A stretch of DNA of 64,000 bases, taken from positions 928,001 to 992,000 of the forward strand of contig CBDBOV010000006.1 of NCBI GenBank assembly GCA_965208575.1. Reading direction: 5' to 3'. Both the position numbers and the translations under genes were made by a program. The DNA is from Spirochaetia bacterium (GTDB lineage Bacteria > Spirochaetota > Spirochaetia > SZUA-6 > Bin103). Below the pieces are notes generated by a model. That model did not search any database. It worked only from the letters and a program-made list of their open reading frames with translations, and was not told where the DNA came from. This document shows positions 1 through 64,000 of this stretch, one piece after another; within the stretch, counting starts at the first letter, position 1; every line of letters begins with the position of its first letter.

Positions 1-482
1 TGCCAGTTGTACTCGACGTCCTTCGCAGTCAGCTCCCGGCCGTTCATCGGTGCCTTGTCATGCCAGTGAACGCCCTGGCGGATGTTGAAGATGATGGTGG
101 TATCGTCGGGCGTTTCCCAGCTTTCCGCCAGTGCCCCTCTCCAGGCCGCGGCAGGCTGGTCCGTCAGCACCCGCCAATCCCATATATCCCTGTCCAAAGC
201 CCAGTTCCCGATGCCGAGCATTTCATTCACCAAACCGATGTTGTGGCTCGCCCAGCCACTGATGTACCAGACATCGCAATGCTCAGCCCAACTGACCCGG
301 CCATAGGTTATGGTGCCGCCATACTCGGGCGCGCTCACCATCTCGCCGGTGGCGGGGTCGGTCACCATCTCCTTGTCCGCGGCGGCTGCCGGCTCCTCTT
401 CTGCGCCAGCGGCCCACAGGCCGGTCGCGGTCAGAACCAGGACCAGCGCAACCGCGAACGTCCTCGAAAAAAGTAGCTTCAT
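1..482 (-). CDS. ABC transporter substrate-binding protein (family 5), 5' part, runs off window
   Basis: Manual translation from ATG 482: MKLLFSRTFAVALVLVLTATGLWAAGAEEEPAAAADKEMVTDPATGEMVSAPEYGG...LAESWETPDDTT..HWHDKAPMNGRELT; paralogous to the other SBPs. Confidence 0.92.
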   Translation of the reverse strand, partial: MKLLFSRTFAVALVLVLTATGLWAAGAEEEPAAAADKEMVTDPATGEMVSAPEYGGTITYGRVSWAEHCDVWYISGWASHNIGLVNEMLGIGNWALDRDIWDWRVLTDQPAAAWRGALAESWETPDDTTIIFNIRQGVHWHDKAPMNGRELTAKDVEYNW

Positions 483-506
483 CGTTTCTCCCTTCAGAGT
501 AATCTT

Positions 507-671
507 GAGAGTATTGCGGAGCGAATCGCCGCTCCCTGGCTACTCTCGGGCCCGCAACGCGCGCAGCCAGGCAGAGTCAATTTGTGCAGGGCGCGGAGTG
601 TGACTCAGCCGGGTTCAACCGGGCTCACGCCGCGCCCACGCAAGGTTCTTTGAGTATCATTTGGACCTCCT
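507..671 (-). promoter_or_regulatory. Type-A SBP leader, copy 1 (SD + uORF MILKEPCVGAA* at 625-660 + two hairpins)
   Basis: AGGAGG-N5-ATG ATA CTC AAA GAA CCT..GCG GCG TGA; GAGAGTA..TACTCTC stem; homologous to 5 other copies. Confidence 0.8.
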
Positions 672-904
672 CTCTTGGGGCACAGGTGCCCTGCAAGGTG
701 TGCGTTCGCGTCCCACAGGGGACCATGCCACACCTGCGGTGACCGGTCAAGACACGCATCACACGCATCTCGTTTCGCGAGGCGCTCCAGGAGAGAGGCG
801 GGCAGGTTCCGCCACCGCGGCTCCTCGAGGTACGAGCACCTGCCGGCGGCGGCTACCGGCCCCGGGCCGCGCAGCCGGGGCCCGGGGAACCGCGCGCACG
901 CCCA

Positions 905-960
905 ACTGAAGCGCGCGGTCTCAAACCGACCTGGCGGCATCGGCATCGAGGCGTCCCCCG
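905..960 (-). repeat. Remnant of cassette 3' anchor (dppC C-terminus/downstream sequence)
   Basis: Reverse complement matches ctcg-tgccgatgccgccaggtcggtttgaga..gcgcgc found after dppC genes (e.g. ~39930, ~30075). Confidence 0.65.
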
Positions 961-997
961 CAACGAGGAAGGCGCGCACCGGCACTGCCGGCTACCC

Positions 998-1432
998 TCA
1001 GGCAAGGATGTCTCGTCCCTCCAGACCGAAGCAGGCAGCAGCATCGAGCATGCGTTGGTCATGACTGTAGACGGCGTCAAACCCGTTGTCGGCGGCGCAC
1101 GTCAGATGGAGCGCATCGGCCGCCCGCACGAACTCAGCGCCGGACACGGTCCTGACTCTCCGGCACGCAACTCGCACGAGTCGGTCGGTGACCGGAATCC
1201 ATCTCCACAGGCCCCGCTCCTCATCGCGACGCAGGCGCTCGAATACGGTGTGCAGCGCGTCGGCACCCAGGTTCCCTTCCCGCTCATGCCTCTTGAACGC
1301 CGCGAACAGCTCCAATCGGCCATGCGAGCAGCAGCTCAACCCCGACTTCCCGGCCAGCCACTCAAGCACACGCGGGCTGCCCGGCTCGTTGAGATAGCAC
1401 TTGGCGATGTATGAGGTATCGAGATAGGTCAG
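998..1432 (-). CDS. vapC: PIN-domain toxin (VapC family)
   Basis: Upstream extension gives (L)TYLDTSYIAK N-terminal PIN motif; RAADALHL and SHDQRM motifs; start uncertain (CTG at 1432 or 1438). Confidence 0.85.
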   Translation of the reverse strand: MTYLDTSYIAKCYLNEPGSPRVLEWLAGKSGLSCCSHGRLELFAAFKRHEREGNLGADALHTVFERLRRDEERGLWRWIPVTDRLVRVACRRVRTVSGAEFVRAADALHLTCAADNGFDAVYSHDQRMLDAAACFGLEGRDILA

Positions 1433-1434
1433 TG

Positions 1435-1665
1435 TCAGCGTTGCGACCGGTCCCTGGAGATCAACTCGGTGGAGTCCACGCCGACTGCCGGCATGCTCGC
1501 GGGATCGCGCGCGGGAAACGGCTGGCCGACGACTTCCTCATCCGAATACGGCTTGAGTAACGCGATGCGGGTTCCCCGATCGGTGACGATCACCGGCTGC
1601 TGCGTCGCCTGCCGCACGATCCTGCCGGTGCTCTCATGGAGTTCCCGAATCGAGACCACTCTCAC
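1435..1665 (-). CDS. Phd/YefM-family antitoxin
   Basis: MRVVSIRELHESTGRIVRQ..PVIVTDRG; directly upstream of the PIN toxin. Confidence 0.85.
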   Translation of the reverse strand: MRVVSIRELHESTGRIVRQATQQPVIVTDRGTRIALLKPYSDEEVVGQPFPARDPASMPAVGVDSTELISRDRSQR

Positions 1666-1884
1666 GACGGCCCGAAAAGTGACACATCGTGACACGCACT
1701 GTCAAGGGAGATCCGCACAGCGCCACAGCAAGGGCTCGCGCAAGAGAAACTCCCGAGTGCCACAGCCGTCAGGAAGCCGTCCGGCAGGTTGCGCCGACGT
1801 TCCCATCGCAGCGCGGAAAGTCGGGTACCATAGTCGGGTGTGGTGGATGGCCCCGCAACGAGGACGTGAGAGACCGGCACGGAG

Positions 1885-3207
1885 GTGGCAGGCGTGACGG
1901 GTCGTGACGCCAGGAGGGGCCGGGAGCGCCGGTGCGGCTCGCCGGGAGCGTTCCGCATCGCGTTCGCGGTTCTCGTCGCGGTGGCGGGGACGCTGGGGCC
2001 TGCGGCGGTGTTCGGGGGGGCGAGCCATGACTGGGTGATGTTCCGCGGCGAGGAGGGGCGCGGCACAACCGAAACCCGGATTCAGCCGCCGCTGGCGGTG
2101 AAGTGGCAGCTTCAGTTGCAGGCCGGCGGCGAGCAGGCGCGCTCGTTCAACCCGCCGGTGGTGGTGGACGACACCATCTACTTCGGCTCCGACGACGGCA
2201 ACTTCTACGCGCTGGACGTGCACAGCGGCTACATGCGGTGGATCTTCAAGTCGCTGGCCCCGGTCAACTCGGTGCCGTTCGCCGATCAGGATCACCTCTA
2301 CTTCGGCTCCAACGACGGCCACGTCTACGCGGTGGCGCGCGACACCGGCGAGGAGCGCTGGCGATTCCCGACCGAGTACACCGTGCAGTCGCTGATCCTG
2401 CGCTACGACGACCTGGTGATGTTCACCAGCGACCGCGGCAACACCCACTTCGTGACCGCCGACGCCGGTCAGGAGGTGCACTACATCCCCAACCCGGTGT
2501 GGTCCTACCACACCTTCCAGGTGTACGACGGCGTGATGTACTGGGCGCCCGGACCGCCCGGCAGCGGCGCCAGCTTCGGCGCCTACGACGTGTACGAGCA
2601 GGGCTACCTGTGGGTGAAGCGCACCACGCCGGGGCTCAACTGGTATTCGTTCCCCGCCCTGCGCGGCGACGAGCTGTTCTACTCGGCCGCCGGTCCCGGA
2701 CGGACGATGACCGGCAACCTGCTGTTCGTCTACTACGCGGTCGACCGGCTCACCGGCGAGGAGCTGTGGCGCGAAGAGGACGAGTCGTTCTTCGGCGATG
2801 CCGGCGAACGCATCTATCAGCCGTACCGGATGTTTGTCGACAACCTGCAGCTCCTGGACTACCTGGCGCCGGCGCTGTGGCGCAACACCGTGATCTACAC
2901 CAGCGGCGACGCCGTGGTGCGCGCCTTCAACTCCCGTAACGGGCGGGAGACGTGGCGCTATACCTTCCAGTACCCCACCAGCAGCGCGCCCACCGTGGCC
3001 GGCGACCGGGTCTACTTCGGCGTGCGCGGCGACGGCGTCCCCGGCGGGCGGCCGCCGCGGCTGGTGGCGCTGTCCGCCCAGAACGGCAAGCTGCTGTGGG
3101 AGATGGACCTGGAGGGCGCCGTGCTCAGCGCCCCGGTGGTGGCCGGCAAGTACCTGATCTTCGGCACCGACCAAAACTACTTCTACGTCATGGAAGAGGT
3201 GTTCTGA
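1885..3207 (+). CDS. PQQ-like beta-propeller repeat protein (BamB-like)
   Basis: Repeated YFGSxDGxxYA..TGxxxW motifs, N-terminal hydrophobic segment; start uncertain. Confidence 0.85.
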   Translation: MAGVTGRDARRGRERRCGSPGAFRIAFAVLVAVAGTLGPAAVFGGASHDWVMFRGEEGRGTTETRIQPPLAVKWQLQLQAGGEQARSFNPPVVVDDTIYFGSDDGNFYALDVHSGYMRWIFKSLAPVNSVPFADQDHLYFGSNDGHVYAVARDTGEERWRFPTEYTVQSLILRYDDLVMFTSDRGNTHFVTADAGQEVHYIPNPVWSYHTFQVYDGVMYWAPGPPGSGASFGAYDVYEQGYLWVKRTTPGLNWYSFPALRGDELFYSAAGPGRTMTGNLLFVYYAVDRLTGEELWREEDESFFGDAGERIYQPYRMFVDNLQLLDYLAPALWRNTVIYTSGDAVVRAFNSRNGRETWRYTFQYPTSSAPTVAGDRVYFGVRGDGVPGGRPPRLVALSAQNGKLLWEMDLEGAVLSAPVVAGKYLIFGTDQNYFYVMEEVF

Positions 3208-3241
3208 AACGGATAGCGGGGGGCGGCATGGCGGAACGCGA

Positions 3242-3590
3242 TCACGCGGCTGGCGAGAACACCAGGGCCTCGGCGAGGTCACGGACCCGTCGCGGACCGG
3301 GATCCTCCGGACGCCATGTCCCACTCAGGAGCTGGGCCGGAGAGCGGCTGCCGAGCAGCTTGCGCGGGCGCTGGAACCAGCGGCGGACTCCGAAGTCGTT
3401 GTAAGCGGCGGCAAGATCCCCGATGACCAGCGCCAGAAAGTGGAGACGGGCGGCAATCTCGTCTGGAGTGGTGCGGCTCCCCGAGTGATAGCGGCGCAGG
3501 CTGGAAGCGGAAATTCCGAGTAGCTGGGCGAGCACGTCGCCGCCGAGCACGTCGTGTACGCCGCGCCATTCCACCGGTGCTGGTTCCGTG
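3242..3590 (-). CDS. Xre/MbcA/ParS-like antitoxin domain protein, possibly 5'-truncated
   Basis: HTH-like LAQLLGISASSLRRY and C-terminal VRRWFQRPRKLLGSRSPAQLL; no partner RES toxin seen. Confidence 0.6.
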
Positions 3591-3591
3591 T

Positions 3592-4632
3592 TCAGGGTCG
3601 CGGGCCGCGAATCATGCGCAGGAAGTGGGCCTCGTCGCGGCACTCCAGGGCGGCCTGTACCAGCGCCGCGGTGGACACGGGTTGCAACTCGGCCAGACGC
3701 CGGGGCAAAGCCGCCGACACCGGCAGGCCGCGCAACCGCAACACCTGCAGGACGGCATCCCGCCGTGTCTCCGCAAGCGCCTCCGTCGCGCCTTCCACGA
3801 GGCCCTCCGCATAGCCCGCGGCATGGCCCTCTGCATGGCCCTCTGCATGGCCCGCGGCATGGCCCTGGGCGCGGCTATCCAGGCGCTCGGCCTGCAATTG
3901 CGGGTCGTCATCCGGTCCCGTGCCCTCGGCCGCACCCAGCGTCCGCCCCACGCGGCGCAGCGCCGCCAGCGTGGCCTGCGACAACTCCGGCTCGTTCAGT
4001 GCCCGGTGGATTTCCGCCGCCGTCCAGCCGGCAAAGGCGCGGCTCTGCGCCGCGCCACGGAAGGCGCCGCCCTCCAGCAGGTGGATCGTCAAGCCCGGGC
4101 GCAGGCCGGCCGGGCGGCTCGGGGAGGACTGCTCGGGCACCTCGACCCACACTTCCGGGAAGCCCCACGATTCGTACAGCGACAGCTTGCCGCGGCGCAC
4201 GTCGGTGGTGTTGTCCACCTCCAGGACGACATCCGGCAGCGTGTCGCTGCCCACTTCGATCCGGGCGCCCCCGGGGCGCGTGGTGCGCGGGTGCAGGTAG
4301 ACGGTCTGGTCGGCCTCCAGGATGCGCCGCCAAGCGCCGTCGGCATCGCGCAGCAGGAGGTCGGCGGCGCCGAAGGTCTCGATCGGCGAGCCGCGTACCA
4401 GGGCGATGCGCGTGACCAGCTCGCGCAGGCGCTGGCCTGGATGTTCGTGGTAGACGCTGACCGGCTCGCAAATCATGGCGGTTTCGGTGGCGGCGTCCCA
4501 GTACTCGACGCGGCGCTCACAGTGTTCGATCTCGGCGCGCGACATGCGCACCGCCCGGCAGCCGGGAAACTCCAGCGACGGCTCATCGTGAGCCGCCGCT
4601 GGCGGGGCGGTGGTGACGTGAGGCTCAGGCAT
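3592..4632 (-). CDS. Uma2 (DUF820) family endonuclease with C-terminal repeat tail
   Basis: EADQTVY, PDVVLEVD, YESWGFPEVW motifs; GHAE/GHAA 12-bp repeats at ~3815-3865. Confidence 0.85.
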   Translation of the reverse strand: MPEPHVTTAPPAAAHDEPSLEFPGCRAVRMSRAEIEHCERRVEYWDAATETAMICEPVSVYHEHPGQRLRELVTRIALVRGSPIETFGAADLLLRDADGAWRRILEADQTVYLHPRTTRPGGARIEVGSDTLPDVVLEVDNTTDVRRGKLSLYESWGFPEVWVEVPEQSSPSRPAGLRPGLTIHLLEGGAFRGAAQSRAFAGWTAAEIHRALNEPELSQATLAALRRVGRTLGAAEGTGPDDDPQLQAERLDSRAQGHAAGHAEGHAEGHAAGYAEGLVEGATEALAETRRDAVLQVLRLRGLPVSAALPRRLAELQPVSTAALVQAALECRDEAHFLRMIRGPRP

Positions 4633-4826
4633 GGTACGACGGTAGCACATTCAGACCGTTCATTCCAGGATCGATTGCTCCGTCCCTTGCGAGGCCGATC
4701 GCGTGCGAGCGCTGAGCAGGCGCGCTCGTTCAACCCGCCGGTGTCAAAAATGCTCAGCGAGCCCCGGAAGACGCCACGTTCCTGACTACACAACTGCGGG
4801 CGCCGTTCTGATACTATCGCGCCGAT

Positions 4827-5588
4827 ATGGCGGTTGATGTATTGGCGGTGTGCGCGCATCCCGACGATGCCGAACTGGGGTGCGCCGGCCTCTTGCTGCG
4901 CTGCAAGGCGGCCGGGGCGCGCATCGGCGTGGTGGACCTGACCCGCGGCGAACTGGGCACGCGCGGCAACGCGGCGTTGCGGGACGAGGAGCGTTCCCGC
5001 GCCACCGCCATCCTGGGGCTGGACGTACGGCGGGACCTGGACCTGCCGGACGGCTTCGTCGAGCGCACCGTCGAGTATCGCACGCGGCTGGTGGAGGTGA
5101 TCCGCAGCGAGCAGCCGCGCATGCTGGTGGGCCCCTACTGGGAGGATCACCATCCCGATCACGTCAACACCAGCCTGCTGATGAAGGACGCCTGGTGGTT
5201 CGCCGGCGTGGCCAAGCACCCCGGAGGCCCGCATGCCCACCGCCCGGAGGCGATGCTGTTCCAACTGTCACGCTACGTCGCGCGCCCTTCGCTGATCGTG
5301 GACATCAGCGAGCAGTTCGCCACCAAGGCGCGCGCGGTGGCCTGCTACGCCTCGCAACTGCACCGCGCGGCGCCGACGGATGGCACCACCGACGGAGACG
5401 CCACGGCAGCGGACGCAGAGCCGGAGACCTACCTGTCCCGGTCCGACTTCCTGGCCGCCTGGGAGGGCCGCCACCGCTACTACGGGCGCATGATCGGCGC
5501 CGAGTTCGGGGAGGCCTACCTGATGCGCAACCCGGTGCCGATCACCGACCCGATGACCCTGCTAGCCGGCCGGCCCGGTGTGATGTAG
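4827..5588 (+). CDS. bshB1: PIG-L family deacetylase, bacillithiol BshB1-like
   Basis: AHPDDAELG, DLTRGELGTRG, HPDH motifs. Confidence 0.8.
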   Translation: MAVDVLAVCAHPDDAELGCAGLLLRCKAAGARIGVVDLTRGELGTRGNAALRDEERSRATAILGLDVRRDLDLPDGFVERTVEYRTRLVEVIRSEQPRMLVGPYWEDHHPDHVNTSLLMKDAWWFAGVAKHPGGPHAHRPEAMLFQLSRYVARPSLIVDISEQFATKARAVACYASQLHRAAPTDGTTDGDATAADAEPETYLSRSDFLAAWEGRHRYYGRMIGAEFGEAYLMRNPVPITDPMTLLAGRPGVM

Positions 5589-6401
5589 ATGGCTTCGATG
5601 AACGGTAGTGCGCCGACACCTTCGCCGCCGGTGGCCCTGGTTACCGGCGGCAGCCGCGGCCTCGGCGCCGGGGTGGCGCTCTCGCTGGCGGCGGCCGGCT
5701 ACTCGGTGGCGATCGGCTACCGTAGCGACGCCGGAGCGGCGGACGCCACCGCGGCGGCGTGCCGCGAGCGGGCTCGGTGTGACCGGCAGCGCTTCCATCC
5801 GGCAAAAGCGGACGTCGCGGTGACGGCAGACCGCGAACGCCTGCTCGCCGCCACCCTGGAGAGGTTCGGCAGCGTGGAGGTGCTGGTGAACAACGCCGGC
5901 ATCGCGCCGCGGCAGCGCGCCGACCTGCTGGAGGCGAGCGAGGAGTCGTTCGCCGAGGTGCTGGCCACCAACCTCACCGGCCCCTACTTCCTTACCCAGG
6001 CGGTCGCCCGCCACTGGCTCTCCCAGCCGGCGGAGGCGGCCCGGCGGCGGGCGGTGATATTCGTCAATTCCATCTCCGCCGCCTACGCCTCGGTGAGCCG
6101 CGGCGAGTACTGCGTGTCCAAGGCGGGGCTGGCGATGGCGCGCGAGCTGTTCGCGGTGCGCCTGGCCGAAGCCGGCATCGGTGTCTACGAGGTGCGCCCC
6201 GGACTGATGGAGACCGACATGACGCGCGCCGTCAAGGCAAAGTACGACGCCCTGATCGCCGAGGGACTGGTGCCGCAGGGCCGCTGGGGCACGCCCGAGG
6301 ACGTGGGCCGCGCGGTGGCGGCGCTGGTCAGTGGCGACTTCGACTTCTCCCAGGGTACGGTAGTGGATGTGGACGGCGGCTTCAGCCTGCTGCGCCTGTG
6401 A
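5589..6401 (+). CDS. Short-chain dehydrogenase/reductase (3-ketoacyl-ACP reductase-like)
   Basis: TGGSRGLG, NNAG, YCVSK, VDGG. Confidence 0.9.
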   Translation: MASMNGSAPTPSPPVALVTGGSRGLGAGVALSLAAAGYSVAIGYRSDAGAADATAAACRERARCDRQRFHPAKADVAVTADRERLLAATLERFGSVEVLVNNAGIAPRQRADLLEASEESFAEVLATNLTGPYFLTQAVARHWLSQPAEAARRRAVIFVNSISAAYASVSRGEYCVSKAGLAMARELFAVRLAEAGIGVYEVRPGLMETDMTRAVKAKYDALIAEGLVPQGRWGTPEDVGRAVAALVSGDFDFSQGTVVDVDGGFSLLRL

Positions 6402-6590
6402 GCAGCCGTGGTCACTCCGCGGTCCGGATAGCCAACTGACCGAGGTTTCACTTGTGCAAGACTTGCGACCAACGACGCAATGGAATCGCCGCCTGGCCGG
6501 CATGTTCGGCCACCGCGGACGGACGAGACCGGCCCGAAGATCCACCGGCAGGATACCGATTCGGGACGCCGGCACCCTTGGTACCGCGCG

Positions 6591-7976
6591 ATGAAAGTTG
6601 ACACCGCACTGCAACCGCGCGACCTCGGCACCGCCGTCGAGTCAGTGTTCGCCCTGGCCAGTGGCAAGATCCGCGACCTGGACGCGAGCTGGGATCCGGC
6701 GCGCGGCGCACCGGTGTTCACGGTCGAGGGCAAGTACACCACGCGCGGCTGGACCGAGTGGACGCAGGGTTTCCAGTACGGGGCGGCGCTGCTCACCTTC
6801 GACGCCACCGGCGACGAGGGCCTGCTGGAGTTGGGCCGCGCCGGCATGCGCCGCGTGATGCCGGCCCACCTCACCCACGTCGGCGTGCACGACCACGGCT
6901 TCAACACCATGAGCACCTACGGCAACCTGCTGCGCCTGGCCCGCGAAGGGCGCTGGCCGGCCACCCCCGGCGACCTCGAGCACCTGCAGTTGGCGATCCG
7001 CGTATCCGGCGCCGTGCAGGCCGCGCGCTGGACCCCGCTGCCCGGCGGCCTGGGCTACATCTGCTCCTTCAATGGCCCGCAGTCGCTGTTCATCGACACC
7101 ATCCGCTCGCTGCGCGTGCTGGCCGCCGCGCACGAGCTAGGCCAGGTGTTGATGGGCGAACGCGACCGCCGCATCTCCCTGCTGCGGCGCCTGCTGCAGC
7201 ACCTGGAAACCACCCTGCGCTACAACGTGTTCTTCGGCGCCGGCCGCGACCACTACGACGTGCCGGGCCGGGTGGTGCACGAGGCGCTGTTCAACGTCAA
7301 CGACGGCTCTTACCGCTGCCCGAGCACGCAACAGGGCTACTCGCCGTTCTCGACCTGGACCCGCGGCCTGGCGTGGGCGATCCTGGGCTGTGCGGAGATG
7401 CTGGAGTACCTCGCCGAGGTACCGGCGGAGGCGGTCGAGGAGGCCGCCGTCCCCGGACTGGCCGCCCACGCCGAAGCGGTGCAGCGGGTGGGCGCCGCGG
7501 CGGCCGCCACCGCCGGGTTCTACCTCGCCAACAGTGCCGCCGACGGCATCCCCTACTGGGACACCGGCGCCCCCGGCCTGGCCGCCCTGGGCGACTGGCG
7601 CGCCGCACCCTCCGACCCGTTCAACGACCACGAGCCGGTCGACAGTTCCGCCGCCGCCATCGCCGCCCAGGGCCTGCTGCGCCTCGCCGGGCTGCCTGAA
7701 GCGGTCCGCCCGCCCGGCGCCGGCCGCCTGCTGGCCGCCGGCCTCACCGTCGCCCGCACCCTGTTCGCGGCGCCCTACCTGGCCACCGACCCGGCGCACC
7801 AGGGCCTGCTGCTGCACACCATCTACCACCGCCCCAACGGCTGGGACCACGTCCCCGAAGGCCGCCGCATCCCGTGCGGCGAGTCATGCCAGTGGGGCGA
7901 CTACCACGCCCTGGAGCTGGCCCTGCTGATCCGCCGCCTCGCCGCCGGCCGCACCCTCCCCTGGCGGGCGGCATAG
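6591..7976 (+). CDS. Unsaturated glucuronyl hydrolase-like glycoside hydrolase (GH88-like)
   Basis: WTQGF, HDHGF, IDT, WTRGLAW, DSSAAAIAA, WGDY motifs. Confidence 0.8.
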   Translation: MKVDTALQPRDLGTAVESVFALASGKIRDLDASWDPARGAPVFTVEGKYTTRGWTEWTQGFQYGAALLTFDATGDEGLLELGRAGMRRVMPAHLTHVGVHDHGFNTMSTYGNLLRLAREGRWPATPGDLEHLQLAIRVSGAVQAARWTPLPGGLGYICSFNGPQSLFIDTIRSLRVLAAAHELGQVLMGERDRRISLLRRLLQHLETTLRYNVFFGAGRDHYDVPGRVVHEALFNVNDGSYRCPSTQQGYSPFSTWTRGLAWAILGCAEMLEYLAEVPAEAVEEAAVPGLAAHAEAVQRVGAAAAATAGFYLANSAADGIPYWDTGAPGLAALGDWRAAPSDPFNDHEPVDSSAAAIAAQGLLRLAGLPEAVRPPGAGRLLAAGLTVARTLFAAPYLATDPAHQGLLLHTIYHRPNGWDHVPEGRRIPCGESCQWGDYHALELALLIRRLAAGRTLPWRAA

Positions 7977-8189
7977 CAGCCGGTAACGGTGTGCGGCGGG
8001 TCAGTCTGCCCGCGGCAACCGAGGCAGGTAGTCGAAGTGGCTGTCACGCGTGAACAGCGACAATTCGTGCTGCGCCGCGAGTGCGGCGATCCACTGCACA
8101 ATGTCCCGTAAGGCCGTCACCTACCACCCCCTGAGGTATCCACTTGGCCTGACCCGTGTGGTAGGCATTGTTTGACTGTCTCATGCCTC

Positions 8190-8385
8190 GCTTGGGGTTC
8201 GGATCGATGATAACGCGCCACGACGACAGGCAGCGCAGTAACCGGTTGGCGGTGACGTTCGGTGACCTCCGGTGACCTGACCGCCGAGTCGTTGACAGGC
8301 GCGCCGCGCCTATGCTAGCGTGCCTCACATGGGGTTCGACGGATGGTCATGAAGGGTCACGATGACAGGCACCGCAGTGACCGGT
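8190..8385 (+). repeat. Tandem ~126-bp promoter unit (TTGACA 8292, TGnTAGCGT)
   Basis: Near-identical to 22985-23160. Confidence 0.75.
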
Positions 8386-8590
8386 TTGTGGCCTTCCGCA
8401 TCCTCCTACGGCGTCGGCACCCCAAAGTAATTCCTTTCGCGGCTCGATACCCGGCCCGCACGTACCCCGGTCAACGCTTCACCCCCGCCCTAGCGGGCGA
8501 CGGCGCATGAATCGGAGCCGCCGTGGGTCGCTAGCCCTTCGACGTATGCCTCTTCCACTCACGACACCTTTCCGGTTTGTGCCGGCGCAC
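8386..8590 (-). mobile_element. Group II intron 5' remnant (GTGCG start at 8590, EBS1 retained)
   Basis: Closely similar to 24962-25166; deletion fused at tgtggc microhomology. Confidence 0.8.
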
Positions 8591-8757
8591 AGGAGGTGAA
8601 GATGATACTGAAAGAACCGCACGCGCGCGCGGCGTGAGCCCGGGTGATCCCGCCGACTCACACGCCGCGCGCTGTCAGTGTATTTGGCTCTGACTGGCCG
8701 TCCGTGTAGCGGGCGCGAGAGTAGCCAGGGAGCGCCAATCCGCTACGCAATACTCTC
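8591..8757 (+). promoter_or_regulatory. Type-A SBP leader, copy 2 (uORF MILKEPHARAA* at 8602-8637)
   Basis: AGGAGG, ATG ATA CTG AAA GAA CCG..TGA, GAGAGTA 8717 / TACTCTC 8751. Confidence 0.8.
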
Positions 8758-8780
8758 GAAGTAACATTCAAGGAGAAACG

Positions 8781-10589
8781 ATGAAGGTATTCATTGCAAG
8801 GACCTTCGCGGTTGCGTTGGTCCTGATTCTGAGCGCAACCGGCCTCTGGGCTGGCGCTGGCACGGAAGAGGCGCCGGCAGCGGCGATGGAGAAGGAAATC
8901 GTGACCGACCCCACCACCGGCAAGATGGTGACGGCGCCACAGTACGGCGGGACATTGACCTTTCCGTATGCCTTGATAGGCGAAACTACCGACCCCTTTT
9001 TTACTGGCGGCTATGCGGGCATGCTCATAGGCGGTGTCAATCAGAATCTCGCCGTCCCGAACTGGGGTCTGGACAGGAACGAATTCGCCTTTAATGGGCC
9101 TAACGTCCCTCTGTTTACTTGGACAGAGGAGCTGGCGGAAAGCTGGGAGCAACCCGACCCGCTGACCTATATCATCAACGTCCGCCAGGGCGTTCACTAC
9201 GCCCTTGATCCAGACAGTGAGGCCAGCCGCCTGGTAGGTGGTCGAGAGCTAACTGCCGATGATGTCGTATTTAACTTTCACCGTCAGTTGGTGATGGGCG
9301 ATTTCACCGAACCTCCTCAAGAGACCAAACAAGCTTCCTTTCTGCCATGGGAATCGATAGAGGCCACCGACAAATACACGGTTGTTATGAAGTTGACGGA
9401 GCCAAACCTCAATGCGCTGCAGCTTATCATCACCGAAGTTGGGTTCTGGATATTGCCCCCCGAGGTAATCGAGAAATACGGCGACTATACGGACTGGAAG
9501 AACGTGGTCGGCACCGGGCCCATGATGCTGACCGACTACGTCGAAGGCGTCTCCAAAACCTGGACCAAGAATCCTGACTACTGGGGCTACGACGAAAAAT
9601 ACCCGGAGAACCGCTTGCCGTATCTTGACAAGTTAGTGGGCCTGTATATGGCAGAAGAAGCGACCCGTCTATCGGCACTGCGCTCGGGCAAGATTGATAT
9701 GACACGCCTCTCTGGTGCTGAGATACAATCCATCGACGTGGTAAAGAGCCTCCAGCGGACCAATCCCGAACTCGAGGTATGGCCATTTTACCAGCGCTCG
9801 TTGGATGCCATCATACTGAACATTCGCAAGCCGCCCTTTGACGACATCAGAGTACGCCACGCACTGCAGATGGCACTGGACCAGGAGACGATTAACGATA
9901 CCTACTTTGGCGGTTTCGCCGACTGGCACCCTCCTCGCTACATTGGCACCAAGGGGTATTACAACGAATGGGAAGAGTGGCCCGCAGAGCTCAAGGGATA
10001 CTACACCTACGACCCGGAAGGTGCCGAGAGGCTCCTTGATGAGGCAGGATATCCGCGCGACGCGGACGGCGTCCGATTCAAGTTCGAACATCTGCACCGC
10101 GACGTCGGAGATTTGGGCTATGTAGAAATAGTCGCCGGCTACTGGGCTGATATTGGCGTTGATGCATCGATCAGGGTTACCGACTGGGCGACTATAGCCG
10201 CTGCCAAGACAGAACATGACTATGAGTCGATTTATGGCTACATGGCCATAGAGTCCCCGGGCTGGGCCATGGGACATTATGGCGCGGATCTCCTTTGGCG
10301 AAGGGCACACCTGGGGGCCGGAGTCGAGAACCCTGTGCTGGCCGCCGCCCACGCTGCCTATCACGGTGCCACTAGCGTCGATGAGCAGATAAAGGCGGCA
10401 AAAGAGTTTGGTATGGAAGCAATAAAGCAGCACTTTCAGATATGGGGTCCTCTGGCTCCAAGGTATCAGCACAGCCATCCGTGGGTGAAAGGTTTTAACG
10501 GTGAAACCTTGAACACAGTCATGCATGAGCAAAGCGTCCTCGTCCGCCTTTGGATTGATAGTGAGCTGAAGGAATCCATGGGTTATTAG
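8781..10589 (+). CDS. ABC transporter substrate-binding protein, family 5
   Basis: LAESWE, GTGP, DIRVRHALQMALD, YDPEGAERLLDEAGY; signal peptide. Confidence 0.95.
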   Translation: MKVFIARTFAVALVLILSATGLWAGAGTEEAPAAAMEKEIVTDPTTGKMVTAPQYGGTLTFPYALIGETTDPFFTGGYAGMLIGGVNQNLAVPNWGLDRNEFAFNGPNVPLFTWTEELAESWEQPDPLTYIINVRQGVHYALDPDSEASRLVGGRELTADDVVFNFHRQLVMGDFTEPPQETKQASFLPWESIEATDKYTVVMKLTEPNLNALQLIITEVGFWILPPEVIEKYGDYTDWKNVVGTGPMMLTDYVEGVSKTWTKNPDYWGYDEKYPENRLPYLDKLVGLYMAEEATRLSALRSGKIDMTRLSGAEIQSIDVVKSLQRTNPELEVWPFYQRSLDAIILNIRKPPFDDIRVRHALQMALDQETINDTYFGGFADWHPPRYIGTKGYYNEWEEWPAELKGYYTYDPEGAERLLDEAGYPRDADGVRFKFEHLHRDVGDLGYVEIVAGYWADIGVDASIRVTDWATIAAAKTEHDYESIYGYMAIESPGWAMGHYGADLLWRRAHLGAGVENPVLAAAHAAYHGATSVDEQIKAAKEFGMEAIKQHFQIWGPLAPRYQHSHPWVKGFNGETLNTVMHEQSVLVRLWIDSELKESMGY

Positions 10590-10623
10590 AGGGGTTCACT
10601 CCCTGTGGCGTAGCTTGGGGAAA

Positions 10624-10658
10624 AAGGGAGCTGGGGGGTCAAACCGCCCGGCTCCCTT
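10624..10658 (+). terminator. Intercistronic stem-loop after SBP (stabiliser or partial terminator)
   Basis: aagggagctggg..cccggctccctt; homologs at ~17352, ~27782, ~51219, ~59310. Confidence 0.6.
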
Positions 10659-10730
10659 ACCCCTGGAGAGGGCAATGAGATTGCCCCGCCCCGATAGATC
10701 GGGGCTCGCAATGACGGGGAGGAGTGTGCC

Positions 10731-11705
10731 ATGAGAGCCTACATCATCAGGCGGTTATTGCTCTTGATCCCCACCGTGTTTCTATTGAGTATCATAGTCT
10801 TTCTCTCGGTCCGCTTCATTCCCGGCGATGTAATAGACGTAATGTCGGGTAGGTCGTTAACATCTACAGCTTCGGCGGCTGGCGGCAAGATGGACCGTGC
10901 AGCTATTGAGCATTTTCTGGGATTAGACCTGCCTGTCCACGTGCAGTATGGACGCTGGATAGGAAATATCTTCCTGCACGGCACCCTTGGCCAATCACTG
11001 ATGGGCGGTGGTTACAACATAGAGGATAGGATATTTGATAGATTGCCGGTAACCGTTGAGCTTGGCGTCCTGGCAATCGTAATCGGGCTTATGATAGCCC
11101 TGCCCGTCGGCATCTACTCAGCGATTCGCCAGGATACCGCCGCCGACTACGTGGGACGCTCGTTCGCCATCCTCGGCCTGGCAACGCCTAACTTCTGGCT
11201 GGGAATGATGGTCATGATATACCCGGCAATCTGGTGGGGCTGGTCGCCACCGATGACGTGGGTTCCTTTCACCGAAGACCCGCTCGGGAATCTCGGGGTG
11301 TTCATCATTCCCAGCCTGATTCTGGGGACGGCCATGTCTGCGGCCACCATGCGGATGACGCGCACCGTGATGCTGGAGGTGCTCAGGCAGGACTATGTCA
11401 GGACGGCCTGGTCAAAGGGTCTGAAGGAGAGGGTCGTTGTCATGAGACACACCATCAAGAACACCCTCATCCCGGTAGTTACCCTGGTGGGCCTGCAGTT
11501 GCCTCTGCTGGTAGGTGGCTCCGTTATCATGGAGAACATATTCAACCTGCCGGGGTTGGGTGGCCTCATACTGGATTCACTCAAAAACCGAGACTACCCG
11601 GTGGTCTCCGGAATAAACCTGTTTTTCGGCACCGCGGTTATGGGGGCCAATCTAATGATAGACCTGCTTTATCCTTATTTAGACCCCAGGGTCCGTTATA
11701 GGTAA
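10731..11705 (+). CDS. ABC permease DppB/OppB-like
   Basis: PGD, RLPVTVELG, QDYVRTAWSKG, RDYPVV, LDPRVR. Confidence 0.95.
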   Translation: MRAYIIRRLLLLIPTVFLLSIIVFLSVRFIPGDVIDVMSGRSLTSTASAAGGKMDRAAIEHFLGLDLPVHVQYGRWIGNIFLHGTLGQSLMGGGYNIEDRIFDRLPVTVELGVLAIVIGLMIALPVGIYSAIRQDTAADYVGRSFAILGLATPNFWLGMMVMIYPAIWWGWSPPMTWVPFTEDPLGNLGVFIIPSLILGTAMSAATMRMTRTVMLEVLRQDYVRTAWSKGLKERVVVMRHTIKNTLIPVVTLVGLQLPLLVGGSVIMENIFNLPGLGGLILDSLKNRDYPVVSGINLFFGTAVMGANLMIDLLYPYLDPRVRYR

Positions 11706-11723
11706 AGGGGGAAAATCACGAGT

Positions 11724-12653
11724 ATGAGTAATGTCAGAGGGATACCATCACCAGTAAGTGAGCCAAAGAGACGTACCGGGCTGGCTGATTTCTTTAGCAG
11801 GCTGTGGACGGAGAAGCCACTGGGTACTGCCAGCGGGATTATCATATTGCTCTTGATTCTGGTGGCTATCTTTGCCGATGCTCTGGCTCCTTATCCATAT
11901 GATAAAATAAACCTGGTAGACAGGATGCAGGGCTCATCAGCCCAGTATCTGCTGGGTACCGACCACGTAGGGCGAGACTTCTTGAGCCGCCTTATCCACG
12001 GTGCTCGTCTTTCGATAGTTGTCGGTATGGCGGCGACCAGTCTCAATGTCGTGGTGGCTGTCCTGATAGGCGGCATCTCAGGATTCCTTGGTGGTAAATT
12101 GGACCTGGCTGTGCAGAGATTTGTCGACGCCTGGATGGCTTTCCCGGGACTGCTCCTGTTGTTAACCGTAATGTCCATAGTGGGGCAGGGTCTGTTACAG
12201 ATGATAGTCGTCCTGGGGATAACCGGTGGCATCGTTGGCTCAAGAGTAGTCAGAGGCGCCGTTATTGGTGTAAAAGAGAATGTGTATTTTCAGGCGGCGG
12301 AGGTGATTGGCAGCTCAAAATGGAGAACACTCATCCGACATGTCCTGCCCAATATCATGGCTGTCGCAATCATCATATTCAGCATCAACATCGGGGGGGT
12401 GATTATCAGTGAGGCCTCTCTGAGCTTCCTCGGATTCGGCCTGCCATTGGACATTCCTAGCTGGGGCGGTATGCTCAGCCGGGAAGGACGTCTCTACATG
12501 GAGATGGCGCCATGGCTGGGTCTCTGGCCGGGTCTTTGCCTGACTATTGTCATTTACAGTCTAAACATGTTCGGCGACGCCCTGCGGGACCTCCTCGACC
12601 CGAGGCTGAGGGGCGGTGGTAGTCTCGGCGCCGGAGCCGTCGGGTCGGTCTAA
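11724..12653 (+). CDS. ABC permease DppC/OppC-like
   Basis: LGTDHVGRD, HVLPNI, EASLSFLGFG, PSWGGML, GDALRDLLDPR. Confidence 0.95.
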   Translation: MSNVRGIPSPVSEPKRRTGLADFFSRLWTEKPLGTASGIIILLLILVAIFADALAPYPYDKINLVDRMQGSSAQYLLGTDHVGRDFLSRLIHGARLSIVVGMAATSLNVVVAVLIGGISGFLGGKLDLAVQRFVDAWMAFPGLLLLLTVMSIVGQGLLQMIVVLGITGGIVGSRVVRGAVIGVKENVYFQAAEVIGSSKWRTLIRHVLPNIMAVAIIIFSINIGGVIISEASLSFLGFGLPLDIPSWGGMLSREGRLYMEMAPWLGLWPGLCLTIVIYSLNMFGDALRDLLDPRLRGGGSLGAGAVGSV

Positions 12654-12689
12654 GGAGAGCGCGCCTGCGGCGGCCTGGGAGCCACGCGC

Positions 12690-12974
12690 CTGCTGTGGGC
12701 CGTGCACCCCACCGAGCTGATCCTGGTGCTGGGCGTCTCGGGCGGCGTGGTGACCTCGCGGCTGGTCTGGGGCGCGGTGATCACGGTCAAGGAGCACGAC
12801 TACCTGCAGGCGGCCACGGCCACCGGCAGCACCCGGATGGGAGCACTGGTGCGCCACGTGCTGCCCAACGTGGCGGCGCCGATCATCGTGGTGTTCAGCA
12901 TCAACATCGGCGCCGTGATCGACGCGCTCAGGGAACTGCTCGATCCGAGGTTGCACGGCGGCGCGGTTGCGTAG
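12690..12974 (+). pseudogene. Orphan, internally deleted high-GC dppC fragment
   Basis: ILVLGVSGG..RHVLPNVAAPIIVVFSINIGAVI fused directly to DALRELLDPRL. Confidence 0.8.
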
Positions 12975-13028
12975 GCCGGCTGCACGCAGGTCAGGTCAAC
13001 AGCAGCGGCCCGTCGTCTGTCGACCAGT

Positions 13029-14378
13029 TCAGTTGTTCGGCCCTGTCCTGGCGTTCGCCCGGTAGAAGGCCGCTCTGCCCACGCCGCCACGCTCCACGAG
13101 CCCGGCATCCCGCAGCGCTCGGAGTTCGCGCAGCGCCGTATCGCCGCTGACCGCCAGGAAGGTCGCCGCCTCTACCTTGGTCGTGCGCGGACGTTCGGCG
13201 ACGAACTGATACAGTCTGCTCTGACGGGCCGACAGAGGCGACTCGGTGTCCAGCCGCGGCCGAAAGGTGACCACGAAGAAGTTGGATGCCGAAACCTCCA
13301 TCGGAGGGTTGCCGTTCTCCTCCAGCGCCCGCCTGATCCTCGGGATGCCGCTGCCGATGCGTTCCACGTAGCGGGCGCGGAACAGGAGATCGGCCACCAG
13401 ACGATTGCGGCGCACACTGCGCTTGCCCAGGTCTGCCAGCGACAGCCCACTGAACAGGCCGCCGGGGTTCTCGACTTCCAACCGGTCCGCGAAGATGCTG
13501 ACAAAGACGTGCGCGGCATCGTAGTGGTAGTCGCGATGCATGACCGCGTTGGTGATCGCCTCCCGGATGGCGACCGGCGGGTACTCGTACACCTCGCGGC
13601 GTTGCGGGCGAGCGTCCACGAGGTAGGCGGTGCGGATGTTCCTGGTGGTAAAGGCTATCGCACCTTCGATGAGCTCGGGCGGACTGCCGGTTATCTCCTG
13701 CCGATCCAGCACGTTGAGCCGCTCGGTTCCCGCGAAGCGCACGCAGCTAATGTGGCTCTCCTTCACGTAGCGTTGTGGATCCCGTGCGAAGAACAGGACG
13801 CCGCCTTGCCGGAGAGAGATGCCCTCAGCCGCTGGTACCGCCGCGTCGAGACTCGCGAGCAGGTCTTCCGGACGCGCCTGGATGCGGATTTCCGCGGCTT
13901 GCAGGTAGGCACGGTAGCGGTTCTGGTCGAAGTCCCGCGGGTAGCGAAAATGCCGGTTGACGCTCTCGTCGAAATGGTAGTCGCCGGCCTGCAGCACCAG
14001 TCGCCGTATCTCGGCGGTGCTGAGCTTCTGCGTCGTCGCACCCTGCCTCAGGTAGAAGCCTTCCTTGCAGCGATACGGTTTCTGTGCCCCCTCAGCCACC
14101 ACCACTTCCAGCACGCCGCGGCCAGGGTTGGCTACCTCGACCTGAACCGAAGGGTCGCAGTTGCGGGCGATGGCCTGTATCTCGCTGCGAATGCGGTTGG
14201 AGGTGTCGACGCCAACCACCTCGCCGTCATCGTCGACGCCGAGTAGAACCGTGCCGCCCGCGGAGTTCGCGAATGCGACGATCTCACGGTCGAGCCGGGA
14301 CAGCGACTGTCTGAATTCAAGGCGCTGCCCTTCCCCATCGGCCAGGAGGAGGGCGAGACGGCCTGCCGGGTCGATCAT
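13029..14378 (-). CDS. Schlafen/AlbA_2 + RecG-C-terminal-like (HATPase_c_4) + HTH protein
   Basis: EGQRLEF, AFANSAGG..GVDDDG, REAITNAVMHRDY, NPGG, ERIGSGI, C-terminal HTH. Confidence 0.85.
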   Translation of the reverse strand: MIDPAGRLALLLADGEGQRLEFRQSLSRLDREIVAFANSAGGTVLLGVDDDGEVVGVDTSNRIRSEIQAIARNCDPSVQVEVANPGRGVLEVVVAEGAQKPYRCKEGFYLRQGATTQKLSTAEIRRLVLQAGDYHFDESVNRHFRYPRDFDQNRYRAYLQAAEIRIQARPEDLLASLDAAVPAAEGISLRQGGVLFFARDPQRYVKESHISCVRFAGTERLNVLDRQEITGSPPELIEGAIAFTTRNIRTAYLVDARPQRREVYEYPPVAIREAITNAVMHRDYHYDAAHVFVSIFADRLEVENPGGLFSGLSLADLGKRSVRRNRLVADLLFRARYVERIGSGIPRIRRALEENGNPPMEVSASNFFVVTFRPRLDTESPLSARQSRLYQFVAERPRTTKVEAATFLAVSGDTALRELRALRDAGLVERGGVGRAAFYRANARTGPNN

Positions 14379-14419
14379 CTGAGCCAATGTACCGAAGCAG
14401 ATCCAAGACGTACAGTGTT

Positions 14420-14452
14420 TGCGGCGCAACTGCGGCGCAACTGCGGCGCATT
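14420..14452. repeat. 3 x 11-bp direct repeat TGCGGCGCA(AC/TT)
   Basis: Read directly; lies between divergent AlbA-RecG gene and higBA. Confidence 0.85.
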
Positions 14453-14542
14453 GCTGTCTAAGACGGCCGCTCAGCTCGATCGACAACGCGCCGTTGACAG
14501 ACGCTGCTTGTCATGCGAACGGTGTAGCCGTACGCTTGTGGC

Positions 14543-14832
14543 GTGATCCTTCGCTCCGTCCGGCACCGAGGGTTGCGTCGCCTGATCGAGGACGACAACC
14601 CCAGGTTTCTGGGTCAGAACCTTGTCGACCGGGTGCGAAAGATCCTGGCCGTGCTCATCCTGGCTGAAGACATCAACCAGTTCGTCGCCACGGCACCGCG
14701 TGGCTGGCATGTTCACCGACTCTCCGGTGACCGAAAGGACGACTGGAGCGTTCGGTCTCCGGCAATTGGCGGATCACGTTTACGGCAGAGGACGGCACAA
14801 TCGACGGCTTGAACCTGGAGGATTACCACTGA
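14543..14832 (+). pseudogene. higB: HigB/RelE-family toxin with 1-nt frameshift near 14750
   Basis: HRLSGDRKDDWSV continues in another frame as VSGNWRITF..NLEDYH*. Confidence 0.8.
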
Positions 14833-15137
14833 TGGCTAGCGACGGTATCAACGTGAACATGACCCCGCCGCATCCGGGGGATTTCATCCGTACGGAGGTC
14901 ATCGAAGAGCTTGGACTGAACGTTTCGAAGGCAGCCCTGATTCTCGGTGTCCGTCGGGCGACACTGTCGGCCCTGCTCAATGGCAACGCCTCGCTCTCGC
15001 CGGAAATGGCGCTGCGCATCGAGAAGGCGTTCGATGTCAGCATGGACGTGCTCCTGAAGATGCAGGCATGGCACGACGCCGCCCGGATGCGCGCACGTGC
15101 AAGCGAGATCGCGGTCAGGCGCTACGAGTCAGCCTGA
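14832..15137 (+). CDS. higA: HigA-family antitoxin
   Basis: PPHPGDFIR, LSPEMALRIEKAF, LKMQAWHD; ATG overlaps toxin stop. Confidence 0.9.
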   Translation: MASDGINVNMTPPHPGDFIRTEVIEELGLNVSKAALILGVRRATLSALLNGNASLSPEMALRIEKAFDVSMDVLLKMQAWHDAARMRARASEIAVRRYESA

Positions 15138-15329
15138 TAAGGAGCGGATAATTCGCACGCCCAGTGCCGGCAACGCGGGGTGCAGGCGTATCTGAACACC
15201 AAAGAACGCGTGGTTGACAGACTGCGACGGGCGGTGCATCGTGGCTTACTCGGGGTCCTGGACTCGTGCAAACGATGCGTGACCATAACACTCAGCGCTA
15301 CCACCAGTTGACGCAACCAGTACCCCCGT

Positions 15330-15527
15330 CCGGTCCGCGTACGAGGGGGTGCACGTGAAGAGGTAATCCATCCCGCGGCCCGCGATCGACGCCGTGGTCA
15401 ACTCGAAGCTGTCGCCCTCGTCGGAATCGCCTGCGCCGCACACGCGCGGACCGGCACACACGCCACGGGAACAGGCGAGGGAGCGGCACTTGAAGTGCGT
15501 GTTCTCGAAAACAGAGGAGATCAATTC
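15330..15527 (+). promoter_or_regulatory. Type-B SBP leader (SD + GTG AAG AGG TAA at 15355-15366; hairpin 15466-15507)
   Basis: Homologous to 57215-57445; degenerate promoter unit upstream (TTGACA 15214). Confidence 0.6.
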
Positions 15528-17315
15528 ATGAACCTTGTCACGTTCAGAACGTGCCTCGCCGTGCTGGCGAGCTTGGCCATTGCCGCAACCGGCGCCTGGG
15601 CCGGCGGCGAAGAGGAGCAGCCGGCCGCGGCGATGGAGAAGGAAATGGTGACCGACCCCACCACCGGCAAGGCGGTGACCGCGCCAGAGTACGGCGGGAC
15701 ATTGACCTATCCGTATGTCTTAATTGGCGAAACTACCGACCCCTTTGTTACTGGCCCCTATGCGGGCATGCTCATAGCCGGTGTCAATGAGAATCTCGCC
15801 GTCCCCAACTGGGCACTAGATAGGAAAGAATTCGCCTTCAATGGGCCTTACTTCCCTCTGTTTACTTGGACAGGGCAGCTGGCGGAAAGCTGGGAAACGC
15901 CCGACGACACAACGATCGTTTTCAACATCCGCAAGGGCGTTTACTGGCATAATAAGCCACCGATGAACGGTCGGGAGCTCACTGCCAACGATGTCGTATA
16001 TAGCCATCAGCGTATGTTGAGTCTGGGCGATTTCACCGAACCTCCTTTCCTAGCCAGGCCAGTTTACGAATTGCCATGGGAATCGGTAGAGGCCACCGAC
16101 AAATACACGGTTGTTATGAAGTTGAAGGAGCCAAAACTCGATGCGCTAGAGGGTATCATCACGACACCTGACTTCTGGATATTGCCTCCCGAGGTAATCG
16201 AGAAATACGGAGACTATACGGACTGGAAGAACGTGGTCGGCACCGGGCCCGTTATGCTGACCGACTACGTCGAAGGCGTCTCCAAAACCTGGACCAAGAA
16301 TCCTGACTACTGGGGCTACGACGAAAAATTCCCGGAGAACCGCTTGCCCTATATTGACAAGTTAGTGGGCCTGTATATGGCAGAAGAAGCGACCCGTCTA
16401 TCGGCACTGCGCTCGGGTAAGATTGATATGACACGCCTCTCTGGTGCTGAGATAAAATCCGTCGATGTAGTACAGAGCCTCCAGCGGACCAACCCCGAAC
16501 TCGCGATATGGCCATTTTACCTGCGGGCGGATGGCATCATACTGAACATTCGCAAGTCGCCCTTTGACGACATCAGAGTACGCCGCGCACTGCAGATGGC
16601 ACTGGACCTGGAGACGGTTAACGATACCTACTATGGCGGTTTCGCCCAGTGGCAACAACCTCGCTACATTGGCGCCAAGGGGTATTACACCCCATTTGAA
16701 GAGTGGCCCGCAGAGCTCAAGCAATACTACACCTACGACCCGGAAGGTGCTGAGAGGCTCCTTGATGAGGCAGGATATCCGCGCGGCGCGGACGGCGTCC
16801 GATTCAAGTTCGAACACATGCACCGTGACATCGCAGATTTGGGCTATGTAGAAATAGTCGCCGGCTACTGGGCTGATATTGGCGTTGATGCAGCGATTAG
16901 TGTTACGGACTGGGCGACTTTAGCCGCTGCTAAGTCAGAACATAACTATGAGTCGATTTATGGCTACATGGCCTGGGGGAACCTGACTTTCGGCATGGGA
17001 ATGTATGGCGCGGACCTCCTTTGGCGAAGGGCAAGCGTGGGGGCCGGAGTCGAGAACCCTGTGCTGGCCGCCGCCCAAGCTGCCTTTTTCGGTGCCACTA
17101 GCATCGATGAGCAGATGAAGGCGGCAAGAGAGTTTGGTATGGAAGCAATAAAGCAGCACTTTCAGATGTGGGCTCCTCTGGCTCCATTGTATCAGCACAG
17201 CCATCCGTGGGTCGTAGGTTTTAACGGTGAAACCATGCACTCAGTCTACCATGAGCAAAGCGTCCTCGTCCGCCTTTGGATTGATAGTGAGCTGAAGGAA
17301 TCCATGGGTTATTAG
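15528..17315 (+). CDS. ABC substrate-binding protein, family 5 (close paralog of 8781)
   Basis: Same motifs; GAGGAG RBS before ATG 15528. Confidence 0.95.
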   Translation: MNLVTFRTCLAVLASLAIAATGAWAGGEEEQPAAAMEKEMVTDPTTGKAVTAPEYGGTLTYPYVLIGETTDPFVTGPYAGMLIAGVNENLAVPNWALDRKEFAFNGPYFPLFTWTGQLAESWETPDDTTIVFNIRKGVYWHNKPPMNGRELTANDVVYSHQRMLSLGDFTEPPFLARPVYELPWESVEATDKYTVVMKLKEPKLDALEGIITTPDFWILPPEVIEKYGDYTDWKNVVGTGPVMLTDYVEGVSKTWTKNPDYWGYDEKFPENRLPYIDKLVGLYMAEEATRLSALRSGKIDMTRLSGAEIKSVDVVQSLQRTNPELAIWPFYLRADGIILNIRKSPFDDIRVRRALQMALDLETVNDTYYGGFAQWQQPRYIGAKGYYTPFEEWPAELKQYYTYDPEGAERLLDEAGYPRGADGVRFKFEHMHRDIADLGYVEIVAGYWADIGVDAAISVTDWATLAAAKSEHNYESIYGYMAWGNLTFGMGMYGADLLWRRASVGAGVENPVLAAAQAAFFGATSIDEQMKAAREFGMEAIKQHFQMWAPLAPLYQHSHPWVVGFNGETMHSVYHEQSVLVRLWIDSELKESMGY

Positions 17316-17460
17316 CGGGGTTCACTCCCTGTGGCGTAGCTTAGGGAAAGAGGGAGCTGGGGGTTCAAACCTCCCGGCTCCCATACCCCTAAAGAGGGCA
17401 ATGATTGCCACGCCCCGATAAATCGGGGCTCGCAATGACAAGGGGGGGGGGGGGTGTGAC

Positions 17461-18459
17461 ATGAGAGCCTACATCATCAGGCGGTTATTGCTGATAATCC
17501 CCACCGTGTTTCTATTGAGTATCATAGTCTTTCTCTCGGTCCGCTTCATCCCCGGCGATGTAATAGACGTAATAGTGGGTAGGATAGAAACTTCTTATGC
17601 CACCGTTGACCATGAAGCTATTGAGCGTAGGCTGGGATTAGACGTGCCTGTCCACGTGCAGTATGGACGCTGGACAGGAGTGTTGCCGACCCCTGACTGG
17701 GTTACCGGTGAGTCCCACTTCAACGGTATCCTCCAGGGCACCCTTGGCGAATCACTGCTTGGTGATTTTGCGGTAGAGGAGAGGATATTAGACAGATTGC
17801 CGGTAACCGTTGAGCTTGGCGTCCTGGCAATTGTAATCGGGCTTGTGATTGCCCTGCCCGTCGGCATCTACTCGGCGATTCGCCAGGATACGGCCGCCGA
17901 CTACCTTGGGCGCTCGTTCGCCATCCTCGGCCTGGCAACGCCTAACTTTTGGCTGGGAATGATGGTCATGATATACCCGGCAATCTGGTGGGGCTGGTCG
18001 CCACCGATGACGTGGGTTCCTTTCACCGAAGACCCGCTCGGGAATCTCGCGGTGTTCATCATTCCCAGCCTGATTCTGGGGACGGCCATGTCTGCGGCCA
18101 CCATGCGGATGACGCGCACCGTGATGCTGGAGGTGCTCAGGCAGGACTATGTCAGGACGGCCTGGTCAAAGGGTCTGAAGGAGAGGGTCGTTGTCATAAG
18201 ACACACCATCAAGAACGCCCTCATCCCGGTAGTTACCCTGGTAGGCCTGCAGTTGCCTCTGCTGGTAGGTGGCTCCGTTATCATGGAGAACATATTCAAC
18301 CTGCCGGGGTTGGGTCGCCTCATACTGGATTCACTCAAGAACAGAGACTACCCGGTGGTCTCCGGAATAAACCTGTTTTTCGGCGCCGCGGTTATGGGGG
18401 CCAATCTAATGATAGACCTGCTTTATCCTTATTTAGACCCCAGGGTCCGTTATAGGTAA
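17461..18459 (+). CDS. ABC permease DppB-like
   Basis: Family motifs; G13 tract at RBS position. Confidence 0.95.
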   Translation: MRAYIIRRLLLIIPTVFLLSIIVFLSVRFIPGDVIDVIVGRIETSYATVDHEAIERRLGLDVPVHVQYGRWTGVLPTPDWVTGESHFNGILQGTLGESLLGDFAVEERILDRLPVTVELGVLAIVIGLVIALPVGIYSAIRQDTAADYLGRSFAILGLATPNFWLGMMVMIYPAIWWGWSPPMTWVPFTEDPLGNLAVFIIPSLILGTAMSAATMRMTRTVMLEVLRQDYVRTAWSKGLKERVVVIRHTIKNALIPVVTLVGLQLPLLVGGSVIMENIFNLPGLGRLILDSLKNRDYPVVSGINLFFGAAVMGANLMIDLLYPYLDPRVRYR

Positions 18460-18477
18460 AGGGGAAAAATCACGAGT

Positions 18478-18760
18478 ATGAGTAATGTCACAGGGATACC
18501 ATCACCAGTAAGTGAGCCATAGAGACGTACCGGGCTGGCTGATTTCTTTTCCAGGCTGTGGCGGGAGAAGCCACTGGGTGCTGCCAGCGGGATTATCATA
18601 TTACTCGTGATTCTGTGGCGGAGGTGATTGGCAGCTCAAAATGGAGAACATCATTGTCATTTACAGTCTGAACATGTTCGGCGACGCCCTGCGGGACCTC
18701 CTCGACCCGATGCTGAGGGGCGGTGGTAGTCTCGGCGCCGGAGCCGCCGGGTCGGTCTAA
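18478..18760 (+). pseudogene. dppC pseudogene: early TAG and two large internal deletions
   Basis: Colinear pieces of the 11724-12653 sequence, both ends retained. Confidence 0.9.
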
Positions 18761-18774
18761 GGAGAGCGCGCCTC

Positions 18775-18965
18775 GACGGATCGATGATGACGCGCCATGA
18801 CGACAGTCAGCGCAGTGACCGGTTGGCGGTGACGTTCGGTGACCGCCGAGTCGTTGACATGCGCGCCGCGCCTATGCTAGCGTATCTTGCTTGGGGCGAC
18901 GGATGCCGATGAAGCGCCATGATGACAGGCAGCGCAGTGACCGGTTAGTTGTGACGCAGCCAGTG
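18775..18965 (+). repeat. Tandem promoter unit (TTGACA 18854)
   Basis: Homology to 8190/22985 units. Confidence 0.75.
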
Positions 18966-19140
18966 CACCCCCCCTCATTACGAACCGAGAAACAACTAAC
19001 CGCTCCGGCTGATCGCCCCGTACGCGCCTCCGCGCACCCCGTCCCCTCCACTACCGCCGCATCTGTACGTGGCGCCGGCTCGGCCATCGCTGAACCACAC
19101 CCGAAACAGACAACTTCCGTCTTGTCCAACTCACGAAAAG

Positions 19141-19300
19141 AGGAGGTCAAGATGATACTCAAAGAGCCGTGGGCGCGCGCGGCGTGAGCCCGGGTGAACC
19201 CGGCTGAGTCACACGCCGCGCGCTTTCCGAGAATTTGACTCAGACTGGCCGCCTGCGTTGCTCGTGGCCAGGGAGCGGAAATCCGCTCCGCAATACTCTC
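19141..19300 (+). promoter_or_regulatory. Type-A SBP leader, copy 3 (uORF MILKEPWARAA* at 19152-19187)
   Basis: AGGAGG + uORF + hairpin; 5' arm of the second outer stem is eroded. Confidence 0.8.
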
Positions 19301-19325
19301 GAAATAACATTCTAAGGAAGAAACG

Positions 19326-21122
19326 ATGAAGATATGTTTCACAAGGACCTTCGCGATTGCGATGGTCCTGATTCTGAGCGCGACCGGCCTCTGGGCCACT
19401 GGCGCAGAAGAGGCGCCGGCAGCCGCTGCCGACAAGAATTATGTGACCGACCCCGCCACCGGCAAGGTGGTGACCGCGCCCGAGTATGGCGCGACATTAA
19501 CCTATCCCGACCTGTCAAAGGCCGAGACTACTGACCCCTTTATTACTGGCCACCCTGCGACCCGTTTCATTGGTAGCGTTAATGAGAAGCTCGCCTGGGG
19601 GGACTGGTCAATAGATAGGGACCTGTGGGACTTTACAACCAATTTCAGCTATCCCACTGTTGCCACTACAGGGGGTCTGGCGGAAAGCTGGGAGCAGCCC
19701 GACGACACGACGATCGTCGTCCACGTCCGCCCGGGCGTTCACTGGCATGATAAGCCACCGATGAACGGTCGGGAGCTAACTGCCGATGATGTCGTGTATA
19801 CCTTTCAGCGTAATACCGTTCAGGGCGACTTCACCGAACGTCCCCTCAAGACTTACGAGTTGATCAACCTGCCATGGGAATCGATAGAGGCCACCGACAA
19901 GTATACGGTTGTCTTCAAGCTGAAGGAGCCATATCTCGGTGCGCTGAAGGCCATCCTCAGCGACATACAGGGTTGGATATTACCCCCCGAGGTAATTGAG
20001 CAATACGGCGACTATGCGGATTGGAGGAACGTGGTCGGCACCGGGTCCATTATGCTGACTGACTATGTCGAAGGCGTCTCTATTACCTGGGACAAGAATC
20101 CTGACTACTGGGGCTACGACCCAAAATACCCGGAGAACCGCTTGCCCTATATTGATCAGTTAAGGCTCCTGTACATGCCAGAAGAATCAACACGTCTATC
20201 GGCACTACGCACGGGTCAGATTGATATGATACATGCCGGCACGGCGGCGGTAAATACCCTCGACGTGGTAAAGAGCCTGCAGCGGACCAACCCCGAAGTT
20301 CAGGTGACCGGTTATTTCATGCGAGCGGTTGGGAGTTTCGGTCTGAACGTACACAAGCCGCCCTTTGACGACGTCAGGGTTCGCCACGCACTGCAGATGG
20401 CGCTGGACCTCGAGACGATCAACGATACCTACTTTGGCGGTTACGCAAAGTGGGAACCCATGGGGATGATAGGGTATGCCCTCCCGGAGTATTACACCCC
20501 ATTTGAAGATTTTCCCGAAGAGGTCAAGCAATACTACAGGTATGACCCGGAAGGTGCCGAGAAGCTCCTTGATGCGGCTGGATATCCGCGCGGCGCGGAC
20601 GGCGTTCGATTCAAGGTCAACTATGACCACGTCATCGCCGATGATTTAGGCTATGCAGAAATAGCTGTCGGCTACTGGGATGCGATTGGCGTTGATGTAG
20701 AGATCGATATGTATGACGGGCCTACTTGGTACAATCGTAGAAACGACGGTATTTATCACATGACCCTTGGCGACATGGGCTTTAATCTCAGCCCTTCAAT
20801 GTTGATAGGCTGGTATCGTGGGGGTGGACATGTCCGCCATTACATGGGCGGCGATGTCGACACCCCTGAGATGACCGCCGCCTATGAAGCCTTTTTCGCC
20901 GCTACCACCGTTGAGGAGCAGCAGAGGGCATTTAAGGAGTTTGACATGGCCATAATAAAGCACCACAATCAGATATATAGTCCTATGCGTCCAAGGTATC
21001 AGGTGGCGCAGCCGTGGGTCAAAGGTTATAACGGAGAATGGGAGCTGGAAATTGCGGGAGAACGTAGCGTCCTCATCCACCTTTGGATTGACCAAGATCT
21101 AAAGGAAGAAATGGGATTCTGA
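19326..21122 (+). CDS. ABC substrate-binding protein, family 5
   Basis: Family motifs, signal peptide. Confidence 0.95.
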   Translation: MKICFTRTFAIAMVLILSATGLWATGAEEAPAAAADKNYVTDPATGKVVTAPEYGATLTYPDLSKAETTDPFITGHPATRFIGSVNEKLAWGDWSIDRDLWDFTTNFSYPTVATTGGLAESWEQPDDTTIVVHVRPGVHWHDKPPMNGRELTADDVVYTFQRNTVQGDFTERPLKTYELINLPWESIEATDKYTVVFKLKEPYLGALKAILSDIQGWILPPEVIEQYGDYADWRNVVGTGSIMLTDYVEGVSITWDKNPDYWGYDPKYPENRLPYIDQLRLLYMPEESTRLSALRTGQIDMIHAGTAAVNTLDVVKSLQRTNPEVQVTGYFMRAVGSFGLNVHKPPFDDVRVRHALQMALDLETINDTYFGGYAKWEPMGMIGYALPEYYTPFEDFPEEVKQYYRYDPEGAEKLLDAAGYPRGADGVRFKVNYDHVIADDLGYAEIAVGYWDAIGVDVEIDMYDGPTWYNRRNDGIYHMTLGDMGFNLSPSMLIGWYRGGGHVRHYMGGDVDTPEMTAAYEAFFAATTVEEQQRAFKEFDMAIIKHHNQIYSPMRPRYQVAQPWVKGYNGEWELEIAGERSVLIHLWIDQDLKEEMGF

Positions 21123-21153
21123 GCAAGCCCATTGCCCTTGGGCGAGTGAAACT

Positions 21154-21202
21154 AAGGGCGCCGGGAGAACGGTTCCGACCGCGCTTCCCGGCGCCCTTTT
21201 TT
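21154..21202 (+). terminator. Rho-independent terminator-like hairpin between SBP and dppB
   Basis: aagggcgccggga..tcccggcgccc followed by T6; related hairpin at ~37955. Confidence 0.7.
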
Positions 21203-21213
21203 GTCACGAAGAA

Positions 21214-22170
21214 ATGAGAGCCTACATCATCCGGCGGCTGCTGCTGGTCATCCCCACGTTGTTCATTCTGAGCGTTTTGGTGTTCCTGTCGGTGCGCTTC
21301 ATCCCAGGCGACGTCATCGGCGCCATGGCAAGCCGTATGTTGTCCGTGGGCGGCGCTGTTGACCGTGAAGCTCTTGAGCGCATGCTGGGATTGGACGTGC
21401 CTGTCTACGTACAGTATGGACGATGGATCGGAGATGTTTTGCTGCGCGGCACGCTCGGCGAGTCGCTACTTGGCGGTTGGCGCATCGAGGAGCGCATGCT
21501 GGGACGACTGCCGGTCACCGCCGAGCTCGGGCTGCTGGCCATCCTCATCGGACTGGTCATCGCGCTGCCGGTAGGCATCTACTCGGCGGTGCGCCAGTAC
21601 ACCGCCGCCGACTACGTGGGACGGTCGGTCGCCATCATGGGACTGGCGACACCCAACTTCTGGCTGGGAACGATGGTGATGATCTACCCGGCCATCTGGT
21701 GGGCGTGGGCGCCACCGATGGAGCTGATCCCGTTCGCCCAGGACCCGCTCGGCAACCTCGGCATGTTCCTCATCCCCAGCCTGATCCTGGGCACCTACCT
21801 GGCAGCCAGCACCATGCGCATGACGCGCACCATGATGCTGGAGGTGCTGCGCCAGGACTACATTCGCACCGCCTGGGCCAAGGGTCTGCTGGAGCGGTCG
21901 GTGATCCTGCGCCACGCCGTCAGGAACGCCATCATCCCGGTGGTGACGCTGGTGGGTATGCAGCTGCCGATCCTGGTGGGCGGCTCGGTCATCATCGAGA
22001 ACATCTTCAACCTGCCGGGGCTGGGGCGGCTGATGCTGGACGCGCTTAATGACCGCGACTACCCGGTGGTGTCCGCGGTGAATCTGTTCTTCGCCACGGT
22101 GGTGGTGTTCGTCAACCTGCTGACCGATCTGCTGTACGCGTCGCTGGACCCGCGGATTCGCTACGAATGA
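21214..22170 (+). CDS. ABC permease DppB-like (GC mosaic)
   Basis: Family motifs. Confidence 0.95.
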   Translation: MRAYIIRRLLLVIPTLFILSVLVFLSVRFIPGDVIGAMASRMLSVGGAVDREALERMLGLDVPVYVQYGRWIGDVLLRGTLGESLLGGWRIEERMLGRLPVTAELGLLAILIGLVIALPVGIYSAVRQYTAADYVGRSVAIMGLATPNFWLGTMVMIYPAIWWAWAPPMELIPFAQDPLGNLGMFLIPSLILGTYLAASTMRMTRTMMLEVLRQDYIRTAWAKGLLERSVILRHAVRNAIIPVVTLVGMQLPILVGGSVIIENIFNLPGLGRLMLDALNDRDYPVVSAVNLFFATVVVFVNLLTDLLYASLDPRIRYE

Positions 22171-22244
22171 GGCAATGAGGCAGTGAGGGAAGCCCGTGGG
22201 TGACGTATCACAACTGACGCCCGCCGGCGCCGAGCCGGCCGGCG

Positions 22245-22569
22245 TCTGCTGCGCCACGTGCTGCCCAACATCGCGGCGCCCATCATCATCATCTTCAGCA
22301 TCAACGTCGGCGGGGTGATCATGGCGGAGGCGGCGCTGAGCTTTCTGGGCTTCGGACTGCCGCCGGACATTCCGAGCTGGGGCGGCATGCTCAGCCGCGA
22401 GGGGCGGAAGTACATGGAGATGGCGCCGCATCTGGCGTTGTGGCCGGGGCTGTGCCTGACCGTCGTCGTCTACAGCCTCAACATGTTCGGCGACGCGGTG
22501 CGCGACTTGCTCGACCCGCGGCTGCGCGGCCGCCTCGGCGCGGCCATAGGCCAGCTGACCCCGGGCTGA
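22245..22569 (+). pseudogene. dppC 3' fragment
   Basis: RHVLPNIAAP..GDAVRDLLDPRLRG; 5' two-thirds missing. Confidence 0.85.
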
Positions 22570-22631
22570 CACGTCGGTGACACGCCCTGGCCATGGAGGC
22601 GTTGGACGCTCAGTTTTCGCAGCAGCAATTC

Positions 22632-22770
22632 AGCGTTCCGGGCGCGCCTCCGGAGTTGCCGACCGGCTCCCAGCCCACGACGTCCTGTCGCGGGCCGGGA
22701 GCTACATGCCACCCGTGGGGCCATGGAGGGTGCCTCGGGTGGAGGTCACGCTGCATAAGACGTGATACCG
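22632..22770 (+). repeat. ~140-bp inter-cassette repeat (other copies ~30220-30365 -, ~35385-35480 +, ~39985-40100 -)
   Basis: gcgttccgggcgcgcctccggagttgcc..ggctcccagcccacgacg..gctacatgc..ggaggtcac shared. Confidence 0.75.
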
Positions 22771-22787
22771 GGGGGGTGCCGGTCGGC

Positions 22788-23180
22788 GCTGTTGACAGGG
22801 TGGCCGCGCTCGCAAGAGAGTGCACCGTTAGGGGTTCGGCGAATGCAGATGATGCGCCCCGACGACCGCCAGCGCGGTGGCCGGTGATGTTCGGTGACGT
22901 CGGTGACGTCGGTGACGTCGGTGACGTCCGAGTCGTTGACAGGATGGCCGCGTCCATAGCAAGCTTGCCTCGCCTCGGCTTCGACGGATCGATGATGACG
23001 CGCCATGACGACAGTCAGCGCAGTGACCGGTTGGCGGTGACGTTCGGTGACCGCCGAGTCGTTGACAGGCGCGCCGCGCCTATGCTATCGTGCCTCACTT
23101 GGGGTTTCGACGGATGGTCATGAAGGGTCACGATGACAGGCAGCGCAGTGACCGGTTGGTTGTGGCGCAGCCAGTGCATC
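22788..23180 (+). repeat. Three tandem promoter units (TTGACA at 22792, 22936, 23062)
   Basis: Spacings 144 and 126 bp; the 18-bp excess equals two extra CGGTGACGT 9-mers. Confidence 0.8.
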
Positions 23181-23559
23181 CTGCTACCCCCCCCCCCACT
23201 TTTTCGAACCGAGAAACAACTAACCGCTCCGGCTGATCGCCGCGCACGCGGCCCCGCGCACGCCGTCGCCTTCTCCACCGCCGTAGCTGTCGGTGGCGCC
23301 GGCTCGGTCGATCGCCAGACCGCCCGCACCCATCCCGTCGACTCAGGCGGTGCCGGATCCCCGCCTGCGACTAACTGCGCGCAAAACCCTCCGCCTGCGT
23401 TGGCGGCCATTCAGACTCACTGCTGCTCAGACCACCGCCACGCGTGGCGTTGTAACGCAGATCCCGACGTAGATCTAGAGAAGAGTTGGAGTAGGGATGA
23501 CCATCGCTGATCACCCCCTCCACAGATCCCGGCGAGCGGGACTACCGCACCGGGCTCCT

Positions 23560-24803
23560 GCCTCAGGGATGACGCCAAGGCGGTGCAAGGGATAGGGATG
23601 GCACCCTCGGGGCGGTGGCAACCAGTGGTCAAGCAGGCGGCTCATCCGCTCCCAGGTAAGCCGGGTTTTCTGACTGCGCCGCCGCATCGACCGATACCAG
23701 AGCCGACCAACCCGGACGCGGAACAGGCGGAGTGCGCGGGAGTTCGTGGGCACCCCGTATTAACGCAGGTGCCCACTCACAACCGAGCGCAGCCAGCTTC
23801 CCACCTCCGGGACCGGATCGTGCAGGCGCCGCCGAAGCTCGGTCTTCACCAGCCAGCCGTGGTCGATGGCATCGAAGAACCCACGGATGTCCATGTCGAG
23901 CACCCAGGTCACCTTCCGTGTCAGCAGGCCCACATAGAGCGCGTCCAACGCATTGTGCTGGCTGCGCCCCGGTCGGAACCCGTAACTGAACCCGAGGAAG
24001 TCGGTCTCGTAGATGGTGTTCAGCACCTCGACTGTCGCACGCTGGACGATCTTGTCTTCCAGCGCCGTCACGCCGAGCGGTCGTTGCCGCCCGTCGCTCT
24101 TGGGGACGAACACCCTCCGCACCGGCTTCGCCCGGTACGCTCCTCGCTTGAGCCGTCCGGAGAGGTCCAGGAGGTTGCCCTCCAGGTCCCTTCCGTGCTG
24201 CCGCCACGTCACCCGGTCCACGCCCGGCGCGGCTTCCCGCCCCCGGCGGAAGTACGCCTCCCGGAGGATCGCGGGGTTGTCGACGTGGTGCATGAGCGCG
24301 GTGAACCGCAGCGTCCTATCCCGTCGCGCTGCTTGACGTATCCGCTCCAGCGCACTGTGCACGCCCTAGCAGCCGGTGGCGAAACTCCAGCTGCATTCGA
24401 GCGGCGAATGCATCCCGGCTGGCTGCGTTGCTCCTCGCTCACATATGGCCGATATGCTCGTTCGTCGCGCCTTGCCAGCCGGGCGCCTCGCCGCTCTCGG
24501 TGCGACGCCGGGTTCCGCCACGGGCTGCTAGTGCCGGCGCGGTGTCCGGGGCGCGCTTTGCTGGTGCGGATTCCCTTTGGCCAGGCCCCTTCCCTCCACC
24601 CGCTCCGCGGTTGGGGCGCTACCGGCCGGCGTGGCCGTAGGTGCTCCCTTGGCTGTGTCCGGCGTTTCCGCCTGCGTGCCCGTGTAGGGTTCACCATAGC
24701 CGCGCCGCCTGCGGCAGCTCCCGTCCTTGTTCGCGGGTTTCCCAGGTACCCCGAAGGGCGGCCGGCAGGCCGGGGGCCTGTCCGACTTCCCAGCGCCGTT
24801 CAT
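23560..24803 (-). pseudogene. ltrA: Group II intron RT/maturase pseudogene
   Basis: MNGAGKSD..AKGN, AAPGVD, PKSDGRQRPLG..EDKIVQ, SYGFRPGR, DIRGFFD; deletion removes PQG/YADD region; X-domain HPYP in another frame; MITE insertion. Confidence 0.88.
24366..24531. mobile_element. MITE with ~20-bp terminal inverted repeats and CTAG ends, inside intron ORF
   Basis: ctagcagccggtggcgaaac / gttccgccacgggctgctag (2 mismatches); internally palindromic. Confidence 0.8.
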
Positions 24804-25166
24804 CGTCGGCGTCCGTCCTTCGACTTCCCGACACGGCCTGCGGCGCCATCCGCCACCGGCGAAGCTGGGATCTCCCGGCTCCCGCGCAAGGTGTTTCCGT
24901 ACGTGCCCGGGGTCTGTGACCGCGCAGGGTCCCGTGGCGCCTCGCGATATCGGCGTCCCGGGTGTGGCCTTCCGCATCCTCCTACGGCGTCGGCACCCCA
25001 AAGTAATCTCTTTCGCGGCTCGATACCCGGCCCGCACGTACCCCTGTCAACGCGTCACCCCCGCCCTCGCGGGCGACGGCGCATGACTCGGGGCCGCCGT
25101 GGGTCGCTAACCCTTCGACGTATGACTCTTCCATTCACAACACCTTGCCGGTTTGTGCCGGCGCAC

Positions 25167-25334
25167 AGGAGGTTCGAATGATACTCAAAGAGCCGCACGT
25201 GCGCGCGGCGTGAGCCGGGGTGAACCCGGATGAGTCACACGCCGCGCGCTCTTAGTGAATTTGACTCAGACTGGCCGTCTGCGTTGCGGGCATGAGAGTA
25301 GCCAGGGAGCGGCAAGTCGCTCCGCAATACTCTC
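25167..25334 (+). promoter_or_regulatory. Type-A SBP leader, copy 4 (uORF MILKEPHVRAA* at 25178-25213)
   Basis: AGGAGG + uORF; GAGAGTA 25294 / TACTCTC 25328. Confidence 0.8.
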
Positions 25335-25358
25335 GAGAATCAAGATCCGGAGTTACGC

Positions 25359-27161
25359 ATGAAGTTTGTAAAAATTAGAATGACCTTCGCGTTTGCGTTG
25401 GTCCTCGTAATGACCGCAACCGGCCTCTGGGCCGCTGGCGCAGAAGAGGAGCCGGCAGCCGCTGCCGACAAGAAGTATGTGACCGACCCCTCCACCGGCA
25501 AGGCGGTGGTGGCGCCAGAGTATGGCGGGACATTGACCTACGCCTCGCATAATATAGTTCCGCATACTGACGCCTATTTCCATCACCACCCGGGAGAACA
25601 TGTCTCCAGTGTTGTAGAGAAGCTTACTATGCTGGACTGGGCAGCGCCCAGGGACGTATTCAACATTAGAACACATACTTCAACCGCGCCTCTGTCTCTC
25701 TATAAAGGGCACCTGGCGGAGAGTTGGGAAAAGCCCGACGACACAACATTTATCTTCCACATCCGCAAGGGCGTTCACTGGCATAATAAGCCACCGATGA
25801 ACGGTCGGGAGCTGACTGCCGATGATGTGGTATATAACTATCACCGTATGACGGGTCTGGGCAGCGGCTTCACGGAACCCAGCCCCACTTGGACCGCAAA
25901 TTTGTACCTGGTCGAATCGATAACGGCCACCGACAAATATACGGTCGTCTTCAAGCAGACGAAGGTAGACCCCACTGCGCTGTTTACTTTCACTCAACAC
26001 ATGAATTGGATATACCCCCCCGAGGTCATCAAGCAACACGGCGACATGAAGGATTGGAGGAACTTGGTTGGCACGGGGCCCTATGAGCTGACTGACTGGG
26101 TCGAGGGCAGCTCTGTCACCTGGACCAAGAATCCCGACTATTGGGGATTCGATGAAAAATACCCACAGAACCGCTTGCCCTACGTTGACAGTGTAACGAA
26201 GCTGATTATGCCAGACGCGGCAACACGGCTGGCGGCACTGCGCTCGGGAAAGGTTGATGCCCTGGGTATGCCTTTCGGCGACAGTCAATTAGGGTCTATC
26301 GACCAGGTAGATAGCCTCAAGCGGACCAATCCCGAAATCGTGCTGGAGCCGATGTCATATCGGTCGGAAACGTCTTGGGTTGTTAACCCGAATGTACCAC
26401 CCTTTGACGACAACCGGGTGCGCCACGCACTGCAGATGGCACTGGACCTTGATTCAATTAACAATACCTACTGGAAGGGTTTTGCAGAAACGACACCTAT
26501 GGGGTATTTGGGGAGTGGTTTGGTCGGGTATGTCACCCCGTTCGAAGATTGGCCTAAAGAGATCAAGCAATACTACAGGTATGACCCGGAAGGGGCTGAG
26601 AAGCTCCTGGATGAGGCTGGTTATCCCCGCGGCGCGGACGGCATTAGATTCAAGACCGTTCTGGATGTGAGCGTACCATGGCAGGTTGCAGCCTATCACG
26701 AATTAGCTGCCTCCTACTGGGATGCGATTGGCGTTGATGTAGAGATTGTGGAGAACGACGGCCCTACTGTCCGTGCGAAGCGAAAGGAAGGTACTTTTGA
26801 GATTCAGGCTTTTATTTCGGGGAACGACTGGGACCCCCTGGAGCAGATTAAGCAGTTTTACACTCCTGCTGCTTCACCGTATAATACTCCCAACGTAAAG
26901 GATCCGGCTTATGACGCCCTGGTTGCACCGGTCTTAGCCGCCGATACCATTGAGGAGCGGCAGAGGCTGATTAAACCGGTAGAAAAGTACATTAATGAAC
27001 AGCACTGGTATATATGGGGTAGTCGAGTTCCACAGTTTCACGCGCTCCAGCCGTGGGTTATAGGTTACAACGGTGAAACCGGCCTGGGAGACATGGACCG
27101 TGTGGTCCTCCTTGCCCGCCTCTGGATTGATAGTGAGCTGAAGGAAGCAATGGGTCATTAG
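25359..27161 (+). CDS. ABC substrate-binding protein, family 5
   Basis: Family motifs. Confidence 0.95.
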   Translation: MKFVKIRMTFAFALVLVMTATGLWAAGAEEEPAAAADKKYVTDPSTGKAVVAPEYGGTLTYASHNIVPHTDAYFHHHPGEHVSSVVEKLTMLDWAAPRDVFNIRTHTSTAPLSLYKGHLAESWEKPDDTTFIFHIRKGVHWHNKPPMNGRELTADDVVYNYHRMTGLGSGFTEPSPTWTANLYLVESITATDKYTVVFKQTKVDPTALFTFTQHMNWIYPPEVIKQHGDMKDWRNLVGTGPYELTDWVEGSSVTWTKNPDYWGFDEKYPQNRLPYVDSVTKLIMPDAATRLAALRSGKVDALGMPFGDSQLGSIDQVDSLKRTNPEIVLEPMSYRSETSWVVNPNVPPFDDNRVRHALQMALDLDSINNTYWKGFAETTPMGYLGSGLVGYVTPFEDWPKEIKQYYRYDPEGAEKLLDEAGYPRGADGIRFKTVLDVSVPWQVAAYHELAASYWDAIGVDVEIVENDGPTVRAKRKEGTFEIQAFISGNDWDPLEQIKQFYTPAASPYNTPNVKDPAYDALVAPVLAADTIEERQRLIKPVEKYINEQHWYIWGSRVPQFHALQPWVIGYNGETGLGDMDRVVLLARLWIDSELKEAMGH

Positions 27162-27168
27162 GGGTTTT

Positions 27169-27754
27169 GAGCAGCCGACAAGACTGCATTCCAGCCGGGG
27201 AAGGACCGGCCGTACCAATTGCCCGGTTCGGGTACGTAGTGATGCCACAGTTCGTGTTGGGTAACCGCACTATAGCTGCGTGGTGTATAAGGCCCTGCCG
27301 CTTTGTCAGGCACAGGACTGCAAGGTGGGGGCATCCAGAGGGTCGAGCGAGCACAGGAGCCTGAACATAAAGGAATGTCTGCAGCCCCGAAATATGACCC
27401 CCGGCGAACGATGCTGTCCGGGACCCTTTGGTGTGCCGAGCACGTAAGCCCTATTGCGAGGCCGACGCTCTTCGTGAAGAAACGGGTACATGCCGCGAAG
27501 AGACACTACGGGGTACCGGCGGGGTTAGGGGCGTATGCGTGCCAGCGCTTGAGCTTCGGCCCCGTCGGGAAGGTCCATCGGGGAAAGTGGGCATGGCCGC
27601 CAACCGGACTCGAGAAATTCGACCGTCCGGGATGAGAGGGGGGCTTCGCGGAAACGTGGACTATGGTGGAACTAGGATCCTGCCTCGCAATCGAAAGAGC
27701 TGGGTGGTTATGAATCTCTGCCTACGGCTGCGCGCGCCGCGATTCTACCCGGCC
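27169..27754 (+). ncRNA. ORF-less group II intron-like element with variant domain V
   Basis: DV-like aaccggactcgagaaattcgaccgtccggga (~27601-27633) followed by purine run, long DVI-like region and ctAcccggcc; absent from paralogous 3' UTRs. Confidence 0.65.
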
Positions 27755-27879
27755 ACCCCTTATGGCTGAGCTCAGGGAAAAAGGGAGCTGGGGAGGCTCA
27801 GGCTTCCCAGCTCCCGATTTTGATTAACCAACTGAACAGAGAATGGCGGGACTTGTATGACGAATTATGACGAATAGGG

Positions 27880-28130
27880 ACGCCATTGCGAGGAGTCCCT
27901 TCTTACTGTCTTTGCGAGTCCTTCCCAGAAGGACGATGAAGTAATCTTGGAGGCGATGAGATTGCCGCGCTGCGCTCGCATTGACGGAGGAAAGGGGGCG
28001 ACGAGATTGCCACGCCCTACCGTACTGTCATTGCGAGGAGCCTCAGCGACGAAGCAATCTGGTGGAGAAGCGACGGGATTGCCACGCCTTCGGCTTGTCC
28101 TGAACGAAGTTAAGGGGCTCGCAATGACAA
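27880..28130. repeat. Cluster of REP-like palindromes (gtcattgcgag..gaagcaatct / gagattgcc..ctcgcaatgac)
   Basis: Read directly; single units also at ~10678-10714 and ~17403-17440. Confidence 0.7.
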
Positions 28131-28143
28131 GGAATACAGTGAC

Positions 28144-29151
28144 ATGAGAGCCTATATCATCAGGCGGTTATTGCTGATAATCCCCACCCTGTTTATATTG
28201 AGCACGCTGGTCTTTCTCTCGGTCCGCTTCATCCCGGGGGATGTAATAGACGTAATGTTGGAGAGGATGATGATGTGGGGTTTCGGGGGGGATCATGTTG
28301 ACCGTGAAGTGCTTGAGCGTATGCTGGGTTTGGACGTGCCCGTCCACGTGCAGTATGGACGCTGGATAGGAGTGTTGCCGACCCCTGACTGGGTTACCGG
28401 TGAGTCCCACTTTAACGGTCTCCTCCAGGGCACCCTTGGCAACTCACTGCTTGGCGATTGGACGGTAGAGGAGAAGATAATAGGTAGATTGCCGGTAACC
28501 ATTGAGCTCGGTGTCATGGCCATCGTAATCGGGCTCGTCATAGCCCTGCCGATCGGCATCTACTCGGCGATTCGCCAGGATACCGCCGCCGACTACGCAG
28601 GACGCTTCATCGCCATCATCGGGCTGGCCACGCCTAACTTCTGGCTGGCACTTATGGTCATGATCTACCCGGCAATCTGGTGGGGCTGGTCGCCACCGAT
28701 GAGGTGGGTTCCTTTCACGGAAGACCCGCTGGGGAATCTCGGGGTGCTCATCATTCCCAGCCTGATTCTGGGGACGGCCACGGCTGCAGCCACCATGCGG
28801 ATGACGCGCACTATGATGCTGGAGGTGCTCAGGCAGGACTATATCAGGACCGCCTGGTCCAAGGGACTCAACGAGAGGGTAGTTGTTATGAGACACGCCA
28901 TCAAGAATGCCCTCACCCCGGTCGTAACCCTGATAGGCCTGCAGTTGCCTATCCTGGTAGGTGGCGCCGTTATCATGGAGAACATATTCAACCTGCCGGG
29001 GCTAGGTCGTCTCTTGCTGAAGGCACTCACTGATAGAGACTACCCGGTGGTCTCCGGAATAAACCTGTTTTTCGCCACCGCGGTTGTAGGAATAAATCTA
29101 ATGATAGACATGATTTATCCTTATTTAGACCCCAGGGTACGCTATAGATAA
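28144..29151 (+). CDS. ABC permease DppB-like
   Basis: Family motifs. Confidence 0.95.
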   Translation: MRAYIIRRLLLIIPTLFILSTLVFLSVRFIPGDVIDVMLERMMMWGFGGDHVDREVLERMLGLDVPVHVQYGRWIGVLPTPDWVTGESHFNGLLQGTLGNSLLGDWTVEEKIIGRLPVTIELGVMAIVIGLVIALPIGIYSAIRQDTAADYAGRFIAIIGLATPNFWLALMVMIYPAIWWGWSPPMRWVPFTEDPLGNLGVLIIPSLILGTATAAATMRMTRTMMLEVLRQDYIRTAWSKGLNERVVVMRHAIKNALTPVVTLIGLQLPILVGGAVIMENIFNLPGLGRLLLKALTDRDYPVVSGINLFFATAVVGINLMIDMIYPYLDPRVRYR

Positions 29152-29169
29152 AGGAAGAAAAACGGGAAT

Positions 29170-30102
29170 ATGAGTGACGCCACAGGGATAGCATCACCAG
29201 TAAGTGAGCCAAAGAGACGTGCCGGTCTGGCTGATTTCTTTATCAGGCTGTGGAGGGAGAAGCCGATGGGTACTGCCGGCGGGATTATCGTATTGCTCTT
29301 GATTCTGGCGGCTATCTTCGCCGATGTTCTGGCTCCTTATCCATATGATGAAATACACATGGCAGACAGGCTGACTGGCTCATCAGCCCGGTATCTGCTG
29401 GGTACCGACCAGTTGGGGCGAGACTTCTTGAGCCGCATTCTCTTCGGGGCTCGTATTTCGATAGTCGTCGGTCTGGCCGCGACCACTCTCAATGTTGTGG
29501 TCGCTACCCTGATAGGCGGCATTTCAGGATTCCTTGGTGGTAAATTGGACTTGGCTGTGCAGAGATTTGTCGATGCCTGGATGGCTTTCCCGGGACTGCT
29601 CCTGTTGTTAACCATAATGTCCCTGGTGGGGCGGGGTTTGCCACAGATGATAATGGTTCTGGGGATATCAGGAGGCATCGGTGGTTCAAGGGTAGTCAGA
29701 AGCGCCGTTATCGGTGTCAAAGAGAATGACTATTTTCAGGCCGCGGAGTCGATTGGTTCTTCAAAAAGGAGAACATTTATCCGACATGTCCTACCAAATA
29801 TCATGGCTCCAGCAATCATCATATTCAGCATCAACATCGGGGGAGTGATTATGTCTGAGGCTTCCTTAAGCTTCCTCGGATTCGGTCTGCCAGTCGAGTT
29901 TCCTAGCTGGGGAGGTATGCTCAGCAGAGAAGGGCGTGGGTACATGGAGATGGCGCCATGGCTGGCTCTCTGGCCCGGTCTTTGCCTGACTGTTGTCGTT
30001 TACTGTCTCAACATGTTCGGCGACGCGGTGCGGGACCTGCTCGACCCGAGGCTGCGCGGCGGTGGCGGGCGGCTGGGTGCCGATGCCGCCAGCGCGATTT
30101 GA
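29170..30102 (+). CDS. ABC permease DppC-like
   Basis: Family motifs. Confidence 0.95.
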   Translation: MSDATGIASPVSEPKRRAGLADFFIRLWREKPMGTAGGIIVLLLILAAIFADVLAPYPYDEIHMADRLTGSSARYLLGTDQLGRDFLSRILFGARISIVVGLAATTLNVVVATLIGGISGFLGGKLDLAVQRFVDAWMAFPGLLLLLTIMSLVGRGLPQMIMVLGISGGIGGSRVVRSAVIGVKENDYFQAAESIGSSKRRTFIRHVLPNIMAPAIIIFSINIGGVIMSEASLSFLGFGLPVEFPSWGGMLSREGRGYMEMAPWLALWPGLCLTVVVYCLNMFGDAVRDLLDPRLRGGGGRLGADAASAI

Positions 30103-31153
30103 GAGAGCGCGCCTGCGTCGGCCCAGGTGGCTGCGCGCCCGGGCGATCGATCACTTGGCGCCGGCCCCCTTCGGCTTCGCCACCCGCTGCGTGCGCGGCC
30201 GACCGGCAACCCGCGGTATCACACCGGATGCACGGTGACCCCCACCCGTGGCAGCCTCCCTGCCGCCACAGCTGGCATGTAGCTCCCGGCCCGCGACAGG
30301 GACGTCGTGGGCCGGGAGCCTGTTGGCTACTCCGGAGGCGCGCCCGGAACGCGGCCGACCAGGTCGACAAGCGCCGCGCTCGGTACGGGCGTGACGTGGC
30401 CGGTCAGCTCGAAGCAGCGCCTGGCATCGTAGTGTCGGCGCATCATCGGGCAGCGCAGACCGAGTCGGCGGAGTGTACAGGTACCTCATCACACGACTGA
30501 CGCGTCGTCCGTTCGTGGGCCCCGTCCGACGCGGTCCGCCGCGCGCACAGACACAGGCGTTCCCGCGCCATGGAAGGCGCGGGCGAATTGGGCGCGTCCG
30601 GAGTCACGTGCACCATCACGCTCACCAGCGCCGAGTCAGGGAACCCGGTGACCGAACCGGTCAGTCTGAAAGTAGCGACTGGCATCGCAGGGTCTGTGCA
30701 TCATCGTAGCGAAGGTCGGAGGCCACCACCCGGCAGTAGCCGGCGGCTGGGAGTCCACGCCACACGAGCCGTGGACCCGCTCCCCCACCGACCGTCGGCA
30801 GGCCGCTCGGGGAACAACACCACTGACCTCGGGGTGAGTCCGGCGGGGAAGCCGGGCACCAGGTATACTCGGCAATCCGCTGCGCATCTGACGCGGTCCC
30901 CCGCGCGTACACGACAGGCGCACCGCGCCAAGGATGGCGAGCGTGCGGCTGCCCTGTGCACAACTTGGGGCGCGGCGTCCGGAGTCCGCGACGATTCAGC
31001 CCAGCGGCCGCCGGGCCCTCGGGGAATCGCCACGGCTCCTGCCAATGTGCCCACGCCTCTCGTCGGTCGCTTCGCACGAAACCGTTGCCGAAGCGGCGCG
31101 CCCAGGGATCTTCCGCACCAGAACCTGAGAGGCTGTTGCCTGATAACGCGAAT

Positions 31154-31600
31154 CTAACCGTGGTCGCCGGTGGGCACAAACGGCGCCAACCGATGCTTGA
31201 TACGGAACTTCCTTGGATCTCCGATGATGGCGTAGTGCCGGGAGTAGTCTTCCTCCAATCGCCGGTTCCGAGTCTTCGTGAAGCGCAGAGTCGTGTATGG
31301 TCCCGCAGTGCGTCGACGATACTGTCGTACCGCGGGACCGAGCTGGAGGTCGTGACCATGCATGCGAAGAATCCGGAGAATCCTTCCGGCCTTTGCGAGA
31401 TTGCAGTTGATCACTCTCTCGAGATAGGAGACTCGACCCAGGTGCCAAGCCCGGACCTTCTTCTCTTCCAGCAGGCCCATGCGGACGAACACGTCCACTG
31501 GGGCAACCTCATCTTGTTCTGTGAGGATCTCTCGTACCGCCTCGACGATCCGTGGATAGTACCGATCCTTCCTGTAGTTCTGGAGCGTTATCTCCTTCAC
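31154..31600 (-). CDS. Hypothetical basic protein (148 aa)
   Basis: GGGAGA RBS + GTG; natural composition; WxxGRVxYLERVIxCNL segment; no confident family. Confidence 0.7.
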   Translation of the reverse strand: MKEITLQNYRKDRYYPRIVEAVREILTEQDEVAPVDVFVRMGLLEEKKVRAWHLGRVSYLERVINCNLAKAGRILRILRMHGHDLQLGPAVRQYRRRTAGPYTTLRFTKTRNRRLEEDYSRHYAIIGDPRKFRIKHRLAPFVPTGDHG

Positions 31601-31824
31601 CGTTCTCCCGATTTGTCTGCTGCGCCGTTGCGTTGGCCGACCGGAGGTGGACCGATTCGGGTCTCGTCAAACTCCACGCGTGCCGGGATTGGGTAGTCGA
31701 CTGTACGACGCAGTTACTGAAGCTGTCGAACAGGCGGAGACCTTCCCGGAGTCTGGTCGGCGGCGTCGACGGGATGTCCGCCAGATCCCTTTGGACCGAG
31801 CTCGAGCAGAGCGGAGCCCGGCGG

Positions 31825-32160
31825 CGATGGCGAAGCCGAAGGAGGCCGGCGCCAGGTGATCGATCGCCAGGGCGCGCAGCCACCTGGGCCGACGCAGGCG
31901 CGCTCTCTCAAATCGCCCTGGCGGCATCGGCACCGAGACGTCCGCCACCACCCCGTAGCCGCGGGTCGAGCAGGTCCCTCACCGCGTCACCGAACATGTT
32001 CAGACTGTACACGACAATCGTCTGGCACAGGCCCGGCCACAGCGCCAGCCACGGCGCCTGCTGCATGTACTCGCGCCCTTCCCGGCTGAGCATGGCACCC
32101 CAGCTGGGAACGCCCACTGGCAGACCGAATCCGAGTAAGCTCAGAGACGCCTCGGCTACC
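31825..32160 (-). pseudogene. Inverted dppC 3' fragment plus downstream repeat
   Basis: AEASLSLLGFG..GDAVRDLLDPRLRGGGGRLGADAARAI; inverted copy of ~29860-30180. Confidence 0.85.
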
Positions 32161-32460
32161 CTGTGCACAGCGGCTGTGCTCTGGACAGCTTGGGGCGCGT
32201 CCGGAGTCACCACCCATCACGCTCACCAGCGACGGGTCATGCAACACCGTGGCACGGTGACGGGGGCTACCATTGTGCTGATGTCGCGGGCGCGCCGCTG
32301 AGTTCCGTTGGTCTTGATGGTCACGACTGGATAGCACACAACTACTCCGTTTGCTCGAGGCATGCAAGGGGTTGGGCGGTTGGGCCGCGCGCCCTGTGCG
32401 AGGCGCCACGCCCTGGCGGACTTGATCGACCAGATCGGGTCGGATATGGTCCGGATCAGA

Positions 32461-33513
32461 ATGGCACCAGTACAGAAGGGCGGCACCGTCGCAGTTACCG
32501 GCGCTGCCGGCTTCATCGGCGGCTGGGTGGTGCGGCGGCTGCTGGACAAGGGGTACCGCGTGCGCGCCTGCGTGCGCGACGCCGATGACTCGACTCGCAC
32601 TACGTTCCTGCGACAGATGCCCGGCTACGCGTCGGGCCGACTCTCAATCCACAGCGCCGACTTGGACCAGCCTGGCTGTTTCGACCAGGCCTTCGCCGGC
32701 TGCTACGGCGTGTGTCACGTGTCGCACGTCAGCAAGTACGACGACATGGACTACGTCCGGATGGTGTGCGATCACACCATCGCCAGCATCGACAAGTCCG
32801 GGAGCGTTGGCCGGGTGATTGTCACCTCCAGCCTGGCCGCCGTGTCGGCCGAGGTGGACCGGCGGGAGCTGGCGCCGCGTCCGGTACTTTACGAGGACCG
32901 CTACCCGAACGAGCAGCAACCCGACTGGACGGCCAAGCGCGCCGGCTACGCGATGGGCAAGCTCATCGCCGAGCGCTCGTTCGCCCAGGCCGCCGAGCGC
33001 AGCGGCAGTTGGGAGTCGATCGCGTGCCTGCCCGCCGACAACGTCGGCCCGATACAGTCCGCGCACCAGAAGGACATGGGGCCGTGGCAGCACCGTATCG
33101 AGATGATGCTGTTGGGTGAGTATCCGCAGACCGAGGATTATCGGCCGTGGATGCCGGTCGACGTGCGCGACACCGCCGACTGCCACATCGGCCTGCTCGA
33201 GAGCGTGCAGGTGCGCAGCGGCGAGCGTTACCTGGCGTGGGCAGCCGAGATGCACAAGGTGGAAGCGATCGACCGCCGAATCGGCGAGCTGCTGCCGGAG
33301 CTGGGGCGCACCGAAGCTTCGGTCGCCGACAAACAGTCTGAGGAAACGAAGGCGCGGGAGGCGGAGCTGCGAGCGATCTGGGCCGGCTGCGACCTGCGCA
33401 ACGACCGCGTTCGCGCCGTCACCGGCGTCGAGTTTCGGCCGTTCGATGAGTCGCTGCGCGACTGCGTCGAGTCGCTGCTGGCGGTTGCGAACGTGCAGCC
33501 GCGGCGGGCGTAA
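32461..33513 (+). CDS. NAD-dependent epimerase/dehydratase (dihydroflavonol-reductase-like)
   Basis: VTGAAGFIG, TSS, YAMGK, VDVRD. Confidence 0.85.
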   Translation: MAPVQKGGTVAVTGAAGFIGGWVVRRLLDKGYRVRACVRDADDSTRTTFLRQMPGYASGRLSIHSADLDQPGCFDQAFAGCYGVCHVSHVSKYDDMDYVRMVCDHTIASIDKSGSVGRVIVTSSLAAVSAEVDRRELAPRPVLYEDRYPNEQQPDWTAKRAGYAMGKLIAERSFAQAAERSGSWESIACLPADNVGPIQSAHQKDMGPWQHRIEMMLLGEYPQTEDYRPWMPVDVRDTADCHIGLLESVQVRSGERYLAWAAEMHKVEAIDRRIGELLPELGRTEASVADKQSEETKAREAELRAIWAGCDLRNDRVRAVTGVEFRPFDESLRDCVESLLAVANVQPRRA

Positions 33514-33701
33514 CCCGAGCGCGAGACAGGACGACCGTTACACTGACTCTGCTACGCCTCATCACGTGCTGGTCAACCTGAGCGCACCGCTAGAGTGACG
33601 GTTGGCCGGTGGTGCCGGCGCGGATCGTGGTGGCGTGAGTGGTAGCGCTGCCACGTCGTGCCGGCGCTTCATCGGCCGCGGCTGGCGAGCGACAAATGGA
33701 A

Positions 33702-35249
33702 TTACAACATTCCTAGCTCCGGTGGTGTCCATTGCGTGTCCAAATCCAACGGCCAAACCGGTCGAGGGAGCCCTTTCCAGGAGAAGCGTGCCAGCACTGG
33801 CGACGTCAACCCCGCCGCATCGACTTCGAGAATCTGCTCGTGGCGATAATACTCATCAAAACCGGCACGAAAATGGCCACGAGATTTGATTGTCAAGGAA
33901 CGGAAACATCCGATGTCCAGAGAAAAACTCTCGAAAAAAGCAGGATCGGCACACTGCACCCGACGAGAACAGACAATCATGGTCAATCCTCCGCAGCGCA
34001 CCAACGCTGCACGGCCAAGTTTCGCTGTGCGTCCCCGATAAATCCCTCGTCTCCCAACAATGTTGCCATCGGACAGCCCCAGCACCTCTATTTCAGCCGG
34101 AACGGCTCGTCCCTGAGTGTCCGCGTTGGTTGCATTGAAAACGACCGGCAATCGTGCTCCGACCCCCGCCTCGTGGCAACGGGCGGCGACAACAGGGTCA
34201 ACGAAATTCCCGTACAGTGCATGTTGCACATTGGCCGCCAACAAACCTTCCAGAATATCCGTGGTGTTGCCGCGGCCTCCCCCACCTGGATTGTCAGCCA
34301 CATCGGCCAGACAAACCGTTGGCCCTCCAGGGCTCTGTCCGGCCTCTACTGCCCGCCGGATCGCTTCCTCAAGAGGAGTCAGGTGGAAACGAAAACGTTC
34401 CCGATCCGCCCACGCCATTTCTGCCAGTTTCAGGGCTAACTGTTTCGGTTTGCGGCCGGAACCATAGGTCAGGATGGTCAAGCAATTCTCCGGAGTATCG
34501 CCAAAAGCAAAACCGCCGACTACTGAAACCAACGGCAACTCCGGGCTGATCCAGCGTTGGCCTTCTGCAATCATATCCGCATAAGCGCCGTGAGCGGTGA
34601 GCAGCGTCACTGACGGAGGAGTGATCGGCATTCGAATCCAGGTTTTCTCCAGTCTTTCTCCGGAGAGCAACCGGCGCAGCAAATGAGCAGCTTCGGCAGC
34701 CCGCTCTCTTGCATCGACATGCGGATTGGTCCGGTAGGAAATTATCGCATCCACACTATGCACCATCCGCTCCGAGATGTTGGCGTGCAGATCGACTGTG
34801 GCGATCACCGGTTTGTTCATGCCCACAGCGTCACGGGCCAGCGCGTAAATTTCCCCATCTGGATCCGTTCCTCCGGTCGCTGTCATGGCCCCGTGATTGC
34901 TCACAAAAATCCCATCTAATGGCCCTGCCTCAGTCAGCATTGCCCGCATCCGAGCCATGCATTCATCCACAAAAGATTGCTCTGCCGGTCCTCCAGGTTC
35001 TGCACCAGCGATCACAATCGGCACTGGCTCCCAGGCACCGGCAGCGCTCATCGCTTCGATAAAGCCAGGAATTTCCGCAGGCATTGCCGGTGCCGATTTG
35101 GCTGCCTCTACCAATATTGCTTTGCCCTCCAGATAACCAAAATCCTTTTCTGTGGTCACCGGCGCGAAGGCGTTGCTCTCCAGATGCATCCCCAGCATCG
35201 CAATCCGGGGTTTCTCAACACTCATAAGCTCTGCGCTGACTGTCGTCAT
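33702..35249 (-). CDS. M81 family metallopeptidase (MlrC-like)
   Basis: ESNAF, HGAM, DLHAN, YRTNPHVD, DNPGGG, KSRGHFRAGF. Confidence 0.9.
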   Translation of the reverse strand: MTTVSAELMSVEKPRIAMLGMHLESNAFAPVTTEKDFGYLEGKAILVEAAKSAPAMPAEIPGFIEAMSAAGAWEPVPIVIAGAEPGGPAEQSFVDECMARMRAMLTEAGPLDGIFVSNHGAMTATGGTDPDGEIYALARDAVGMNKPVIATVDLHANISERMVHSVDAIISYRTNPHVDARERAAEAAHLLRRLLSGERLEKTWIRMPITPPSVTLLTAHGAYADMIAEGQRWISPELPLVSVVGGFAFGDTPENCLTILTYGSGRKPKQLALKLAEMAWADRERFRFHLTPLEEAIRRAVEAGQSPGGPTVCLADVADNPGGGGRGNTTDILEGLLAANVQHALYGNFVDPVVAARCHEAGVGARLPVVFNATNADTQGRAVPAEIEVLGLSDGNIVGRRGIYRGRTAKLGRAALVRCGGLTMIVCSRRVQCADPAFFESFSLDIGCFRSLTIKSRGHFRAGFDEYYRHEQILEVDAAGLTSPVLARFSWKGLPRPVWPLDLDTQWTPPELGML

Positions 35250-35580
35250 GTCCCTCCATCACCGATCCGTCGAACCTAAGCGAGACACGCTATCATAGGA
35301 GGCCGCGCCGCGCGCCCCCTCGTGCTGATCAGTCACGACCCCGCTGCACCTTACACAGCCCGGCGCTGGTTGACCTGGTCGGACGCGTTCCGGGCGCGCC
35401 TCTGGAGTTGCCAACGGCGCATGCACACCCGTGGCGGCAGGGAGGCTGCCGCGGGTGGAGGTCACCGGGCATCCGGCGTGACATTGCGGGGCTCCGGGTC
35501 GGCGCCGTGAACTTCGTTCGCGCACACTCGCGGGTCCACGGGGTCCACGGGGTCCACGGGAGAAAGGCCGGAGTCCGCGC

Positions 35581-35840
35581 TTGACATGGTCAGGCGAGCC
35601 TGTGACGATAGGGAGTTCGGGGATTGAACGGATGCCGACGAAGCGCCATGATGACAGCCAGCGCAGGGGCCGGTTGGCGGTGACGCGACCGGTGAATCAT
35701 CCCCCCCCCCCTTACCTTACGAGCCGAGCAACAACTAACCGCCCCGGCTGATCGCTCCGTACGCGACCCCGCGCACGCCGTCGCCTTCACCACCGCCGTA
35801 GCTATCGCTATCGGTGGCGCCGGCTCGGTCCATCGCCGAA
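35581..35840 (+). repeat. Promoter unit (TTGACA 35581), C11 tract and conserved mid-leader
   Basis: Homology to 18854-19090 and 23062-23320. Confidence 0.7.
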
Positions 35841-35928
35841 CCGGCATGCGGACCGCCCGCGCCCTTCCCGCCGACCGCAACCGTCCCGGATCGCCGCCCG
35901 CGACTGTCTACCGACGAGATCCACCGCG

Positions 35929-36060
35929 AAGGCGGTTCAACATGGTACTCAAAGAGCCGTAGGCGCGCGCGGCGTGAGCCGGGGCGAACCCGGATGAGTC
36001 ACACGCCGCGCGCTCTCAGGAACTTGACTCGGACTGGTCGCCCGCGTTGCGGGCGCGAAT
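35929..36060 (+). promoter_or_regulatory. Type-A SBP leader, copy 5, degenerate (MVLKEP*; second hairpin deleted)
   Basis: SD AGGCGG; codon 7 TAG; GAGAGTA..TACTCTC block absent. Confidence 0.75.
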
Positions 36061-36083
36061 AGAGATCGACACAGGAGCTATGT

Positions 36084-37904
36084 ATGCAGATTGTACAATT
36101 CACAAGGACCTTCGCGGTTGCGTTGGTCCTGATTCTGACCGCAACCGGCCTCTGGGCCGCTGCCGCAGAAGAGGAGCAGGCAGCCGCTGCCGACAAGAAG
36201 TACGTGACCGACCCCACCACCGGCAAGGTGGTGGTGGCGCCGCAGTATGGCGGGACATTGACCTTCGTCATGAAGGTGGAGCCTCCGAGTGCTGACCCCG
36301 CGTTCGGCGCTGGGTCGTCAAGGGGCGCCGATGGTGTTGCAGAGAAGCTAGGCATCATGAACTGGGGACTAGATAGGGACGAATGGGACTTCACAAGTTT
36401 CTCCTTCCCTTTCTCTGTCTATAAAGGTCACCTGGCGGAAAGCTGGGAAATGCCCGACGACACAACCATCATCTTCCACATCCGCCAGGGCGTTCACTGG
36501 CATGATAAGGCACCGATGAACGGTCGGGAGCTAGATGCATACGACGTCGAATACAACTATCACCGCTATTTGGGTCTGGGCAGCGGCTTCACCGAACCGC
36601 CTGAAGGCTACGCTGGCTCACTCAAAGGCATGACAATATTCGAATCGGTAGAAGCCACCGACAAATGGACGGTTGTTGTTAAGCTGAAGCGGCCACAGGT
36701 CGCGGGGTCGGTGACTCAGACTACCATCGGCGACTGGCCTGTTTTTATGATGCCCCCTGAGGTAATCAAGGAACACGGCCACGTTAAGGATTGGAGGAAT
36801 CTGGTCGGCACCGGGCCCTATATGCTGACTGACTGGCTCGACGGCAGCTCTATGACCTGGGAAAAGAATCCTGACTACTGGGGCTTCGACGAAAAATATC
36901 CGGACAACCGCCTACCCTATATTGACCAGTTAAGGGGCCTGATTATGACAGAAGCCGCAACAATTCTGGCGACACTGCGCACGGGTAAGGCTGATTACGT
37001 AGGTCTCGCTGGCGCCGCTGAATCCGTCTATATCAAGGACCGAGAAAGCCTCAGCCGGACCAACCCCGAAATCGAATGGTACCCGTGGGCGTATAGGTCG
37101 GAAAGTTCTTTTGGTTTCAACATGGGCGGAGGCGAGGCGAGACCGCCCTTTGACGACGTCAGGGTGCGCCAGGCAATGCAGATGGCACTGGACCTTGAGA
37201 CGATTAACAATACCTTCTTTAGGGGTTTTGCCAAGTGGCAGCCTCGGGGCATGATAGGGGATGGCGTCAAAGGGTATAACACCCCATTTGAAGAGTGGCC
37301 CGAAGAGGTCAAGAAAGCCTATATGTATGACCCGGAAGGGGCAGAGGCGTTGCTTGATGAGGCTGGCTATCCGCGTGGCCCGGACGGCACGAGATTTAAG
37401 GTCGCCCTGGGACACTACGAGTTCTTCAGTTTAGACTATACACAATTAGCTGCCGCCTACTGGGCTGACATTGGCGTTCATGTCGACACTACCGTAAGGG
37501 ACCGAAGTGCTCATATTGCTGCTGAACGTGAACATACTTACGGAGATATGGTCACTGCGATTGCTGGCAACGACCCTTATGGCCCTCTCCTCCCGCTTGA
37601 ATGGTATTACTCAGGAGGCTACAGGAACCCCGCGAATCTCAACGATCCCGAATACGACCTCCTGTATGAAGCAGCCCGAGACGCTACCACCCTTGAGGAG
37701 CAGCAGAGGGCGGTTAAAGAGGCGGATATGTGGCTTATAAAGAACCACTTGTATGTATGGGGTCCTATAGATCCAAGGTTTGTCGCCATCCAGCCGTGGC
37801 TCATAGGCTATAACGGTGAATTAATGTTAGGACGGGATGACCGTAAGGCCTTGTTCGCCCGGCTCTGGATTGATAGTGCGCTGAAGAGAGAAATGGGCTT
37901 CTGA
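36084..37904 (+). CDS. ABC substrate-binding protein, family 5
   Basis: Family motifs. Confidence 0.95.
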   Translation: MQIVQFTRTFAVALVLILTATGLWAAAAEEEQAAAADKKYVTDPTTGKVVVAPQYGGTLTFVMKVEPPSADPAFGAGSSRGADGVAEKLGIMNWGLDRDEWDFTSFSFPFSVYKGHLAESWEMPDDTTIIFHIRQGVHWHDKAPMNGRELDAYDVEYNYHRYLGLGSGFTEPPEGYAGSLKGMTIFESVEATDKWTVVVKLKRPQVAGSVTQTTIGDWPVFMMPPEVIKEHGHVKDWRNLVGTGPYMLTDWLDGSSMTWEKNPDYWGFDEKYPDNRLPYIDQLRGLIMTEAATILATLRTGKADYVGLAGAAESVYIKDRESLSRTNPEIEWYPWAYRSESSFGFNMGGGEARPPFDDVRVRQAMQMALDLETINNTFFRGFAKWQPRGMIGDGVKGYNTPFEEWPEEVKKAYMYDPEGAEALLDEAGYPRGPDGTRFKVALGHYEFFSLDYTQLAAAYWADIGVHVDTTVRDRSAHIAAEREHTYGDMVTAIAGNDPYGPLLPLEWYYSGGYRNPANLNDPEYDLLYEAARDATTLEEQQRAVKEADMWLIKNHLYVWGPIDPRFVAIQPWLIGYNGELMLGRDDRKALFARLWIDSALKREMGF

Positions 37905-38012
37905 GCCAACGGCTTCGCCGTCGGCTCAAGGAGTCGCTGCGGGACTCCACCCTTGGGCGCCGGGAGCGCCGCTTCCGAGCACCGCTTCCCGGCGCCCGTT
38001 TACCACGAAGAT

Positions 38013-39008
38013 ATGCGGGCCTACATCATCCGGCGGTTACTGCTGATCGTCCCGACCCTGTTCATCTTGAGTATCCTGGTCTTTCTCTCGGTGCGCTTCA
38101 TCCCCGGCGATGTAATAGACACAATCGTGGCTAAGACCGAATTCTTTGGTGCGGTAGACCGTGAAGCTCTCGTCCGTATGCTGGGATTAGACGTGCCTGT
38201 CTACGTGCAGTATGGACGCTGGATAGGAGTGTTGCCGACCCCTGACTGGGTTATCGGTGAGTCCCACTTTAACGGTCTCCTCCAGGGTACCCTTGGCAAC
38301 TCACTGCTTGCCGGCTGGACGGTAGAGGAGAAGATATTAGGTAGATTGCCGGTAACCATTGAGCTTGGCATATTGTCGATCGTGATCGGGCTAGTGATAG
38401 CCCTGCCGGTCGGCATCTACTCGGCGATTCGCCAGGATACGGCCGCCGACTACGCGGGGCGCTCCATCGCCGTCATCGGCCTGGCAACGCCTAACTTCTG
38501 GCTCGCACTTATGGTCATGATATACCCGGCAATCTGGTGGGGCTGGGCACCGCCGGTGGAGCTGATTTCTTTCACGGAAGACCCGCTGGGGAATCTCGGG
38601 GTGTTCATCATTCCCAGCCTGATTCTGGGGACGGCCTCGTCTGCAGCCACCATGCGGATGATGCGCACCATGATGCTGGAGGTGCTCAGGCAAGACTATA
38701 TCAGGACGGCCTGGTCCAAGGGTCTCAAGGAGAGGGTGGTTGTTATGAGACACGCCATCAAAAATGCCCTCATCCCGGTCGTGTCCCTGATCGGCCTGCA
38801 GTTGCCTATCCTGATAGGCGGCGCCGTTATCATAGAGAACATATTCAACCTGCCGGGGCTAGGTCGTCTCATGGTGACTGCACTCGTTGACAGAGACTAC
38901 CCGGTGGTCTCCGGAATAAATCTGTTTTTCGCCACCGCGGTCGTGGGGATCAATCTAATGATCGACATGATCTATCCTTATTTAGACCCCAGGGTCCGCT
39001 ATACATAA
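38013..39008 (+). CDS. ABC permease DppB-like
   Basis: MRAYIIRR start at 38013; family motifs. Confidence 0.95.
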   Translation: MRAYIIRRLLLIVPTLFILSILVFLSVRFIPGDVIDTIVAKTEFFGAVDREALVRMLGLDVPVYVQYGRWIGVLPTPDWVIGESHFNGLLQGTLGNSLLAGWTVEEKILGRLPVTIELGILSIVIGLVIALPVGIYSAIRQDTAADYAGRSIAVIGLATPNFWLALMVMIYPAIWWGWAPPVELISFTEDPLGNLGVFIIPSLILGTASSAATMRMMRTMMLEVLRQDYIRTAWSKGLKERVVVMRHAIKNALIPVVSLIGLQLPILIGGAVIIENIFNLPGLGRLMVTALVDRDYPVVSGINLFFATAVVGINLMIDMIYPYLDPRVRYT

Positions 39009-39025
39009 GGGGGGAAAACGGGAAC

Positions 39026-39958
39026 ATGAGCGACGCCATAGGGACGCCATCAGCAGTAAGTCAACCAAAGAGACGTAGCCGGATGGCTGATTTCTTTGTC
39101 AGGCTGGCTACGGAGAAGCCACTCGGTACTATCAGCGGGATTATCGTATTGCTATTGATTCTGGTGACGATCTTCGCCGATGTTCTGGCTCCTTACTCCT
39201 ATGATGAAGTGCACCTGGCAGACATACTGAAAGCTCCATCAGCCCAGTATCTGCTGGGTACCGACGGGTTGGGGCGAGACCTCTTGAGCCGCCTTAGCTA
39301 CGGGGCTCGAATTTCGTTAACCGTCGGTCTGGCGGCGACCGCGCTCAATGTCGTGGTGGCTGTCCTGATAGGCGGCACTTCGGGGTTCCTGGGTGGTAAA
39401 TTCGACCTGATTGTGCAGAGATTTGTCGATGCCTGGATGGCTTTCCCGGGACTGCTCCTGTTGTTGACCATCATGTCTATCGTGGGCCCGGGGCTCCTCC
39501 AGATCATCGTGGTGCTGGGGATCGCCGGAGGCGTTGGGGGCTCCAGAGTCATCCGCAGCGCCGTAATTGGGGTCAAAGAGAATGCGTATTTTCAGGCCGC
39601 GGAGGCGATTGGCAGTCTCAAGCTGGGAATACTGGTCCGCCATGTCCTTCCCAACATCATGGCGCCGATCATCATCATCTTCAGCATCAACATCGGCGGC
39701 GTCATCATCGCCGAGGCGTCGTTGAGCTTTCTCGGATTCGGACTACCGCCGAACGTTCCTAGCTGGGGTGGTATGCTCAGCCGGGAAGGCCGCCACTACA
39801 TGGAGCAGGCGCCTTGGCTGGCTCTCTGGCCCGGTCTCTGCCTGACGCTGACCGTCTACAGTCTGAACATGTTCGGCGACGCGGTGAGGGACCTGCTCGA
39901 CCCGCGGCTGCGCGGTGGTGGAGGGCGTCTCGGTGCCGATGCCGCCAGGTCGGTTTAG
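39026..39958 (+). CDS. ABC permease DppC-like
   Basis: Family motifs. Confidence 0.95.
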   Translation: MSDAIGTPSAVSQPKRRSRMADFFVRLATEKPLGTISGIIVLLLILVTIFADVLAPYSYDEVHLADILKAPSAQYLLGTDGLGRDLLSRLSYGARISLTVGLAATALNVVVAVLIGGTSGFLGGKFDLIVQRFVDAWMAFPGLLLLLTIMSIVGPGLLQIIVVLGIAGGVGGSRVIRSAVIGVKENAYFQAAEAIGSLKLGILVRHVLPNIMAPIIIIFSINIGGVIIAEASLSFLGFGLPPNVPSWGGMLSREGRHYMEQAPWLALWPGLCLTLTVYSLNMFGDAVRDLLDPRLRGGGGRLGADAARSV

Positions 39959-40099
39959 GAGAGCCATCATGCGGCTCCCCACCCGGTGTCACGCCCGAGG
40001 AACGGTGACCTCCTCCCGTGCATGTAGCCCCCAGACCGCGACAGGCCGTCGTGGGCTGGGAGCCCGTTGGCAACTCCGGAGGCGCGCCCGGAACGCGGC

Positions 40100-40195
40100 C
40101 GACCAGGTGGACATGATCGTCAGCAACAGCAGCAACCCCGGGAACGACATCCAGGCATCGACGAATCTCTGCACCAGGAGGTCCAGTTTCCCGAT
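40100..40195 (-). pseudogene. Short internal dppC fragment
   Basis: GKLDLLVQRFVDAWMSFPGLLLLLTIMS. Confidence 0.8.
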
Positions 40196-40225
40196 GCTGC
40201 ATCGCAGGTTGTAGGTAGGTTGCAG

Positions 40226-40258
40226 TTGTTTGACGTGAACAAACAATTGCCGTAAATT
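40226..40258 (+). promoter_or_regulatory. AbiE promoter with inverted-repeat operator
   Basis: TTGTTTG-N7-CAAACAA overlapping TTGACG-N17-TAAATT. Confidence 0.6.
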
Positions 40259-40327
40259 ATCTATTGCGTTCCACGTGCTACCAGAGTGAGTACGGTGTAA
40301 GAGTTCGTCAACAGCAAGCATGGCAAG

Positions 40328-41161
40328 ATGGCAAGAGAGCATCCAGTCCATACAGCGGTCGGAATGGAGCTGGTCAGGAAGCTCGCAGAGTCCGGTCAGC
40401 GCCTGTTCACGGCCGAAGACGCCCGCAAGGTTGCCCCGACTCTCGGCATATCTCCGGGCTACTTCCGGCAGGTGCTTCACCATCTGGCTCGGTCTGGTTG
40501 GGTCGTCCGCTTGAAGAAGGGGCTCTACTCACTTTCCGGGTCGGTTCCGGGCGTGACGCCGGTCCACGAGTTCGAGATCGCGATGGCGCTGGTCAAGCCT
40601 GCGGCTGTCAGCCACTGGTCGGCCCTCAGCCACCACGGCCTCACCGAACAGGCGCCTCGGCGTGTGTTCGCGCTTACCACCTCCGGGTGGGTGCCTCGGC
40701 GCCGCCACGCGAAGGCGCAACGCACCGACGAGGGCTACCCGGTGGGCGAGACCACCTACCAGTTCGTCCAGGTCAATTCCGAACGGTTTTTCGGTATCGA
40801 GGACGTATGGGTACACGAGGCCCGAATCAAGATCACCGACCCCGAGCGGACGCTGCTGGACGGCCTCACACGGCCCCGGTACTGCGGCGACTTCTTCGAG
40901 GTGCTCCATGCCTTCGAGGTCCGGGCCCCCAAGCTCGATGTGGACCGCATCGTCCGCTACGCACTCGAGCTGGACGGCGCGACGGCCAAGCGCCTCGGCT
41001 GGATCTTGGAACAGCAAGGGGTCGGGAGCGATCAGCTTGTACCGCTCCGCCAGGTGGCGACTAAGGGATACCGCGTGCTCGACCCGACCGGCCCGCGCCA
41101 GGGCCCCTGCGACGCCGCCTGGATGATCCAGGTTAATCTACCGGGAAAAGTGCCGTCATGA
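40328..41161 (+). CDS. Type IV TA antitoxin AbiEi family
   Basis: wHTH + RLKKGLY, SHWSALSHHGLTEQ, TDPERTLLD. Confidence 0.88.
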   Translation: MAREHPVHTAVGMELVRKLAESGQRLFTAEDARKVAPTLGISPGYFRQVLHHLARSGWVVRLKKGLYSLSGSVPGVTPVHEFEIAMALVKPAAVSHWSALSHHGLTEQAPRRVFALTTSGWVPRRRHAKAQRTDEGYPVGETTYQFVQVNSERFFGIEDVWVHEARIKITDPERTLLDGLTRPRYCGDFFEVLHAFEVRAPKLDVDRIVRYALELDGATAKRLGWILEQQGVGSDQLVPLRQVATKGYRVLDPTGPRQGPCDAAWMIQVNLPGKVPS

Positions 41162-42030
41162 AGCCGCTGCGGGTTCGACTGCAGGAAGCCCGCAAACGGC
41201 TGGGGATTCCCTGGGAGGTGCTCGAACGGGACTACCTCCTCTCGTGGCTTCTGGCCGGCATCGAGGAAGTGGACGTGCTCCGCGACACCATCGCGTTCAA
41301 GGGCGGGACCGCGCTCAAGAAGTGCTACTTTGGCGACTACCGTTTTTCCGTAGACCTGGATTTCAGTGCCGTCGGCTCGGCTCCGACTGGCGCAGCGATG
41401 GAGTCTTCAATCCGCGACGCGTGCGCTGCGGCCACAGAACTCCTCGCTGCCTACACACCCGTCGAAATCGTGTGCGAGCGACACGTCGAGCGGGACCCGC
41501 ACCCTTCCGGCCAGGAGGCGTTCGACATCTGGGCACGATTCTCGTGGCATCGATCCACGCAGACCAAAGTCATGATCGAGACCACGATGGACGAATTGGT
41601 GCTGAAACCCGCGGTCCGGCGATCGATGCACCACGACTACGGCGAGCCACTCGACGTCCAGATCCTGGTCTATTCGCTGGAGGAGATCGTGGCCGAGAAG
41701 CTGCGTGCCATCCTCCAGCACCTGCGTTCGCTGGAGCGGCGGGGCTGGGTGCGTTCGCGAGCCCGGGACTACTACGACCTGTGGCGGATCTTGAGCACGC
41801 ACGGCGACCATCTGGATGTTTCGGGCTTCGATTCCTTCCTTCGAGAGAAATGCAGCCTCAGGAACGTCATGTTCTCCGGCGCCGAAAGCTTCTTCCCGCA
41901 GGCGATGCTCGCGATGGTGGAGAAGAGCTGGAAGCGGTGGCTTGGACCGCTGGTTCCGAACCTCCCGCAGTACAACACCGTTATCGGGGAACTCCGACCG
42001 ATGGTCGCCTCGGTGCTCAGCCCGAAGTAG
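41158..42030 (+). CDS. Type IV TA toxin AbiEii nucleotidyltransferase
   Basis: ERDY, FKGGTALKKCY, RFSVDLDF, AEKLRA, RARDYYD. Confidence 0.9.
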   Translation: MKPLRVRLQEARKRLGIPWEVLERDYLLSWLLAGIEEVDVLRDTIAFKGGTALKKCYFGDYRFSVDLDFSAVGSAPTGAAMESSIRDACAAATELLAAYTPVEIVCERHVERDPHPSGQEAFDIWARFSWHRSTQTKVMIETTMDELVLKPAVRRSMHHDYGEPLDVQILVYSLEEIVAEKLRAILQHLRSLERRGWVRSRARDYYDLWRILSTHGDHLDVSGFDSFLREKCSLRNVMFSGAESFFPQAMLAMVEKSWKRWLGPLVPNLPQYNTVIGELRPMVASVLSPK

Positions 42031-42249
42031 CGGCGACGAACCACAATTATCCCTTTCCTCGCCGAATCGGCAGGCTCACGGGTGAGCCGATGGCGCGTTC
42101 CGTTTCGGTAAAGTTCTCAGCGAACAAGCCATTTCCGCCGGGCCTAGTCTAGGCGCGGTGATGAGTGTGCTGCGAGCTTCTCTGCGCACCTCCGCCGAGT
42201 TGCCCTCCGACTACGACGCTACCGTTCGCCAGGAGGGCGACCAGTCCGT

Positions 42250-42400
42250 GATATCGAGCGACACTCGGGAAGAGCGAGTGTCGGCGACAGAGGCGAGCCG
42301 CTCCTTTTCCAGGATCCTCGACCGCGTCGAGTCATCCCGTGGCCGGTTCCTGGTCCACCGCCGGGGGCGTGAGGTCTGCGTCATCGCACCGCCCACTTGC
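42250..42400 (+). pseudogene. Phd-like antitoxin fragment
   Basis: VSATEASRSFSRILDRVE..FLVHRRGREVCVIAP, then similarity is lost. Confidence 0.55.
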
Positions 42401-42568
42401 ACAGATGGCGTCATACATCGCTTCGGACGCGAGGTCGGTGCCGTTTACTGCCAAGCCAGTGATCTCACGCTTCATTCCGTCATCCGACGTGGCGTGCCGG
42501 GGTGAGTGGCTACACCCGGTCAGCGATCTCCTGGCCGAACTCGATCTCTGCGCCCAGGCAGCGTTCGG

Positions 42569-43543
42569 TCAGCTACGCGAAGAGCGCGTCCGCACCGCTT
42601 TCTGCAGCGCCTTGCCGCCGTGGGCGCCCATGCGGCCCCCGCCACCCCGCAGGCGCGGGTCGAGCAGGTCGCGCAGCGCGTCGCCCAACATGTTGAAGCT
42701 GTACACCACGATGGTCAGGAAGATGCCGGGCCACATGGCGAGCCACGGCGCCTGCTGCATGTACTTGCGCCCCTCGCGGCTCAGAAGGCCGCCCCAGCTC
42801 GGCACGCTCAGCGGCAGCCCGAAGCCCAGAAAGCTCAAGCTGGCCTCGGTGATGATGACCGCGCCGATGGTGATGCTGAAGATGATGACGATGGGCGCCA
42901 GCACGTTGGGCAGCACGTGGCGCAGCACCGTGCGCCAGGGCGGGCTGCCGACCGCCTGCGCGGCCTGGAAGTAGGCGTTCTCCTTTACGCCGATCACCGC
43001 ACCCCGGACCACGCGCGAGCTGCCGACGCCGTAGGTCAGGCCCAGCACGATGACGATCTGCGGTGCGCCGGTACCCAGAATCGACATGATGGTCATGAGC
43101 AGGAGCAGTCCCGGAAAGGCCATCCAGGCATCGACGAATCTCTGCGTCACCATGTCGAGTCGGCCGCCGATGAACCCCGACAGGCCGCCAACGACGGTGG
43201 CCACCAGCACCGCCACCGTGGTGGCCGCGAAGCCGACCAGCAGCGACAGGCGCGCGCCGTAGATGTTGCGGCTCAGGAAGTCGCGCCCGATATGATCGGT
43301 TCCCAGCAGATGCTCGGCGGAGGAGCCCTGCAGCCTCCGGGTCACGTCCTGGCGCAGGTCGGGGTCGGGCGCCACCACGTCGGCGAAGATGCTCACCAGC
43401 AGGAACAGCACGATGATCGCCGCGCCGAGTAGGCCCAACGGCTTCTCCCGGACCAGCCGGTAAAAAAAGTCTGCAAGAGGACCGCGCCGGCGTCGCGCTT
43501 CGGCGCCGACCGGATCAGCGATAGGATCGGAGATCCCACTCAC
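42569..43543 (-). CDS. ABC permease DppC-like (high-GC)
   Basis: Family motifs. Confidence 0.93.
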   Translation of the reverse strand: MSGISDPIADPVGAEARRRRGPLADFFYRLVREKPLGLLGAAIIVLFLLVSIFADVVAPDPDLRQDVTRRLQGSSAEHLLGTDHIGRDFLSRNIYGARLSLLVGFAATTVAVLVATVVGGLSGFIGGRLDMVTQRFVDAWMAFPGLLLLMTIMSILGTGAPQIVIVLGLTYGVGSSRVVRGAVIGVKENAYFQAAQAVGSPPWRTVLRHVLPNVLAPIVIIFSITIGAVIITEASLSFLGFGLPLSVPSWGGLLSREGRKYMQQAPWLAMWPGIFLTIVVYSFNMLGDALRDLLDPRLRGGGGRMGAHGGKALQKAVRTRSSRS

Positions 43544-44499
43544 TGGTAGCGAATCCTCGGGTCGAGGTAACCGTACAGCAGGTCGATCAGCAGGTTGTTG
43601 AACAGGATGAAGGTCGCAAAGAACAGGTTGATGCCCGATACCATCGGATAGTCACGGATCGACAGCGACTGGACGAACAGCGACCCTAGGCCGGGCAGGT
43701 TGAACAGCGTCTCGATGATGACCGAGCCACCCACCAGGATCGGCAGCTGCAGCCCGATGAGCGTCACCACCGGGATGAGCGCGTTCTTCATCGTGTGACG
43801 GACGACCACCAGCCGCTCTCGCAGGCCCTTGGCCCACGCCGTGCGCACGTAGTCCTGCCGCAGCACCTCCAGCATCATGGTGCGCGTCATCCGCATGGTG
43901 GCGGCAGACAGGTAGGTGCCCAGGATCAGGCCGGGGATGAGGAACGCGCCGATATGGGCCAGCGGATCCTCGCTGAAAGGATACAGTCGCAGCGGCGGCG
44001 CCCAGCCCCACCAGATGGCGGGAAAGATGAGGACCATGAGGGCCAGCCAGAAGTTGGGCGTGGCCAGCCCGAAGATGGCGACGCTGCGGCCCGCGTAATC
44101 GCCTACGCTGTCCTGGCGCACCGCCGAGTAGATGCCCACCGGCAGCGCGATCACCAGGCCGATGAGCAGCGCCACCGCCCCCAACTCCAGGGTGACGGGC
44201 ACTCTGGCGAGGATCTTCGCCTCCACGGGCGCCAGGTCCCGTTGCAGGGACTGACCGAGCGTACCGCGCAACAGGATCCCCGACACCCAGCGCACGTACG
44301 CGATGTGGGTTGGGACGTCCAGTCCCAGCATCTCGCTCAGCCGCTCCCGGTCGACCTCGGTCCCGACGAACTGAGAGTCGCTCAGCAGGATGTCGATGTA
44401 GTCGCCGGGGAGCAGGCGCACCGAGAAGAATACCAGCGCGCTCAGGATGAACAGCGTCGGGATGAACAGCAGCAGCCGCCGGATGACGTACGTGCGCAC
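43540..44499 (-). CDS. ABC permease DppB-like (high-GC)
   Basis: GTG start, VRTYVIRRLLL; family motifs. Confidence 0.93.
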   Translation of the reverse strand: MRTYVIRRLLLFIPTLFILSALVFFSVRLLPGDYIDILLSDSQFVGTEVDRERLSEMLGLDVPTHIAYVRWVSGILLRGTLGQSLQRDLAPVEAKILARVPVTLELGAVALLIGLVIALPVGIYSAVRQDSVGDYAGRSVAIFGLATPNFWLALMVLIFPAIWWGWAPPLRLYPFSEDPLAHIGAFLIPGLILGTYLSAATMRMTRTMMLEVLRQDYVRTAWAKGLRERLVVVRHTMKNALIPVVTLIGLQLPILVGGSVIIETLFNLPGLGSLFVQSLSIRDYPMVSGINLFFATFILFNNLLIDLLYGYLDPRIRYQ

Positions 44500-44558
44500 A
44501 GAAGTGGAGGGTCTGGGGCCGCGCAGGCGTGCCCCAGACCACAAGAACCAAAACGAGC

Positions 44559-46349
44559 TTAGTTCAACTCGGCCTTGAGCTGACTATCGATCCACATGCG
44601 CGCGTAGGGCCCATTCCAGGCGCAGTTGCCGATCGCCATCTCGCCGTTGTAGCCGACGATCCATGGCTGCGCAATGTTGAACGCTGGAACCCGCGGACCA
44701 TAGATGTAGGGGTGCTGCTCGATGACGTACATGTCGAGCGCCTTCGCCAGCCGTCGGTGCTCCTCCGCGTCACCAGCGGCAGCATCCAACTCGTCATATT
44801 TGGCCTCGAACACCGGGTCGCTAAAGGTGCCGGCCCTGTAGCTTGAGTCGTCGCGAAACTGGCCGAGAGTAGAGGCCATCTGCCCGTAGTCAGCGCCGAC
44901 GGCCCAGAAGTCTTTCAGTCCGTCGAAATCCAACGCCGCGCGCCGTCCCTCGTACGTGGCGCTGTCCACCGCCTCGATCTCGGCCTCCACGCCGATCTCC
45001 TTCCAGTAGCCGGCTACCAGCTCCATGTAGCCCACGTCGCTCCGGTCGACTCTGGTCAGGATCGAGGTCTGAAAGCGGACGCCGTCCGCGCCGCGTGGGT
45101 ATCCGGCCTCATCGAGCAGTCGCTCGGCACCCGCCGGGTCGTAGGACCAGAACTTCTTGAGTTCCTCGGGCCAGGTATCGAAGGGGTTGTTGTAACCGAT
45201 CACCGCAGGCCCGATCGACCCCGTCGGCTGCCAATCGCCGAAGCCATAGTAATAGTTGTCTGTGACGGTCTTCAGGTCGAGCGCCATCTGCAGCGCGTGG
45301 CGCACCCTGATGTCGTCAAGGGGAGGCTTATCCATTCTCATCCCCAACGACGTCTCCGATCGGCGCGCGATCGGGAAGAGCTGCATGCCCGGGACATCTT
45401 CCTGGAGCTGCACCGCGTTGGCGATCGACTTGATCAGCACGTTACCGGTCGCCCCGGCGATATCGATCTGGCCCGACCGCAGTGCCGCAAGAATGGTCGC
45501 CTCGTCGCTCATGAACAGCATCACGAGCTTGTCGGCGTAGGGCAGGCGGTTCCCCGGGTACTTCTCGTCGTCCTTCCAGTAGTTGGGGTTCCTGTCCCAC
45601 GTGATCGAACTGCCGCTGACGTACTCGTTCACCATGAAGGGCCCGGTGCCGATCAGGTTGTTGACGTTGCCGAGCATGTCGAAGGTCTCGGGCGGATATG
45701 CCCGGACGTGGCAGTCGTCGAACAGTTGCCGATGGGTGTCCGCGTTCGGCCGCGACAGCTTGATCACCAATGTCAGCTTGTCGGTGGCCGTTACCGACTC
45801 GAAGGGCAGGGCTTTTGTTCCCCAGGTATGCACCGCGGGCTCCTGGCCGGCAAACCTGCCGATGCCGAACAGGCGCTCGTAGTTGGCGGCCATATCGTCA
45901 GCGGTAAACTGGCGACCGTTCACCGGCGGCTTGTCGTGAAAGAACACATTGTCGCGCATCTTGTAGATGTAGGTCAACGGATCCGGGTTCTCCCAGCTCT
46001 CTGCCAGGTGGTCGCTGACGACGCTCTCGGGATAGTAGGTCACCATTTTGTTGACGCTGCGGTCGACTGCCCAGTCGGCTTGGCCCAACTTGTCCAGAGC
46101 CGCTCCCGCGTACACTCCGCCGGCGTGGCTGATCCAGGTGTCGGCGTGGTCAAACCCCAAGGGTCGCTGCGCAACGGTAATGGTCCCGCCGTACGCCGGC
46201 TTGAGCACCTGCTTGCCGGTGGACGGATCGGTCACGTACTCCTTCTCGACGGCCATCGCCGCCTCGTCTTCGCCAGCGGGGCTGGCGAACGTAACGGTAG
46301 CCACCAGCGCGACCGCCAGTGTCATGAACCAAAGGAATCGAAGAGCCAT
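44559..46349 (-). CDS. ABC substrate-binding protein, family 5 (high-GC, different leader)
   Basis: GGGGGAG RBS + MALRFLW signal; family motifs. Confidence 0.93.
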   Translation of the reverse strand: MALRFLWFMTLAVALVATVTFASPAGEDEAAMAVEKEYVTDPSTGKQVLKPAYGGTITVAQRPLGFDHADTWISHAGGVYAGAALDKLGQADWAVDRSVNKMVTYYPESVVSDHLAESWENPDPLTYIYKMRDNVFFHDKPPVNGRQFTADDMAANYERLFGIGRFAGQEPAVHTWGTKALPFESVTATDKLTLVIKLSRPNADTHRQLFDDCHVRAYPPETFDMLGNVNNLIGTGPFMVNEYVSGSSITWDRNPNYWKDDEKYPGNRLPYADKLVMLFMSDEATILAALRSGQIDIAGATGNVLIKSIANAVQLQEDVPGMQLFPIARRSETSLGMRMDKPPLDDIRVRHALQMALDLKTVTDNYYYGFGDWQPTGSIGPAVIGYNNPFDTWPEELKKFWSYDPAGAERLLDEAGYPRGADGVRFQTSILTRVDRSDVGYMELVAGYWKEIGVEAEIEAVDSATYEGRRAALDFDGLKDFWAVGADYGQMASTLGQFRDDSSYRAGTFSDPVFEAKYDELDAAAGDAEEHRRLAKALDMYVIEQHPYIYGPRVPAFNIAQPWIVGYNGEMAIGNCAWNGPYARMWIDSQLKAELN

Positions 46350-47029
46350 AGTGCTCCCCCTTGTTTCGGGACCTCGGGTCTGCGACCCGTTGCCCGGGTT
46401 TTTGGTTTTCGCCGGTAACACCGGCTTTCTTGCGGGGTGGTGGTGGTGGCGCGCCGGCGGCCGCACGGGCGTGAGGGGCGCTGGGTGTGGATGTCTACGG
46501 GAGTGGCCGCGCTGTCGGCGCAGGCAACGGCGGAAGAATCGCGGGCGCGGCCAGGTGCGCCGTTCGGGCTTTCTAGGCTGCTCTGTAAATCTCGGGGGAG
46601 GGGGGGTAGGCGAGGATAGAACGAACCGGCTGCGTTGCCGCTAGGAGCTTGTCGGCTTCGCCGACGAGGTCCGAGCGTACGGGTGGGATGGGCCCCCCGC
46701 TTCGCGTCCCTGCGCGCCGACGCCTCGGGCGTCGGTCTTTCGGGCGCTAACCGGTGGCAGTGCTGAGTAGTGTTACCACGTGTCCGTAGCATGCGTTCAG
46801 ACCCGTTACGCCTACCATGGCACACCTGTGGCAACCACGTCAATAGGTCCGGCCAACGACACGTCCGCATTCGTCCGCCTGACGCGCCACTGTGGAGCGA
46901 CCCGACTCTGTGGTACACTGGAGCGCGCTCAACGGAGGGAAACGAGTTCCATGACCGAACGGTCCCGGACTACTGTCGAACTTGGAACGCTGGTTTCTCA
47001 TTAAACCTGAGTATAGAAAGGAATTGTCC

Positions 47030-48109
47030 ATGAAGGTGAAAGCCGCTGTCTTGTACGAAGAGAACCAGCCAATTGTGGTTGAAGAGGTTGATGTGGACGG
47101 TCCCAAAGCGGGCGAAGTCCTGGTCAAGATCGCCGCGACGGGTGTCTGCCATAGCTGCTATGCCGTCATTACGGGTAAGGAAAAGTGGCCGCTTCCCGCC
47201 GTGTTGGGCGATGAAGGAGCCGGTGTTGTCGAGGCGGTCGGGTCGGGTGTCAGCCTGGTCAAACCAGGTGATCCGGTGGTGCTTTCGATCTCGCCTGCCT
47301 GCGGTCACTGTATCTATTGTGTGCGTGGCTATGCCAGCCTTTGCCGCAAGGCAGCCCAGATGAAACAGCGCCCCCCGCGCTATAGCAAAAATGGCAAGGG
47401 CATCTACCAATTCACCGTCGCTTCCTTTGCCGAATATACGGTGGTCCCGCAAGAAGCCGCGGTCCCGATTGACCGGGATTTCCCGCTCGAAAAGGCAGCC
47501 CTGTGTGGTTGTAGCGTCATCACCGGCGTGGGTAGCGTGGCCAACACAGCGGAGGTGAAGCTAGGGAGCAGCGTCGTCGTTATTGGGGCCGGCGGCATCG
47601 GGTTGAATGCAATTCAAGGGGCCGCTCTGGCCGGGGCTGCCCAGATCATCGCGGTTGATTTGGTGGAGGAGAAGCTCGGACTGGCCCGCCAGTTTGGGGC
47701 CACCCATACCATCAACGCCAGCAACGGTGACCCGATACCCGAAATCCACAACTTGACCGAGGGTCTTGGCGCCGATTATGCGATTGAAGCGATTGGCACG
47801 AATGTGACGTATGAACAGGCGATACGAGCCATCCGACCGCGCGGCAAAGCGATCTTGATTGGTTTACCGCAGTCCGAACCGATTTGTCTGGAGCCTCGCC
47901 TACTCATGGGGGGTGAACGGATCATCATGGGCAGTGCCCTCGGCACGACGCGGATGCGCTATGACGTACCTCGGCTCCTCTCGCTCTATCGAGCCGGGAA
48001 ACTCAAGCTGGATGAACTTATCACCCGGACCTATCCGTTGGAAGCGGTGAATGAGGCGTTTGAAGACATGCTCAACGGCAAGGTTGCCCGTGGGGTAATC
48101 CGATTCTGA
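47030..48109 (+). CDS. Zn-dependent alcohol dehydrogenase (class III-like)
   Basis: GVCHS, CGHCIYC..C, GAGGIG; GDE instead of GHE. Confidence 0.9.
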   Translation: MKVKAAVLYEENQPIVVEEVDVDGPKAGEVLVKIAATGVCHSCYAVITGKEKWPLPAVLGDEGAGVVEAVGSGVSLVKPGDPVVLSISPACGHCIYCVRGYASLCRKAAQMKQRPPRYSKNGKGIYQFTVASFAEYTVVPQEAAVPIDRDFPLEKAALCGCSVITGVGSVANTAEVKLGSSVVVIGAGGIGLNAIQGAALAGAAQIIAVDLVEEKLGLARQFGATHTINASNGDPIPEIHNLTEGLGADYAIEAIGTNVTYEQAIRAIRPRGKAILIGLPQSEPICLEPRLLMGGERIIMGSALGTTRMRYDVPRLLSLYRAGKLKLDELITRTYPLEAVNEAFEDMLNGKVARGVIRF

Positions 48110-48194
48110 CCAGATATGGTTAAAGACCAGCCTCAGTCTGAGGCTGAATAGTTATGAAAAACTCTCATCCACAGACGAAAGGTTCCGCATGAAA

Positions 48195-49187
48195 TCACAG
48201 CGCATCGCCGACCGTCTCTGCATGCAGCTTTTCGAGGGTCTGATGAATATCGGGCGGTAGCGGACCTACCTGCGCAGCTACGACGCTCTCCTCGAGCTCC
48301 TCGGGCGTGGATGCACCCACAAGGATAGTCGACAGTTCCCGATTGGCGATCAAGAAACGAACCGTCAATGCGGCGATCGAAATATCGGTCGTCTCGGCCA
48401 ATTCGGCGAGGCGCTCATCTGAGAATACCGCTCCAACCGGAGCCAGAGGGCCTATACGGGCGAGCTGAAACGGCGAGGCCTCAGTTGACACGCCCAAACC
48501 AAACTTGGAGAAAATCCCTCCCACGACATAGGCAATTCCCTGCTCACGAACCACCGGCAGCATCGTCCGCGGGGACTGGCGGGCCAGCAGCGAATACTCG
48601 TGGGCCGACAGGCACATGTCAAACTCTACCCGCTGTAAGACATGAGCCAGCGCCGCAGACCGGTTTGAACTGAGACCAATGTAGCCGCACAGCCCTTGCG
48701 CCTTTGCTTCACGCAGCGCCTGAATGATGGCTGCGTTCGCGTAGTCGTGCTCCCTGTCGAGATCCAGAAGCTCGCCGTCCCGCGAGCCTGGTATCCAGGC
48801 TTTTGCCTTCTCGATGCTGTGCACCAGGAGAACGTCGACTTTATCGCGACGCAGGGCACGTAGGTTGTCTTGTATTTGAGCGCGGCAGTCCTCTACGGTG
48901 CTATAGTTGGACAGCTTTGTTGCGAGGAGATGCGGTTTCGTGGTCCCGTCAAGCCCCTCACCCATGATCAACTGCGACATACCCCGGTCTAGCCAACGGC
49001 CATCCACGCCGGCTCTACCGTAAGCGGGCGCTGTGTCGAAGTAGCTGACACCCAAATCGAGCGCATGTTTGACGGTTGCTATCCCTTGTTCATAGGAGTG
49101 CTTATACAAAGCGGCGCCGCCGAGGCCGATAACGCTGACTTTCTCACCAGTGCGGCCGAAGGAGCGCTGCTCCAGTGCGCTTGACAC
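48195..49187 (-). CDS. Aldo/keto reductase
   Basis: IGLGG, YFDTAPAYG, ATK, IGLS, ILVGAS; GGGAGG RBS. Confidence 0.88.
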   Translation of the reverse strand: MSSALEQRSFGRTGEKVSVIGLGGAALYKHSYEQGIATVKHALDLGVSYFDTAPAYGRAGVDGRWLDRGMSQLIMGEGLDGTTKPHLLATKLSNYSTVEDCRAQIQDNLRALRRDKVDVLLVHSIEKAKAWIPGSRDGELLDLDREHDYANAAIIQALREAKAQGLCGYIGLSSNRSAALAHVLQRVEFDMCLSAHEYSLLARQSPRTMLPVVREQGIAYVVGGIFSKFGLGVSTEASPFQLARIGPLAPVGAVFSDERLAELAETTDISIAALTVRFLIANRELSTILVGASTPEELEESVVAAQVGPLPPDIHQTLEKLHAETVGDAL

Positions 49188-49246
49188 GCGTGACCTCCCT
49201 ATCGATTCGATTCGTCCCCGGGTGTGCAGAGCGCATGCGCGCTCTC

Positions 49247-50170
49247 TCAAACCGACGGGGCGCCGCTGCCTGCCGCACGACCGCCGGCGCCCCGCAGCCG
49301 CGGATCGAGCAGGTCCCTGAGGGCGTCACCCAACATGTTGAAGCTGTACACCACAATCGTCAGGCACAGCCCTGGCCAGAGGGCCAGCCAGGGGGCTTGC
49401 TCCATGTACCTGCGCCCTTCCCGGCTGAGCATGCCGCCCCAGTCGGGAATGCTCGGTGGCAGACCGTAGCCGAGGAAGCCCAGAGCGGCCAAAGACATGA
49501 TCACCCCGCCGATGTTGATCGAGAAGACAATGATGACCGGCGCCATGATGTTGGGCAGGACATGGCGAGTCAGGATTTGACCCGTGGGCGTGCCCACGGC
49601 CCGGGCGGCCTGAAAATAGTCATTCTCCTTGATACCGATCACGGCGCTTCTCATGACTCTCGAGCCGCTGATGCCGCCAAGAATCCCCAGGACCACGATG
49701 ATCTGGGGGAGACCCCTTCCCACAATGGACATGACGGTGAGCAAGAGCAGCAATCCCGGAAACGCCATCCAGGCATCGACAAAGCGCTGCATCGCCAGGT
49801 CCAATCTACCCCCAAGGAATCCTGAAATGCCGCCGACCAGGACAGCGACGACGACATTCACCGCAGTCGCGGCCAGACCGACAAGTACGGACACGCGAGC
49901 CCCGATGATCAGGCGGCTGAGCAGGTCTCGCCCGGCTTGGTCGGTACCCAGAAGATACTGGAATGATGGGCCGGTAAGCCTGTCTATCAGGTGCGTTTCC
50001 TTATAGGAATAAGGCGCCAGCACATCGGCAAAGATCGCCACGAACAGCAATATCACTATGATGATACCGCTGGCCACACCGAGTGGCTTCTCCGTCCACA
50101 GCCTGATAAAGAAAGCAGTAACTGCGTTACGCCTCTTTGGCTCACTTACTAGCGATGGTTCATCACTCAT
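49247..50170 (-). CDS. ABC permease DppC-like
   Basis: Family motifs. Confidence 0.95.
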   Translation of the reverse strand: MSDEPSLVSEPKRRNAVTAFFIRLWTEKPLGVASGIIIVILLFVAIFADVLAPYSYKETHLIDRLTGPSFQYLLGTDQAGRDLLSRLIIGARVSVLVGLAATAVNVVVAVLVGGISGFLGGRLDLAMQRFVDAWMAFPGLLLLLTVMSIVGRGLPQIIVVLGILGGISGSRVMRSAVIGIKENDYFQAARAVGTPTGQILTRHVLPNIMAPVIIVFSINIGGVIMSLAALGFLGYGLPPSIPDWGGMLSREGRRYMEQAPWLALWPGLCLTIVVYSFNMLGDALRDLLDPRLRGAGGRAAGSGAPSV

Positions 50171-50185
50171 ACTCGCCGTTTTCCT

Positions 50186-51196
50186 CTATTCATACCGAAT
50201 CCTGGGGTCCAAGAGAGCATAAATCGCGTCGATCATGAGATTGATCACCAAAACCGCGGTAGCAAAAATCATGTTTATTGCGGAGACTACCGGATAGTCT
50301 CTGCTATCGAGGGCATCCACAAACAAACTGCCTAGCCCCGGCAGAGCGAATATTTGCTCCAGGATAACGGAGCCACCTACCAGGAGGGGTAGCTGCAGGC
50401 CGACGAGCGTAACTACCGGGATGAGGGCATTCTTGATGCCGTGCCGCATGACAACTACCCGTTCCCTGAGCCCCTTCGACCAAGCCGTCCTGATATAGTC
50501 TTGCCTGAGCACCTCCAGCATCATGGTGCGCGTCATCCGCATGGTGCTGGCAGCAAGGGCTGTCCCCAGAATCAGGGCCGGAATGAGGAACATCCCCAGA
50601 TTCCCCAGCGGGTCTTCCTTGAAGGGAATCAACTCTACCGGTGGCGACCAGCCCCACCAGAGAGCCGGGTAAAGCATGACCATTGTTGCCAGCCAGAAGT
50701 TCGGTGTTGCCAAGCCGATGACGGCGGCGGTGCGCCCGACGTAGTCGGCGGCGGTATCCTGGCGGATCGCCGAGTAGACGCCGACCGGCAAGGCTATGAC
50801 GAGCCCAATTACGATTGCCAGAATGCCAAGCTCAATGGTGACTGGCAATCTCCCGATCATGACCTCCTCTACCGTCACGCCACCGCCAAACAGCGATACG
50901 CCGAAGGTGCCCTGGAGGAGACCTGTAAAGCGGGACTCACCGGTAAGCCGATCAGGGGTCGGCAACACTCCTATCCAGCGTCCATACTGCACGTAGACAG
51001 GCACGTCCAATCCAAGCATACGCTCCAGAGCTTCGCGGTCTATGTCGCCCGCGGACTGGAATCCAGGGCCCATCTCAGCCACCATTGTGTCTATTACATC
51101 GCCGGGGATAAGGCGGACCGTAACAAAGACTATGATGGTCAATATGAACAGGGTGGGGATTATAAGCAATAACCGCCTGATGAGATAGGTTCTCAT
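50186..51196 (-). CDS. ABC permease DppB-like
   Basis: Family motifs. Confidence 0.95.
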   Translation of the reverse strand: MRTYLIRRLLLIIPTLFILTIIVFVTVRLIPGDVIDTMVAEMGPGFQSAGDIDREALERMLGLDVPVYVQYGRWIGVLPTPDRLTGESRFTGLLQGTFGVSLFGGGVTVEEVMIGRLPVTIELGILAIVIGLVIALPVGVYSAIRQDTAADYVGRTAAVIGLATPNFWLATMVMLYPALWWGWSPPVELIPFKEDPLGNLGMFLIPALILGTALAASTMRMTRTMMLEVLRQDYIRTAWSKGLRERVVVMRHGIKNALIPVVTLVGLQLPLLVGGSVILEQIFALPGLGSLFVDALDSRDYPVVSAINMIFATAVLVINLMIDAIYALLDPRIRYE

Positions 51197-51276
51197 GTGT
51201 TGTTAGTGCCGTAGGTATGGGAGCTGGGAAGCGCGCTCACAAGCGACCGCCACCCAGCTCCACAGGAGTACGCCTG

Positions 51277-53091
51277 CTAATTTCCCGTCATTTCTTTCTT
51301 CAGCGCACTATCGATCCAGACGCGAGAAAAGTGGGCATGACGGTCAGTGAAGCCAAGACCCATTTCACCGGCAAAACCCTCCACCCACGGCTGGCTCGCG
51401 GAAAAAAGGGCGGAGCGTGGTTTAACTAGGCCATAGTGCTCCCTTACAGAGATTTCATCGGCCTGTCGCTGATAGCCAATATGCTCCTCCGTGTCCGTGG
51501 TTTCAACGGCGGCATAATACAGGGCTTCGATACGCGGATCGTCCGCTTTTGTGGCGCTACTGTTATCAATGTTCTGGATCGCCTGACCTACCTCTTGTAG
51601 TCTTCCGCGGTAGGATCCATATCCAGCGCCCCATATCTCCCACTCCACCGTGTCCGCGCGAAAGGCAGCTCCACCCTCAGCTTCGCTATGAATATTAAGC
51701 TCGCTATCAACGCCAATGGCGTCGAAGTAACCCATGACGATTTCTACATAGGTCGGATCGTACCTCACGAGATTGCTCACCGTGATCTTGAATCTATAGC
51801 CGTCGTCGCCGCGAGGATATCCGGCCGCATCGAGCAACGCTTCTGCTTCATCCGGTCGATACTCATACTCACGCTTGACCTCGTCGGGCCACTCTTCATA
51901 AGGCCAGGCATACCCTTTGGCAGTTTGATGGAATATCCCATAAGGTGATGGATCTGCCCAACCCTTAAAGAAGGTAGCGGAAATTGCTTCGCGGTCCACT
52001 GACATCTGCAGTGCCTTGCGCACATTGATGTCGGCAGTGAGCGGACGAGATTGATTAAATACCAAGGTGCCCGGTATGAAGCTATATGCGGGCCACACCT
52101 CGAGTTCAGGATTGCTCTTCTGGAGGCTCTCTAGATTGTCGAGATTCGTTATGTGAGCGTCACCGGTGTTACTCAGCATATCAATCCTGCCCGTGCGCAA
52201 TGCTGCCAGACGTGTTGACTCGTCCGGCATCTTCAGGGCCCGTAACTCGTCAATATAGGGCAGGCGGTTCCCGAATTTTTCATCAACACCCCAGTAGTTG
52301 GGATTCTTCTCCCAGGTTGCCGAGCTGCCCTCGACGTGGTCGGTCAGTCGATAGGGGCCGGTGCCGACCAGGTTCCTCCAGTCCTCAAAGCCACCTTCTT
52401 CCTCGAATACCTCGGGGGGGTATATCCAAACCATGCTGTGCAACAGCGACTGCACCACATTCACCTGAGGCCTCGTCAGCTTGAGCTCAACCGTCCATTT
52501 GTCGGTGGCCGTTACAGAGAGGAACTCCAGATTATAAACTATGGAACGCTGGGGGCTAGGTCCGGCTTCGGCGAAATCACCCAGACCAAAATAGCGGTGA
52601 AAGTTCCATACGACGTCATGAGCATCGAACTCCCGACCGTTCACCGGCGGCTTATCATGCCAGTTAACGCCCTGCCGGATGTTCCAGATGAACGTCGTGT
52701 CGTCGGCCATTGACCAGCTTTCGGCCAGACCGCCTCTGTACATCTCCGGGCCCGTATAATCCCAGTTCATGGTACCGTGCTTTTCCCTGGGTAGTGCCCA
52801 GTCGGCAATGGTCATCCTCTCTATAACGCTACTGATGAAGTGAGGCGCCCAGCCACCCGCCGACCACACGTCAGTACTCTCAGGAAAGTTCCTGGTGGCC
52901 CAGGTGAGTGTCCCGCCATACTCTGGCGCGGTCCACGTCTGGCCGGTGGCGGGGTCGAACACCGTCTCTCTGTCGGCTGCGGCGGCGGCTGCCGGCTCCT
53001 CGTCTGCGCCGGTGGCCCACAGGCCGGTCGCGGTCAGCATCATGACCAGCGCAACCGCGAAGATCATTCTGATGCTTACGATATATTTCAT
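51277..53091 (-). CDS. ABC substrate-binding protein, family 5
   Basis: Family motifs; ATG 53091. Confidence 0.95.
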   Translation of the reverse strand: MKYIVSIRMIFAVALVMMLTATGLWATGADEEPAAAAAADRETVFDPATGQTWTAPEYGGTLTWATRNFPESTDVWSAGGWAPHFISSVIERMTIADWALPREKHGTMNWDYTGPEMYRGGLAESWSMADDTTFIWNIRQGVNWHDKPPVNGREFDAHDVVWNFHRYFGLGDFAEAGPSPQRSIVYNLEFLSVTATDKWTVELKLTRPQVNVVQSLLHSMVWIYPPEVFEEEGGFEDWRNLVGTGPYRLTDHVEGSSATWEKNPNYWGVDEKFGNRLPYIDELRALKMPDESTRLAALRTGRIDMLSNTGDAHITNLDNLESLQKSNPELEVWPAYSFIPGTLVFNQSRPLTADINVRKALQMSVDREAISATFFKGWADPSPYGIFHQTAKGYAWPYEEWPDEVKREYEYRPDEAEALLDAAGYPRGDDGYRFKITVSNLVRYDPTYVEIVMGYFDAIGVDSELNIHSEAEGGAAFRADTVEWEIWGAGYGSYRGRLQEVGQAIQNIDNSSATKADDPRIEALYYAAVETTDTEEHIGYQRQADEISVREHYGLVKPRSALFSASQPWVEGFAGEMGLGFTDRHAHFSRVWIDSALKKEMTGN

Positions 53092-53115
53092 GGTTTTCTC
53101 CACAAATGTGTTCTT

Positions 53116-53284
53116 GAGAGTATTGCGGAACGGATTGCCGCTCCCTGGCTACTCTCGCGCCCGCAACGCAGACGGCCGGCCAGACAGAGTCAGATTTGTG
53201 AAGCGCGCGACGTGTGACTCACCGGGTTCACCCCCGCTCACGCCGCGCGCGTGCGGCTCTTTGAGTATCAATTTGCACCCCCTC
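53116..53284 (-). promoter_or_regulatory. Type-A SBP leader, copy 6 (TTG-ILKEPHAR; 2-nt deletion shifts past the usual stop)
   Basis: GAGGGGG SD, TTG at 53271, both hairpins present. Confidence 0.75.
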
Positions 53285-53629
53285 GGTCGGGCGCAGATGT
53301 GCCCCTCTCTCTGAAGTCCCGGCAACGCCGGTTGATGTAGACTGGTGGAGGTTGCGGCCGACGCGGTCCGCCGCCACACGCACGGCTGTGTGCCGCGCGG
53401 ATCGATGGTGCCGCGGTCAGCACCGCAACGACCGGGCGCGGCTGACCGCGGTGAGCCAGGTGCAGGCGGACGGCGAGGCCGGCGCCGAGCGGCTGGCTGT
53501 CGCGCGGTTAGGTTAGGTAGTCGGGTACAGGGGGGGGCGTAGTCGGCGGCTGGGCTGGATGCTGTCAGTGCCCATTCGCGGACGAGTGGAGAGGACGGCC
53601 CAATCCGTGTCAAGCGCGACCCACCGCGT

Positions 53630-53732
53630 TGTGTCACCGCCAACCCGTCAATGCGCTGACTGTCATCATGGCGCTTCATCCGAGGCACCCTAGTATGGGC
53701 GCGGCGCGCCTGTCAACGACTCGGCGGTCACC
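53630..53732 (-). repeat. Promoter unit (TTGACA at 53716-53711)
   Basis: Homology to other units. Confidence 0.7.
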
Positions 53733-53846
53733 GGCAGGGTGATCCCATGCTGACGGACGTGATGGAGGACAAGCGCCGACTCGGTGAGCAAGCAAGTTCG
53801 TGACGGCGAATTCGTCGGGCCTCAGTCTCCCGCCTACGCACGGCCA

Positions 53847-54968
53847 TCACCCCGACAGGACTCTCCGCACCTCGTCCGCGTCCACCGCCAGCGCCGCGGC
53901 GATCGCCTCGGCATCCTGTCCCAGACCATGCAGGCGGCGGATCGCCTGCGCGAGCAGCAGGCGCCGCTCCTGCTCCGCCTGCTGCCGCTCCTGCTCCGCC
54001 TGCTGCCGCTCCTGCTCCGCCTGCTGCCGCTCCTGCTCCGCCTGCTGCCGCTCCTGCTCCGCCTGCTGTTGAGCCTGTTCCGCCTGCTGCTGTGCCCGTT
54101 CCGCCTGCTGTTGCGCCCGTTCTGCTCGCTGCGCCCGCTCCCGCTCCTGCTGCGCCCGCTGCCGCTCCTGTGCTATAAGGCGGTCGCGATGCTCCACCTG
54201 CCGCGCCATCAGCATCGAGTCTCGCAACAGCAGGTCCTCTCCCTCCATGTCGCGCCGCACCTCTTCTTCCGCCATCGCCTCCCGCAACTGCCGCAGCACG
54301 AAGGCGCACTCCGCCGGATACTCCCCTTCTTCGATCGTCAGCACATGCGCGTCACTCCGCCCGTTGCCTTTCACCAAGCCCTGGTCGAAGATCGCCAGCA
54401 GCCGCTCCAGCTCGTCCCGCCGCCGGCTCGCCAGCCGCGGTATCTGGATGATGTGGCTGCGGTGATGGATCCCCTCCACCAGCGGATGGCTCGCCGCAAG
54501 CTCCCGCCCCGTGCGCCGCTCGGTCACCTGCGGGCACACGTCGATCACCGCCTCGTCCGACAGGTCATCCAGGGCGTAGCCCAGGAAGTAGATGGTCACG
54601 ATCGGCACCGCCTCGGTGCGGCCCGACGGATGGGTAAGGATGTTGTCCCCGCTGCCGATCTGCTGGCCCAGGTAACGCCGGAAGCGCTCGATCACGGTCG
54701 GCGCGCTGGTCTTCTGAATCTCGATCAGCACCTGCCGCTCGCCGCCGTCGGCAGTGCGCACGCGGGCGGCGAAGTCCATGCGCAGCAGCGTCAGCGGCTG
54801 GACGCGCTCCGGGTCTTCGGGAGTGCGGCGCACGGCGCTCTCCTGCGGGCTGACGGTGAGCGACCGCACCGCGAGGCCGGTGATCCTGCCGATCAGCAGG
54901 CGGGCGACGCGGTCGTTCTGCATCAGGTACTTGAACACCACGTCGTAGATCGGGTTGGCGACGTCCAC
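53847..54968 (-). CDS. Rpn/PD-(D/E)XK-family nuclease-like protein with coiled-coil repeats
   Basis: ANPIYDVVFKYLM, RMDF, LIEIQK, RFRRY; 21-bp QQAEQER tandem repeats at ~53965-54065. Confidence 0.75.
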   Translation of the reverse strand: MDVANPIYDVVFKYLMQNDRVARLLIGRITGLAVRSLTVSPQESAVRRTPEDPERVQPLTLLRMDFAARVRTADGGERQVLIEIQKTSAPTVIERFRRYLGQQIGSGDNILTHPSGRTEAVPIVTIYFLGYALDDLSDEAVIDVCPQVTERRTGRELAASHPLVEGIHHRSHIIQIPRLASRRRDELERLLAIFDQGLVKGNGRSDAHVLTIEEGEYPAECAFVLRQLREAMAEEEVRRDMEGEDLLLRDSMLMARQVEHRDRLIAQERQRAQQERERAQRAERAQQQAERAQQQAEQAQQQAEQERQQAEQERQQAEQERQQAEQERQQAEQERRLLLAQAIRRLHGLGQDAEAIAAALAVDADEVRRVLSG

Positions 54969-55079
54969 GCCAGCATTGAACCTGCGGCCCGCGCGCTGCG
55001 TCAATCGCCTTGCCCGGGTTGCGGATGATCGGTGCGGCGGCGGTGTCATGCACCGACGGGCGGGCGGCGCCGGACGCCG

Positions 55080-55266
55080 GCGAAGCCACCAGATCGTCGG
55101 ACGCTATCCGCAGGGTGATCTTGGTGTCCTTCGGCTTCCTGCGCGCGGCGACCTTCAGCAACTCCCGGAATCTGTTCTCCTCCTCTGGATCGAGCCGCTC
55201 GCCGAAGTAGGGTGCTCCCTCGATACTCTCTATGAGCTCTCGTTCCTCGTCATCGAGGTAGTCCAT
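55080..55266 (-). pseudogene. CopG/BrnA-like antitoxin fragment
   Basis: MDYLDDEERELIESIE..KDTKITLRIASDDL, C-terminus lost. Confidence 0.55.
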
Positions 55267-55367
55267 TTGTTGTTCGCCACCTCCACCAGAACACACAGTT
55301 ACCTTCAACCCTTCAACTCTCCATGGGCGACCGTCTGCGCGACGCCGCGGACCCCTACAAGGAAGCG

Positions 55368-56459
55368 CTACCGTAACGCGGGCGGCAGGTCGAGGCCGAA
55401 GCGCTCGGCGGCGGCGCGCAGCTTGGCGACCGTGCCGGGGGGCAGCGGGATGCCGCCGGCGGTACGCTCGGCCAGCACCTGCTCCTCCGGCTGGCCCGGC
55501 ACCAGGATCGGCGGCGCGCCGTCCACGGTGGCCAGCCCGTTCATGGCGTCGGCCAGCCGGTCGACGTCGCCCTTGAACGCCTCCACGTCGGTGAACGCGG
55601 CGATGTCGATGGCGGCGACGAAGCTGTTCTGGGTGGCGCGGCGCGGGGCGTCCCGGCCGCTGATCGTGGTGGCGAGCAGCGGGTTGCCGGCCATCAGGCT
55701 CGACAGGCACTCGAAGATCAGCGCCAGACCGTAGCCCTTGTAGCCGGCGGCGGGCCGCAGGAAGGCCGACTGCGCCGGGTCGGTGGTGGGCCGGCCCTCC
55801 GCGTCCAGCGCCCACTCCTCGGGAATCGCCACCCCCTTGTCGCGCGCCACGTCCAGCTTGCCGCCGGCCGCCACGCTGGTGGCCATGTCCAGGCTGATCG
55901 CGGGCCGGCGCGAACCGGGCACGGCGACCGCGATCGGGCTGTTGTGGGTGCCAGCCTGCTTCGCCCCCGGCGGCGCCATGTTGGGCGGACTGCACACCAC
56001 GGCCAGACCGGCCAGGCCGGCCCGCGCCGCCATCTGCGTGTAGTAGGCCATCGCGCCCTGGTGCGTGGTGTTGCGGATCAGACCCCAGCCGATCCCCGCC
56101 TCCCGCGCCTTGGCGATGACCCGCTCCATCGCCTGCACCGTCACCACCGGACCGAACGCGCGGTCCGCGTCCATCAGCACGGTAGCCGCGGTCTCCCGCT
56201 CCACCCGGATGTTCGGGCGCGGGTTCATGGAGCCGCTGTCCACCGCCCGGCTGTAGGCCGCCACCCGCTGTACCCCGTGCGAATCGATGCCGCGCAGGTT
56301 GGCCCACACCAGCACCTCCGCCTCCGTGGCGGCATCGCCGGCCGGCATGCCGAGCCCCTCGAACACCCGTGCCGTGAACTCCTGCAACGCCGCCGCATCG
56401 ACGCACCGCGTCTCCGCCGCCGGGTCGACGCTCGCCCCCTCCGTGAACCGATACTGCAT
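55368..56459 (-). CDS. Ldh_2 family (malate/L-lactate/ureidoglycolate-type) oxidoreductase
   Basis: RGIDSHG, HQGA, NSPIAVA, LDMATS, YKGYGL, VPG. Confidence 0.9.
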   Translation of the reverse strand: MQYRFTEGASVDPAAETRCVDAAALQEFTARVFEGLGMPAGDAATEAEVLVWANLRGIDSHGVQRVAAYSRAVDSGSMNPRPNIRVERETAATVLMDADRAFGPVVTVQAMERVIAKAREAGIGWGLIRNTTHQGAMAYYTQMAARAGLAGLAVVCSPPNMAPPGAKQAGTHNSPIAVAVPGSRRPAISLDMATSVAAGGKLDVARDKGVAIPEEWALDAEGRPTTDPAQSAFLRPAAGYKGYGLALIFECLSSLMAGNPLLATTISGRDAPRRATQNSFVAAIDIAAFTDVEAFKGDVDRLADAMNGLATVDGAPPILVPGQPEEQVLAERTAGGIPLPPGTVAKLRAAAERFGLDLPPALR

Positions 56460-56483
56460 CCTTCCCCCGCCGGCAGAATAGCA
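56459..56483. repeat. 25-bp direct repeat, left copy
   Basis: tccttcccccgccggcagaatagca identical at 63026-63050. Confidence 0.85.
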
Positions 56484-56889
56484 CATCAGCGACAGCACGC
56501 CATCGCTCGCGCGCAGCGAAGCTCGCGTACCGCCGCGCAGGACCAAATGCGACGTACCGCACCATTGCGCAGCGCCGATCATCAGGATTGCCGGCCACCG
56601 CAAGCTGGAACAAGTCGGGGGCAACGGCGACCCTGACGGTCCTTGACTCTGTCAGAGGTGCGGGCAGTGTCGGAGCACTCGGGCAGCGCTCATGGCTCTA
56701 GGATATGTGGCGGCTCACGCCTCGGGAGTCTTCAAGGAGTTGGAAAAGCTCCACCAATTATTCGCACCCGTAGTCTCGTGGTCCCAGGAAGTTCGCTGGC
56801 ATATTCTGATCAACGATGGGACACTCGCACCGACGACCGGGAATGCGTTTACGAGTGGTGCAGACCTTATTTCCTCGCTCGCAATTCGC

Positions 56890-57020
56890 GCTGTTTGACA
56901 GGTGGCCGCGCTCGTGAGAGAGTGCACCGTTAGAGGTTTGACGGATCGATGATGACGCGTCATGACGACATTCAGCGCAATAACCGGCTGGCGGTGACGC
57001 GACCGGTGCCCCCCCCCGCA
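56890..57020 (+). repeat. Promoter unit (TTGACA 56895) + poly-C
   Basis: Closest to unit at 22788. Confidence 0.7.
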
Positions 57021-57214
57021 GCTTCAGTAGCGTAAATCTTTCAAGCGTAAACAGTAATACCAACCACTGGCGGCCCTCGTTATCGGGCGCCTCCGCGCGC
57101 GTCGACCACCGCAGACCACTACCCGCCATCTCCAATCCCCCGGCGTTGCCGGACATGGGAACAAGCCACCGGCGAGTCGCCGCCACGCCTCCGGTCGGCG
57201 TGCGCCTGCGACCA

Positions 57215-57445
57215 ACCGGTCCGCTTACGAGGGGGTGCCCGTGAAGTTGTAGTCCACACCACGGGACGCGGTCGACGCCCCCGCGGTGATCGCCCCCGGG
57301 TCAACTCGAAACTCGAAGTCGTCACCCTCGTCGGAAACAACTGCGCCGCACCCACACCCGGCACAGACCGGCACACAGGCCTTGAGAGCAGCCCGGGGGT
57401 CGACACCGAAGTGTGCTCTCAAAGCATAGGAGCATAGGAGTACGA
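57215..57445 (+). promoter_or_regulatory. Type-B SBP leader (SD + GTG AAG TTG TAG at 57241-57252; hairpin 57382-57422)
   Basis: Homologous to 15330-15527; TTGAGAGCA/TGCTCTCAA stem. Confidence 0.6.
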
Positions 57446-59269
57446 ATGAATTTTGTGTGTGTAGCGTTCCGAACGGGCCTCACCGTATTGGCAGGCTTGG
57501 TTCTGGCCGTAACCGGCGTCTGGGCCAGTCCAGCCGCGGAAGAGCAGCCGGCCGCGGCGATGGAGAAAGAAATGGTGATGGACCCCACCACCGGCGAGAT
57601 GGTGACCGCGCCAGAATATGGCGGGACATTGAATACCTGGTTTGTGGATTTTTCTGGCGAGGTTGATACCTATTTCGGCTGGGTGGACCCTCGATTTTCG
57701 GGCGTCGTAGAGAAGCTAGGCATCGGCGACTGGGGAATAGATAGAGACGTATATGACTTCAACAACGATGGCCCGCTTCCTGTGTCTGCCATGACCGGGA
57801 GGCTGGCGGAAAGCTGGGATATTTCCCCGGACGGCCTCACCTATACCTTCCACATACGCAAGGGCGTTCACTGGCATAACAAGGCACCCATGAACGGTCG
57901 GGAGCTGACTGCCTCTGATGTCGAATACAACTTTCACCGTCAATTGGGTGTGGGCAAGTTCACCGACGCCGAACCGAACCCCTTTGGTGCCGCCGCCGAC
58001 CTCACCGGCATCCCATTCGAATCGATAACGGCCACCGACAAATGGACGGTTGTCATGAAGCTGAAGGAGCCCTACCTGCCTGCGCTTCGGCTTATCCTCA
58101 TCGACTACTTTGTTTACATATTGCCCCCCGAGGTAATCGAGCAATCAAGGACTGCCGACGTGCCACAGGGCAGGATTTCGGATTGGAGGAACCAGGTCGG
58201 CACCGGTCCCTTTATGCTGACTGACTCTGTCGAAAGCAGCTCTTTTACCCTTACCAAGAATCCTGACTACTGGCGCTTCGACGAAAAATACCCGCAGAAC
58301 CGCTTACCCTACATTGACGAGTTAAAGGTGCTGATTATACCAGAGCAAGCAACAGTAATGGCGGCCCTACGCTCAGGCAAGGTTGATTTCAGACCATTTG
58401 GTACTTCTCTGAACGACGGAATCAGCCTGCAGCGGACCAACCCCGAAATCGTCCAGCACCCGGTTTTCTTTCGGTCCAATGATGCCATTGCTGCTAACGT
58501 GCGCGTACCGCCCTTTAACGACATCAGGGTGCGCAAGGCAATGCAGATGGGACTGGACCTTGACACCATTGCGACTACGTACTGGAAGGGTCACGCAGTT
58601 ACGACACCTCAGGGGATGGTAGGGGTGAAAGGATATAGCATCCCATTTGAAGAGTGGCCCGAAGAGGTCAAGAAGGGCTATATGTACGACCCGGAAGGTG
58701 CCGAGAAGCTCCTTGATGAGGCTGGATTACCGCGCGACGCCGACGGCATTAGATTCAAGACCCGCTTGCAGATCCTCCAGGGTACACAGGATGTGGGCTA
58801 CGCAGAAATAGCTGTCTCCTACTGGGCTGAGATTTGCGTCGATGTTGAGCTTGATGTATTTGAGGACTGGACCGCATATCACGAGGGGCTATTCTCGGGT
58901 ATGTATGAAGGCATGATGGGTTCCATTTCGGGCACCCTTTTTGACCCTGTCATGTCGGTAGGCTGGTATCGCTCGGACGCACAGTGGAACCGCCCCTTAC
59001 ACCAGTGGCCTGAGTTGGACGCCCTCGTTGACGCCGCCCTGGCCGCTACCACCACTGACGAGCAGCAAAGGCGGATTGCAGAGGCAGATATGTACACTAT
59101 AGAGAAGCACTACCAGATATGGGGTCCTAAACCTCCAACGTTTGTCGTCCACCAACCGTGGATCAAAGGCTATCACGGTGAATCGAATCATCTGGGACCA
59201 AACGAGCGGTGGGACATGCTCGCGCGCCTCTGGATCGACCAGGATCTGAAGAAAGAAATGGGTTATTAG
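57446..59269 (+). CDS. ABC substrate-binding protein, family 5
   Basis: Family motifs; AGGAG RBS. Confidence 0.95.
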   Translation: MNFVCVAFRTGLTVLAGLVLAVTGVWASPAAEEQPAAAMEKEMVMDPTTGEMVTAPEYGGTLNTWFVDFSGEVDTYFGWVDPRFSGVVEKLGIGDWGIDRDVYDFNNDGPLPVSAMTGRLAESWDISPDGLTYTFHIRKGVHWHNKAPMNGRELTASDVEYNFHRQLGVGKFTDAEPNPFGAAADLTGIPFESITATDKWTVVMKLKEPYLPALRLILIDYFVYILPPEVIEQSRTADVPQGRISDWRNQVGTGPFMLTDSVESSSFTLTKNPDYWRFDEKYPQNRLPYIDELKVLIIPEQATVMAALRSGKVDFRPFGTSLNDGISLQRTNPEIVQHPVFFRSNDAIAANVRVPPFNDIRVRKAMQMGLDLDTIATTYWKGHAVTTPQGMVGVKGYSIPFEEWPEEVKKGYMYDPEGAEKLLDEAGLPRDADGIRFKTRLQILQGTQDVGYAEIAVSYWAEICVDVELDVFEDWTAYHEGLFSGMYEGMMGSISGTLFDPVMSVGWYRSDAQWNRPLHQWPELDALVDAALAATTTDEQQRRIAEADMYTIEKHYQIWGPKPPTFVVHQPWIKGYHGESNHLGPNERWDMLARLWIDQDLKKEMGY

Positions 59270-59603
59270 CTATTTTTTGAGGGTTTCAGACCCTGTGGCT
59301 TAGCTCGGGAAAAAGGGAGCTGGAAGGCGGTCTCCTGCAGGCGCGCTTCCCGGCTCCCTTTTTCCTGGAAGAGGGGTGGGCAATGACGGAAGAGAGTGAG
59401 GTTCCAATCCGAAGAATGATGAGGTGTGTCACATGAGAGCCTATATCATCAGACGGTTATTGCTGATAATCCCTACGCTATTTATATTGACCATCCTGGT
59501 CTTTTTCTCGGTCCGCTTCATCCCGGGCGATGCAATAGACGCAATGTTGGGTAAGGTGGAATTCCAGGTTGACGTAGACCGTGAAGCTCCTGAGAAACAA
59601 CAA

Positions 59604-60992
59604 TCAGGCGGCCTCCGGGACAAGCTCATAACCGAGTGCGTGTGCCTGCCTTCGGAGCCGGCGTTCAAAGCGGCGCCGGTCCTGGCGCTCCTCGGCGGCG
59701 AGGATGCTGTCATCGTAGGCCACGCGATGCGTGATCAGATGGTAGATGATCCGAGCCAGTTTATGCGCGACTGCAGTGGTCGCTTCGGGAGTACCCAGAC
59801 GCGCCCGCATGCGGCGGAAGTGCTGGCCCAGGGCCGATGGGCTGCGGTACAACGACTGGGTCGCCCAGTGCAGCGCCTGGGCGGCCCGATTGGTGCCCCG
59901 ACCGGTGTGCGAGCTGATGATCTTGCCGCCGGTGATCTGGTTGTGGGGGCACAGGTGCAGCCAGGAGGCGAATTGCGGTGCGGTCGGAAAGCGGGACAGT
60001 TCCGGGCCGAGTTCGGTGAACAGAACCAGCGCCGTACTTTCGCCGATGCCGGGAATCAGCGTCAGGTCAGTGCCGAACAGGTGCGTAAGGTGGCCGCGCA
60101 GGTCGAACCGCTTGGCCGGTGACTCGGTTGGCGCCTCGGGCTCCGCATCGATTCCCTCATCCGGTGGGTCGTCGCCCACCGCGCCGGGTGGCTCGCTGCT
60201 GGCTTCGAACGCGCGGATGCCGGCTTCGATTTCCTGATCGCACTCCGTGATGAGTTGTTGGTAGTGGGCATAGGTCGCTCGCGCGTGCCGCAACGCCAAC
60301 AGGTGCTCGGCGCGCCAGTCGCCCTGCAGCGCCTTGATCAAGGTCTCGCGGCTGGCTTTGATCCGCCGGTCGGCCAGAGCGGCCAACCGCGCCGGATCCC
60401 GCTCACCCGCCAGGATAGCGTCCGTAATGGCCAGACCGGTCGTCCCCGTCAGGTCAGAGATGGCATGGTGCAGATGCACGTTCATCTGGCTGTACGCCTT
60501 CTGCATGTGCAACACGCTGCGCGACGCCATCTTGATCAAGGTGTCGCGATGGCGCAGCACCGAGCGCAGTGCACACACCTCGTCGGCAGGGCGGAATGAG
60601 CCGCGCAGCAATCCCACCGAGTGCAGGTAGCGCAACCACTCGCAGTCGGCCACGTCGGACTTCCGACCGGGTACCGAGTGCACGTGACGCGCATTCACCA
60701 GCACCACGTCGAAGCCGTGTGCCTCCAGGATCTGATACACCGGAATCCAGTACACACCGGTGGACTCCATCGCCACCGTGGTGACCTCGCATTCCTTGAG
60801 CCAGTCGGCCAAGGCGTGCAGGTCCGCGGTGAACGTAGCAAAGTTCCGGATCGGGTCCGGGTCGCGCTCCGGGCGCACAGCCGCGTACACCTCGGTAGCG
60901 CCTATGTCCAAGCCGGCAGCGTCCGGGTGCATCACCTTTGGTTGCGCTGTGCGACTGCCCTTGCCCTTGCGTCTGTGTCTGCGTCGTGCCAT
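59604..60992 (-). CDS. IS110 transposase/recombinase (DEDD + Tnp20)
   Basis: GLDIG, MESTGVYW, KSDVAD, IPGIG, AVAHKLAR. Confidence 0.95.
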   Translation of the reverse strand: MARRRHRRKGKGSRTAQPKVMHPDAAGLDIGATEVYAAVRPERDPDPIRNFATFTADLHALADWLKECEVTTVAMESTGVYWIPVYQILEAHGFDVVLVNARHVHSVPGRKSDVADCEWLRYLHSVGLLRGSFRPADEVCALRSVLRHRDTLIKMASRSVLHMQKAYSQMNVHLHHAISDLTGTTGLAITDAILAGERDPARLAALADRRIKASRETLIKALQGDWRAEHLLALRHARATYAHYQQLITECDQEIEAGIRAFEASSEPPGAVGDDPPDEGIDAEPEAPTESPAKRFDLRGHLTHLFGTDLTLIPGIGESTALVLFTELGPELSRFPTAPQFASWLHLCPHNQITGGKIISSHTGRGTNRAAQALHWATQSLYRSPSALGQHFRRMRARLGTPEATTAVAHKLARIIYHLITHRVAYDDSILAAEERQDRRRFERRLRRQAHALGYELVPEAA

Positions 60993-60999
60993 GAAACCT

Positions 61000-61200
61000 C
61001 CGCTACGACTGAGTGGTGCGGCCAAGGCGTGTGTAGCAGGTATTCTCCTGAACGGGATGATCGCCACCCGGCCGCGCCGGCTGACAACCTCACCAATGAC
61101 TACGCCACCCGCCCCGGGGCCAAGCTCTTGAACGGGTTCGCAGAACGTAACGCCAGTGACGCGCCGGCCTACTTTCGCGCTCCACCCAGAACTCTGCCCA
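61000..61200 (-). ncRNA. Putative IS110 bridge/seek RNA
   Basis: Two parallel motifs gtcaYtgg..ccgtTCARGAG carrying target-matching and donor-matching sequences. Confidence 0.7.
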
Positions 61201-62077
61201 CACTATAGCTCACCCTTGTTTCTTTCATGACTGCGCCGGCCCAGGGGCCGGTGGGATAGCTCTTGAGCATATGCTGGGATTGGACGTGCCTGCCCACGTG
61301 CAGTATGGACGCTGGATAGGAGGTATTTTCCTCCACGGTACCCTTGGCAAATCACTGGTTGGCGGTGGCGCGGTGGGGGATAAGATAATAGATAGACTGC
61401 CGGTAACCATTGAGCTTGGTGTCCTGGCAATCGTAATCGGCCTCTTGATAGCCCTGCCAGTCGGCATCTACTCGGCGATTCGCCAGGACACGGCTGCCGA
61501 CTACGCGGGGCGCTCCATCGCCATCATCGGCCTGGCAACGCCCAACTTCTGGCTGGGAATCATGGTCATGATATACCCGGCAATCTGGTGGGGCTGGTCG
61601 CCACCGATGGAAGTGATTCCTTTCACCGAAGACCCGCTGGGGAATCTCGGGGTGTTCCTCATTCCCAGCCTGATTCTGGGCACGGCCATGGCTGCAGGCG
61701 CAATGCGGATGACGCGCACCATGATGCTGGAGGTGCTCAGGCAGGACTATATCAGGACCGCCTGGGCCAAGGGTCTCAATGAGAGGGTAGTTATTATCAG
61801 ACACACCGTTAAGAATGCCCTCATCCCGGTAGTTTCCCTGATCGGCCTGCAGTTGCCTGTCCTGGTGGGCGGCGCCGTGATCATGGAGAACATATTCAAC
61901 CTGCCGGGGCTCGGTCGTCTCATGCTGGTTGCCCTCACTGACAGAGACTACCCGTTGGTCTCCGGAGTAAACCTGTTTTTTGCTGCGGGGGTTATGGGGT
62001 TCAACCTAATAATCGACCTGATCTATCCTTATTTGGACCCCAGGGTCCGTTACAAATAACGGCGGGAAGTCGACAAC

Positions 62078-63010
62078 ATGAGCGACGTCAAAGGGATACC
62101 ACCAGCATCAAGTGAGAAAAAGAGACGAACCGGGGCGGCCTATTTCTTTGTCAGGCTGGCCACGGAGAAGCCACTGGGTGCCGCCAGCGGGATTGTCGTA
62201 TTGATACTGATTCTTGTCGCTATCTTTGCCGATATTCTGGCCCCTTATCCATATGATGAGATACACTTAGCGGACATATTGCAGGGCTCATCGGCCCAGT
62301 ATCTGCTGGGTACCGACTACGTGGGGCGAGACTTCTTGAGCCGCATCATCTACGGGGCTCGCCTTTCATTAACTGTCGGTCTGGCAGCGACCGCTGTTAA
62401 TGTTGTGGTCGCTGTCCTGGTAGGCGGAACTTCAGGATTCCTGGGTGGTAAATTCGACCTGACGGTGCAGAGATTTGTCGATGCCTGGATGGCTTTCCCG
62501 GGCCTGCTCCTGTTGTTAACCATCATGTCCATAGCGGGACGGGGTCTGTTACAGATAATACTGGTCCTGGGGATCGCCGGTGGCATCGGCGGCTCAAGAG
62601 TACTTCGAGGCGCCGTAATTGATATCAGGGAGAATGACTATTTTCAGGCGGCGGAGTCGATTGGCAGCTCAAAATGGAGAACACTTATCCGCCATGTCCT
62701 GCCTAATATTGCGGCTCCCATAATCGTCATATTCAGCATCAACATAGGAGGGGTGATCATATCCGAGGCTTCTCTGAGCTTCCTCGGATTCGGTCTGCCA
62801 GCCAAGATTCCTAGCTGGGGAGGTATGCTCAGCCGCGAAGGACGTCAGTACATGGAGATGGCCCCATGGCTGGCTCTCTGGCCCGGCCTTGCTCTGACTA
62901 TTACGGTCTACTGTCTCAACATGCTCGGCGACGCGGTGCGGGATCTGCTCGACCCGCGGTTGCGCGGCGGTGGTGGTCGCCTCGGTGCCGATGCCGCCGG
63001 GTCGGTCTAA
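62078..63010 (+). CDS. ABC permease DppC-like
   Basis: Family motifs. Confidence 0.95.
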   Translation: MSDVKGIPPASSEKKRRTGAAYFFVRLATEKPLGAASGIVVLILILVAIFADILAPYPYDEIHLADILQGSSAQYLLGTDYVGRDFLSRIIYGARLSLTVGLAATAVNVVVAVLVGGTSGFLGGKFDLTVQRFVDAWMAFPGLLLLLTIMSIAGRGLLQIILVLGIAGGIGGSRVLRGAVIDIRENDYFQAAESIGSSKWRTLIRHVLPNIAAPIIVIFSINIGGVIISEASLSFLGFGLPAKIPSWGGMLSREGRQYMEMAPWLALWPGLALTITVYCLNMLGDAVRDLLDPRLRGGGGRLGADAAGSV

Positions 63011-63025
63011 GGAGTAGGCGCGCCG

Positions 63026-63050
63026 TCCTTCCCCCGCCGGCAGAATAGCA
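63026..63050. repeat. 25-bp direct repeat, right copy
   Basis: Identical to 56459-56483. Confidence 0.85.
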
Positions 63051-63062
63051 GATCGGCGGCGG

Positions 63063-64000
63063 TCAGCGCTTGTAGGGGTCGGCGGCGTCGCGCAGGCCGT
63101 CGCCGATGAAGTTGAATGCCATCACGGTCACGATCACGAACAACGCGGGAATCAGCAGCCACGGGAAGATGGCGACGCTGCGAAAGTTCATGGCGCGCTG
63201 CAACAGCACGCCCCAGCTCACCGCCGGCGGGCGCAAGCCGAGCCCGAGGAAGCTGAGCGCCGTCTCGGCGAGGATCATGTCCGGTATCGCCAGCGTGAGG
63301 TGCACGATCAGGTAGCTGCCGAACGACGGCAGCAGGTGACGGCGAATGATGGTCATCTGCTTCGCGCCGGCGATCCGTGCCGCCATGGTGAAGTCGTGCT
63401 CGCGCAGCTCCAGCAGCTTGCCGCGCACTGCTCTCGCCAGGCCGCCCCACCCCACCAGCGACAGAATGACCACGATGGCAAAGTAGATCTGGAAGATATT
63501 CCAGTCGCGCGGCAGCGCGGCCGCCAGCGCCATCCACAACGGGATCGTGGGGATCGAGATCAGGAACTCGATGACGCGTTGAATGAACATGTCCACGCGC
63601 CCGCCGTAGTATCCCGACAGGCCGCCGAGGATCGAGCCGATCACGAACGACAGCGACACGCCGACCAGGCCCATCGACAGCGAAATCCGCGCGGCGCAGA
63701 TGGTGCGCGTGTAGATGTCGCGGCCCAGCTTGTCGGTGCCGAACAGGAACAGCCGCCCGGGCGCCTCGACGCTGAACAGGCGCACCCGGCTCGGGAACAG
63801 GCCGAGCACGCGGTACTCCACTGCACCGCGGGCAAAGAAGCGAATCGGATAGCGCACCATCGTGTCCTCGCCGTACAGCGGCTGAAAGGTCTCGGGGTCC
63901 TGGGTCATCGTCACCCCGTACACGAACGGGCGGGCGAGCCTGCCCTCGTGCACCACGCGCACGCGCGACGGAGGATGATGGTTGGTATCCGAGAACACGT
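63063..64000 (-). CDS. ABC permease DppC-like of a different subfamily, 5' end outside window
   Basis: GTDKLGRD, ETALSFLGLG, GDGLRDAADPY. Confidence 0.92.
   Translation of the reverse strand, partial: VFSDTNHHPPSRVRVVHEGRLARPFVYGVTMTQDPETFQPLYGEDTMVRYPIRFFARGAVEYRVLGLFPSRVRLFSVEAPGRLFLFGTDKLGRDIYTRTICAARISLSMGLVGVSLSFVIGSILGGLSGYYGGRVDMFIQRVIEFLISIPTIPLWMALAAALPRDWNIFQIYFAIVVILSLVGWGGLARAVRGKLLELREHDFTMAARIAGAKQMTIIRRHLLPSFGSYLIVHLTLAIPDMILAETALSFLGLGLRPPAVSWGVLLQRAMNFRSVAIFPWLLIPALFVIVTVMAFNFIGDGLRDAADPYKR

Follow-up and report, generated by a model that had tools for sequence, protein, structure and literature searches.

A Shine-Dalgarno-led small ORF and its RNA hairpin as a candidate terminal module of long leaders before SBP operons in sponge-associated Spirochaetia

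Copies of the module in the window and beyond

The window, a 64-kb stretch of DNA from a genome of the sponge-associated Spirochaetia, holds six copies of a module that begins with a Shine-Dalgarno site (SD2) and an 11-codon small ORF (uORF2) and extends, in the representative copy 4, to the ATG of an SBP gene. All six had been reported by an earlier sequence-only reading, and both inspection of the sequence and a covariance model built here place them at the positions claimed. The four intact peptides agree with those given, each with AGGAGG 5 nt 5' of its ATG, and the two copies described as degenerate, at 35942 and 53271(-), are indeed damaged.

479-672 (-): copy 1, covariance model; uORF2 at 660-625, MILKEPCVGAA
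8590-8784 (+): copy 2, covariance model; uORF2 at 8602-8637, MILKEPHARAA
19140-19328 (+): copy 3, covariance model; uORF2 at 19152-19187, MILKEPWARAA; 3' arm of P2 and 5' arm of P3 deleted
25166-25361 (+): copy 4, from SD2 to the SBP ATG; R1 match, 209 bits; MILKEPHVRAA
35930-36086 (+): copy 5, covariance model; ORF at 35942-35962, MVLKEP and then TAG as codon 7; SD weakened, P3 and 3' domain deleted
53089-53283 (-): copy 6, covariance model; TTG start at 53271, with a 2-nt deletion that lengthens the frame to 40 codons

Compared with the six copies in the window, a profile built from them detected 63 places in the 6.5-Mb genome, far above chance, and 57 of these exceeded 60 bits. By a simple ORF rule, an intact SBP ORF of at least 560 amino acids with a conserved signal-peptide motif lies 3' of 43 copies, the downstream SBP ORFs of the remaining 20 being shorter, frame-shifted or missed by that rule. 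Of 10 other species in the genus, 7 carry the module, and a search of 181 further genomes of the class returned a single marginal match. No Rfam family matches the module, nor had the sequence-only reading recognised the motif as a known family. Leaders are much better conserved than the SBP genes: their median nucleotide identity is 70%, and the mature parts of the SBPs have a median amino-acid identity of 47% (range 28-83%); leader identity and SBP divergence are uncorrelated (r = -0.005, 903 pairs from 43 copies). The 3' domain is missing in three copies (L014, L037, L052), which makes the modules separable, and four nhmmer matches cover the 3' part of the leader profile only (C3_114691, C4_396307, C6_43919, C6_791804). 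Four sponge metatranscriptome runs from one study yielded contigs with leader sequence, including the SD2 of sister copies, although these are contigs only, of a multi-copy sequence, and DNA carry-over is possible.

Coding signature of uORF2 and structure of the RNA

Within codons 3-6 (L-K-E-P), and counting cells rather than independent events (subfamilies have substitutions in common), non-consensus letters numbered 4, 9 and 39 at codon positions 1, 2 and 3 in the 51 aligned copies of this genome, and 5, 6 and 54 in 78 copies from four other species, selected through a 14-nt motif in the 3' domain rather than through the ORF. A rough hand count of separate events gave about 25 synonymous versus about 17 non-synonymous. 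Among the 51 copies, A was replaced by G in 16 of the 17 changes at two-fold sites (AAR, GAR), and all alternative letters occur at four-fold sites (CTN, CCN). Since codons 3-6 vary almost only at synonymous third positions, uORF2 is very likely translated and its peptide under selection, and the coding-type bias first noticed in the window copies extends to both alignments. The Shine-Dalgarno site and a canonical start are kept in 46 of 57 copies here and 74 of 78 in the four other species, and a start followed by exactly 11 codons in 36 and 61 of them, respectively. The 11 copies of this genome that lack a canonical start nonetheless keep the ILKEP letters, suggesting either a recent loss of the start or an additional role of these letters in the RNA; L016 and L044, at least, are still followed by intact SBP genes. 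Codon 2 does not follow a coding pattern, as its third base is constant (A in 50 of 51) though the amino acid varies. Codon 7 (H31, Y4, R4, W2, D1, Q1 and C1 in 44 copies of this genome; TAG in a further 2 here and in 8 of 78 in other species) looks simply unconstrained, and no run of regulatory codons was found in uORF2 among the genome copies.

The elements of copy 4 are as follows, the percentages being cells paired.

25167-25172 (+): SD2, AGGAGG, 5 nt before the small-ORF start
25178-25213 (+): uORF2, read from the sequence, MILKEPHVRAA and TGA; coding-type variation at codons 3-6
25201-25249 (+): P1, 12-bp G+C helix, arms 25201-25212 and 25238-25249; RNAalifold, 96.4%
25215-25229 (+): P1a, variable tip of P1; RNAalifold
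25232-25237 and 25262-25267 (+): PKa, GAGUCA in the P1 internal loop with UGACUC; 88-94%
25271-25275 and 25301-25305 (+): PKb, CUGGC with GCCAG in the P3 internal loop; 88-91%
25276-25292 (+): P2, hairpin CGYCYGC-GUU-GCGGGCR; core 97.6%
25294-25334 (+): P3 (GAGAGUA/UACUCUC), 89.3%, around P3a (GGAGCGG/UCGCUCC), 87.3%
25335-25361 (+): spacer with the SBP Shine-Dalgarno site and ATG (25359); a weak hairpin, P4, in the MFE folds of many copies

The GC-rich hairpin in whose 5' arm the stop codon had been placed is the conserved helix P1; in copy 4 the TGA (25211-25213) overlaps the last two bases of that arm. The compensatory change noted in copy 1 replaces a G-C with a C-G pair (columns 40/88). 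The proposed alternative pairing of TGAGTCA with TGACTC is likewise real, absent from copy 2 as had been said, and its core GAGUCA/UGACUC is conserved across copies. Pairs changed on both sides number two in PKa, three in P2 and four in P3; PKb pairing is retained with other letters in the divergent copies L007, L029 and L042. GCCAGG and GCAA are conserved and unpaired, and the stem letters of P4 vary from copy to copy. Overall, the 49 proposed pairs are paired in 90.7% of cells in this genome versus 31-51% in slid controls, and 15 pairs are changed on both sides versus 7.3 +/- 2.1 in shuffles (0 of 500 reach 15). The 77 rows from other species are 94.3% paired and add nothing to the covariation because they are nearly identical (5 pairs changed on both sides versus 3.2 expected; 50 of 500 shuffles reach 5). 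The domain 3' of P1 is structured, with moderate covariation and two pseudoknot-type pairings.

When uORF2 was masked in predicted folds, the only change was the GAGUCA/UGACUC pairing, which then formed a hairpin. P3/P3a and the hairpin holding the SBP start were unaltered in 4 of 5 folded copies, so that these models show no route to the SBP ribosome-binding site. No sequestration of SD2 is predicted (probability of being unpaired 0.37-0.62 in 5 leaders; 10 had been chosen, and the other 5 were skipped as the promoter pattern did not match), and direct initiation at an accessible SD2 would weaken any requirement for translation from upstream.

The upstream two-thirds of the leader

The module occupies the 3' third of a leader of about 440-660 nt, measured from a promoter-like site to the SBP start. 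Between that site and the module lie a first small ORF, a hypervariable run of poly-C and a tract rich in C.

18854-19139 (+): upstream two-thirds of the copy 3 leader, read from the sequence
18854 and 18878-18883 (+): copy 3 promoter-like site, -35 TTGACA and -10 TAGCGT
18909 (+): ATG of the copy 3 first small ORF (MKRHDD...)
18968-18974 (+): copy 3 poly-C
18998-19015 (+): copy 3 conserved block, with stop codons in both other frames
23062-23484 (+): upstream part of the copy 4 leader, separated from SD2 by an antisense intron
23062-23091 (+): copy 4 promoter-like site from a promoter scan, TTGACA-18-TATCGT, preceded by TG
23120 (+): ATG of the copy 4 first ORF
23187-23197 (+): copy 4 poly-C, 11 C

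In 28 copies the poly-C run measures between 4 and 55 C, and the first ORF reaches the conserved block in frame 0 in 12, frame 1 in 13 and frame 2 in 3 of them, the two off-frames meeting TGA or TAA within the block. In copy 3 the frame from 18909 stays open for 92 codons to the TGA at 19185-19187, the stop in P1, and matches no Pfam or NCBIfam family; copy 4 is off-frame. In about 22 of 57 copies an antisense intron, or a remnant of one, severs the upstream part, and SD2 and the small ORF are kept. The C-rich, G-poor tract extends over 250-300 nt, with 24-33 C versus 10-21 G per 60 nt.

Of 27 copies of this genome, 18 have a distance from the conserved block to the uORF2 start that corresponds to frame 0 and 9 one that corresponds to frame 2, while frame 1 does not occur; the 18 frame-0 stretches are stop-free and have 17 distinct lengths (78-399 nt). 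At other loci the numbers for frames 0, 2 and 1 are 15, 5 and 2 (n = 22, one locus repeating a copy of this genome). A frame-2 stretch terminates at the TGA within an ATGA that overlaps the uORF2 start, and frame 1 is the sole frame that would run through P1. Upstream frames nearly always enter the small ORF in frame or stop on the ATGA overlap. The sequence-only reading had covered just the last third of the leader; in many copies the eleven codons form the end of a far longer frame that opens upstream.

Known systems, rival explanations and a candidate mechanism

In the Streptococcus gallolyticus pil1 leader (Danne et al., 2014; PMC3894217), a slippage-prone repeat sets the length or frame of a leader ORF, and ribosomes translating the long form reach and destabilise a stem-loop before the structural genes. 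Both traits, a slippage-prone repeat tied to leader-ORF length or frame and a long form reaching a stem-loop, recur here. Unlike in pil1, the repeat is poly-C instead of GCAGA, the stem lacks a U tract, an additional SD-led entry point allows the last 11 codons, with their conserved peptide, to be translated independently, a pseudoknotted domain lies 3' of the stem, and about 60 operons per genome carry the leader instead of one.

TnaC of the E. coli tna operon is a ribosome-arrest leader peptide that acts at or near its stop codon with Rho-dependent termination as the output. It resembles uORF2 in being a short leader ORF with conserved residues near the C-terminus, terminating close to regulatory RNA. 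The two have no sequence likeness, and the region after the tna stop is an unstructured Rho entry site, in contrast to the G+C helix found here, where the C-rich tract lies upstream. The classical trp, his, leu and thr leaders (Rfam Trp_leader, His_leader and others) likewise have a hairpin whose first arm is overlapped by an SD-led mini-ORF and whose other arm has a competing pairing, but the present module has neither tandem regulatory codons nor a U-run terminator, precedes transport and not biosynthetic genes, and matches no Rfam family. The Salmonella mgtA and mgtCBR leaders, with the small ORFs mgtL, mgtM and mgtP and Rho-dependent control, are likewise long and hold more than one small ORF, with proline codons as an input of translation speed and Rho-dependent read-through as a likely output; they are single-copy loci of unrelated sequence that also sense Mg2+ or ATP through RNA.

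The sequence-only reading had proposed leader-peptide attenuation, with ribosome position on the small ORF switching SBP expression. In a classical attenuator of this kind, a ribosome stalled at codon 7, which encodes His, Tyr, Trp, Cys or Arg depending on the copy, would keep P1 open and tune each transporter to shortage of one amino acid. The ORF, its SD, the stop in a helix and the alternative pairing all stand, codon 7 lies just 5' of the P1 5' arm, which a ribosome held there would cover, and this codon differs among copies. However, it is one codon and not a run, His occupies it in 31 of 44 copies with the others one- or two-base neighbours of CAC, it can be TAG, the genes downstream serve uptake and not biosynthesis, and masking alters a single pairing. 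No U-tract terminator was found between uORF2 and the SBP start, which, together with the missing regulatory-codon run, argues that this is not a classical amino-acid attenuator, and we give that explanation very little credence. Equally improbable is a trans-acting small protein of about 90-170 amino acids, encoded 5' of each SBP gene, whose conserved C-terminus the 11 codons would specify: 18 of 27 copies here and 15 of 22 other loci do have the long frame open and in register, and its N-terminal MKRHDDSQRSDRL part is fairly conserved (third-position variation 76 versus 45 and 52), but the body lacks amino-acid constraint (55, 46 and 31 at codon positions 1, 2 and 3 in an 87-nt block of 19 copies) and any Pfam or NCBIfam match, its length varies several-fold, one copy in three is out of frame and the internal SD and ATG are conserved.

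It is also unlikely that the structured RNA (P2, PKb, P3, P3a and the unpaired GCCAGG and GCAA) is itself the regulator, as a riboswitch or a site for a protein or small RNA, with the small ORF merely aiding folding or shielding it. Its compensatory changes, two pseudoknot-type pairings, invariant unpaired bases and the matches to the 3' part only fit such a role; against it, some sixty operons with SBPs 28-83% identical would answer to one ligand, the domain is limited to one genus and deleted in some copies that have the ORF and P1, and the peptide-level selection would be left unexplained. A phase-variable leader of the pil1 type appears doubtful, if less so: poly-C length would set the frame of the first ORF, and only in-frame ribosomes would cross the C-rich tract as far as the P1 stop and destabilise P1, which would act as a terminator or pause hairpin. 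The variable run, the 12/13/3 distribution of frames with off-frames stopped inside the block, the in-frame copy 3 beside the off-frame copy 4, and the agreement in geometry with the published pil1 leader (PMC3894217) point this way. P1, however, has no U tract, the conserved and predictedly accessible SD2 with its good start should open P1 whatever the upstream frame, and the copies with the upstream part cut off retain SD2 and the small ORF. Were it true, each transporter operon would be switched on or off randomly and heritably, with the SD2-led ORF as a back-up entry; it overlaps the explanation preferred here and differs in the controlling input.

On balance, we lean towards the SD-led 11-codon ORF being a translated leader peptide that, together with its hairpin, makes up the last module of a long leader before about 60 paralogous family-5 SBP/ABC-transporter operons of one genus. 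Ribosomes would reach this module in frame from the long upstream reading frame, by termination on the TGA of the ATGA overlap and restart, or by direct initiation at SD2, and would make (M)ILKEPxARAA, of which at least L-K-E-P appears to be under selection. With termination on the UGA that closes the P1 5' arm, each passage, or a pause there, would melt P1; the freed 3' side could then pair GAGUCA with UGACUC, which may change the fold joining P1 to the pseudoknotted P2/P3 domain before the SBP ribosome-binding site. Given the C-rich, G-poor tract upstream, the rho gene in the genome and the missing U-tract terminator, the output would most likely be Rho-dependent transcription read-through of the untranslated gap; initiation of SBP translation may change as well. 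The best reading is a new ribosome-dependent leader module, probably the final step of an extended control region that senses translation and belongs to a so far uncatalogued type.

Copies, distribution and novelty of the leader family

All six copies of the module claimed by the sequence-only reading were present as described, both on reading the sequence and in a search with R1, a covariance model built from module copies, which placed them as follows:

479-672 (-): module copy 1
8590-8784 (+): module copy 2
19140-19328 (+): module copy 3
25166-25361 (+): module copy 4
35930-36086 (+): module copy 5
53089-53283 (-): module copy 6

In the four intact window copies, a gap of 5 nt separates the AGGAGG of SD2, the Shine-Dalgarno site of the small ORF, from the ATG, and the frame reads M-I-L-K-E-P-x-x-x-A-A-stop. 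The last four sense codons of the small ORF and its TGA form the 5' arm of P1, a 12-bp helix composed solely of G and C. Codon 7 of copy 5 is TAG and the 3' half of the element is missing, while copy 6 starts with TTG and carries a 2-nt deletion that lengthens the frame to 40 codons. Genes located 3' of the module encode family-5 solute-binding proteins (SBPs; SBP_bac_5, PF00496, four at 200-232 bits) and Opp/Dpp-type permeases (PF00528, OppC_N). In the operon of copy 4, the SBP gene and the first permease gene stand 980 nt apart, and this gap harbors a G+C-rich 13-bp hairpin followed by GATTTTGATT (27783-27815, +), a canonical-looking terminator or attenuator inside the operon. An M81-family metallopeptidase gene (DUF1485 + MlrC_C; 33702-35249, -) also lies amid the transporter operons, in keeping with the uptake and use of peptides.

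Collecting copies genome-wide, as had been proposed from the window alone, with a profile of the six window copies yielded 63 places in the host genome (6.5 Mb, 67% G+C), 57 of them above 60 bits. Nearly all 63 places are followed, about 180 nt further 3', by an SBP gene of some 600 codons whose signal peptide is strongly conserved, and under a simple ORF rule an intact ORF of at least 560 amino acids follows 43 of the places. Amino-acid identity among the SBP paralogues has a median of 47% (range 28-83%), and nucleotide identity among the leaders a median of 70%, with r = -0.005 against SBP identity. This conservation of the leaders, uncorrelated with the divergence of old SBP paralogues, indicates that the leader has been kept by selection, gene conversion, or both.

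Of 41 genomes of the order, R1 was positive in 8, every one of them from the window's genus (7 of its 10 other species), with up to at least 62 copies per positive genome, and had no match in 13 sister-genus genomes nor in 17 other genomes of the order. Across the class, evenly sampled with 151 genomes, R1 returned the window's genus only, plus a single marginal match in another family (22.6 bits, E 5.9e-4). Matches to an exact-pattern scan of public genomes fell in 'MAG: Spirochaetia bacterium' records and in two short sponge-metagenome-bin contigs. Against Rfam 15, the whole window at gathering thresholds gave two group II intron matches and nothing else, and eight leaders at E up to 10 gave five chance-level matches, all at or below 18 bits. 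The initial impression that the motif is not a known family was therefore borne out, the module being without a match at gathering scores or at E up to 10. Likewise, the string 'MILKEP' was absent from searchable papers, and the element was not found in the literature (supplements outside the search) on leader peptides with solute-binding proteins or on sponge spirochaetes. The module is a genus-specific, highly multi-copy leader family without an Rfam entry.

Coding signature of the small ORF and fold of the RNA

Among the 57 host-genome copies, 49 have an SD-like site, 46 a canonical start, and 36 both a canonical start and 11 codons. Copies from four other species were chosen via a 14-nt motif of the 3' domain, so that their selection was independent of the ORF; this motif gave 102 matches versus 0 for a reversed control, and 80 of the 102 were retrieved. 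The ORF region was present in 78 of the 80, with a canonical start in 74, exactly 11 codons in 61, and a stop at codon 7 in 8. At codons 3-6 (CTC AAA GAA CCG), non-consensus letters at positions 1, 2, and 3 numbered 4, 9, and 39 in 51 aligned host-genome copies, and 5, 6, and 54 in the 78 other-species copies, these being counts of cells rather than of events, with substitutions common to subfamilies. A rough count of separate events gave about 25 synonymous versus about 17 non-synonymous changes, where chance would give 22% synonymous. In the 51 copies, A to G accounts for 16 of 17 changes at the two-fold sites of these codons, and every alternative is seen at the four-fold sites. The coding-type substitution bias first noticed in the four intact copies is thus present in both larger data sets.

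This pattern of changes makes it very likely that the small ORF is translated, with the peptide at codons 3-6 under selection. Two features count against a purely coding reading, namely codon 2, whose third base is kept although its amino acid differs between copies (I, V, T, L, A, K), and the 11 of 57 copies in which the start is lost and the ILKEP letters are retained. No constraint is apparent at codon 7 (H31, Y4, R4, W2, D1, Q1, and C1 in 44 copies), and codons 8-11 cannot be judged for peptide selection because the same bases form P1. In three loci of other species, a leader-peptide-like stretch (M-K-L-K-E-P-H in L063 and L073, M-K-L-K-E-P-K in L066) occurs within the SBP coding region, about 780-800 nt 3' of the small ORF; the chance expectation for the pattern is about one.

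RNAalifold applied to the 51-row host-genome alignment gave P1 and P2 only, and the remaining helices were set by eye and then counted. The proposed fold comprises P1 with a variable, sometimes deleted tip (P1a), the hairpin P2, and a helix P3 enclosing P3a, together with two pseudoknot-type pairings: PKa, between GAGUCA in the internal loop of P1 and UGACUC about 25 nt downstream, and PKb, between CUGGC and GCCAG in the internal loop of P3. Pairing holds in 90.7% of the 2406 cells of the 51-row alignment, versus 31-51% with slid partners, and 15 pairs are changed on both sides versus 7.3 +/- 2.1 in shuffles, a number reached by 0 of 500. The other-species alignment (77 near-uniform rows, leaving out 59 reverse-strand matches to the palindromic P1) was 94.3% paired, with 5 both-side changes versus 3.2 expected (50 of 500 shuffles had as many), and added no covariation support because its rows are too uniform. 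Judged as a riboswitch would be, helices and pseudoknots are supported in the host genome, with no extra covariation from other species.

Minimum free energy folds of six copies recovered P1, P2, and P3/P3a (without P3 in locus L024), and in most of them a weak hairpin containing the Shine-Dalgarno site and ATG of the SBP gene. When the ORF and the 12 nt after its stop were masked in five of the six folded copies, the GAGUCA/UGACUC hairpin formed, and P3/P3a and the start hairpin were unchanged in four of the five. Sequestration of SD2 by upstream RNA was not seen in five folded leaders. A competing pairing between ORF codons 2-3 (AUACUC) and the 5' arm of P3 was dropped, since neither the copies with an altered P3 (L005, L006, L028) nor those with an altered codon 3 (L008, L018) showed matching changes.

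The upstream leader and its group II intron

Conservation extends another 450-520 nt 5' of SD2 in many copies. From 5' to 3', the leader consists of units of about 125 nt, a first small ORF, a poly-C run, a conserved block, and a C-rich tract. At least one tandem unit (TTGACA, 18-nt spacer, TAnnnT) stands at the 5' end, and one leader has as many as five tandem repeats of the unit that holds the first small ORF. The features concerned are:

23062-23091: promoter-like site in the leader of copy 4, listed by a promoter scan
8349, 18909, and 23120, and 626-1134 of locus L074: first small ORF (MKRHDDSQRSDRLAVT...), within the TTGACA unit of about 125 nt
18968-18974 (7 C), 23187-23197 (11 C), and 35701-35711 (11 C): poly-C runs of the first small ORF, candidate slippage sites
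23485-25166 (-): group II intron of 1,682 nt, antisense in the leader of copy 4
24910-25129: RF02005 match in that intron, 176 bits
8360-8591 (-): intron remnant

The promoter scan left the copy 3 site uncalled, its TAGCGT failing the scan's -10 rule. Four repeats of a 10-bp unit (GACGTCGGTG-like) at 22893-22932 lie immediately 5' of an extra TTGACA site. Of the two family-5 SBP genes of the window without a module match (15495-17315 and 57413-59269), the latter is preceded by a first-ORF-type unit at 56894-57106, so that leader variants lacking the MILKEP module exist.

Variation in the first small ORF is concentrated at the third position (76 versus 45 and 52 at positions 1 and 2). Its poly-C run measures 4-55 C across 28 copies, the variation being among paralogues and species, and is read as proline codons whatever the frame; the conserved block that follows has TAA and TGA in the two other frames. 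Relative to this block, the first small ORF is in frame 0, 1, and 2 in 12, 13, and 3 of 28 copies, and where it is not in frame (0) it stops within the block. In copy 3 no stop interrupts the 92 codons between ATG 18909 and the TGA in P1; copy 4 is off-frame. After the block comes a tract of 250-300 nt with 24-33 C versus 10-21 G per 60 nt. Despite lengths ranging from 78 to 399 nt, the distance from block to small ORF shows a frame bias: 18 of 27 copies have frame 0 and no stops, the other 9 have frame 2, and frame 1 does not occur, while among 22 loci of other genomes frames 0, 2, and 1 account for 15, 5, and 2. The matches of a looser anchor search that tolerated 4 mismatches, 103 places that were for the most part random, were excluded. 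Frame 2 terminates at the TGA of an ATGA that overlaps the small-ORF start, which is a usual restart arrangement. Frame 1, which alone would send ribosomes across P1 out of register, is avoided. The long upstream frame was rejected as a conserved protein, showing no third-position excess (55 changes at position 1, 46 at position 2, and 31 at position 3), and it has no Pfam or NCBIfam family; being read, rather than the encoded product, seems to be what matters.

The intron of copy 4 is inserted between GAAGA and the AGGAGG of SD2. RF02005 has 17 matches in the host genome, 9 of which adjoin a leader copy, and the first 25-60 nt of the intron are found at the same junction in about 22 of 57 leaders. 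From this recurrence, the antisense of SD2 and the small ORF looks like an intron homing site, and homing there provides a natural test of cutting off the upstream two-thirds of the leader. The intron of copy 4 itself carries a 166-nt insert (about 24366-24531). In three runs, contigs from RNA libraries pass from 24365 to 24532 with nothing but ATAT in the middle, and the stretch of about 170 nt recurs at about 40 other genome places with 72-98% identity; the insert resembles a small mobile element of the non-autonomous kind.

Four sponge metatranscriptome runs, all from one study, yielded contigs that contain leader sequence, among it the SD2 of sister copies; DNA carry-over is possible in these data. 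Summed depth was 200-505 in leader bins versus 0-59 over most of the intron, in contigs of multi-copy sequence that are uninformative on transcript start, end, strand, and level. These contigs are weak evidence of leader RNA.

Proposed mode of action and significance

The module would work like a leader-peptide attenuator, yet it lacks two defining features of the classical family. The SD-led ORF and the competing GAGUCA/UGACUC pairing described in the sequence-only reading stand; neither a codon run nor a U-tract terminator was found. Like classical attenuators, the majority of copies have their own SD and start (46/57 and 74/78 canonical starts). However, the consensus MILKEPHARAA contains no repeated regulatory codon, with only codon 7 varying, and P1 is followed by UUC, UUU, or GUC instead of a U run; no sense-strand terminator-like site was found in the leaders. 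As in arrest-peptide regulators, the amino-acid sequence of the nascent chain is under selection, judged by the synonymous third-position variation at codons 3-6 in both data sets.

In the mechanism that we favor, a ribosome on the last codons of the small ORF would melt P1, and upstream ribosomes would also end inside P1, given the frame arrangement. The freed side of P1 could then pair with UGACUC, re-shaping the link to the P2/P3 domain, the conserved structured part that separates P1 from the SBP start. The output would most likely be Rho-dependent read-through, given the lack of a U-tract terminator, the rut-like C-rich tract on the upstream side, and the presence of rho in the host genome; SBP initiation may perhaps be affected too. 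That small-ORF translation opens P1 and refolds the RNA toward P2/P3, with a probably Rho-dependent output, is somewhat better than an even bet. Its first rival, which overlaps with it, takes the poly-C frame as the main input. This rival is of the pil1 type (Danne et al., 2014; PMC3894217), and the module shares geometry with the pil1 leader. Phase variation of that type relies on a slippage-prone repeat that alters the frame or length of the leader ORF; its counterpart here is the run of 4-55 C in the first ORF, with all three frames represented among paralogues and species. Considerably less probable than opening of P1 by small-ORF translation is a further reading, in which some 60 nutrient-uptake operons of these sponge symbionts would each be gated by a translation relay: the hypermutable poly-C (poly-proline) run would set crossing of the Rho-loading tract, the routes would all converge on a conserved arrest-type peptide with its stop in a helix, and this helix, via two pseudoknots, would set the fold of a new RNA domain deciding SBP expression. 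If true, this relay would amount to a genome-wide, combinatorial, and heritable on/off transporter repertoire.

To our knowledge, few leader peptides with a sequence under selection are known, nearly all of them from cultured model bacteria. The hundreds of natural variants of this module (about 60 in each genome, across 8 species or more) amount to a ready mutational series that covers the peptide, the placing of its stop in a helix, and the pseudoknots that follow. Should the module prove to gate expression, it would reveal how an uncultured symbiont controls a very large set of peptide/oligosaccharide transporters one by one, and would give Rfam a translation-coupled RNA family that is missing from it.

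Follow-up and report, generated by a model that had tools for sequence, protein, structure and literature searches.

The window, a stretch of 64,000 nt from the genome of a Spirochaetia bacterium, contains SBP genes A to I, whose leaders can be grouped generally by class. Type-A leaders, which run from an SD through a short upstream ORF (uORF), a hairpin P0 and a knot of helices P1, P2 and P3 with the class-specific hairpin P4 to the SBP SD, precede genes A, B, D, E, F and H. In the leader of gene B (8591..8783, plus strand) the SD lies at 8591-97, the uORF (MILKEPHARAA*) at 8602-8637, P0 at 8625-8672, P1 at 8694-98 (5' strand) and 8724-28 (3' strand), P2 at 8699-8715, P4 at 8729-46, the SBP SD at 8771-76 and the ATG at 8781. 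Gene A has the same arrangement on the minus strand (480..671), with SD 665-671, uORF 625-660, P0 589-637, P1 566-570 (5') and 536-540 (3'), P2 549-565, P4 518-535, SBP SD 487-492 and ATG 480-482, as does gene E on the plus strand (25167..25361), with SD 25167-73, uORF 25178-25213, P0 25201-49, P1 25271-75 and 25301-05, P2 25276-92, P4 25306-23 and ATG 25359. The gene H leader (53089..53283, minus strand; SD 53277-83, ATG 53091) includes P0 at 53203-50, P2 at 53158-74, the P1 3' strand at 53145-49 and P4 at 53127-44. Its uORF starts with TTG, loses its frame by a 2-nt deletion and runs to a TAG in the P3 5' arm.

The remaining type-A leaders are natural deletion variants, and both of their SBP genes are intact. 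Gene D (19141..19328, plus strand; ATG 19326) keeps P1 (19245-49 / 19266-72), P4 (19272-89) and the P3 3' arm (19294-19301); it has lost the P3 5' arm along with the 3' half of P2. The leader of gene F (35930..36086, plus strand; ATG 36084) is without the pseudoknot core: the uORF (MVLKEP*), P0 and P2 are retained, and everything from the P3 5' arm through the P3 3' arm is absent. Type-B leaders, both on the plus strand, belong to genes C and I. Gene C (15343..15530) has an SD-like sequence at 15343-51, a 3-codon uORF at 15355-66, P1 strands TGTCGCCCTCG (5', 15410-20) and GCGAGGGAGCGGCA (3', 15475-88), a local hairpin at 15486-98 that overlaps the distal P1 strand, the SBP SD at 15515-20 and ATG at 15528. 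Gene I (57229..57448) has the corresponding SD-like sequence at 57229-37, 3-codon uORF at 57241-52, local hairpin at 57403-14, SBP SD at 57436-41 and ATG at 57446; its P1, GTCG-TC-ACCCTCG at 57318-30 with CGGGGGT-CGAC at 57394-57404, was paired by eye, this leader not being among the R2 matches at E<=0.001. The leader of gene G (46349..46466, minus strand), of another class, carries neither the motif nor a match to the R1 model and provides a contrast within the window. Rfam 15 gives only two group II intron matches in the window at the gathering score.

The sequence-only reading described, at six sites near SBP start codons, an outer stem, a G-rich internal segment and an inner hairpin, and the motif can be read directly in the sequence at all six. 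The outer stem, here P3, has GAGAGTA/TACTCTC arms at 541-548/506-513 (minus strand, gene A), 8716-8723/8751-8758 (gene B), 25293-25300/25328-25335 (gene E) and 53150-57/53115-22 (minus strand, gene H); the arms read TTGAGAGCA/TGCTCTCAA at 57382-90/57414-22 (gene I) and CGGGAACA/TGTTCTCG at 15466-73/15500-07 (gene C). Each site has a G-rich segment, GCCAGGG, GGCGAGGG or GCCCGGGGG, and the end of P3 lies 8-31 nt before the SBP start codon, with the SBP SD within the A-rich linker between them. A common core recurs in leader classes that cannot otherwise be aligned; the motif is real and beyond chance. The inner hairpins, GGAGCGG/CCGCTCC in type A and GCACT/AGTGC or ACAC/GTGT in type B, had been taken for a single stem that changes sequence and stays paired. 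They are class-specific and non-homologous between types A and B: they occupy different alignment columns and are absent from other classes, so they do not form one covarying helix. The internal segment is present as described and its anatomy is different: it supplies the 3' strand of P1, a long-range helix.

On comparative evidence the motif is the 3' half of a predicted H-type pseudoknot that folds in the RNA of SBP_bac_5 5' UTRs. P1 is formed by a C-rich strand, TGYCG-CCCTCGC (CTGGC in type A), located 30-60 nt upstream of the G-rich segment, with which it pairs as GCGAGGG..CGGCA (GCCAG in type A). P2 is a variable hairpin in loop 1, and P3 (CGAGAGTR / YACTCTCG) has its 5' arm inside and its 3' arm outside P1. 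This interleaved order of P1-5', P2, P3-5', P1-3' and P3-3', that of an H-type pseudoknot, can be read in all classes. With L2 of 0-1 nt and L3 of about 8-15 nt across a bipartite P1 of 12-14 bp, the loop lengths are plausibly compatible, in steric terms, with both helices forming together.

The comparative data support P1 and P3 each independently. In a structure-blind MAFFT alignment of 26 leaders from 7 genomes (A5), P1, P2 and P3 are paired in 86.4% of cells as against 36-47% when the partners are slid (P1 proximal 96.7%, P1 distal 78.1%, P3 93.6%). Double-sided changes occur at 14/30 pairs, a level reached by 0/500 shuffles, although these counts overstate significance since the leaders come from one genus and are non-independent kin. 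An alignment of 47 distinct non-A leaders that was not fitted to P3 (A6) is 87.5% paired overall (P1 proximal 95.7%, P1 distal 80.7%, P3 92.0%), with both sides changed at 21/30 pairs, and the type-A alignment of 58 rows (A7) is 92.2% paired with many C/U exchanges facing G. The covariation proposed for the outer stem is borne out in both: in A6 5/9 of its pairs carry double-sided changes (e.g. UA:31/CG:13 and GC:22/AU:14/GU:4), and in A7 it is 91.6% paired with double changes in 5/8 pairs. Variants of P1 can be read directly as CCCTCGC/GCGAGGG, CCGTCGC/GCGACGG and CCCGCGC/GCGCGGG. Across A5, A6 and A7 the slid-partner controls reach 36-50%. G.U exceeds A.C in counts of 104:36 and 122:59, an excess that fits a sense-strand RNA. 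Within this one genus the helices are more conserved in sequence than the loops, GAGAG/CUCUC being nearly invariant and L3 variable; the P3 core pairs are G-C in 46/46, A-U in 46/47 and G-C in 44, and the flanking pairs covary.

The element is associated closely with one kind of gene. The R1 model gives 74 matches at E<=1 in the source genome, 72 of them directly upstream of, and on the same strand as, SBP_bac_5 genes, which head peptide-type ABC importer operons; in several genomes, 6/6 downstream ORFs tested are likewise SBP_bac_5. Position and orientation, together with the covariation and the G.U excess, uphold the earlier proposal of a structured cis RNA element, on the sense strand, common to otherwise dissimilar SBP leaders. 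That it controls a whole importer family is an overstatement, the motif being found at 71/124 full-length tblastn loci (57%). The importer repertoire comprises about 139 tblastn loci in the source genome; in four congeners, a first look gives roughly 170-226 candidates. R1 matches number 5 to 108 per genome in 6/10 congeners and are found in 0/30 genomes outside the genus (0/13 of the sister genus, 0/17 others of the order) and in 0/86 other genera in a class-wide sample. In this one group of sponge-associated bacteria, most genes for nutrient-binding proteins are preceded by the knot.

The knot is one module of a 5' cassette of 200-350 nt, comprised of a strong SD, a mini-uORF, the pseudoknot, a second SD and the signal peptide, and copied ahead of at least 72 paralogs in the source genome. 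The upstream SD is near-perfect, and the uORF has 1-4 codons or is the 11-codon MILKEPHARAA. An SD, start codon and short ORF lie upstream of the structure in type A, class C and type B. In type A, 47/54 rows have an ATG, GTG or TTG start and 41 encode an 11-residue peptide, with synonymous CTC/CTG and GAA/GAG changes; the other 7/54 were scored non-canonical by script, one through a misplaced anchor. Class-C leaders read (A/C)GGAGGT followed by M*, MSM*, MRN* and similar. The SD regular expression matched 16/21 of them, with uORFs of 1-3 codons except one of 20, and missed the other 5, which read CGGAGGT. In class C the uORF stop precedes the P1 5' strand by about 6-20 nt (an approximate figure); in type A it is located within P0. 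Its distance from P1 is 44-57 nt in types A and B, so any coupling between uORF and fold there would be indirect. Contigs from RNA libraries cover leader DNA, e.g. 15326-15466, and as contigs give neither transcript starts nor strand. Depending on the transcription start, the uORF may lie outside the mRNA.

Judged from sequence comparison, the cassette reassorts with mature protein bodies, as a swappable front-end module that includes the export signal. Among 32 type-A1 genes, leaders average 76.8% pairwise identity, nt 1-75 of the signal peptide likewise 76.8% and the mature CDS 58.6%, and leader class switches 47 times on a mature-protein tree of 118 genes. Ortholog pairs that were compared are 94-99.6% identical in the mature CDS and only 74-84% in the leader, and one pair bears different leader classes. 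At individual loci, the CDS of L054 is 99.6% identical to its ortholog while its leader plus signal peptide match the orthologous locus at 84% and a paralog at 87.6%; L063 has a CDS 92.7% identical to that of a gene with another leader class; L072 has a leader 98.9% and a CDS 79.8% identical. In the window, the proteins of genes B and C are 78% identical and their leaders and signal peptides differ. Gene conversion, rather than selection, could lie behind much of the sequence identity among copies.

The fold is shown by covariation, and the gene association, genus-restricted spread and reassortment are shown as well. The knot is tentatively read, at somewhat less than an even chance, as a leader acting in cis on translation or stability, with possible coupling to ribosomes on the uORF. 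Its effect would be post-transcriptional, on how SBP translation starts or on how long the SBP mRNA lasts. Folding may lock two pyrimidine, anti-SD-like tracts (CCCUC and CUCUC) in helices and so keep the real SD open; uORF ribosomes, from the geometry of the uORF stop, might disturb the fold, and SBP output would then follow translational status instead of a metabolite. When the P3 5' arm is blocked in a thermodynamic model, SD accessibility falls by >0.2 in 9/67 leaders (median 0.42 to 0.35), and SD occlusion is thus weakly supported by the model. Alternatively, the knot could be an operator for a trans factor, an RNA-binding protein or small RNA reading GAGAG/CUCUC and CCCUCGC/GCGAGGG, that would make one post-transcriptional regulon of 70-100 importer genes, acting like those ribosomal-protein leader pseudoknots in which the 30S subunit becomes trapped. 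This is possible but rather unlikely. Conservation of helix sequence beyond pairing needs, as in the P3 core, the recurrence of that core in unalignable classes, and restriction to one genus, as expected of a lineage-specific regulator, are in its favor; no candidate factor was found, however, and the invariant helix cores are equally explicable by shared descent and gene conversion. CsrA (PF02599), which a leader controlled by CsrA/RsmA would require, was not found in the 95%-complete source genome, and control genomes are positive.

Ligand binding, the other half of the earlier proposal, is unsupported. As a metabolite or second-messenger riboswitch, the knot would be an aptamer that, folding in response to a ligand, opens or closes the RBS of all these importers. 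A covarying pseudoknot does adjoin the SD of transporter genes, small pseudoknot riboswitches of similar size exist (preQ1 and SAM-II), and the local hairpin of types A and B competes with part of P1 and could be a switch. Yet loops and junctions vary between classes with no invariant unpaired block in these sequences, which are from one genus and of shallow depth, while the helices are nearly invariant; Rfam covariance models match 0 of 20 leaders at E<=1. Nor is an expression platform apparent: no terminator was seen on reading the leaders, with no U-run after P3, the SD lies outside the knot and its modelled occlusion is weak. It is hard to see how one ligand could serve about 70 diverged binding proteins, and restriction to one genus with up to 108 matches per genome is not known from established riboswitch classes. 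A riboswitch is possible but improbable. Least probable is a leader with no RNA function, in which the similarity would stem from a promoter/leader/signal-peptide cassette that was recently duplicated and underwent gene conversion, the inverted repeats being DNA-level features (operator or recombination substrate) or incidental GC-rich hairpins. The cassette clearly recombines, as the leader-class changes on the protein tree attest, and spurious helices are plentiful in GC-rich DNA, but compensatory changes preserve four helices across classes sharing little sequence, pairing drops to 36-50% in the slid-partner controls, and a G.U excess of about 2-3 fold over A.C is unexplained by DNA duplexes or protein half-sites.

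Should the fold control expression, a single RNA module peculiar to the lineage would govern over half of the exceptionally large set of importers in these uncultured sponge symbionts, and would provide a compact natural system for the joint evolution of structured leaders, mini-uORFs and signal peptides, and for how a symbiont tunes nutrient scavenging. The module is swapped between genes faster than the genes themselves diverge. A further and doubtful extension is that the knot works as a sensor, switching in response to a ligand, ribosome or factor and placing 70-100 diverged importers per genome under one post-transcriptional signal, with leader classes as alternative regulatory 'channels' and recombination of 5' cassettes rapidly reassigning transporters among them; this would amount to modular, RNA-based rewiring of a symbiont nutrient-uptake regulon. 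The knot is a candidate RNA family missing from Rfam, and it illustrates how a hairpin that looks 'riboswitch-like' can make up one half of a pseudoknot, with its pairing strand located beyond the conspicuous motif.

Several known systems resemble the cassette in part. preQ1-II/III and SAM-II are small H-type pseudoknot riboswitches acting on translation, alike in having two interleaved 5'-UTR helices near the SD of a transporter or biosynthesis gene and an extra loop hairpin; here, in contrast, the SD is outside the knot, the loops are variable, Rfam has no match and one genus has 5-108 matches per genome. In the ribosomal-protein pseudoknots of the rpsO/S15 and alpha-operon/S4 leaders, the knot also adjoins the RBS, initiation control is possible without a terminator and the helices are conserved as if read by a partner, but the genes here encode binding proteins rather than the regulator itself, and CsrA was not found. 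The leader-peptide- or uORF-dependent leaders, such as ermC, cat and trp-type attenuators and bacterial 'start-stop' mini-ORFs, share a strong SD and very short ORF before a structured leader, with the stop in or just before a helix strand. They differ in that neither a terminator nor a regulatory codon run was seen on reading the present leaders, coupling here is only proposed, and the peptide varies between classes (MILKEPHARAA, M*, MRN*, MKR*). STAB-SD, the 5' stabilizer of Bacillus cryIIIA mRNA, which blocks RNase J, shares with the cassette a near-perfect SD (AAGGAGGTG) far upstream of the real start with no real gene after it; here a start codon and mini-ORF follow the SD, and RNase J (TIGR00649) was not found in the source genome. 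In recombining promoter/leader/signal-peptide cassettes of surface or binding proteins, such as Mycoplasma vlp/vsp, many paralogs similarly have in common, and exchange, a 5' module extending as far as the signal peptide or linker, whereas the module described here holds a covariation-supported pseudoknot common to several sequence-divergent cassette classes.

The window holds nine SBP paralogs of about 600 residues (genes A to I), with starts at 482 (-), 8781, 15528, 19326, 25359, 36084, about 46349 (-), 53091 (-) and 57446, in a genome (G000) of 6.5 Mb and 67% GC. Pfam SBP_bac_5 was found in both of the window paralogs scanned (2 of the 9), and permease genes come next. Identity among the window proteins is only 39-63%, the B/C pair (78%) excepted. 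By tblastn the genome has 139 SBP loci, of which 124 reach 1400 nt or more; the proteins have diverged, yet a type-A leader yields about 57 blastn matches genome-wide, at 70-92% identity. The outer stems that the sequence-only reading had placed before six of the window genes were all borne out by direct reading of the DNA: GAGAGTA ... TACTCTC is present in four type-A leaders, TTGAGAGCA ... TGCTCTCAA in one type-B leader and CGGGAACA ... TGTTCTCG, with one G.U, in the other. A G-rich segment lies directly 3' of the 5' arm of the stem in all six, and 8-31 nt separate the stem from the start codon; the element is situated immediately 5' of an A-rich linker carrying the SD.

Among SBP genes with neither a type-A nor a type-B leader, additional classes of leader turned out to share this core, and in these the G-rich segment has its complement in a C-rich stretch 30-60 nt upstream. 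The two partners co-vary (CCCTCGC/GCGAGGG, CCGTCGC/GCGACGG, CCCGCGC/GCGCGGG), and the helix that they form, P1, is extended distally by TGCCG or TGTCG with CGGCA, by GTGCC with GGCAC or by CAGTCG with CGGCTG. Type-A P1 is short (CTGGC/GCCAG); the A2 subclass of type A has TTGCCGY/RCGGCAA plus CTG/CAG as P1. With P3 denoting the outer stem, the order in the RNA is P1 5' strand, P2 hairpin, P3 5' strand, 0-1 nt, P1 3' strand, a loop of 8-15 nt and P3 3' strand, and the strand order of P1 and P3 is that of an H-type pseudoknot. Three leaders have an extra hairpin between the P3 5' and P1 3' strands. The earlier anatomy needs revision: the outer stem and the G-rich segment are there, and the segment is the 3' strand of P1. 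The inner stem, described as changing in sequence while staying paired, proved to be two distinct local hairpins, since the type-A form (GGAGCGG/CCGCTCC, whose top pair does not form in 19 of the 57 rows scored) and the type-B form (GCACT/AGTGC or ACAC/GTGT) occupy different columns of the core alignment, most other leader classes have nothing comparable, and the type-B form overlaps the distal P1 3' strand. Natural variants exist: the leader of gene D lacks the P3 5' arm, the core is absent from those of gene F and three relatives, and the SBP genes are intact in all of them.

Two further hairpins accompany the leaders. A hairpin of the CCGGCGTTGCCGG type with GTT as its loop, seen in the window in the 53220-53240 region (-), recurs upstream of several leader classes in this genome, and type-A P2 (CGCCYGC-GTT-GCGGGCG) has the same GTT loop. 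A small hairpin that includes the SBP start codon and carries the SD within the loop (CATAC-GGAGnnAC-GTATG, window 8759-8783) is also found at many type-A loci, e.g. G000:C4:502390 and C4:508877; its variants CATCG/CGATG and CATAG/CTATG preserve pairing, and the folding model predicts an almost fully paired AUG in about 12 leaders.

Covariation was evaluated in three alignments, all drawn from one genus, and the shuffle counts should therefore not be read as probabilities; the structures tested were derived from the same sequences. In A5, a structure-blind MAFFT alignment of 26 non-A leaders from seven genomes, 86.4% of P1, P2 and P3 cells are paired, vs 36-47% after a shift of every 3' partner by 1-3 columns; changes on both sides are seen in 14 of 30 pairs (1-10 in the slid controls), and none of 500 shuffles reached the observed score. 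A6, built from a covariance model (62 matches, 47 distinct rows) that was fitted to P1 and P2 and left P3 out, is 87.5% paired overall, with 95.7% in proximal P1, 80.7% in distal P1 and 78.7% in P2, and 21 of its 30 pairs changed on both sides. P3, absent from that model, is 92.0% paired, and the covariation earlier claimed for the outer stem is thereby upheld. The type-A alignment A7 (MAFFT, 58 rows, a few partial or non-A) varies little: 92.2% of cells are paired, 18 of 45 pairs show a double change against 7-14 in slid controls, and many exchanges are C/U opposite G (e.g. CG:30/UG:26 and CG:28/UG:25 in P2). Cells with G.U outnumber those with A.C by 104 to 36 in A6 and by 122 to 59 in A7, as expected of RNA read from the strand of the gene. 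RNAalifold returned just parts of P2 and of P0, the long upstream hairpin, from the gappy 58-row type-A alignment. An unconstrained search for the best interleaved helix gave many spurious pairs in DNA of 67% GC and was abandoned for the anchored alignments.

The core was then represented by R1, a covariance model of 47 positions that was built from 22 seeds and has 9 pairs, those of the outer stem. R1 matches this genome in at least 74 places at E<=1, a lower bound because only 150 of 3676 first-look candidates were scored. Seventy-one of the 74 lie on the same strand and no more than 175 nt upstream of a tblastn SBP locus, and one outside those loci precedes a 628-residue protein with Pfam SBP_bac_5 (3.6e-50), so that 72 of 74 are associated with SBP_bac_5 genes. 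The expectation that matches would immediately precede SBP genes thus holds, and independence from gene starts and orientation is not what R1 finds. One match (22 bits, E 0.43), in a repeat within a coding region, is a false positive. An orphan leader at G000:C4:1281664-1281731 (-), with a good pseudoknot core (48.6 bits with R1, 46.6 bits with the longer model R2) and an SD, has no ORF of more than 150 residues downstream; the SBP gene that it once preceded has probably been lost. The leader at about 46349-46466 (-) and about 12 other loci, e.g. G000:C6:499277-534369, form a separate class without the motif; this class reads ACGAGGAGGAGTnnnnnATGACTCC, a sequence that allows pairing between the SD and the first codons.

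Six of ten congeneric genomes contain R1 matches, in 76, 31, 108, 40, 7 and 5 places; the counts of 74-108 in the richest genomes are lower bounds from 150 scored candidates per genome. R1 matches neither the 13 sister-genus genomes nor the 17 from seven other families of the order that were searched, and R2, in a class-wide sample of 151 genomes, matches this genome and three of four congeners and none of 86 other genera. In metagenome contigs no match was found to either of two patterns, one a type-A core of 22 letters and the other a degenerate class-C core of 24. A 16-letter degenerate core gave at least 80 matches in genome contigs, those listed being mostly from unrelated phyla and looking like chance; the sole 'Spirochaetaceae' match among those listed has no R2 match. 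Rough first-look counts of SBP_bac_5 candidates peak in genomes rich in leader matches: 169-226 in this genome and G001, G003, G005 and G006, 54-61 in two congeners without leader matches and 5-57 in the sister genus.

Upstream of the knot lies a mini-uORF. Type-A conservation starts abruptly at AGGAGGT, followed 5-7 nt further by ATG and an 11-codon frame; by script count the start is ATG in 44, TTG in 2 and GTG in 1 of 54 anchored rows. The product has 11 residues in 41 of the 54, in most MILKEPHARAA (window 8602-8637, 19152-19187, 25178-25213 and 625-660 (-)). Changes such as CTC/CTG and GAA/GAG are synonymous, as are most in the MILKEP part. A small indel shifts the frame in gene H and in loci L041, L221, L212 and L214, three of the five reading on to a TAG in the P3 5' arm. 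The type-A stop codon falls within the 5' arm of P0, a long GC hairpin that is 94-96% paired at its base in A7. In type B a GTG frame of 3 codons accompanies GAGGGGGTG. Class-C leaders, conserved over more than 330 nt, have (A/C)AGGAGGTG and then M, MSM, MSK, MRN, MQN or MEN with a stop, about 6-20 nt before the distal P1 strand (script distances, approximate); in one the frame continues to a TAG within the P3 5' arm.

The conserved unit, as judged from sequence, extends downstream through the signal peptide: mean pairwise identity among 32 type-A1 genes is 76.8% in the leader, 76.8% in CDS nt 1-75 and 58.6% in the mature part. Genes B (8781-10589) and C (15528-17315) are 78% identical in their mature parts and wholly different in leader and signal peptide, which are type A in B and type B in C. 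Their similarity begins at the EE.PAAAMEKE linker, a low-complexity stretch that may be a recombination hot spot. In a FastTree phylogeny inferred for 118 paralogs from their mature parts, 47 changes of leader class are counted (minimum possible 6; after shuffling, mean 68 and minimum 59), a number that is if anything too low because some type-B leaders are labelled A1, and several starred sister pairs differ in class. Between species, in the pairs compared (L057, L053, L064, L070 and L054), mature CDS are 94-99.6% identical and leaders (-160 to -1) 74-84% at the orthologous locus; the L054 leader is closer to that of a paralog (87.6%) than to that of its ortholog (84.4%). At L063 the CDS is 92.7% identical to a gene of this genome, the leaders being class C and type A, respectively, and L072 displays the reverse pattern (leader 98.9%, CDS 79.8%). 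From the tree and these discordances, leader plus signal peptide and mature body are inherited as separate recombination units.

The fold, its placement, its link with SBP genes and its modular inheritance are established by these data, and the function is inferred. As to function, we tentatively favour a leader for translation or stability that is ribosome-coupled or constitutive, since the ideas of an aptamer, an anti-SD switch, and CsrA or RNase J action have lost ground. The structure would tie up two pyrimidine tracts in cis and keep the SD free, and the mini-uORF would initiate strongly. Ribosomes terminating on it would melt P0 in type A and would reach the P1 strand in class C; such coupling would imply a transcription start upstream of AAGGAGGTG and ribosomes on the mini-uORF. 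An anti-SD switch, in which the P3 3' arm pairs with the SD once P3 opens, fared poorly: when the P3 5' arm was blocked in partition-function folding of 67 leaders, just 9 lost more than 0.2 in SD accessibility. An operator for a trans-acting factor is unlikely, with some real chance; its CsrA version was dropped, PF02599 not being found in this genome, as was a STAB-SD or RNase J role for the upstream perfect SD (TIGR00649 not found). A metabolite riboswitch, the regulator suggested earlier, now appears improbable: the loops are less constant than the helices (GAGAG/CUCUC, CCCUCGC/GCGAGGG), the leaders read have no terminator 3' of the knot, the element is confined to one genus with up to 108 matches per genome, and no Rfam family matches, twenty leaders at E<=1 giving none and the window at gathering scores giving two group II introns and nothing else. 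That the element does nothing as RNA is slightly more improbable still. Contigs of a sponge metatranscriptome (four libraries, one study) cover leader DNA, e.g. 15326-15466, though as contigs they carry no 5' ends, strand or levels; bins 13372-14639 are uncovered in all 4 runs, which hints, and proves nothing, that the libraries are not simply DNA.

Pseudoknotted 5' leaders, mini-uORFs and recombining 5' cassettes are known kinds of element; what stands out as unusual is their combination, together with the copy number and the pace of reassortment. The element has no Rfam family, and no publication on it was found in the literature surveyed: accounts of sponge-spirochaete solute-binding proteins have nothing that bears on it, no covariation-backed pseudoknot or structured RNA tied to solute-binding protein genes was found, and the riboswitch-candidate papers surveyed offer no case at a peptide ABC transporter.

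The 5' border of the cassette has features of its own. Rfam group II intron matches (D1-D4-6, 110 and 176 bits) lie at 8360-8553 (-) and 24910-25129 (-), immediately 5' of the leaders of genes B and E, both type A. The sequence that flanks them, …GGGTCGCTAACCCTTCGACGTATGACTC… and then a GCCGG..CCGGC hairpin, is also found 5' of at least five further type-A leaders, from three genomes (L213, L217, L228, L230 and L036), and group II introns seem to adjoin the hairpin at this border. Class-C leaders (loci L051-L082) are preceded, about 300-330 nt before the SBP start, by a poly-C tract of about 9 to 30 C, e.g. at L076, L075 and L064, with a conserved TTTATACGACAAGCAATAA block next; the tract may be prone to slippage and lie within or close to the promoter.

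Follow-up and report, generated by a model that had tools for sequence, protein, structure and literature searches.

A decayed group II intron with a Shine-Dalgarno-like target-recognition loop that lies, like its relatives in many bacterial phyla, antisense beside a ribosome-binding site

Identification of an antisense group II intron at a leader ribosome-binding site

How does a mobile intron come to lie, on the opposite strand, exactly against the ribosome-binding site (RBS) of a gene leader? This question is raised by a 64,000-nt stretch (hereafter the window) of a Spirochaetia bacterium (GCA_965208575.1, contig CBDBOV010000006.1, positions 928,001 to 992,000, forward strand). A preliminary description had placed a group II intron at 23485–25172, directly abutting AGGAGG at two loci, and this observation is confirmed. 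The elements concerned are the following:

23485–25166, minus strand: group II intron, defective copy of 1682 nt (GUGCG...AC)
24910–25129, minus strand: domain I core matched by Rfam RF02005
23485–23559, minus strand: domains V and VI as read from the sequence (AGC triad, 5-nt domain V loop UAGUC, bulged branch A, 3′ end ...CUACUCCAAC)
25167–25172, minus strand: IBS1, 5′-CCUCCU-3′ on the intron strand, i.e. the AGGAGG Shine-Dalgarno (SD) sequence of a leader mini-ORF on the plus strand
23484, minus strand: first 3′-exon nucleotide (U on the intron strand), the probable IBS3
25167–25358, plus strand: leader with the SD, mini-ORF 25178–25213 (MILKEPHVRAA*) and two strong hairpins, upstream of the solute-binding-protein (SBP) gene 25359–27161
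8387–8590, minus strand: second copy, a 204-nt 5′ fragment of the same intron at the same position of a paralogous leader
8591–8787, plus strand: the paralogous leader occupied by this fragment, upstream of SBP gene 8781–10589

On the minus strand, the intron starts with GTGCGCC at 25166 and at 8590, in both cases preceded by CCTCCT (AGGAGG on the plus strand at 25167–25172 and 8591–8596). RF02005 (group II D1-D4-6) matched 24910–25129 with 176 bits over the full model (positions 1–225) and 8360–8553 with 110 bits, against a gathering score of 49, and blastn aligned the fragment to intron nt 1–204 with 94% identity. RF00029 (domains V/VI) matched 23485–23559 with 36 bits, below its cut-off of 40, and a search of the whole genome with this model returned only one further, likewise sub-threshold hit; the AGC triad, bulged A, GUGCG start and AC end are readable in the sequence and conserved in relatives. 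Removal of 23485–25166 yields ...tagagaaga|aggaggttcga, while paralogous empty sites in the same genome (G000), e.g. at positions 737423 and 713554 of its contig C3, read ...gaag-A|AGGAGGTTCGA. Together with full-length relatives and the exact 23484|25167 joint in contigs of four RNA runs (see below), this fixes the intron boundaries. The 3′ exon starts with T in most relatives of the type described below, suggesting the first 3′-exon nucleotide as IBS3, a role inferred without its pairing partner.

The leader was defined by aligning six window copies, folding, and an nhmmer search that returned 63 matches in the genome. It spans ~195 nt and precedes family-5 SBP genes (SBP_bac_5) of peptide-type ABC transporters.

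The SD-like loop is EBS1

The preliminary description had further taken an AGGAGG loop within domain I for EBS1. This is supported:

24968–24994, minus strand: domain I hairpin GCCGACGC-CGUAGGAGGAU-GCGGAAGG carrying EBS1 (intron nt 173–199)
24978–24983, minus strand: EBS1, 5′-AGGAGG-3′, an SD-like word (intron nt 184–189; 8402–8407 in the fragment)

The word lies in the 9-nt loop of a hairpin drawn by the RF02005 alignment, whose loop-closing pair covaries among relatives (C-G, U-A, A-U), and pairs with the exon at six of six positions in the window. As a 6-mer match somewhere within 1.7 kb is not rare by itself, the match might have arisen by chance, with the true EBS1 located elsewhere. However, across 62 related introns with distinct loop/exon combinations, loop positions 3–8 paired with exon positions –1 to –6 in 335 of 372 cells, compared to a mean of 197.6 (maximum 226) for shuffled exons; none of 2000 shuffles reached the observed value. 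Each position was paired in 79–94% of rows, and all four Watson-Crick types occurred at –1 (A:T 25, C:G 12, T:A 11, G:C 9). Close relatives covary at this position: loop AGGAGG goes with exon CCTCCT in the genus of the window (g1), UGGAGG with CCTCCA in genome G020, and CGGAGG with CCTCCG in genomes G018 and G023. In three other RF02005 intron families of G000, the same loop carries different words, each complementary to its own 5′ exon. A chance match is thus contradicted and very unlikely. Diverged leader remnants with exon CCTCGC or CCTCC|GAUGCG have lost the EBS1 hairpin and could not enter this count.

A cross-phylum clade sits antisense at ribosome-binding sites

It had been inferred that this lineage homes to the antisense strand of strong RBSs, an abundant site that spares ORFs. 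Overall, this interpretation is only partly supported: it holds for the wider lineage, which sits at the antisense side of RBSs of diverse genes in many phyla, but needs changing for the genus itself. In a tree of 63 intron-encoded proteins (IEPs), a clade of 39 rows spanning many phyla (SH-aLRT 91) contained 36 with an SD-like EBS1 (AAGGAG, AGGAG, GGAGG, NGGAGG) and three without, whereas two of the 24 rows outside it were SD-like. Of 38 SD-type introns with at least 60 nt of flank, 31 had an antisense ORF start within 22 nt, and 29 of these were ATG at a distance of 12–15 nt; the insertion point lies directly upstream (in gene sense) of the SD, leaving SD and ORF intact. The remaining seven showed no ORF by our rule. 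Among non-SD relatives, six of 27 passed, five of which were tandem junctions. The base rate at AGGAGG, AAGGAG and TGGAGG sites, computed in G000 only rather than in each host genome, was 36–38% by the loose rule and 3–7% for ATG at 11–15 nt. These counts include several sites from the same metagenome-assembled genome (MAG; L033/34/36/37, L063–65 and L057/58, where L numbers denote intron loci), and relatives are not independent.

As targeting is inferred from where copies now lie, survivorship could produce much of this bias. In this view, the intron would recognize merely 6–7 nt (EBS1 plus EBS3) and land at any matching word, with insertions inside genes subsequently lost by selection, and SD-likeness would not be an adaptation for RBS targeting. 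In line with this, no conserved IBS2 was found between –7 and –14 among ten distinct G020 sites or within the multi-site MAGs, and IIE/IIF ribozymes do not need EBS2 for splicing (PMC3753933). Likewise, two of the ten G020 sites (L008, L020) lack an antisense CAT (start codon) close to the insertion point and, by the ORF rule, four of 13 sites of the related g2 genomes (L008, L015, L020, L023) show no antisense gene start, while nine pass. In contrast, the enrichment is large, and retention of an SD-like EBS1 in 36 of 39 rows across many phyla suggests that the word itself is selected. We consider the passive scenario possible but less likely than not; it differs from our main reading only in cause, not in the observed pattern.

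In its own genus the intron occupies one multi-copy leader

All ten intron 5′ ends in G000, and all 31 examined in five genomes of the genus (G000, G001, G003, G005, G006), lie in the same leader family, rather than at strong RBSs in general. G000 has 58 copies of this leader, 22–24 of them (about 40%) colonized, whereas its 722 other AGGAGG RBS-like sites are empty. The leader family was found in seven of ten other g1 genomes, but in none of 13 g2 genomes and none of 17 others, and among the genomes searched the intron was found only in leader-rich g1 genomes. The 16S rRNA 3′ end, a perfect IBS1 plus IBS3 match, was considered as a native home; yet the single 16S gene of G000 is uninterrupted, and none of the 5′ flanks listed from the retrieved loci is a 16S end, although rRNA operons are often missing from MAGs.

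EBS1 alone does not explain this pattern. It is possible, if less likely than not, that in this genus the intron is a true site-specific homer, for which the SD match would be one part of a longer site also read by the IEP, a cryptic EBS2 or the GC-rich DNA hairpin ~34 nt upstream. In line with this, both full-length copies have 3′ exons beginning with TCTT. However, positions –7 to –12 vary among occupied leaders (tcgaa, cttca, tttgca, cttgg), excluding a simple IBS2, and no other determinant was found; relatives at 87% identity insert at unrelated sites. Redundancy among 58 paralogous operons could simply make leader insertions the only tolerated ones.

The preliminary description had cautioned that both window copies may stem from one insertion plus duplication. 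This is not supported, as the intron parts are 92.7% identical, against 80.4% for the adjacent leaders and 65.3% for the SBP genes. Over eight copies, mean identity was 92% for intron nt 1–96, 80% for the leader and 66% for the SBP coding sequence, with one pair at 100%, 71% and 56%. A single ancient insertion copied along with duplicating transporter operons, in which case the copies would say nothing about target choice, would fit the shared 5′ flank family and the many short, diverged 5′ remnants, which could be old. Indeed, one pair of sites (positions 524709 and 509077 of contig C4) has near-identical leaders (99.5%) and may be a true duplication. Yet full-length copies sit in leaders with unrelated 3′ exons (those of copies L121 and L122 differ), 36 of 58 leaders lack the 5′-hairpin remnant, some being perfect unoccupied sites, and the related g2 intron occupies 14 unrelated sites. 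We therefore regard this alternative as unlikely.

Interpretation and relation to known introns

We interpret the feature as a dead copy of a bacterial group II intron retroelement lacking an endonuclease (En) domain, with an IIB-like ribozyme and class E/F-like traits (probability roughly 0.8). The analysis itself establishes the complementarity of EBS1 to the opposite strand of the leader SD, membership in a cross-phylum clade with SD-like EBS1, the antisense position of members beside RBSs, restriction to the leader in this genus through repeated independent insertions, and decay of the window copies with intact copies persisting in two sister genomes. By contrast, mobility and the targeted DNA strand are inferred from what is established for group II introns: the lariat RNP would reverse-splice into the strand carrying CCUCCU|U, guided by EBS1-IBS1 and probably EBS3-IBS3, and cDNA synthesis would be primed without an En domain, presumably at replication forks as for RmInt1. 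The RBS bias, far above what the motif alone gives, is inferred to come either from further target recognition or from loss of insertions landing inside ORFs. That the intron cannot be spliced out of the host mRNA and pushes the promoter ~2 kb away from the leader, in agreement with the preliminary description, is inferred from its orientation.

Group IIC introns, inserting after intrinsic terminators or attC sites, similarly use an En-minus IEP, target a generic, genome-wide motif in intergenic DNA and show no usable IBS2 (PMC4424553, PMC12584367). However, they read a DNA stem-loop plus a 3–4-bp IBS1 and have a reduced domain I, whereas here EBS1 forms 6 bp, domain I is IIB-like (RF02005) and the motif is the complement of the SD. 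By eye, no stem-loop directly precedes the insertion point in the 5′ exons listed, and in the window's leader the nearest strong hairpin ends about 34 nt upstream.

IIB1 introns located within or at start or stop codons (PMC12584367; Michel et al. 2007, Biochimie) likewise associate with translation signals of host genes and form head-to-tail tandem copies, because the first intron G can serve as IBS3. Those introns lie in the sense strand and carry a 300–700-nt 5′-subterminal insertion in domain I. The present intron is antisense, lies upstream of the SD and has no such insertion, RF02005 model position 1 aligning to intron nt 38.

Class E and F introns share a compact IIB-like ribozyme (about 700 nt without the ORF), a 5-nt domain V loop (here GCGG-UAGUC-CCGC), an extra terminal stem-loop just 3′ of the EBS1 hairpin, and splice-site definition dependent on EBS1-IBS1 (PMC3753933). 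In these classes the alpha′ motif lies in the terminal loop of a stem-loop in DId3; here a second hairpin follows the EBS1 hairpin in the RF02005 structure, and by eye only a 4-bp match to a candidate alpha was found. The absence of an En domain is supported, Pfam finding RVT_1 only in the intact IEP and the ORF ending in domain VI. The resemblance to these classes rests on two structural traits rather than on a tree with reference IEPs, and no SD-like EBS1 or RBS-antisense siting was found reported for IIE/IIF in the text examined.

RmInt1 of Sinorhizobium meliloti, also En-minus, multiplies by homing into a repeated target within one genome, the multi-copy ISRm2011-2 (PMC1802570, PMC4615759). 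Its target lies inside an insertion sequence and is recognized through EBS1, EBS2 and EBS3, whereas here the repeated target is a host regulatory leader and only EBS1, plus one 3′-exon nucleotide, is evident.

A 2015 review names only three target strategies of bacterial group II introns, namely long homing sites, terminators and attC (PMC4424553). Full-text literature searches, including PMC8643678, PMC7306698, PMC4748821, PMC4028801, PMC3552965 and PMC3245105, returned no description of an SD-like EBS1 or RBS-antisense siting, although prior description cannot be excluded, particularly in older work (Michel et al. 2007; Toro et al. 2002, Gene; Simon et al. 2008, RNA; Lambowitz & Zimmerly 2011) and in supplements. 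It appears about as likely as not that a widespread En-minus clade has turned its EBS1 into a copy of the SD, using the complement of RBSs—present in front of genes in nearly every bacterium—as a portable landing pad, with the g1 sublineage having narrowed to the leader. This would constitute a fourth kind of specificity, show how a 6-nt guide can find a safe, universal intergenic address, and help explain the spread across phyla. It also raises the possibilities that the same loop pairs with the anti-SD tail of 16S rRNA and that insertions rewire expression of the genes behind them. For genome annotation, it explains a class of ~2-kb antisense inserts, and their short remnants, wedged between promoters and RBSs, here in front of two dozen transporter operons of a bacterium whose sequence occurs in sponge-metagenome runs; such inserts probably alter expression of those operons.

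Transcript contigs and decay of the window copy

Contigs of four metatranscriptome runs were aligned to 23300–27300. None bridged the intron-leader junction and none carried strand information, so we draw no conclusion on expression. Contigs of all four contained the exact 23484|25167 joint, which could stem from paralogous empty leaders or intron-less strains and hence is not evidence of splicing. A sigma-70 scan of 23200–25450, covering this promoter type only, found no site and thus no support for an outward promoter in the intron 5′ end.

The window copy is a dead derivative, carrying a nested repeat, a deletion in the reverse transcriptase (RT) and a stop codon:

24366–24531, minus strand: nested MITE-like repeat of ~166 nt with terminal inverted repeats (CTAGCAGCC...GGCTGCTAG)
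23760–24365, minus strand: IEP remnant (RT domains 0–2, then the deletion junction near 23845, then a TAA stop)
23511–23759, minus strand: C-terminal IEP remnant (...HPYPLHRLGVIPEAGARCGSPARRDLWRG) running into domains V/VI

The repeat (intron nt ~636–800) matches dozens of other places on all six contigs and is missing from other intron copies, e.g. L002 and L008. The IEP remnant, a stop-to-stop frame of 201 aa, matched only positions 1–99 of the 205-position RVT_1 profile, and about 510 nt, including YADD, are missing relative to the G020 copy. Intact copies (L121, L122 and the G020 copy) provide natural material for asking how En-minus introns pick sites with so little base pairing; the intact IEP comprises 542 aa with YADD, Pfam finds RVT_1 only, and the ORF ends inside domain VI.

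Structure and decay of the intron copies

On the minus strand, the window contains a group II intron of 1682 nt that begins with GUGCGCC and ends with ...CUACUCCAAC. A match to Rfam RF02005 (group II D1-D4-6; gathering score 49) covers its domain I region, and a second, shorter match falls on the other copy. Domains V/VI matched RF00029 at 36 bits, just under its cut-off of 40; the AGC triad, a 5-nt DV loop and a bulged A can be read directly from the sequence. The main features are as follows.

25166 to 23485, minus strand: group II intron, 1682 nt
24910-25129, minus strand: RF02005 match, 176 bits
24983-24978, minus strand: AGGAGG loop word, EBS1
24366-24531, minus strand: nested 166-nt MITE-like repeat with terminal inverted repeats
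8590 to 8387, minus strand: second copy, a 204-nt 5′ fragment
8360-8553, minus strand: RF02005 match to the second copy, 110 bits
25178-25213, plus strand: 11-codon mini-ORF (MILKEPHVRAA)

Both copies are preceded by CCTCCT, which on the plus strand reads as the AGGAGG in front of the mini-ORF. The latter opens a ~195-nt leader with two strong hairpins, located upstream of a 600-aa family-5 solute-binding protein (SBP) gene and two permease genes.

The window copy is dead. Compared with full-length relatives (2016 nt in G020, a genome of sister genus g2), it carries the MITE-like repeat, a deletion of about 510 nt of the reverse transcriptase, including YADD, and a TAA stop. The repeat, whose terminal inverted repeats read CTAGCAGCC...GGCTGCTAG, was found by blastn in dozens of copies on all six contigs of the host genome (G000), and depth is high in RNA-run contigs over this bin.

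The AGGAGG loop is EBS1

AGGAGG at 24983-24978 lies in the 9-nt loop of a hairpin drawn by the Rfam model. Three other RF02005 intron families in the same genome carry different words in that loop, each complementary to its own 5′ exon: GACAAA/UUUGUC, UCUCAU/AUGAGA, and GGUGAAU/AAUUGACC, the last with one mismatch. The RF02005-type introns with non-SD EBS1 in this genome (G000 contig positions C2:295370, C1:507607, C2:585457 and C6:488926; C1:142121; and C6:642421) also have unusual 5′ ends, namely GUCGCG, GCGCG or UUGCG in place of GUGCG.

To test the pairing more broadly, 80 loci encoding relatives of the intron-encoded protein (IEP) were retrieved from public genomes, and domain I was located in 71 of them. 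Loop positions 3-8 were then paired with exon positions -1 to -6. In 62 distinct loop/exon combinations (5 tandem junctions excluded), 335 of 372 cells form pairs, whereas shuffling the exons among introns gave a mean of 197.6 and a maximum of 226, with 0 of 2000 shuffles reaching the observed value. All four Watson-Crick pairs occur at -1. Of the 8 weak rows, most are introns whose 5′ end was projected 2 nt off (exon ...CTCCTT|GA...).

A clade of introns with SD-like EBS1 at ribosome-binding sites

In most relatives with an IEP identity above about 65%, the loop word is AAGGAG, AGGAG(A/G), GGAGG, CGGAG or GAGGAG, and the exon ends in the exact complement, with CAT a few bases further upstream. 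Of 38 such introns with at least 60 nt of flank, 31 have an antisense ORF (at least 60 codons, or open to the flank end) that starts within 22 nt of the insertion point; in 29 of them, the start is ATG at 12-15 nt. Among 27 relatives with non-SD loops, the count is 6, and 5 of those 27 are tandem junctions. By comparison, only 3-7% of AGGAGG, AAGGAG or TGGAGG sites in G000 have an ATG-ORF at 11-15 nt, while 36-38% pass the loose rule.

On an IEP tree of 63 rows, a clade of 39 (SH-aLRT 91) holds 36 SD-type and 3 non-SD rows; outside it, 2 of 24 rows are SD-like. Several sites come from the same MAG, so that the rows are not independent. According to the titles of their sequence records, the hosts span Acidobacteriota, Planctomycetota, Gemmatimonadota, Alphaproteobacteria, Myxococcota and others.

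In the sister genus (g2: G018, G020 and G023), an 87%-identical intron of 2016 nt has an intact 542-aa IEP, in which YADD is present, Pfam finds RVT_1 only and no En domain is seen; the ORF ends inside domain VI. The loop of this intron reads UGGAGG or CGGAGG, and it sits at 14 unrelated sites whose exons end in CCTCCA or CCTCCG. Of 13 sites tested, 9 have an antisense ORF start. G020 also has head-to-tail arrays of full-length introns without any exon between copies (loci L021-L025; up to 3 in a row, spacing 2016 nt), as do the loci L052, L084, L086, L089 and L103; the arrays occur where the 3′ exon base equals the first G of the intron. In G020, the 3′ exon at these arrays usually starts with G, the same base as the first nucleotide of the intron, matching the mechanism shown experimentally for tandem integration of EcKTE56.groEL (PMC12584367).

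Restriction to a multi-copy leader in the host genus

The host genus (g1) is different. The leader occurs six times in the window:

25167-25358, plus strand
8591-8787, plus strand
19140-19331, plus strand
35931-36059, plus strand
672-476, minus strand
53284-53094, minus strand

Members of this family lie upstream of family-5 SBP genes of ABC transporters and comprise an SD, a mini-ORF (MILKEP..RAA, with synonymous third-position changes between copies), a long GC hairpin over the stop codon, and a second hairpin next to the SBP RBS. ATACTC occurs twice and could pair alternatively with GAGAGTA. The leader has no Rfam match and looks like an undescribed translation-coupled regulatory leader. 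Among 41 genomes searched it was found only in this genus; besides G000, it was found in 7 of 10 other g1 genomes, 0 of 13 g2 genomes and 0 of 17 genomes of other families.

In G000, an nhmmer profile finds 63 leader matches, 58 of them with the 5′ end present. By a motif for the first hairpin of the intron, 22 of the 58 carry an intron remnant (one doubtful), and two more carry an EBS1-hairpin remnant. Upstream of several leaders (e.g. C5:23230, C5:1034769, C3:265786 and C2:320105), another conserved module (GTGATTGACC..., ...GGTTAAAGGTTTCTCGTATAAAGAGTTGC followed by a long G run) lies beyond the short intron remnants and may be the promoter or operator region of the leaders, or a further repeat. 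One subfamily of leaders (window 23371-23484 and G000 C6:482606, C4:502603, C3:737423, C6:140816 and C5:337046) shares a conserved upstream block (...cacgcgtggcgttgtaacgcagatcccgacgtagatctagagaag), which is also the 3′ exon of the window intron and of an intact copy in G005 (L121).

All 10 intron 5′ ends in G000 are at the same position of a leader, as are all 21 examined in the g1 genomes G001, G003, G005 and G006, giving 31 of 31 (although the loci L117 and L118 may be one duplicated region). Yet G000 has 4182 AGGAGG words, of which 722 are RBS-like and outside leaders and only 23 lie in leaders. Likewise, the single 16S rRNA gene (C6, minus strand, near 1289703 as counted on the reverse strand) ends in GGATCACCTCCTTT, its anti-SD tail being a perfect match to EBS1 and the 3′-exon base (IBS1+IBS3), but is uninterrupted; EBS1 could in principle also pair with 16S rRNA itself. 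In this genus, either the intron might thus read more than the SD, or only leader insertions might be tolerated, two possibilities that the present data do not separate.

Independent insertions

The preliminary description had cautioned that the two window copies may stem from one insertion plus duplication, which is not borne out by the following comparisons. Among 8 G000 copies, the first 96 intron nt are 92% identical on average, compared to 80% for the adjacent leaders and 66% for the SBP genes. The two window copies read 92.7, 80.4 and 65.3%, respectively, and one pair reads 100, 71 and 56%. Moreover, intact full-length copies in G005 (L121; 1931 nt, a 594-codon open frame) and G003 (L122; 2018 nt, a 623-codon open frame) lie in leaders whose 3′ exons are unrelated beyond TCTT.

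Comparison with known introns and proposed mechanism

A 2015 review lists three target specificities for bacterial introns, namely homing sites, terminators and attC (PMC4424553). A 2025 paper adds the IIB1 lineage at start and stop codons, which is sense-strand and carries a large 5′ insertion (PMC12584367). Neither fits here. The ribozyme shares two structural traits given for classes E and F, a 5-nt DV loop and a terminal stem-loop after EBS1 (PMC3753933), a resemblance that rests on these traits rather than on phylogeny. Full-text literature searches, which did not cover several older key papers, returned no description of an SD-like EBS1 or of RBS-antisense siting of group II introns; if this gap in the literature is real, these two properties would set the element, itself a decayed member, apart from the introns described so far and be of high interest.

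The observation of a group II intron whose EBS1 reads as an SD sequence, inserted antisense at the leader RBS, is confirmed. The accompanying interpretation, that this lineage homes to the antisense strand of strong RBSs, is largely right for the clade but too broad for the host genus. While the pairing rule, the siting and the clade are directly supported by our data, reverse splicing of the lariat RNP into the strand bearing CCUCCU|U and En-independent priming are inferred from established group II biology. From orientation alone, the host mRNA would be unable to splice the intron out, and SD and ORF would stay intact while the promoter is displaced.

Both window SBP genes downstream of intron copies are still open. 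A sigma-70 scan found no outward promoter, and the RNA contigs were uninformative. Contigs of four metatranscriptome runs (X15, X16, X17 and X19) do, however, contain the exact intron-less joint (window 23404-23484 joined to 25167 onward); the runs containing the stretch are labelled sponge metagenome or coded organisms.
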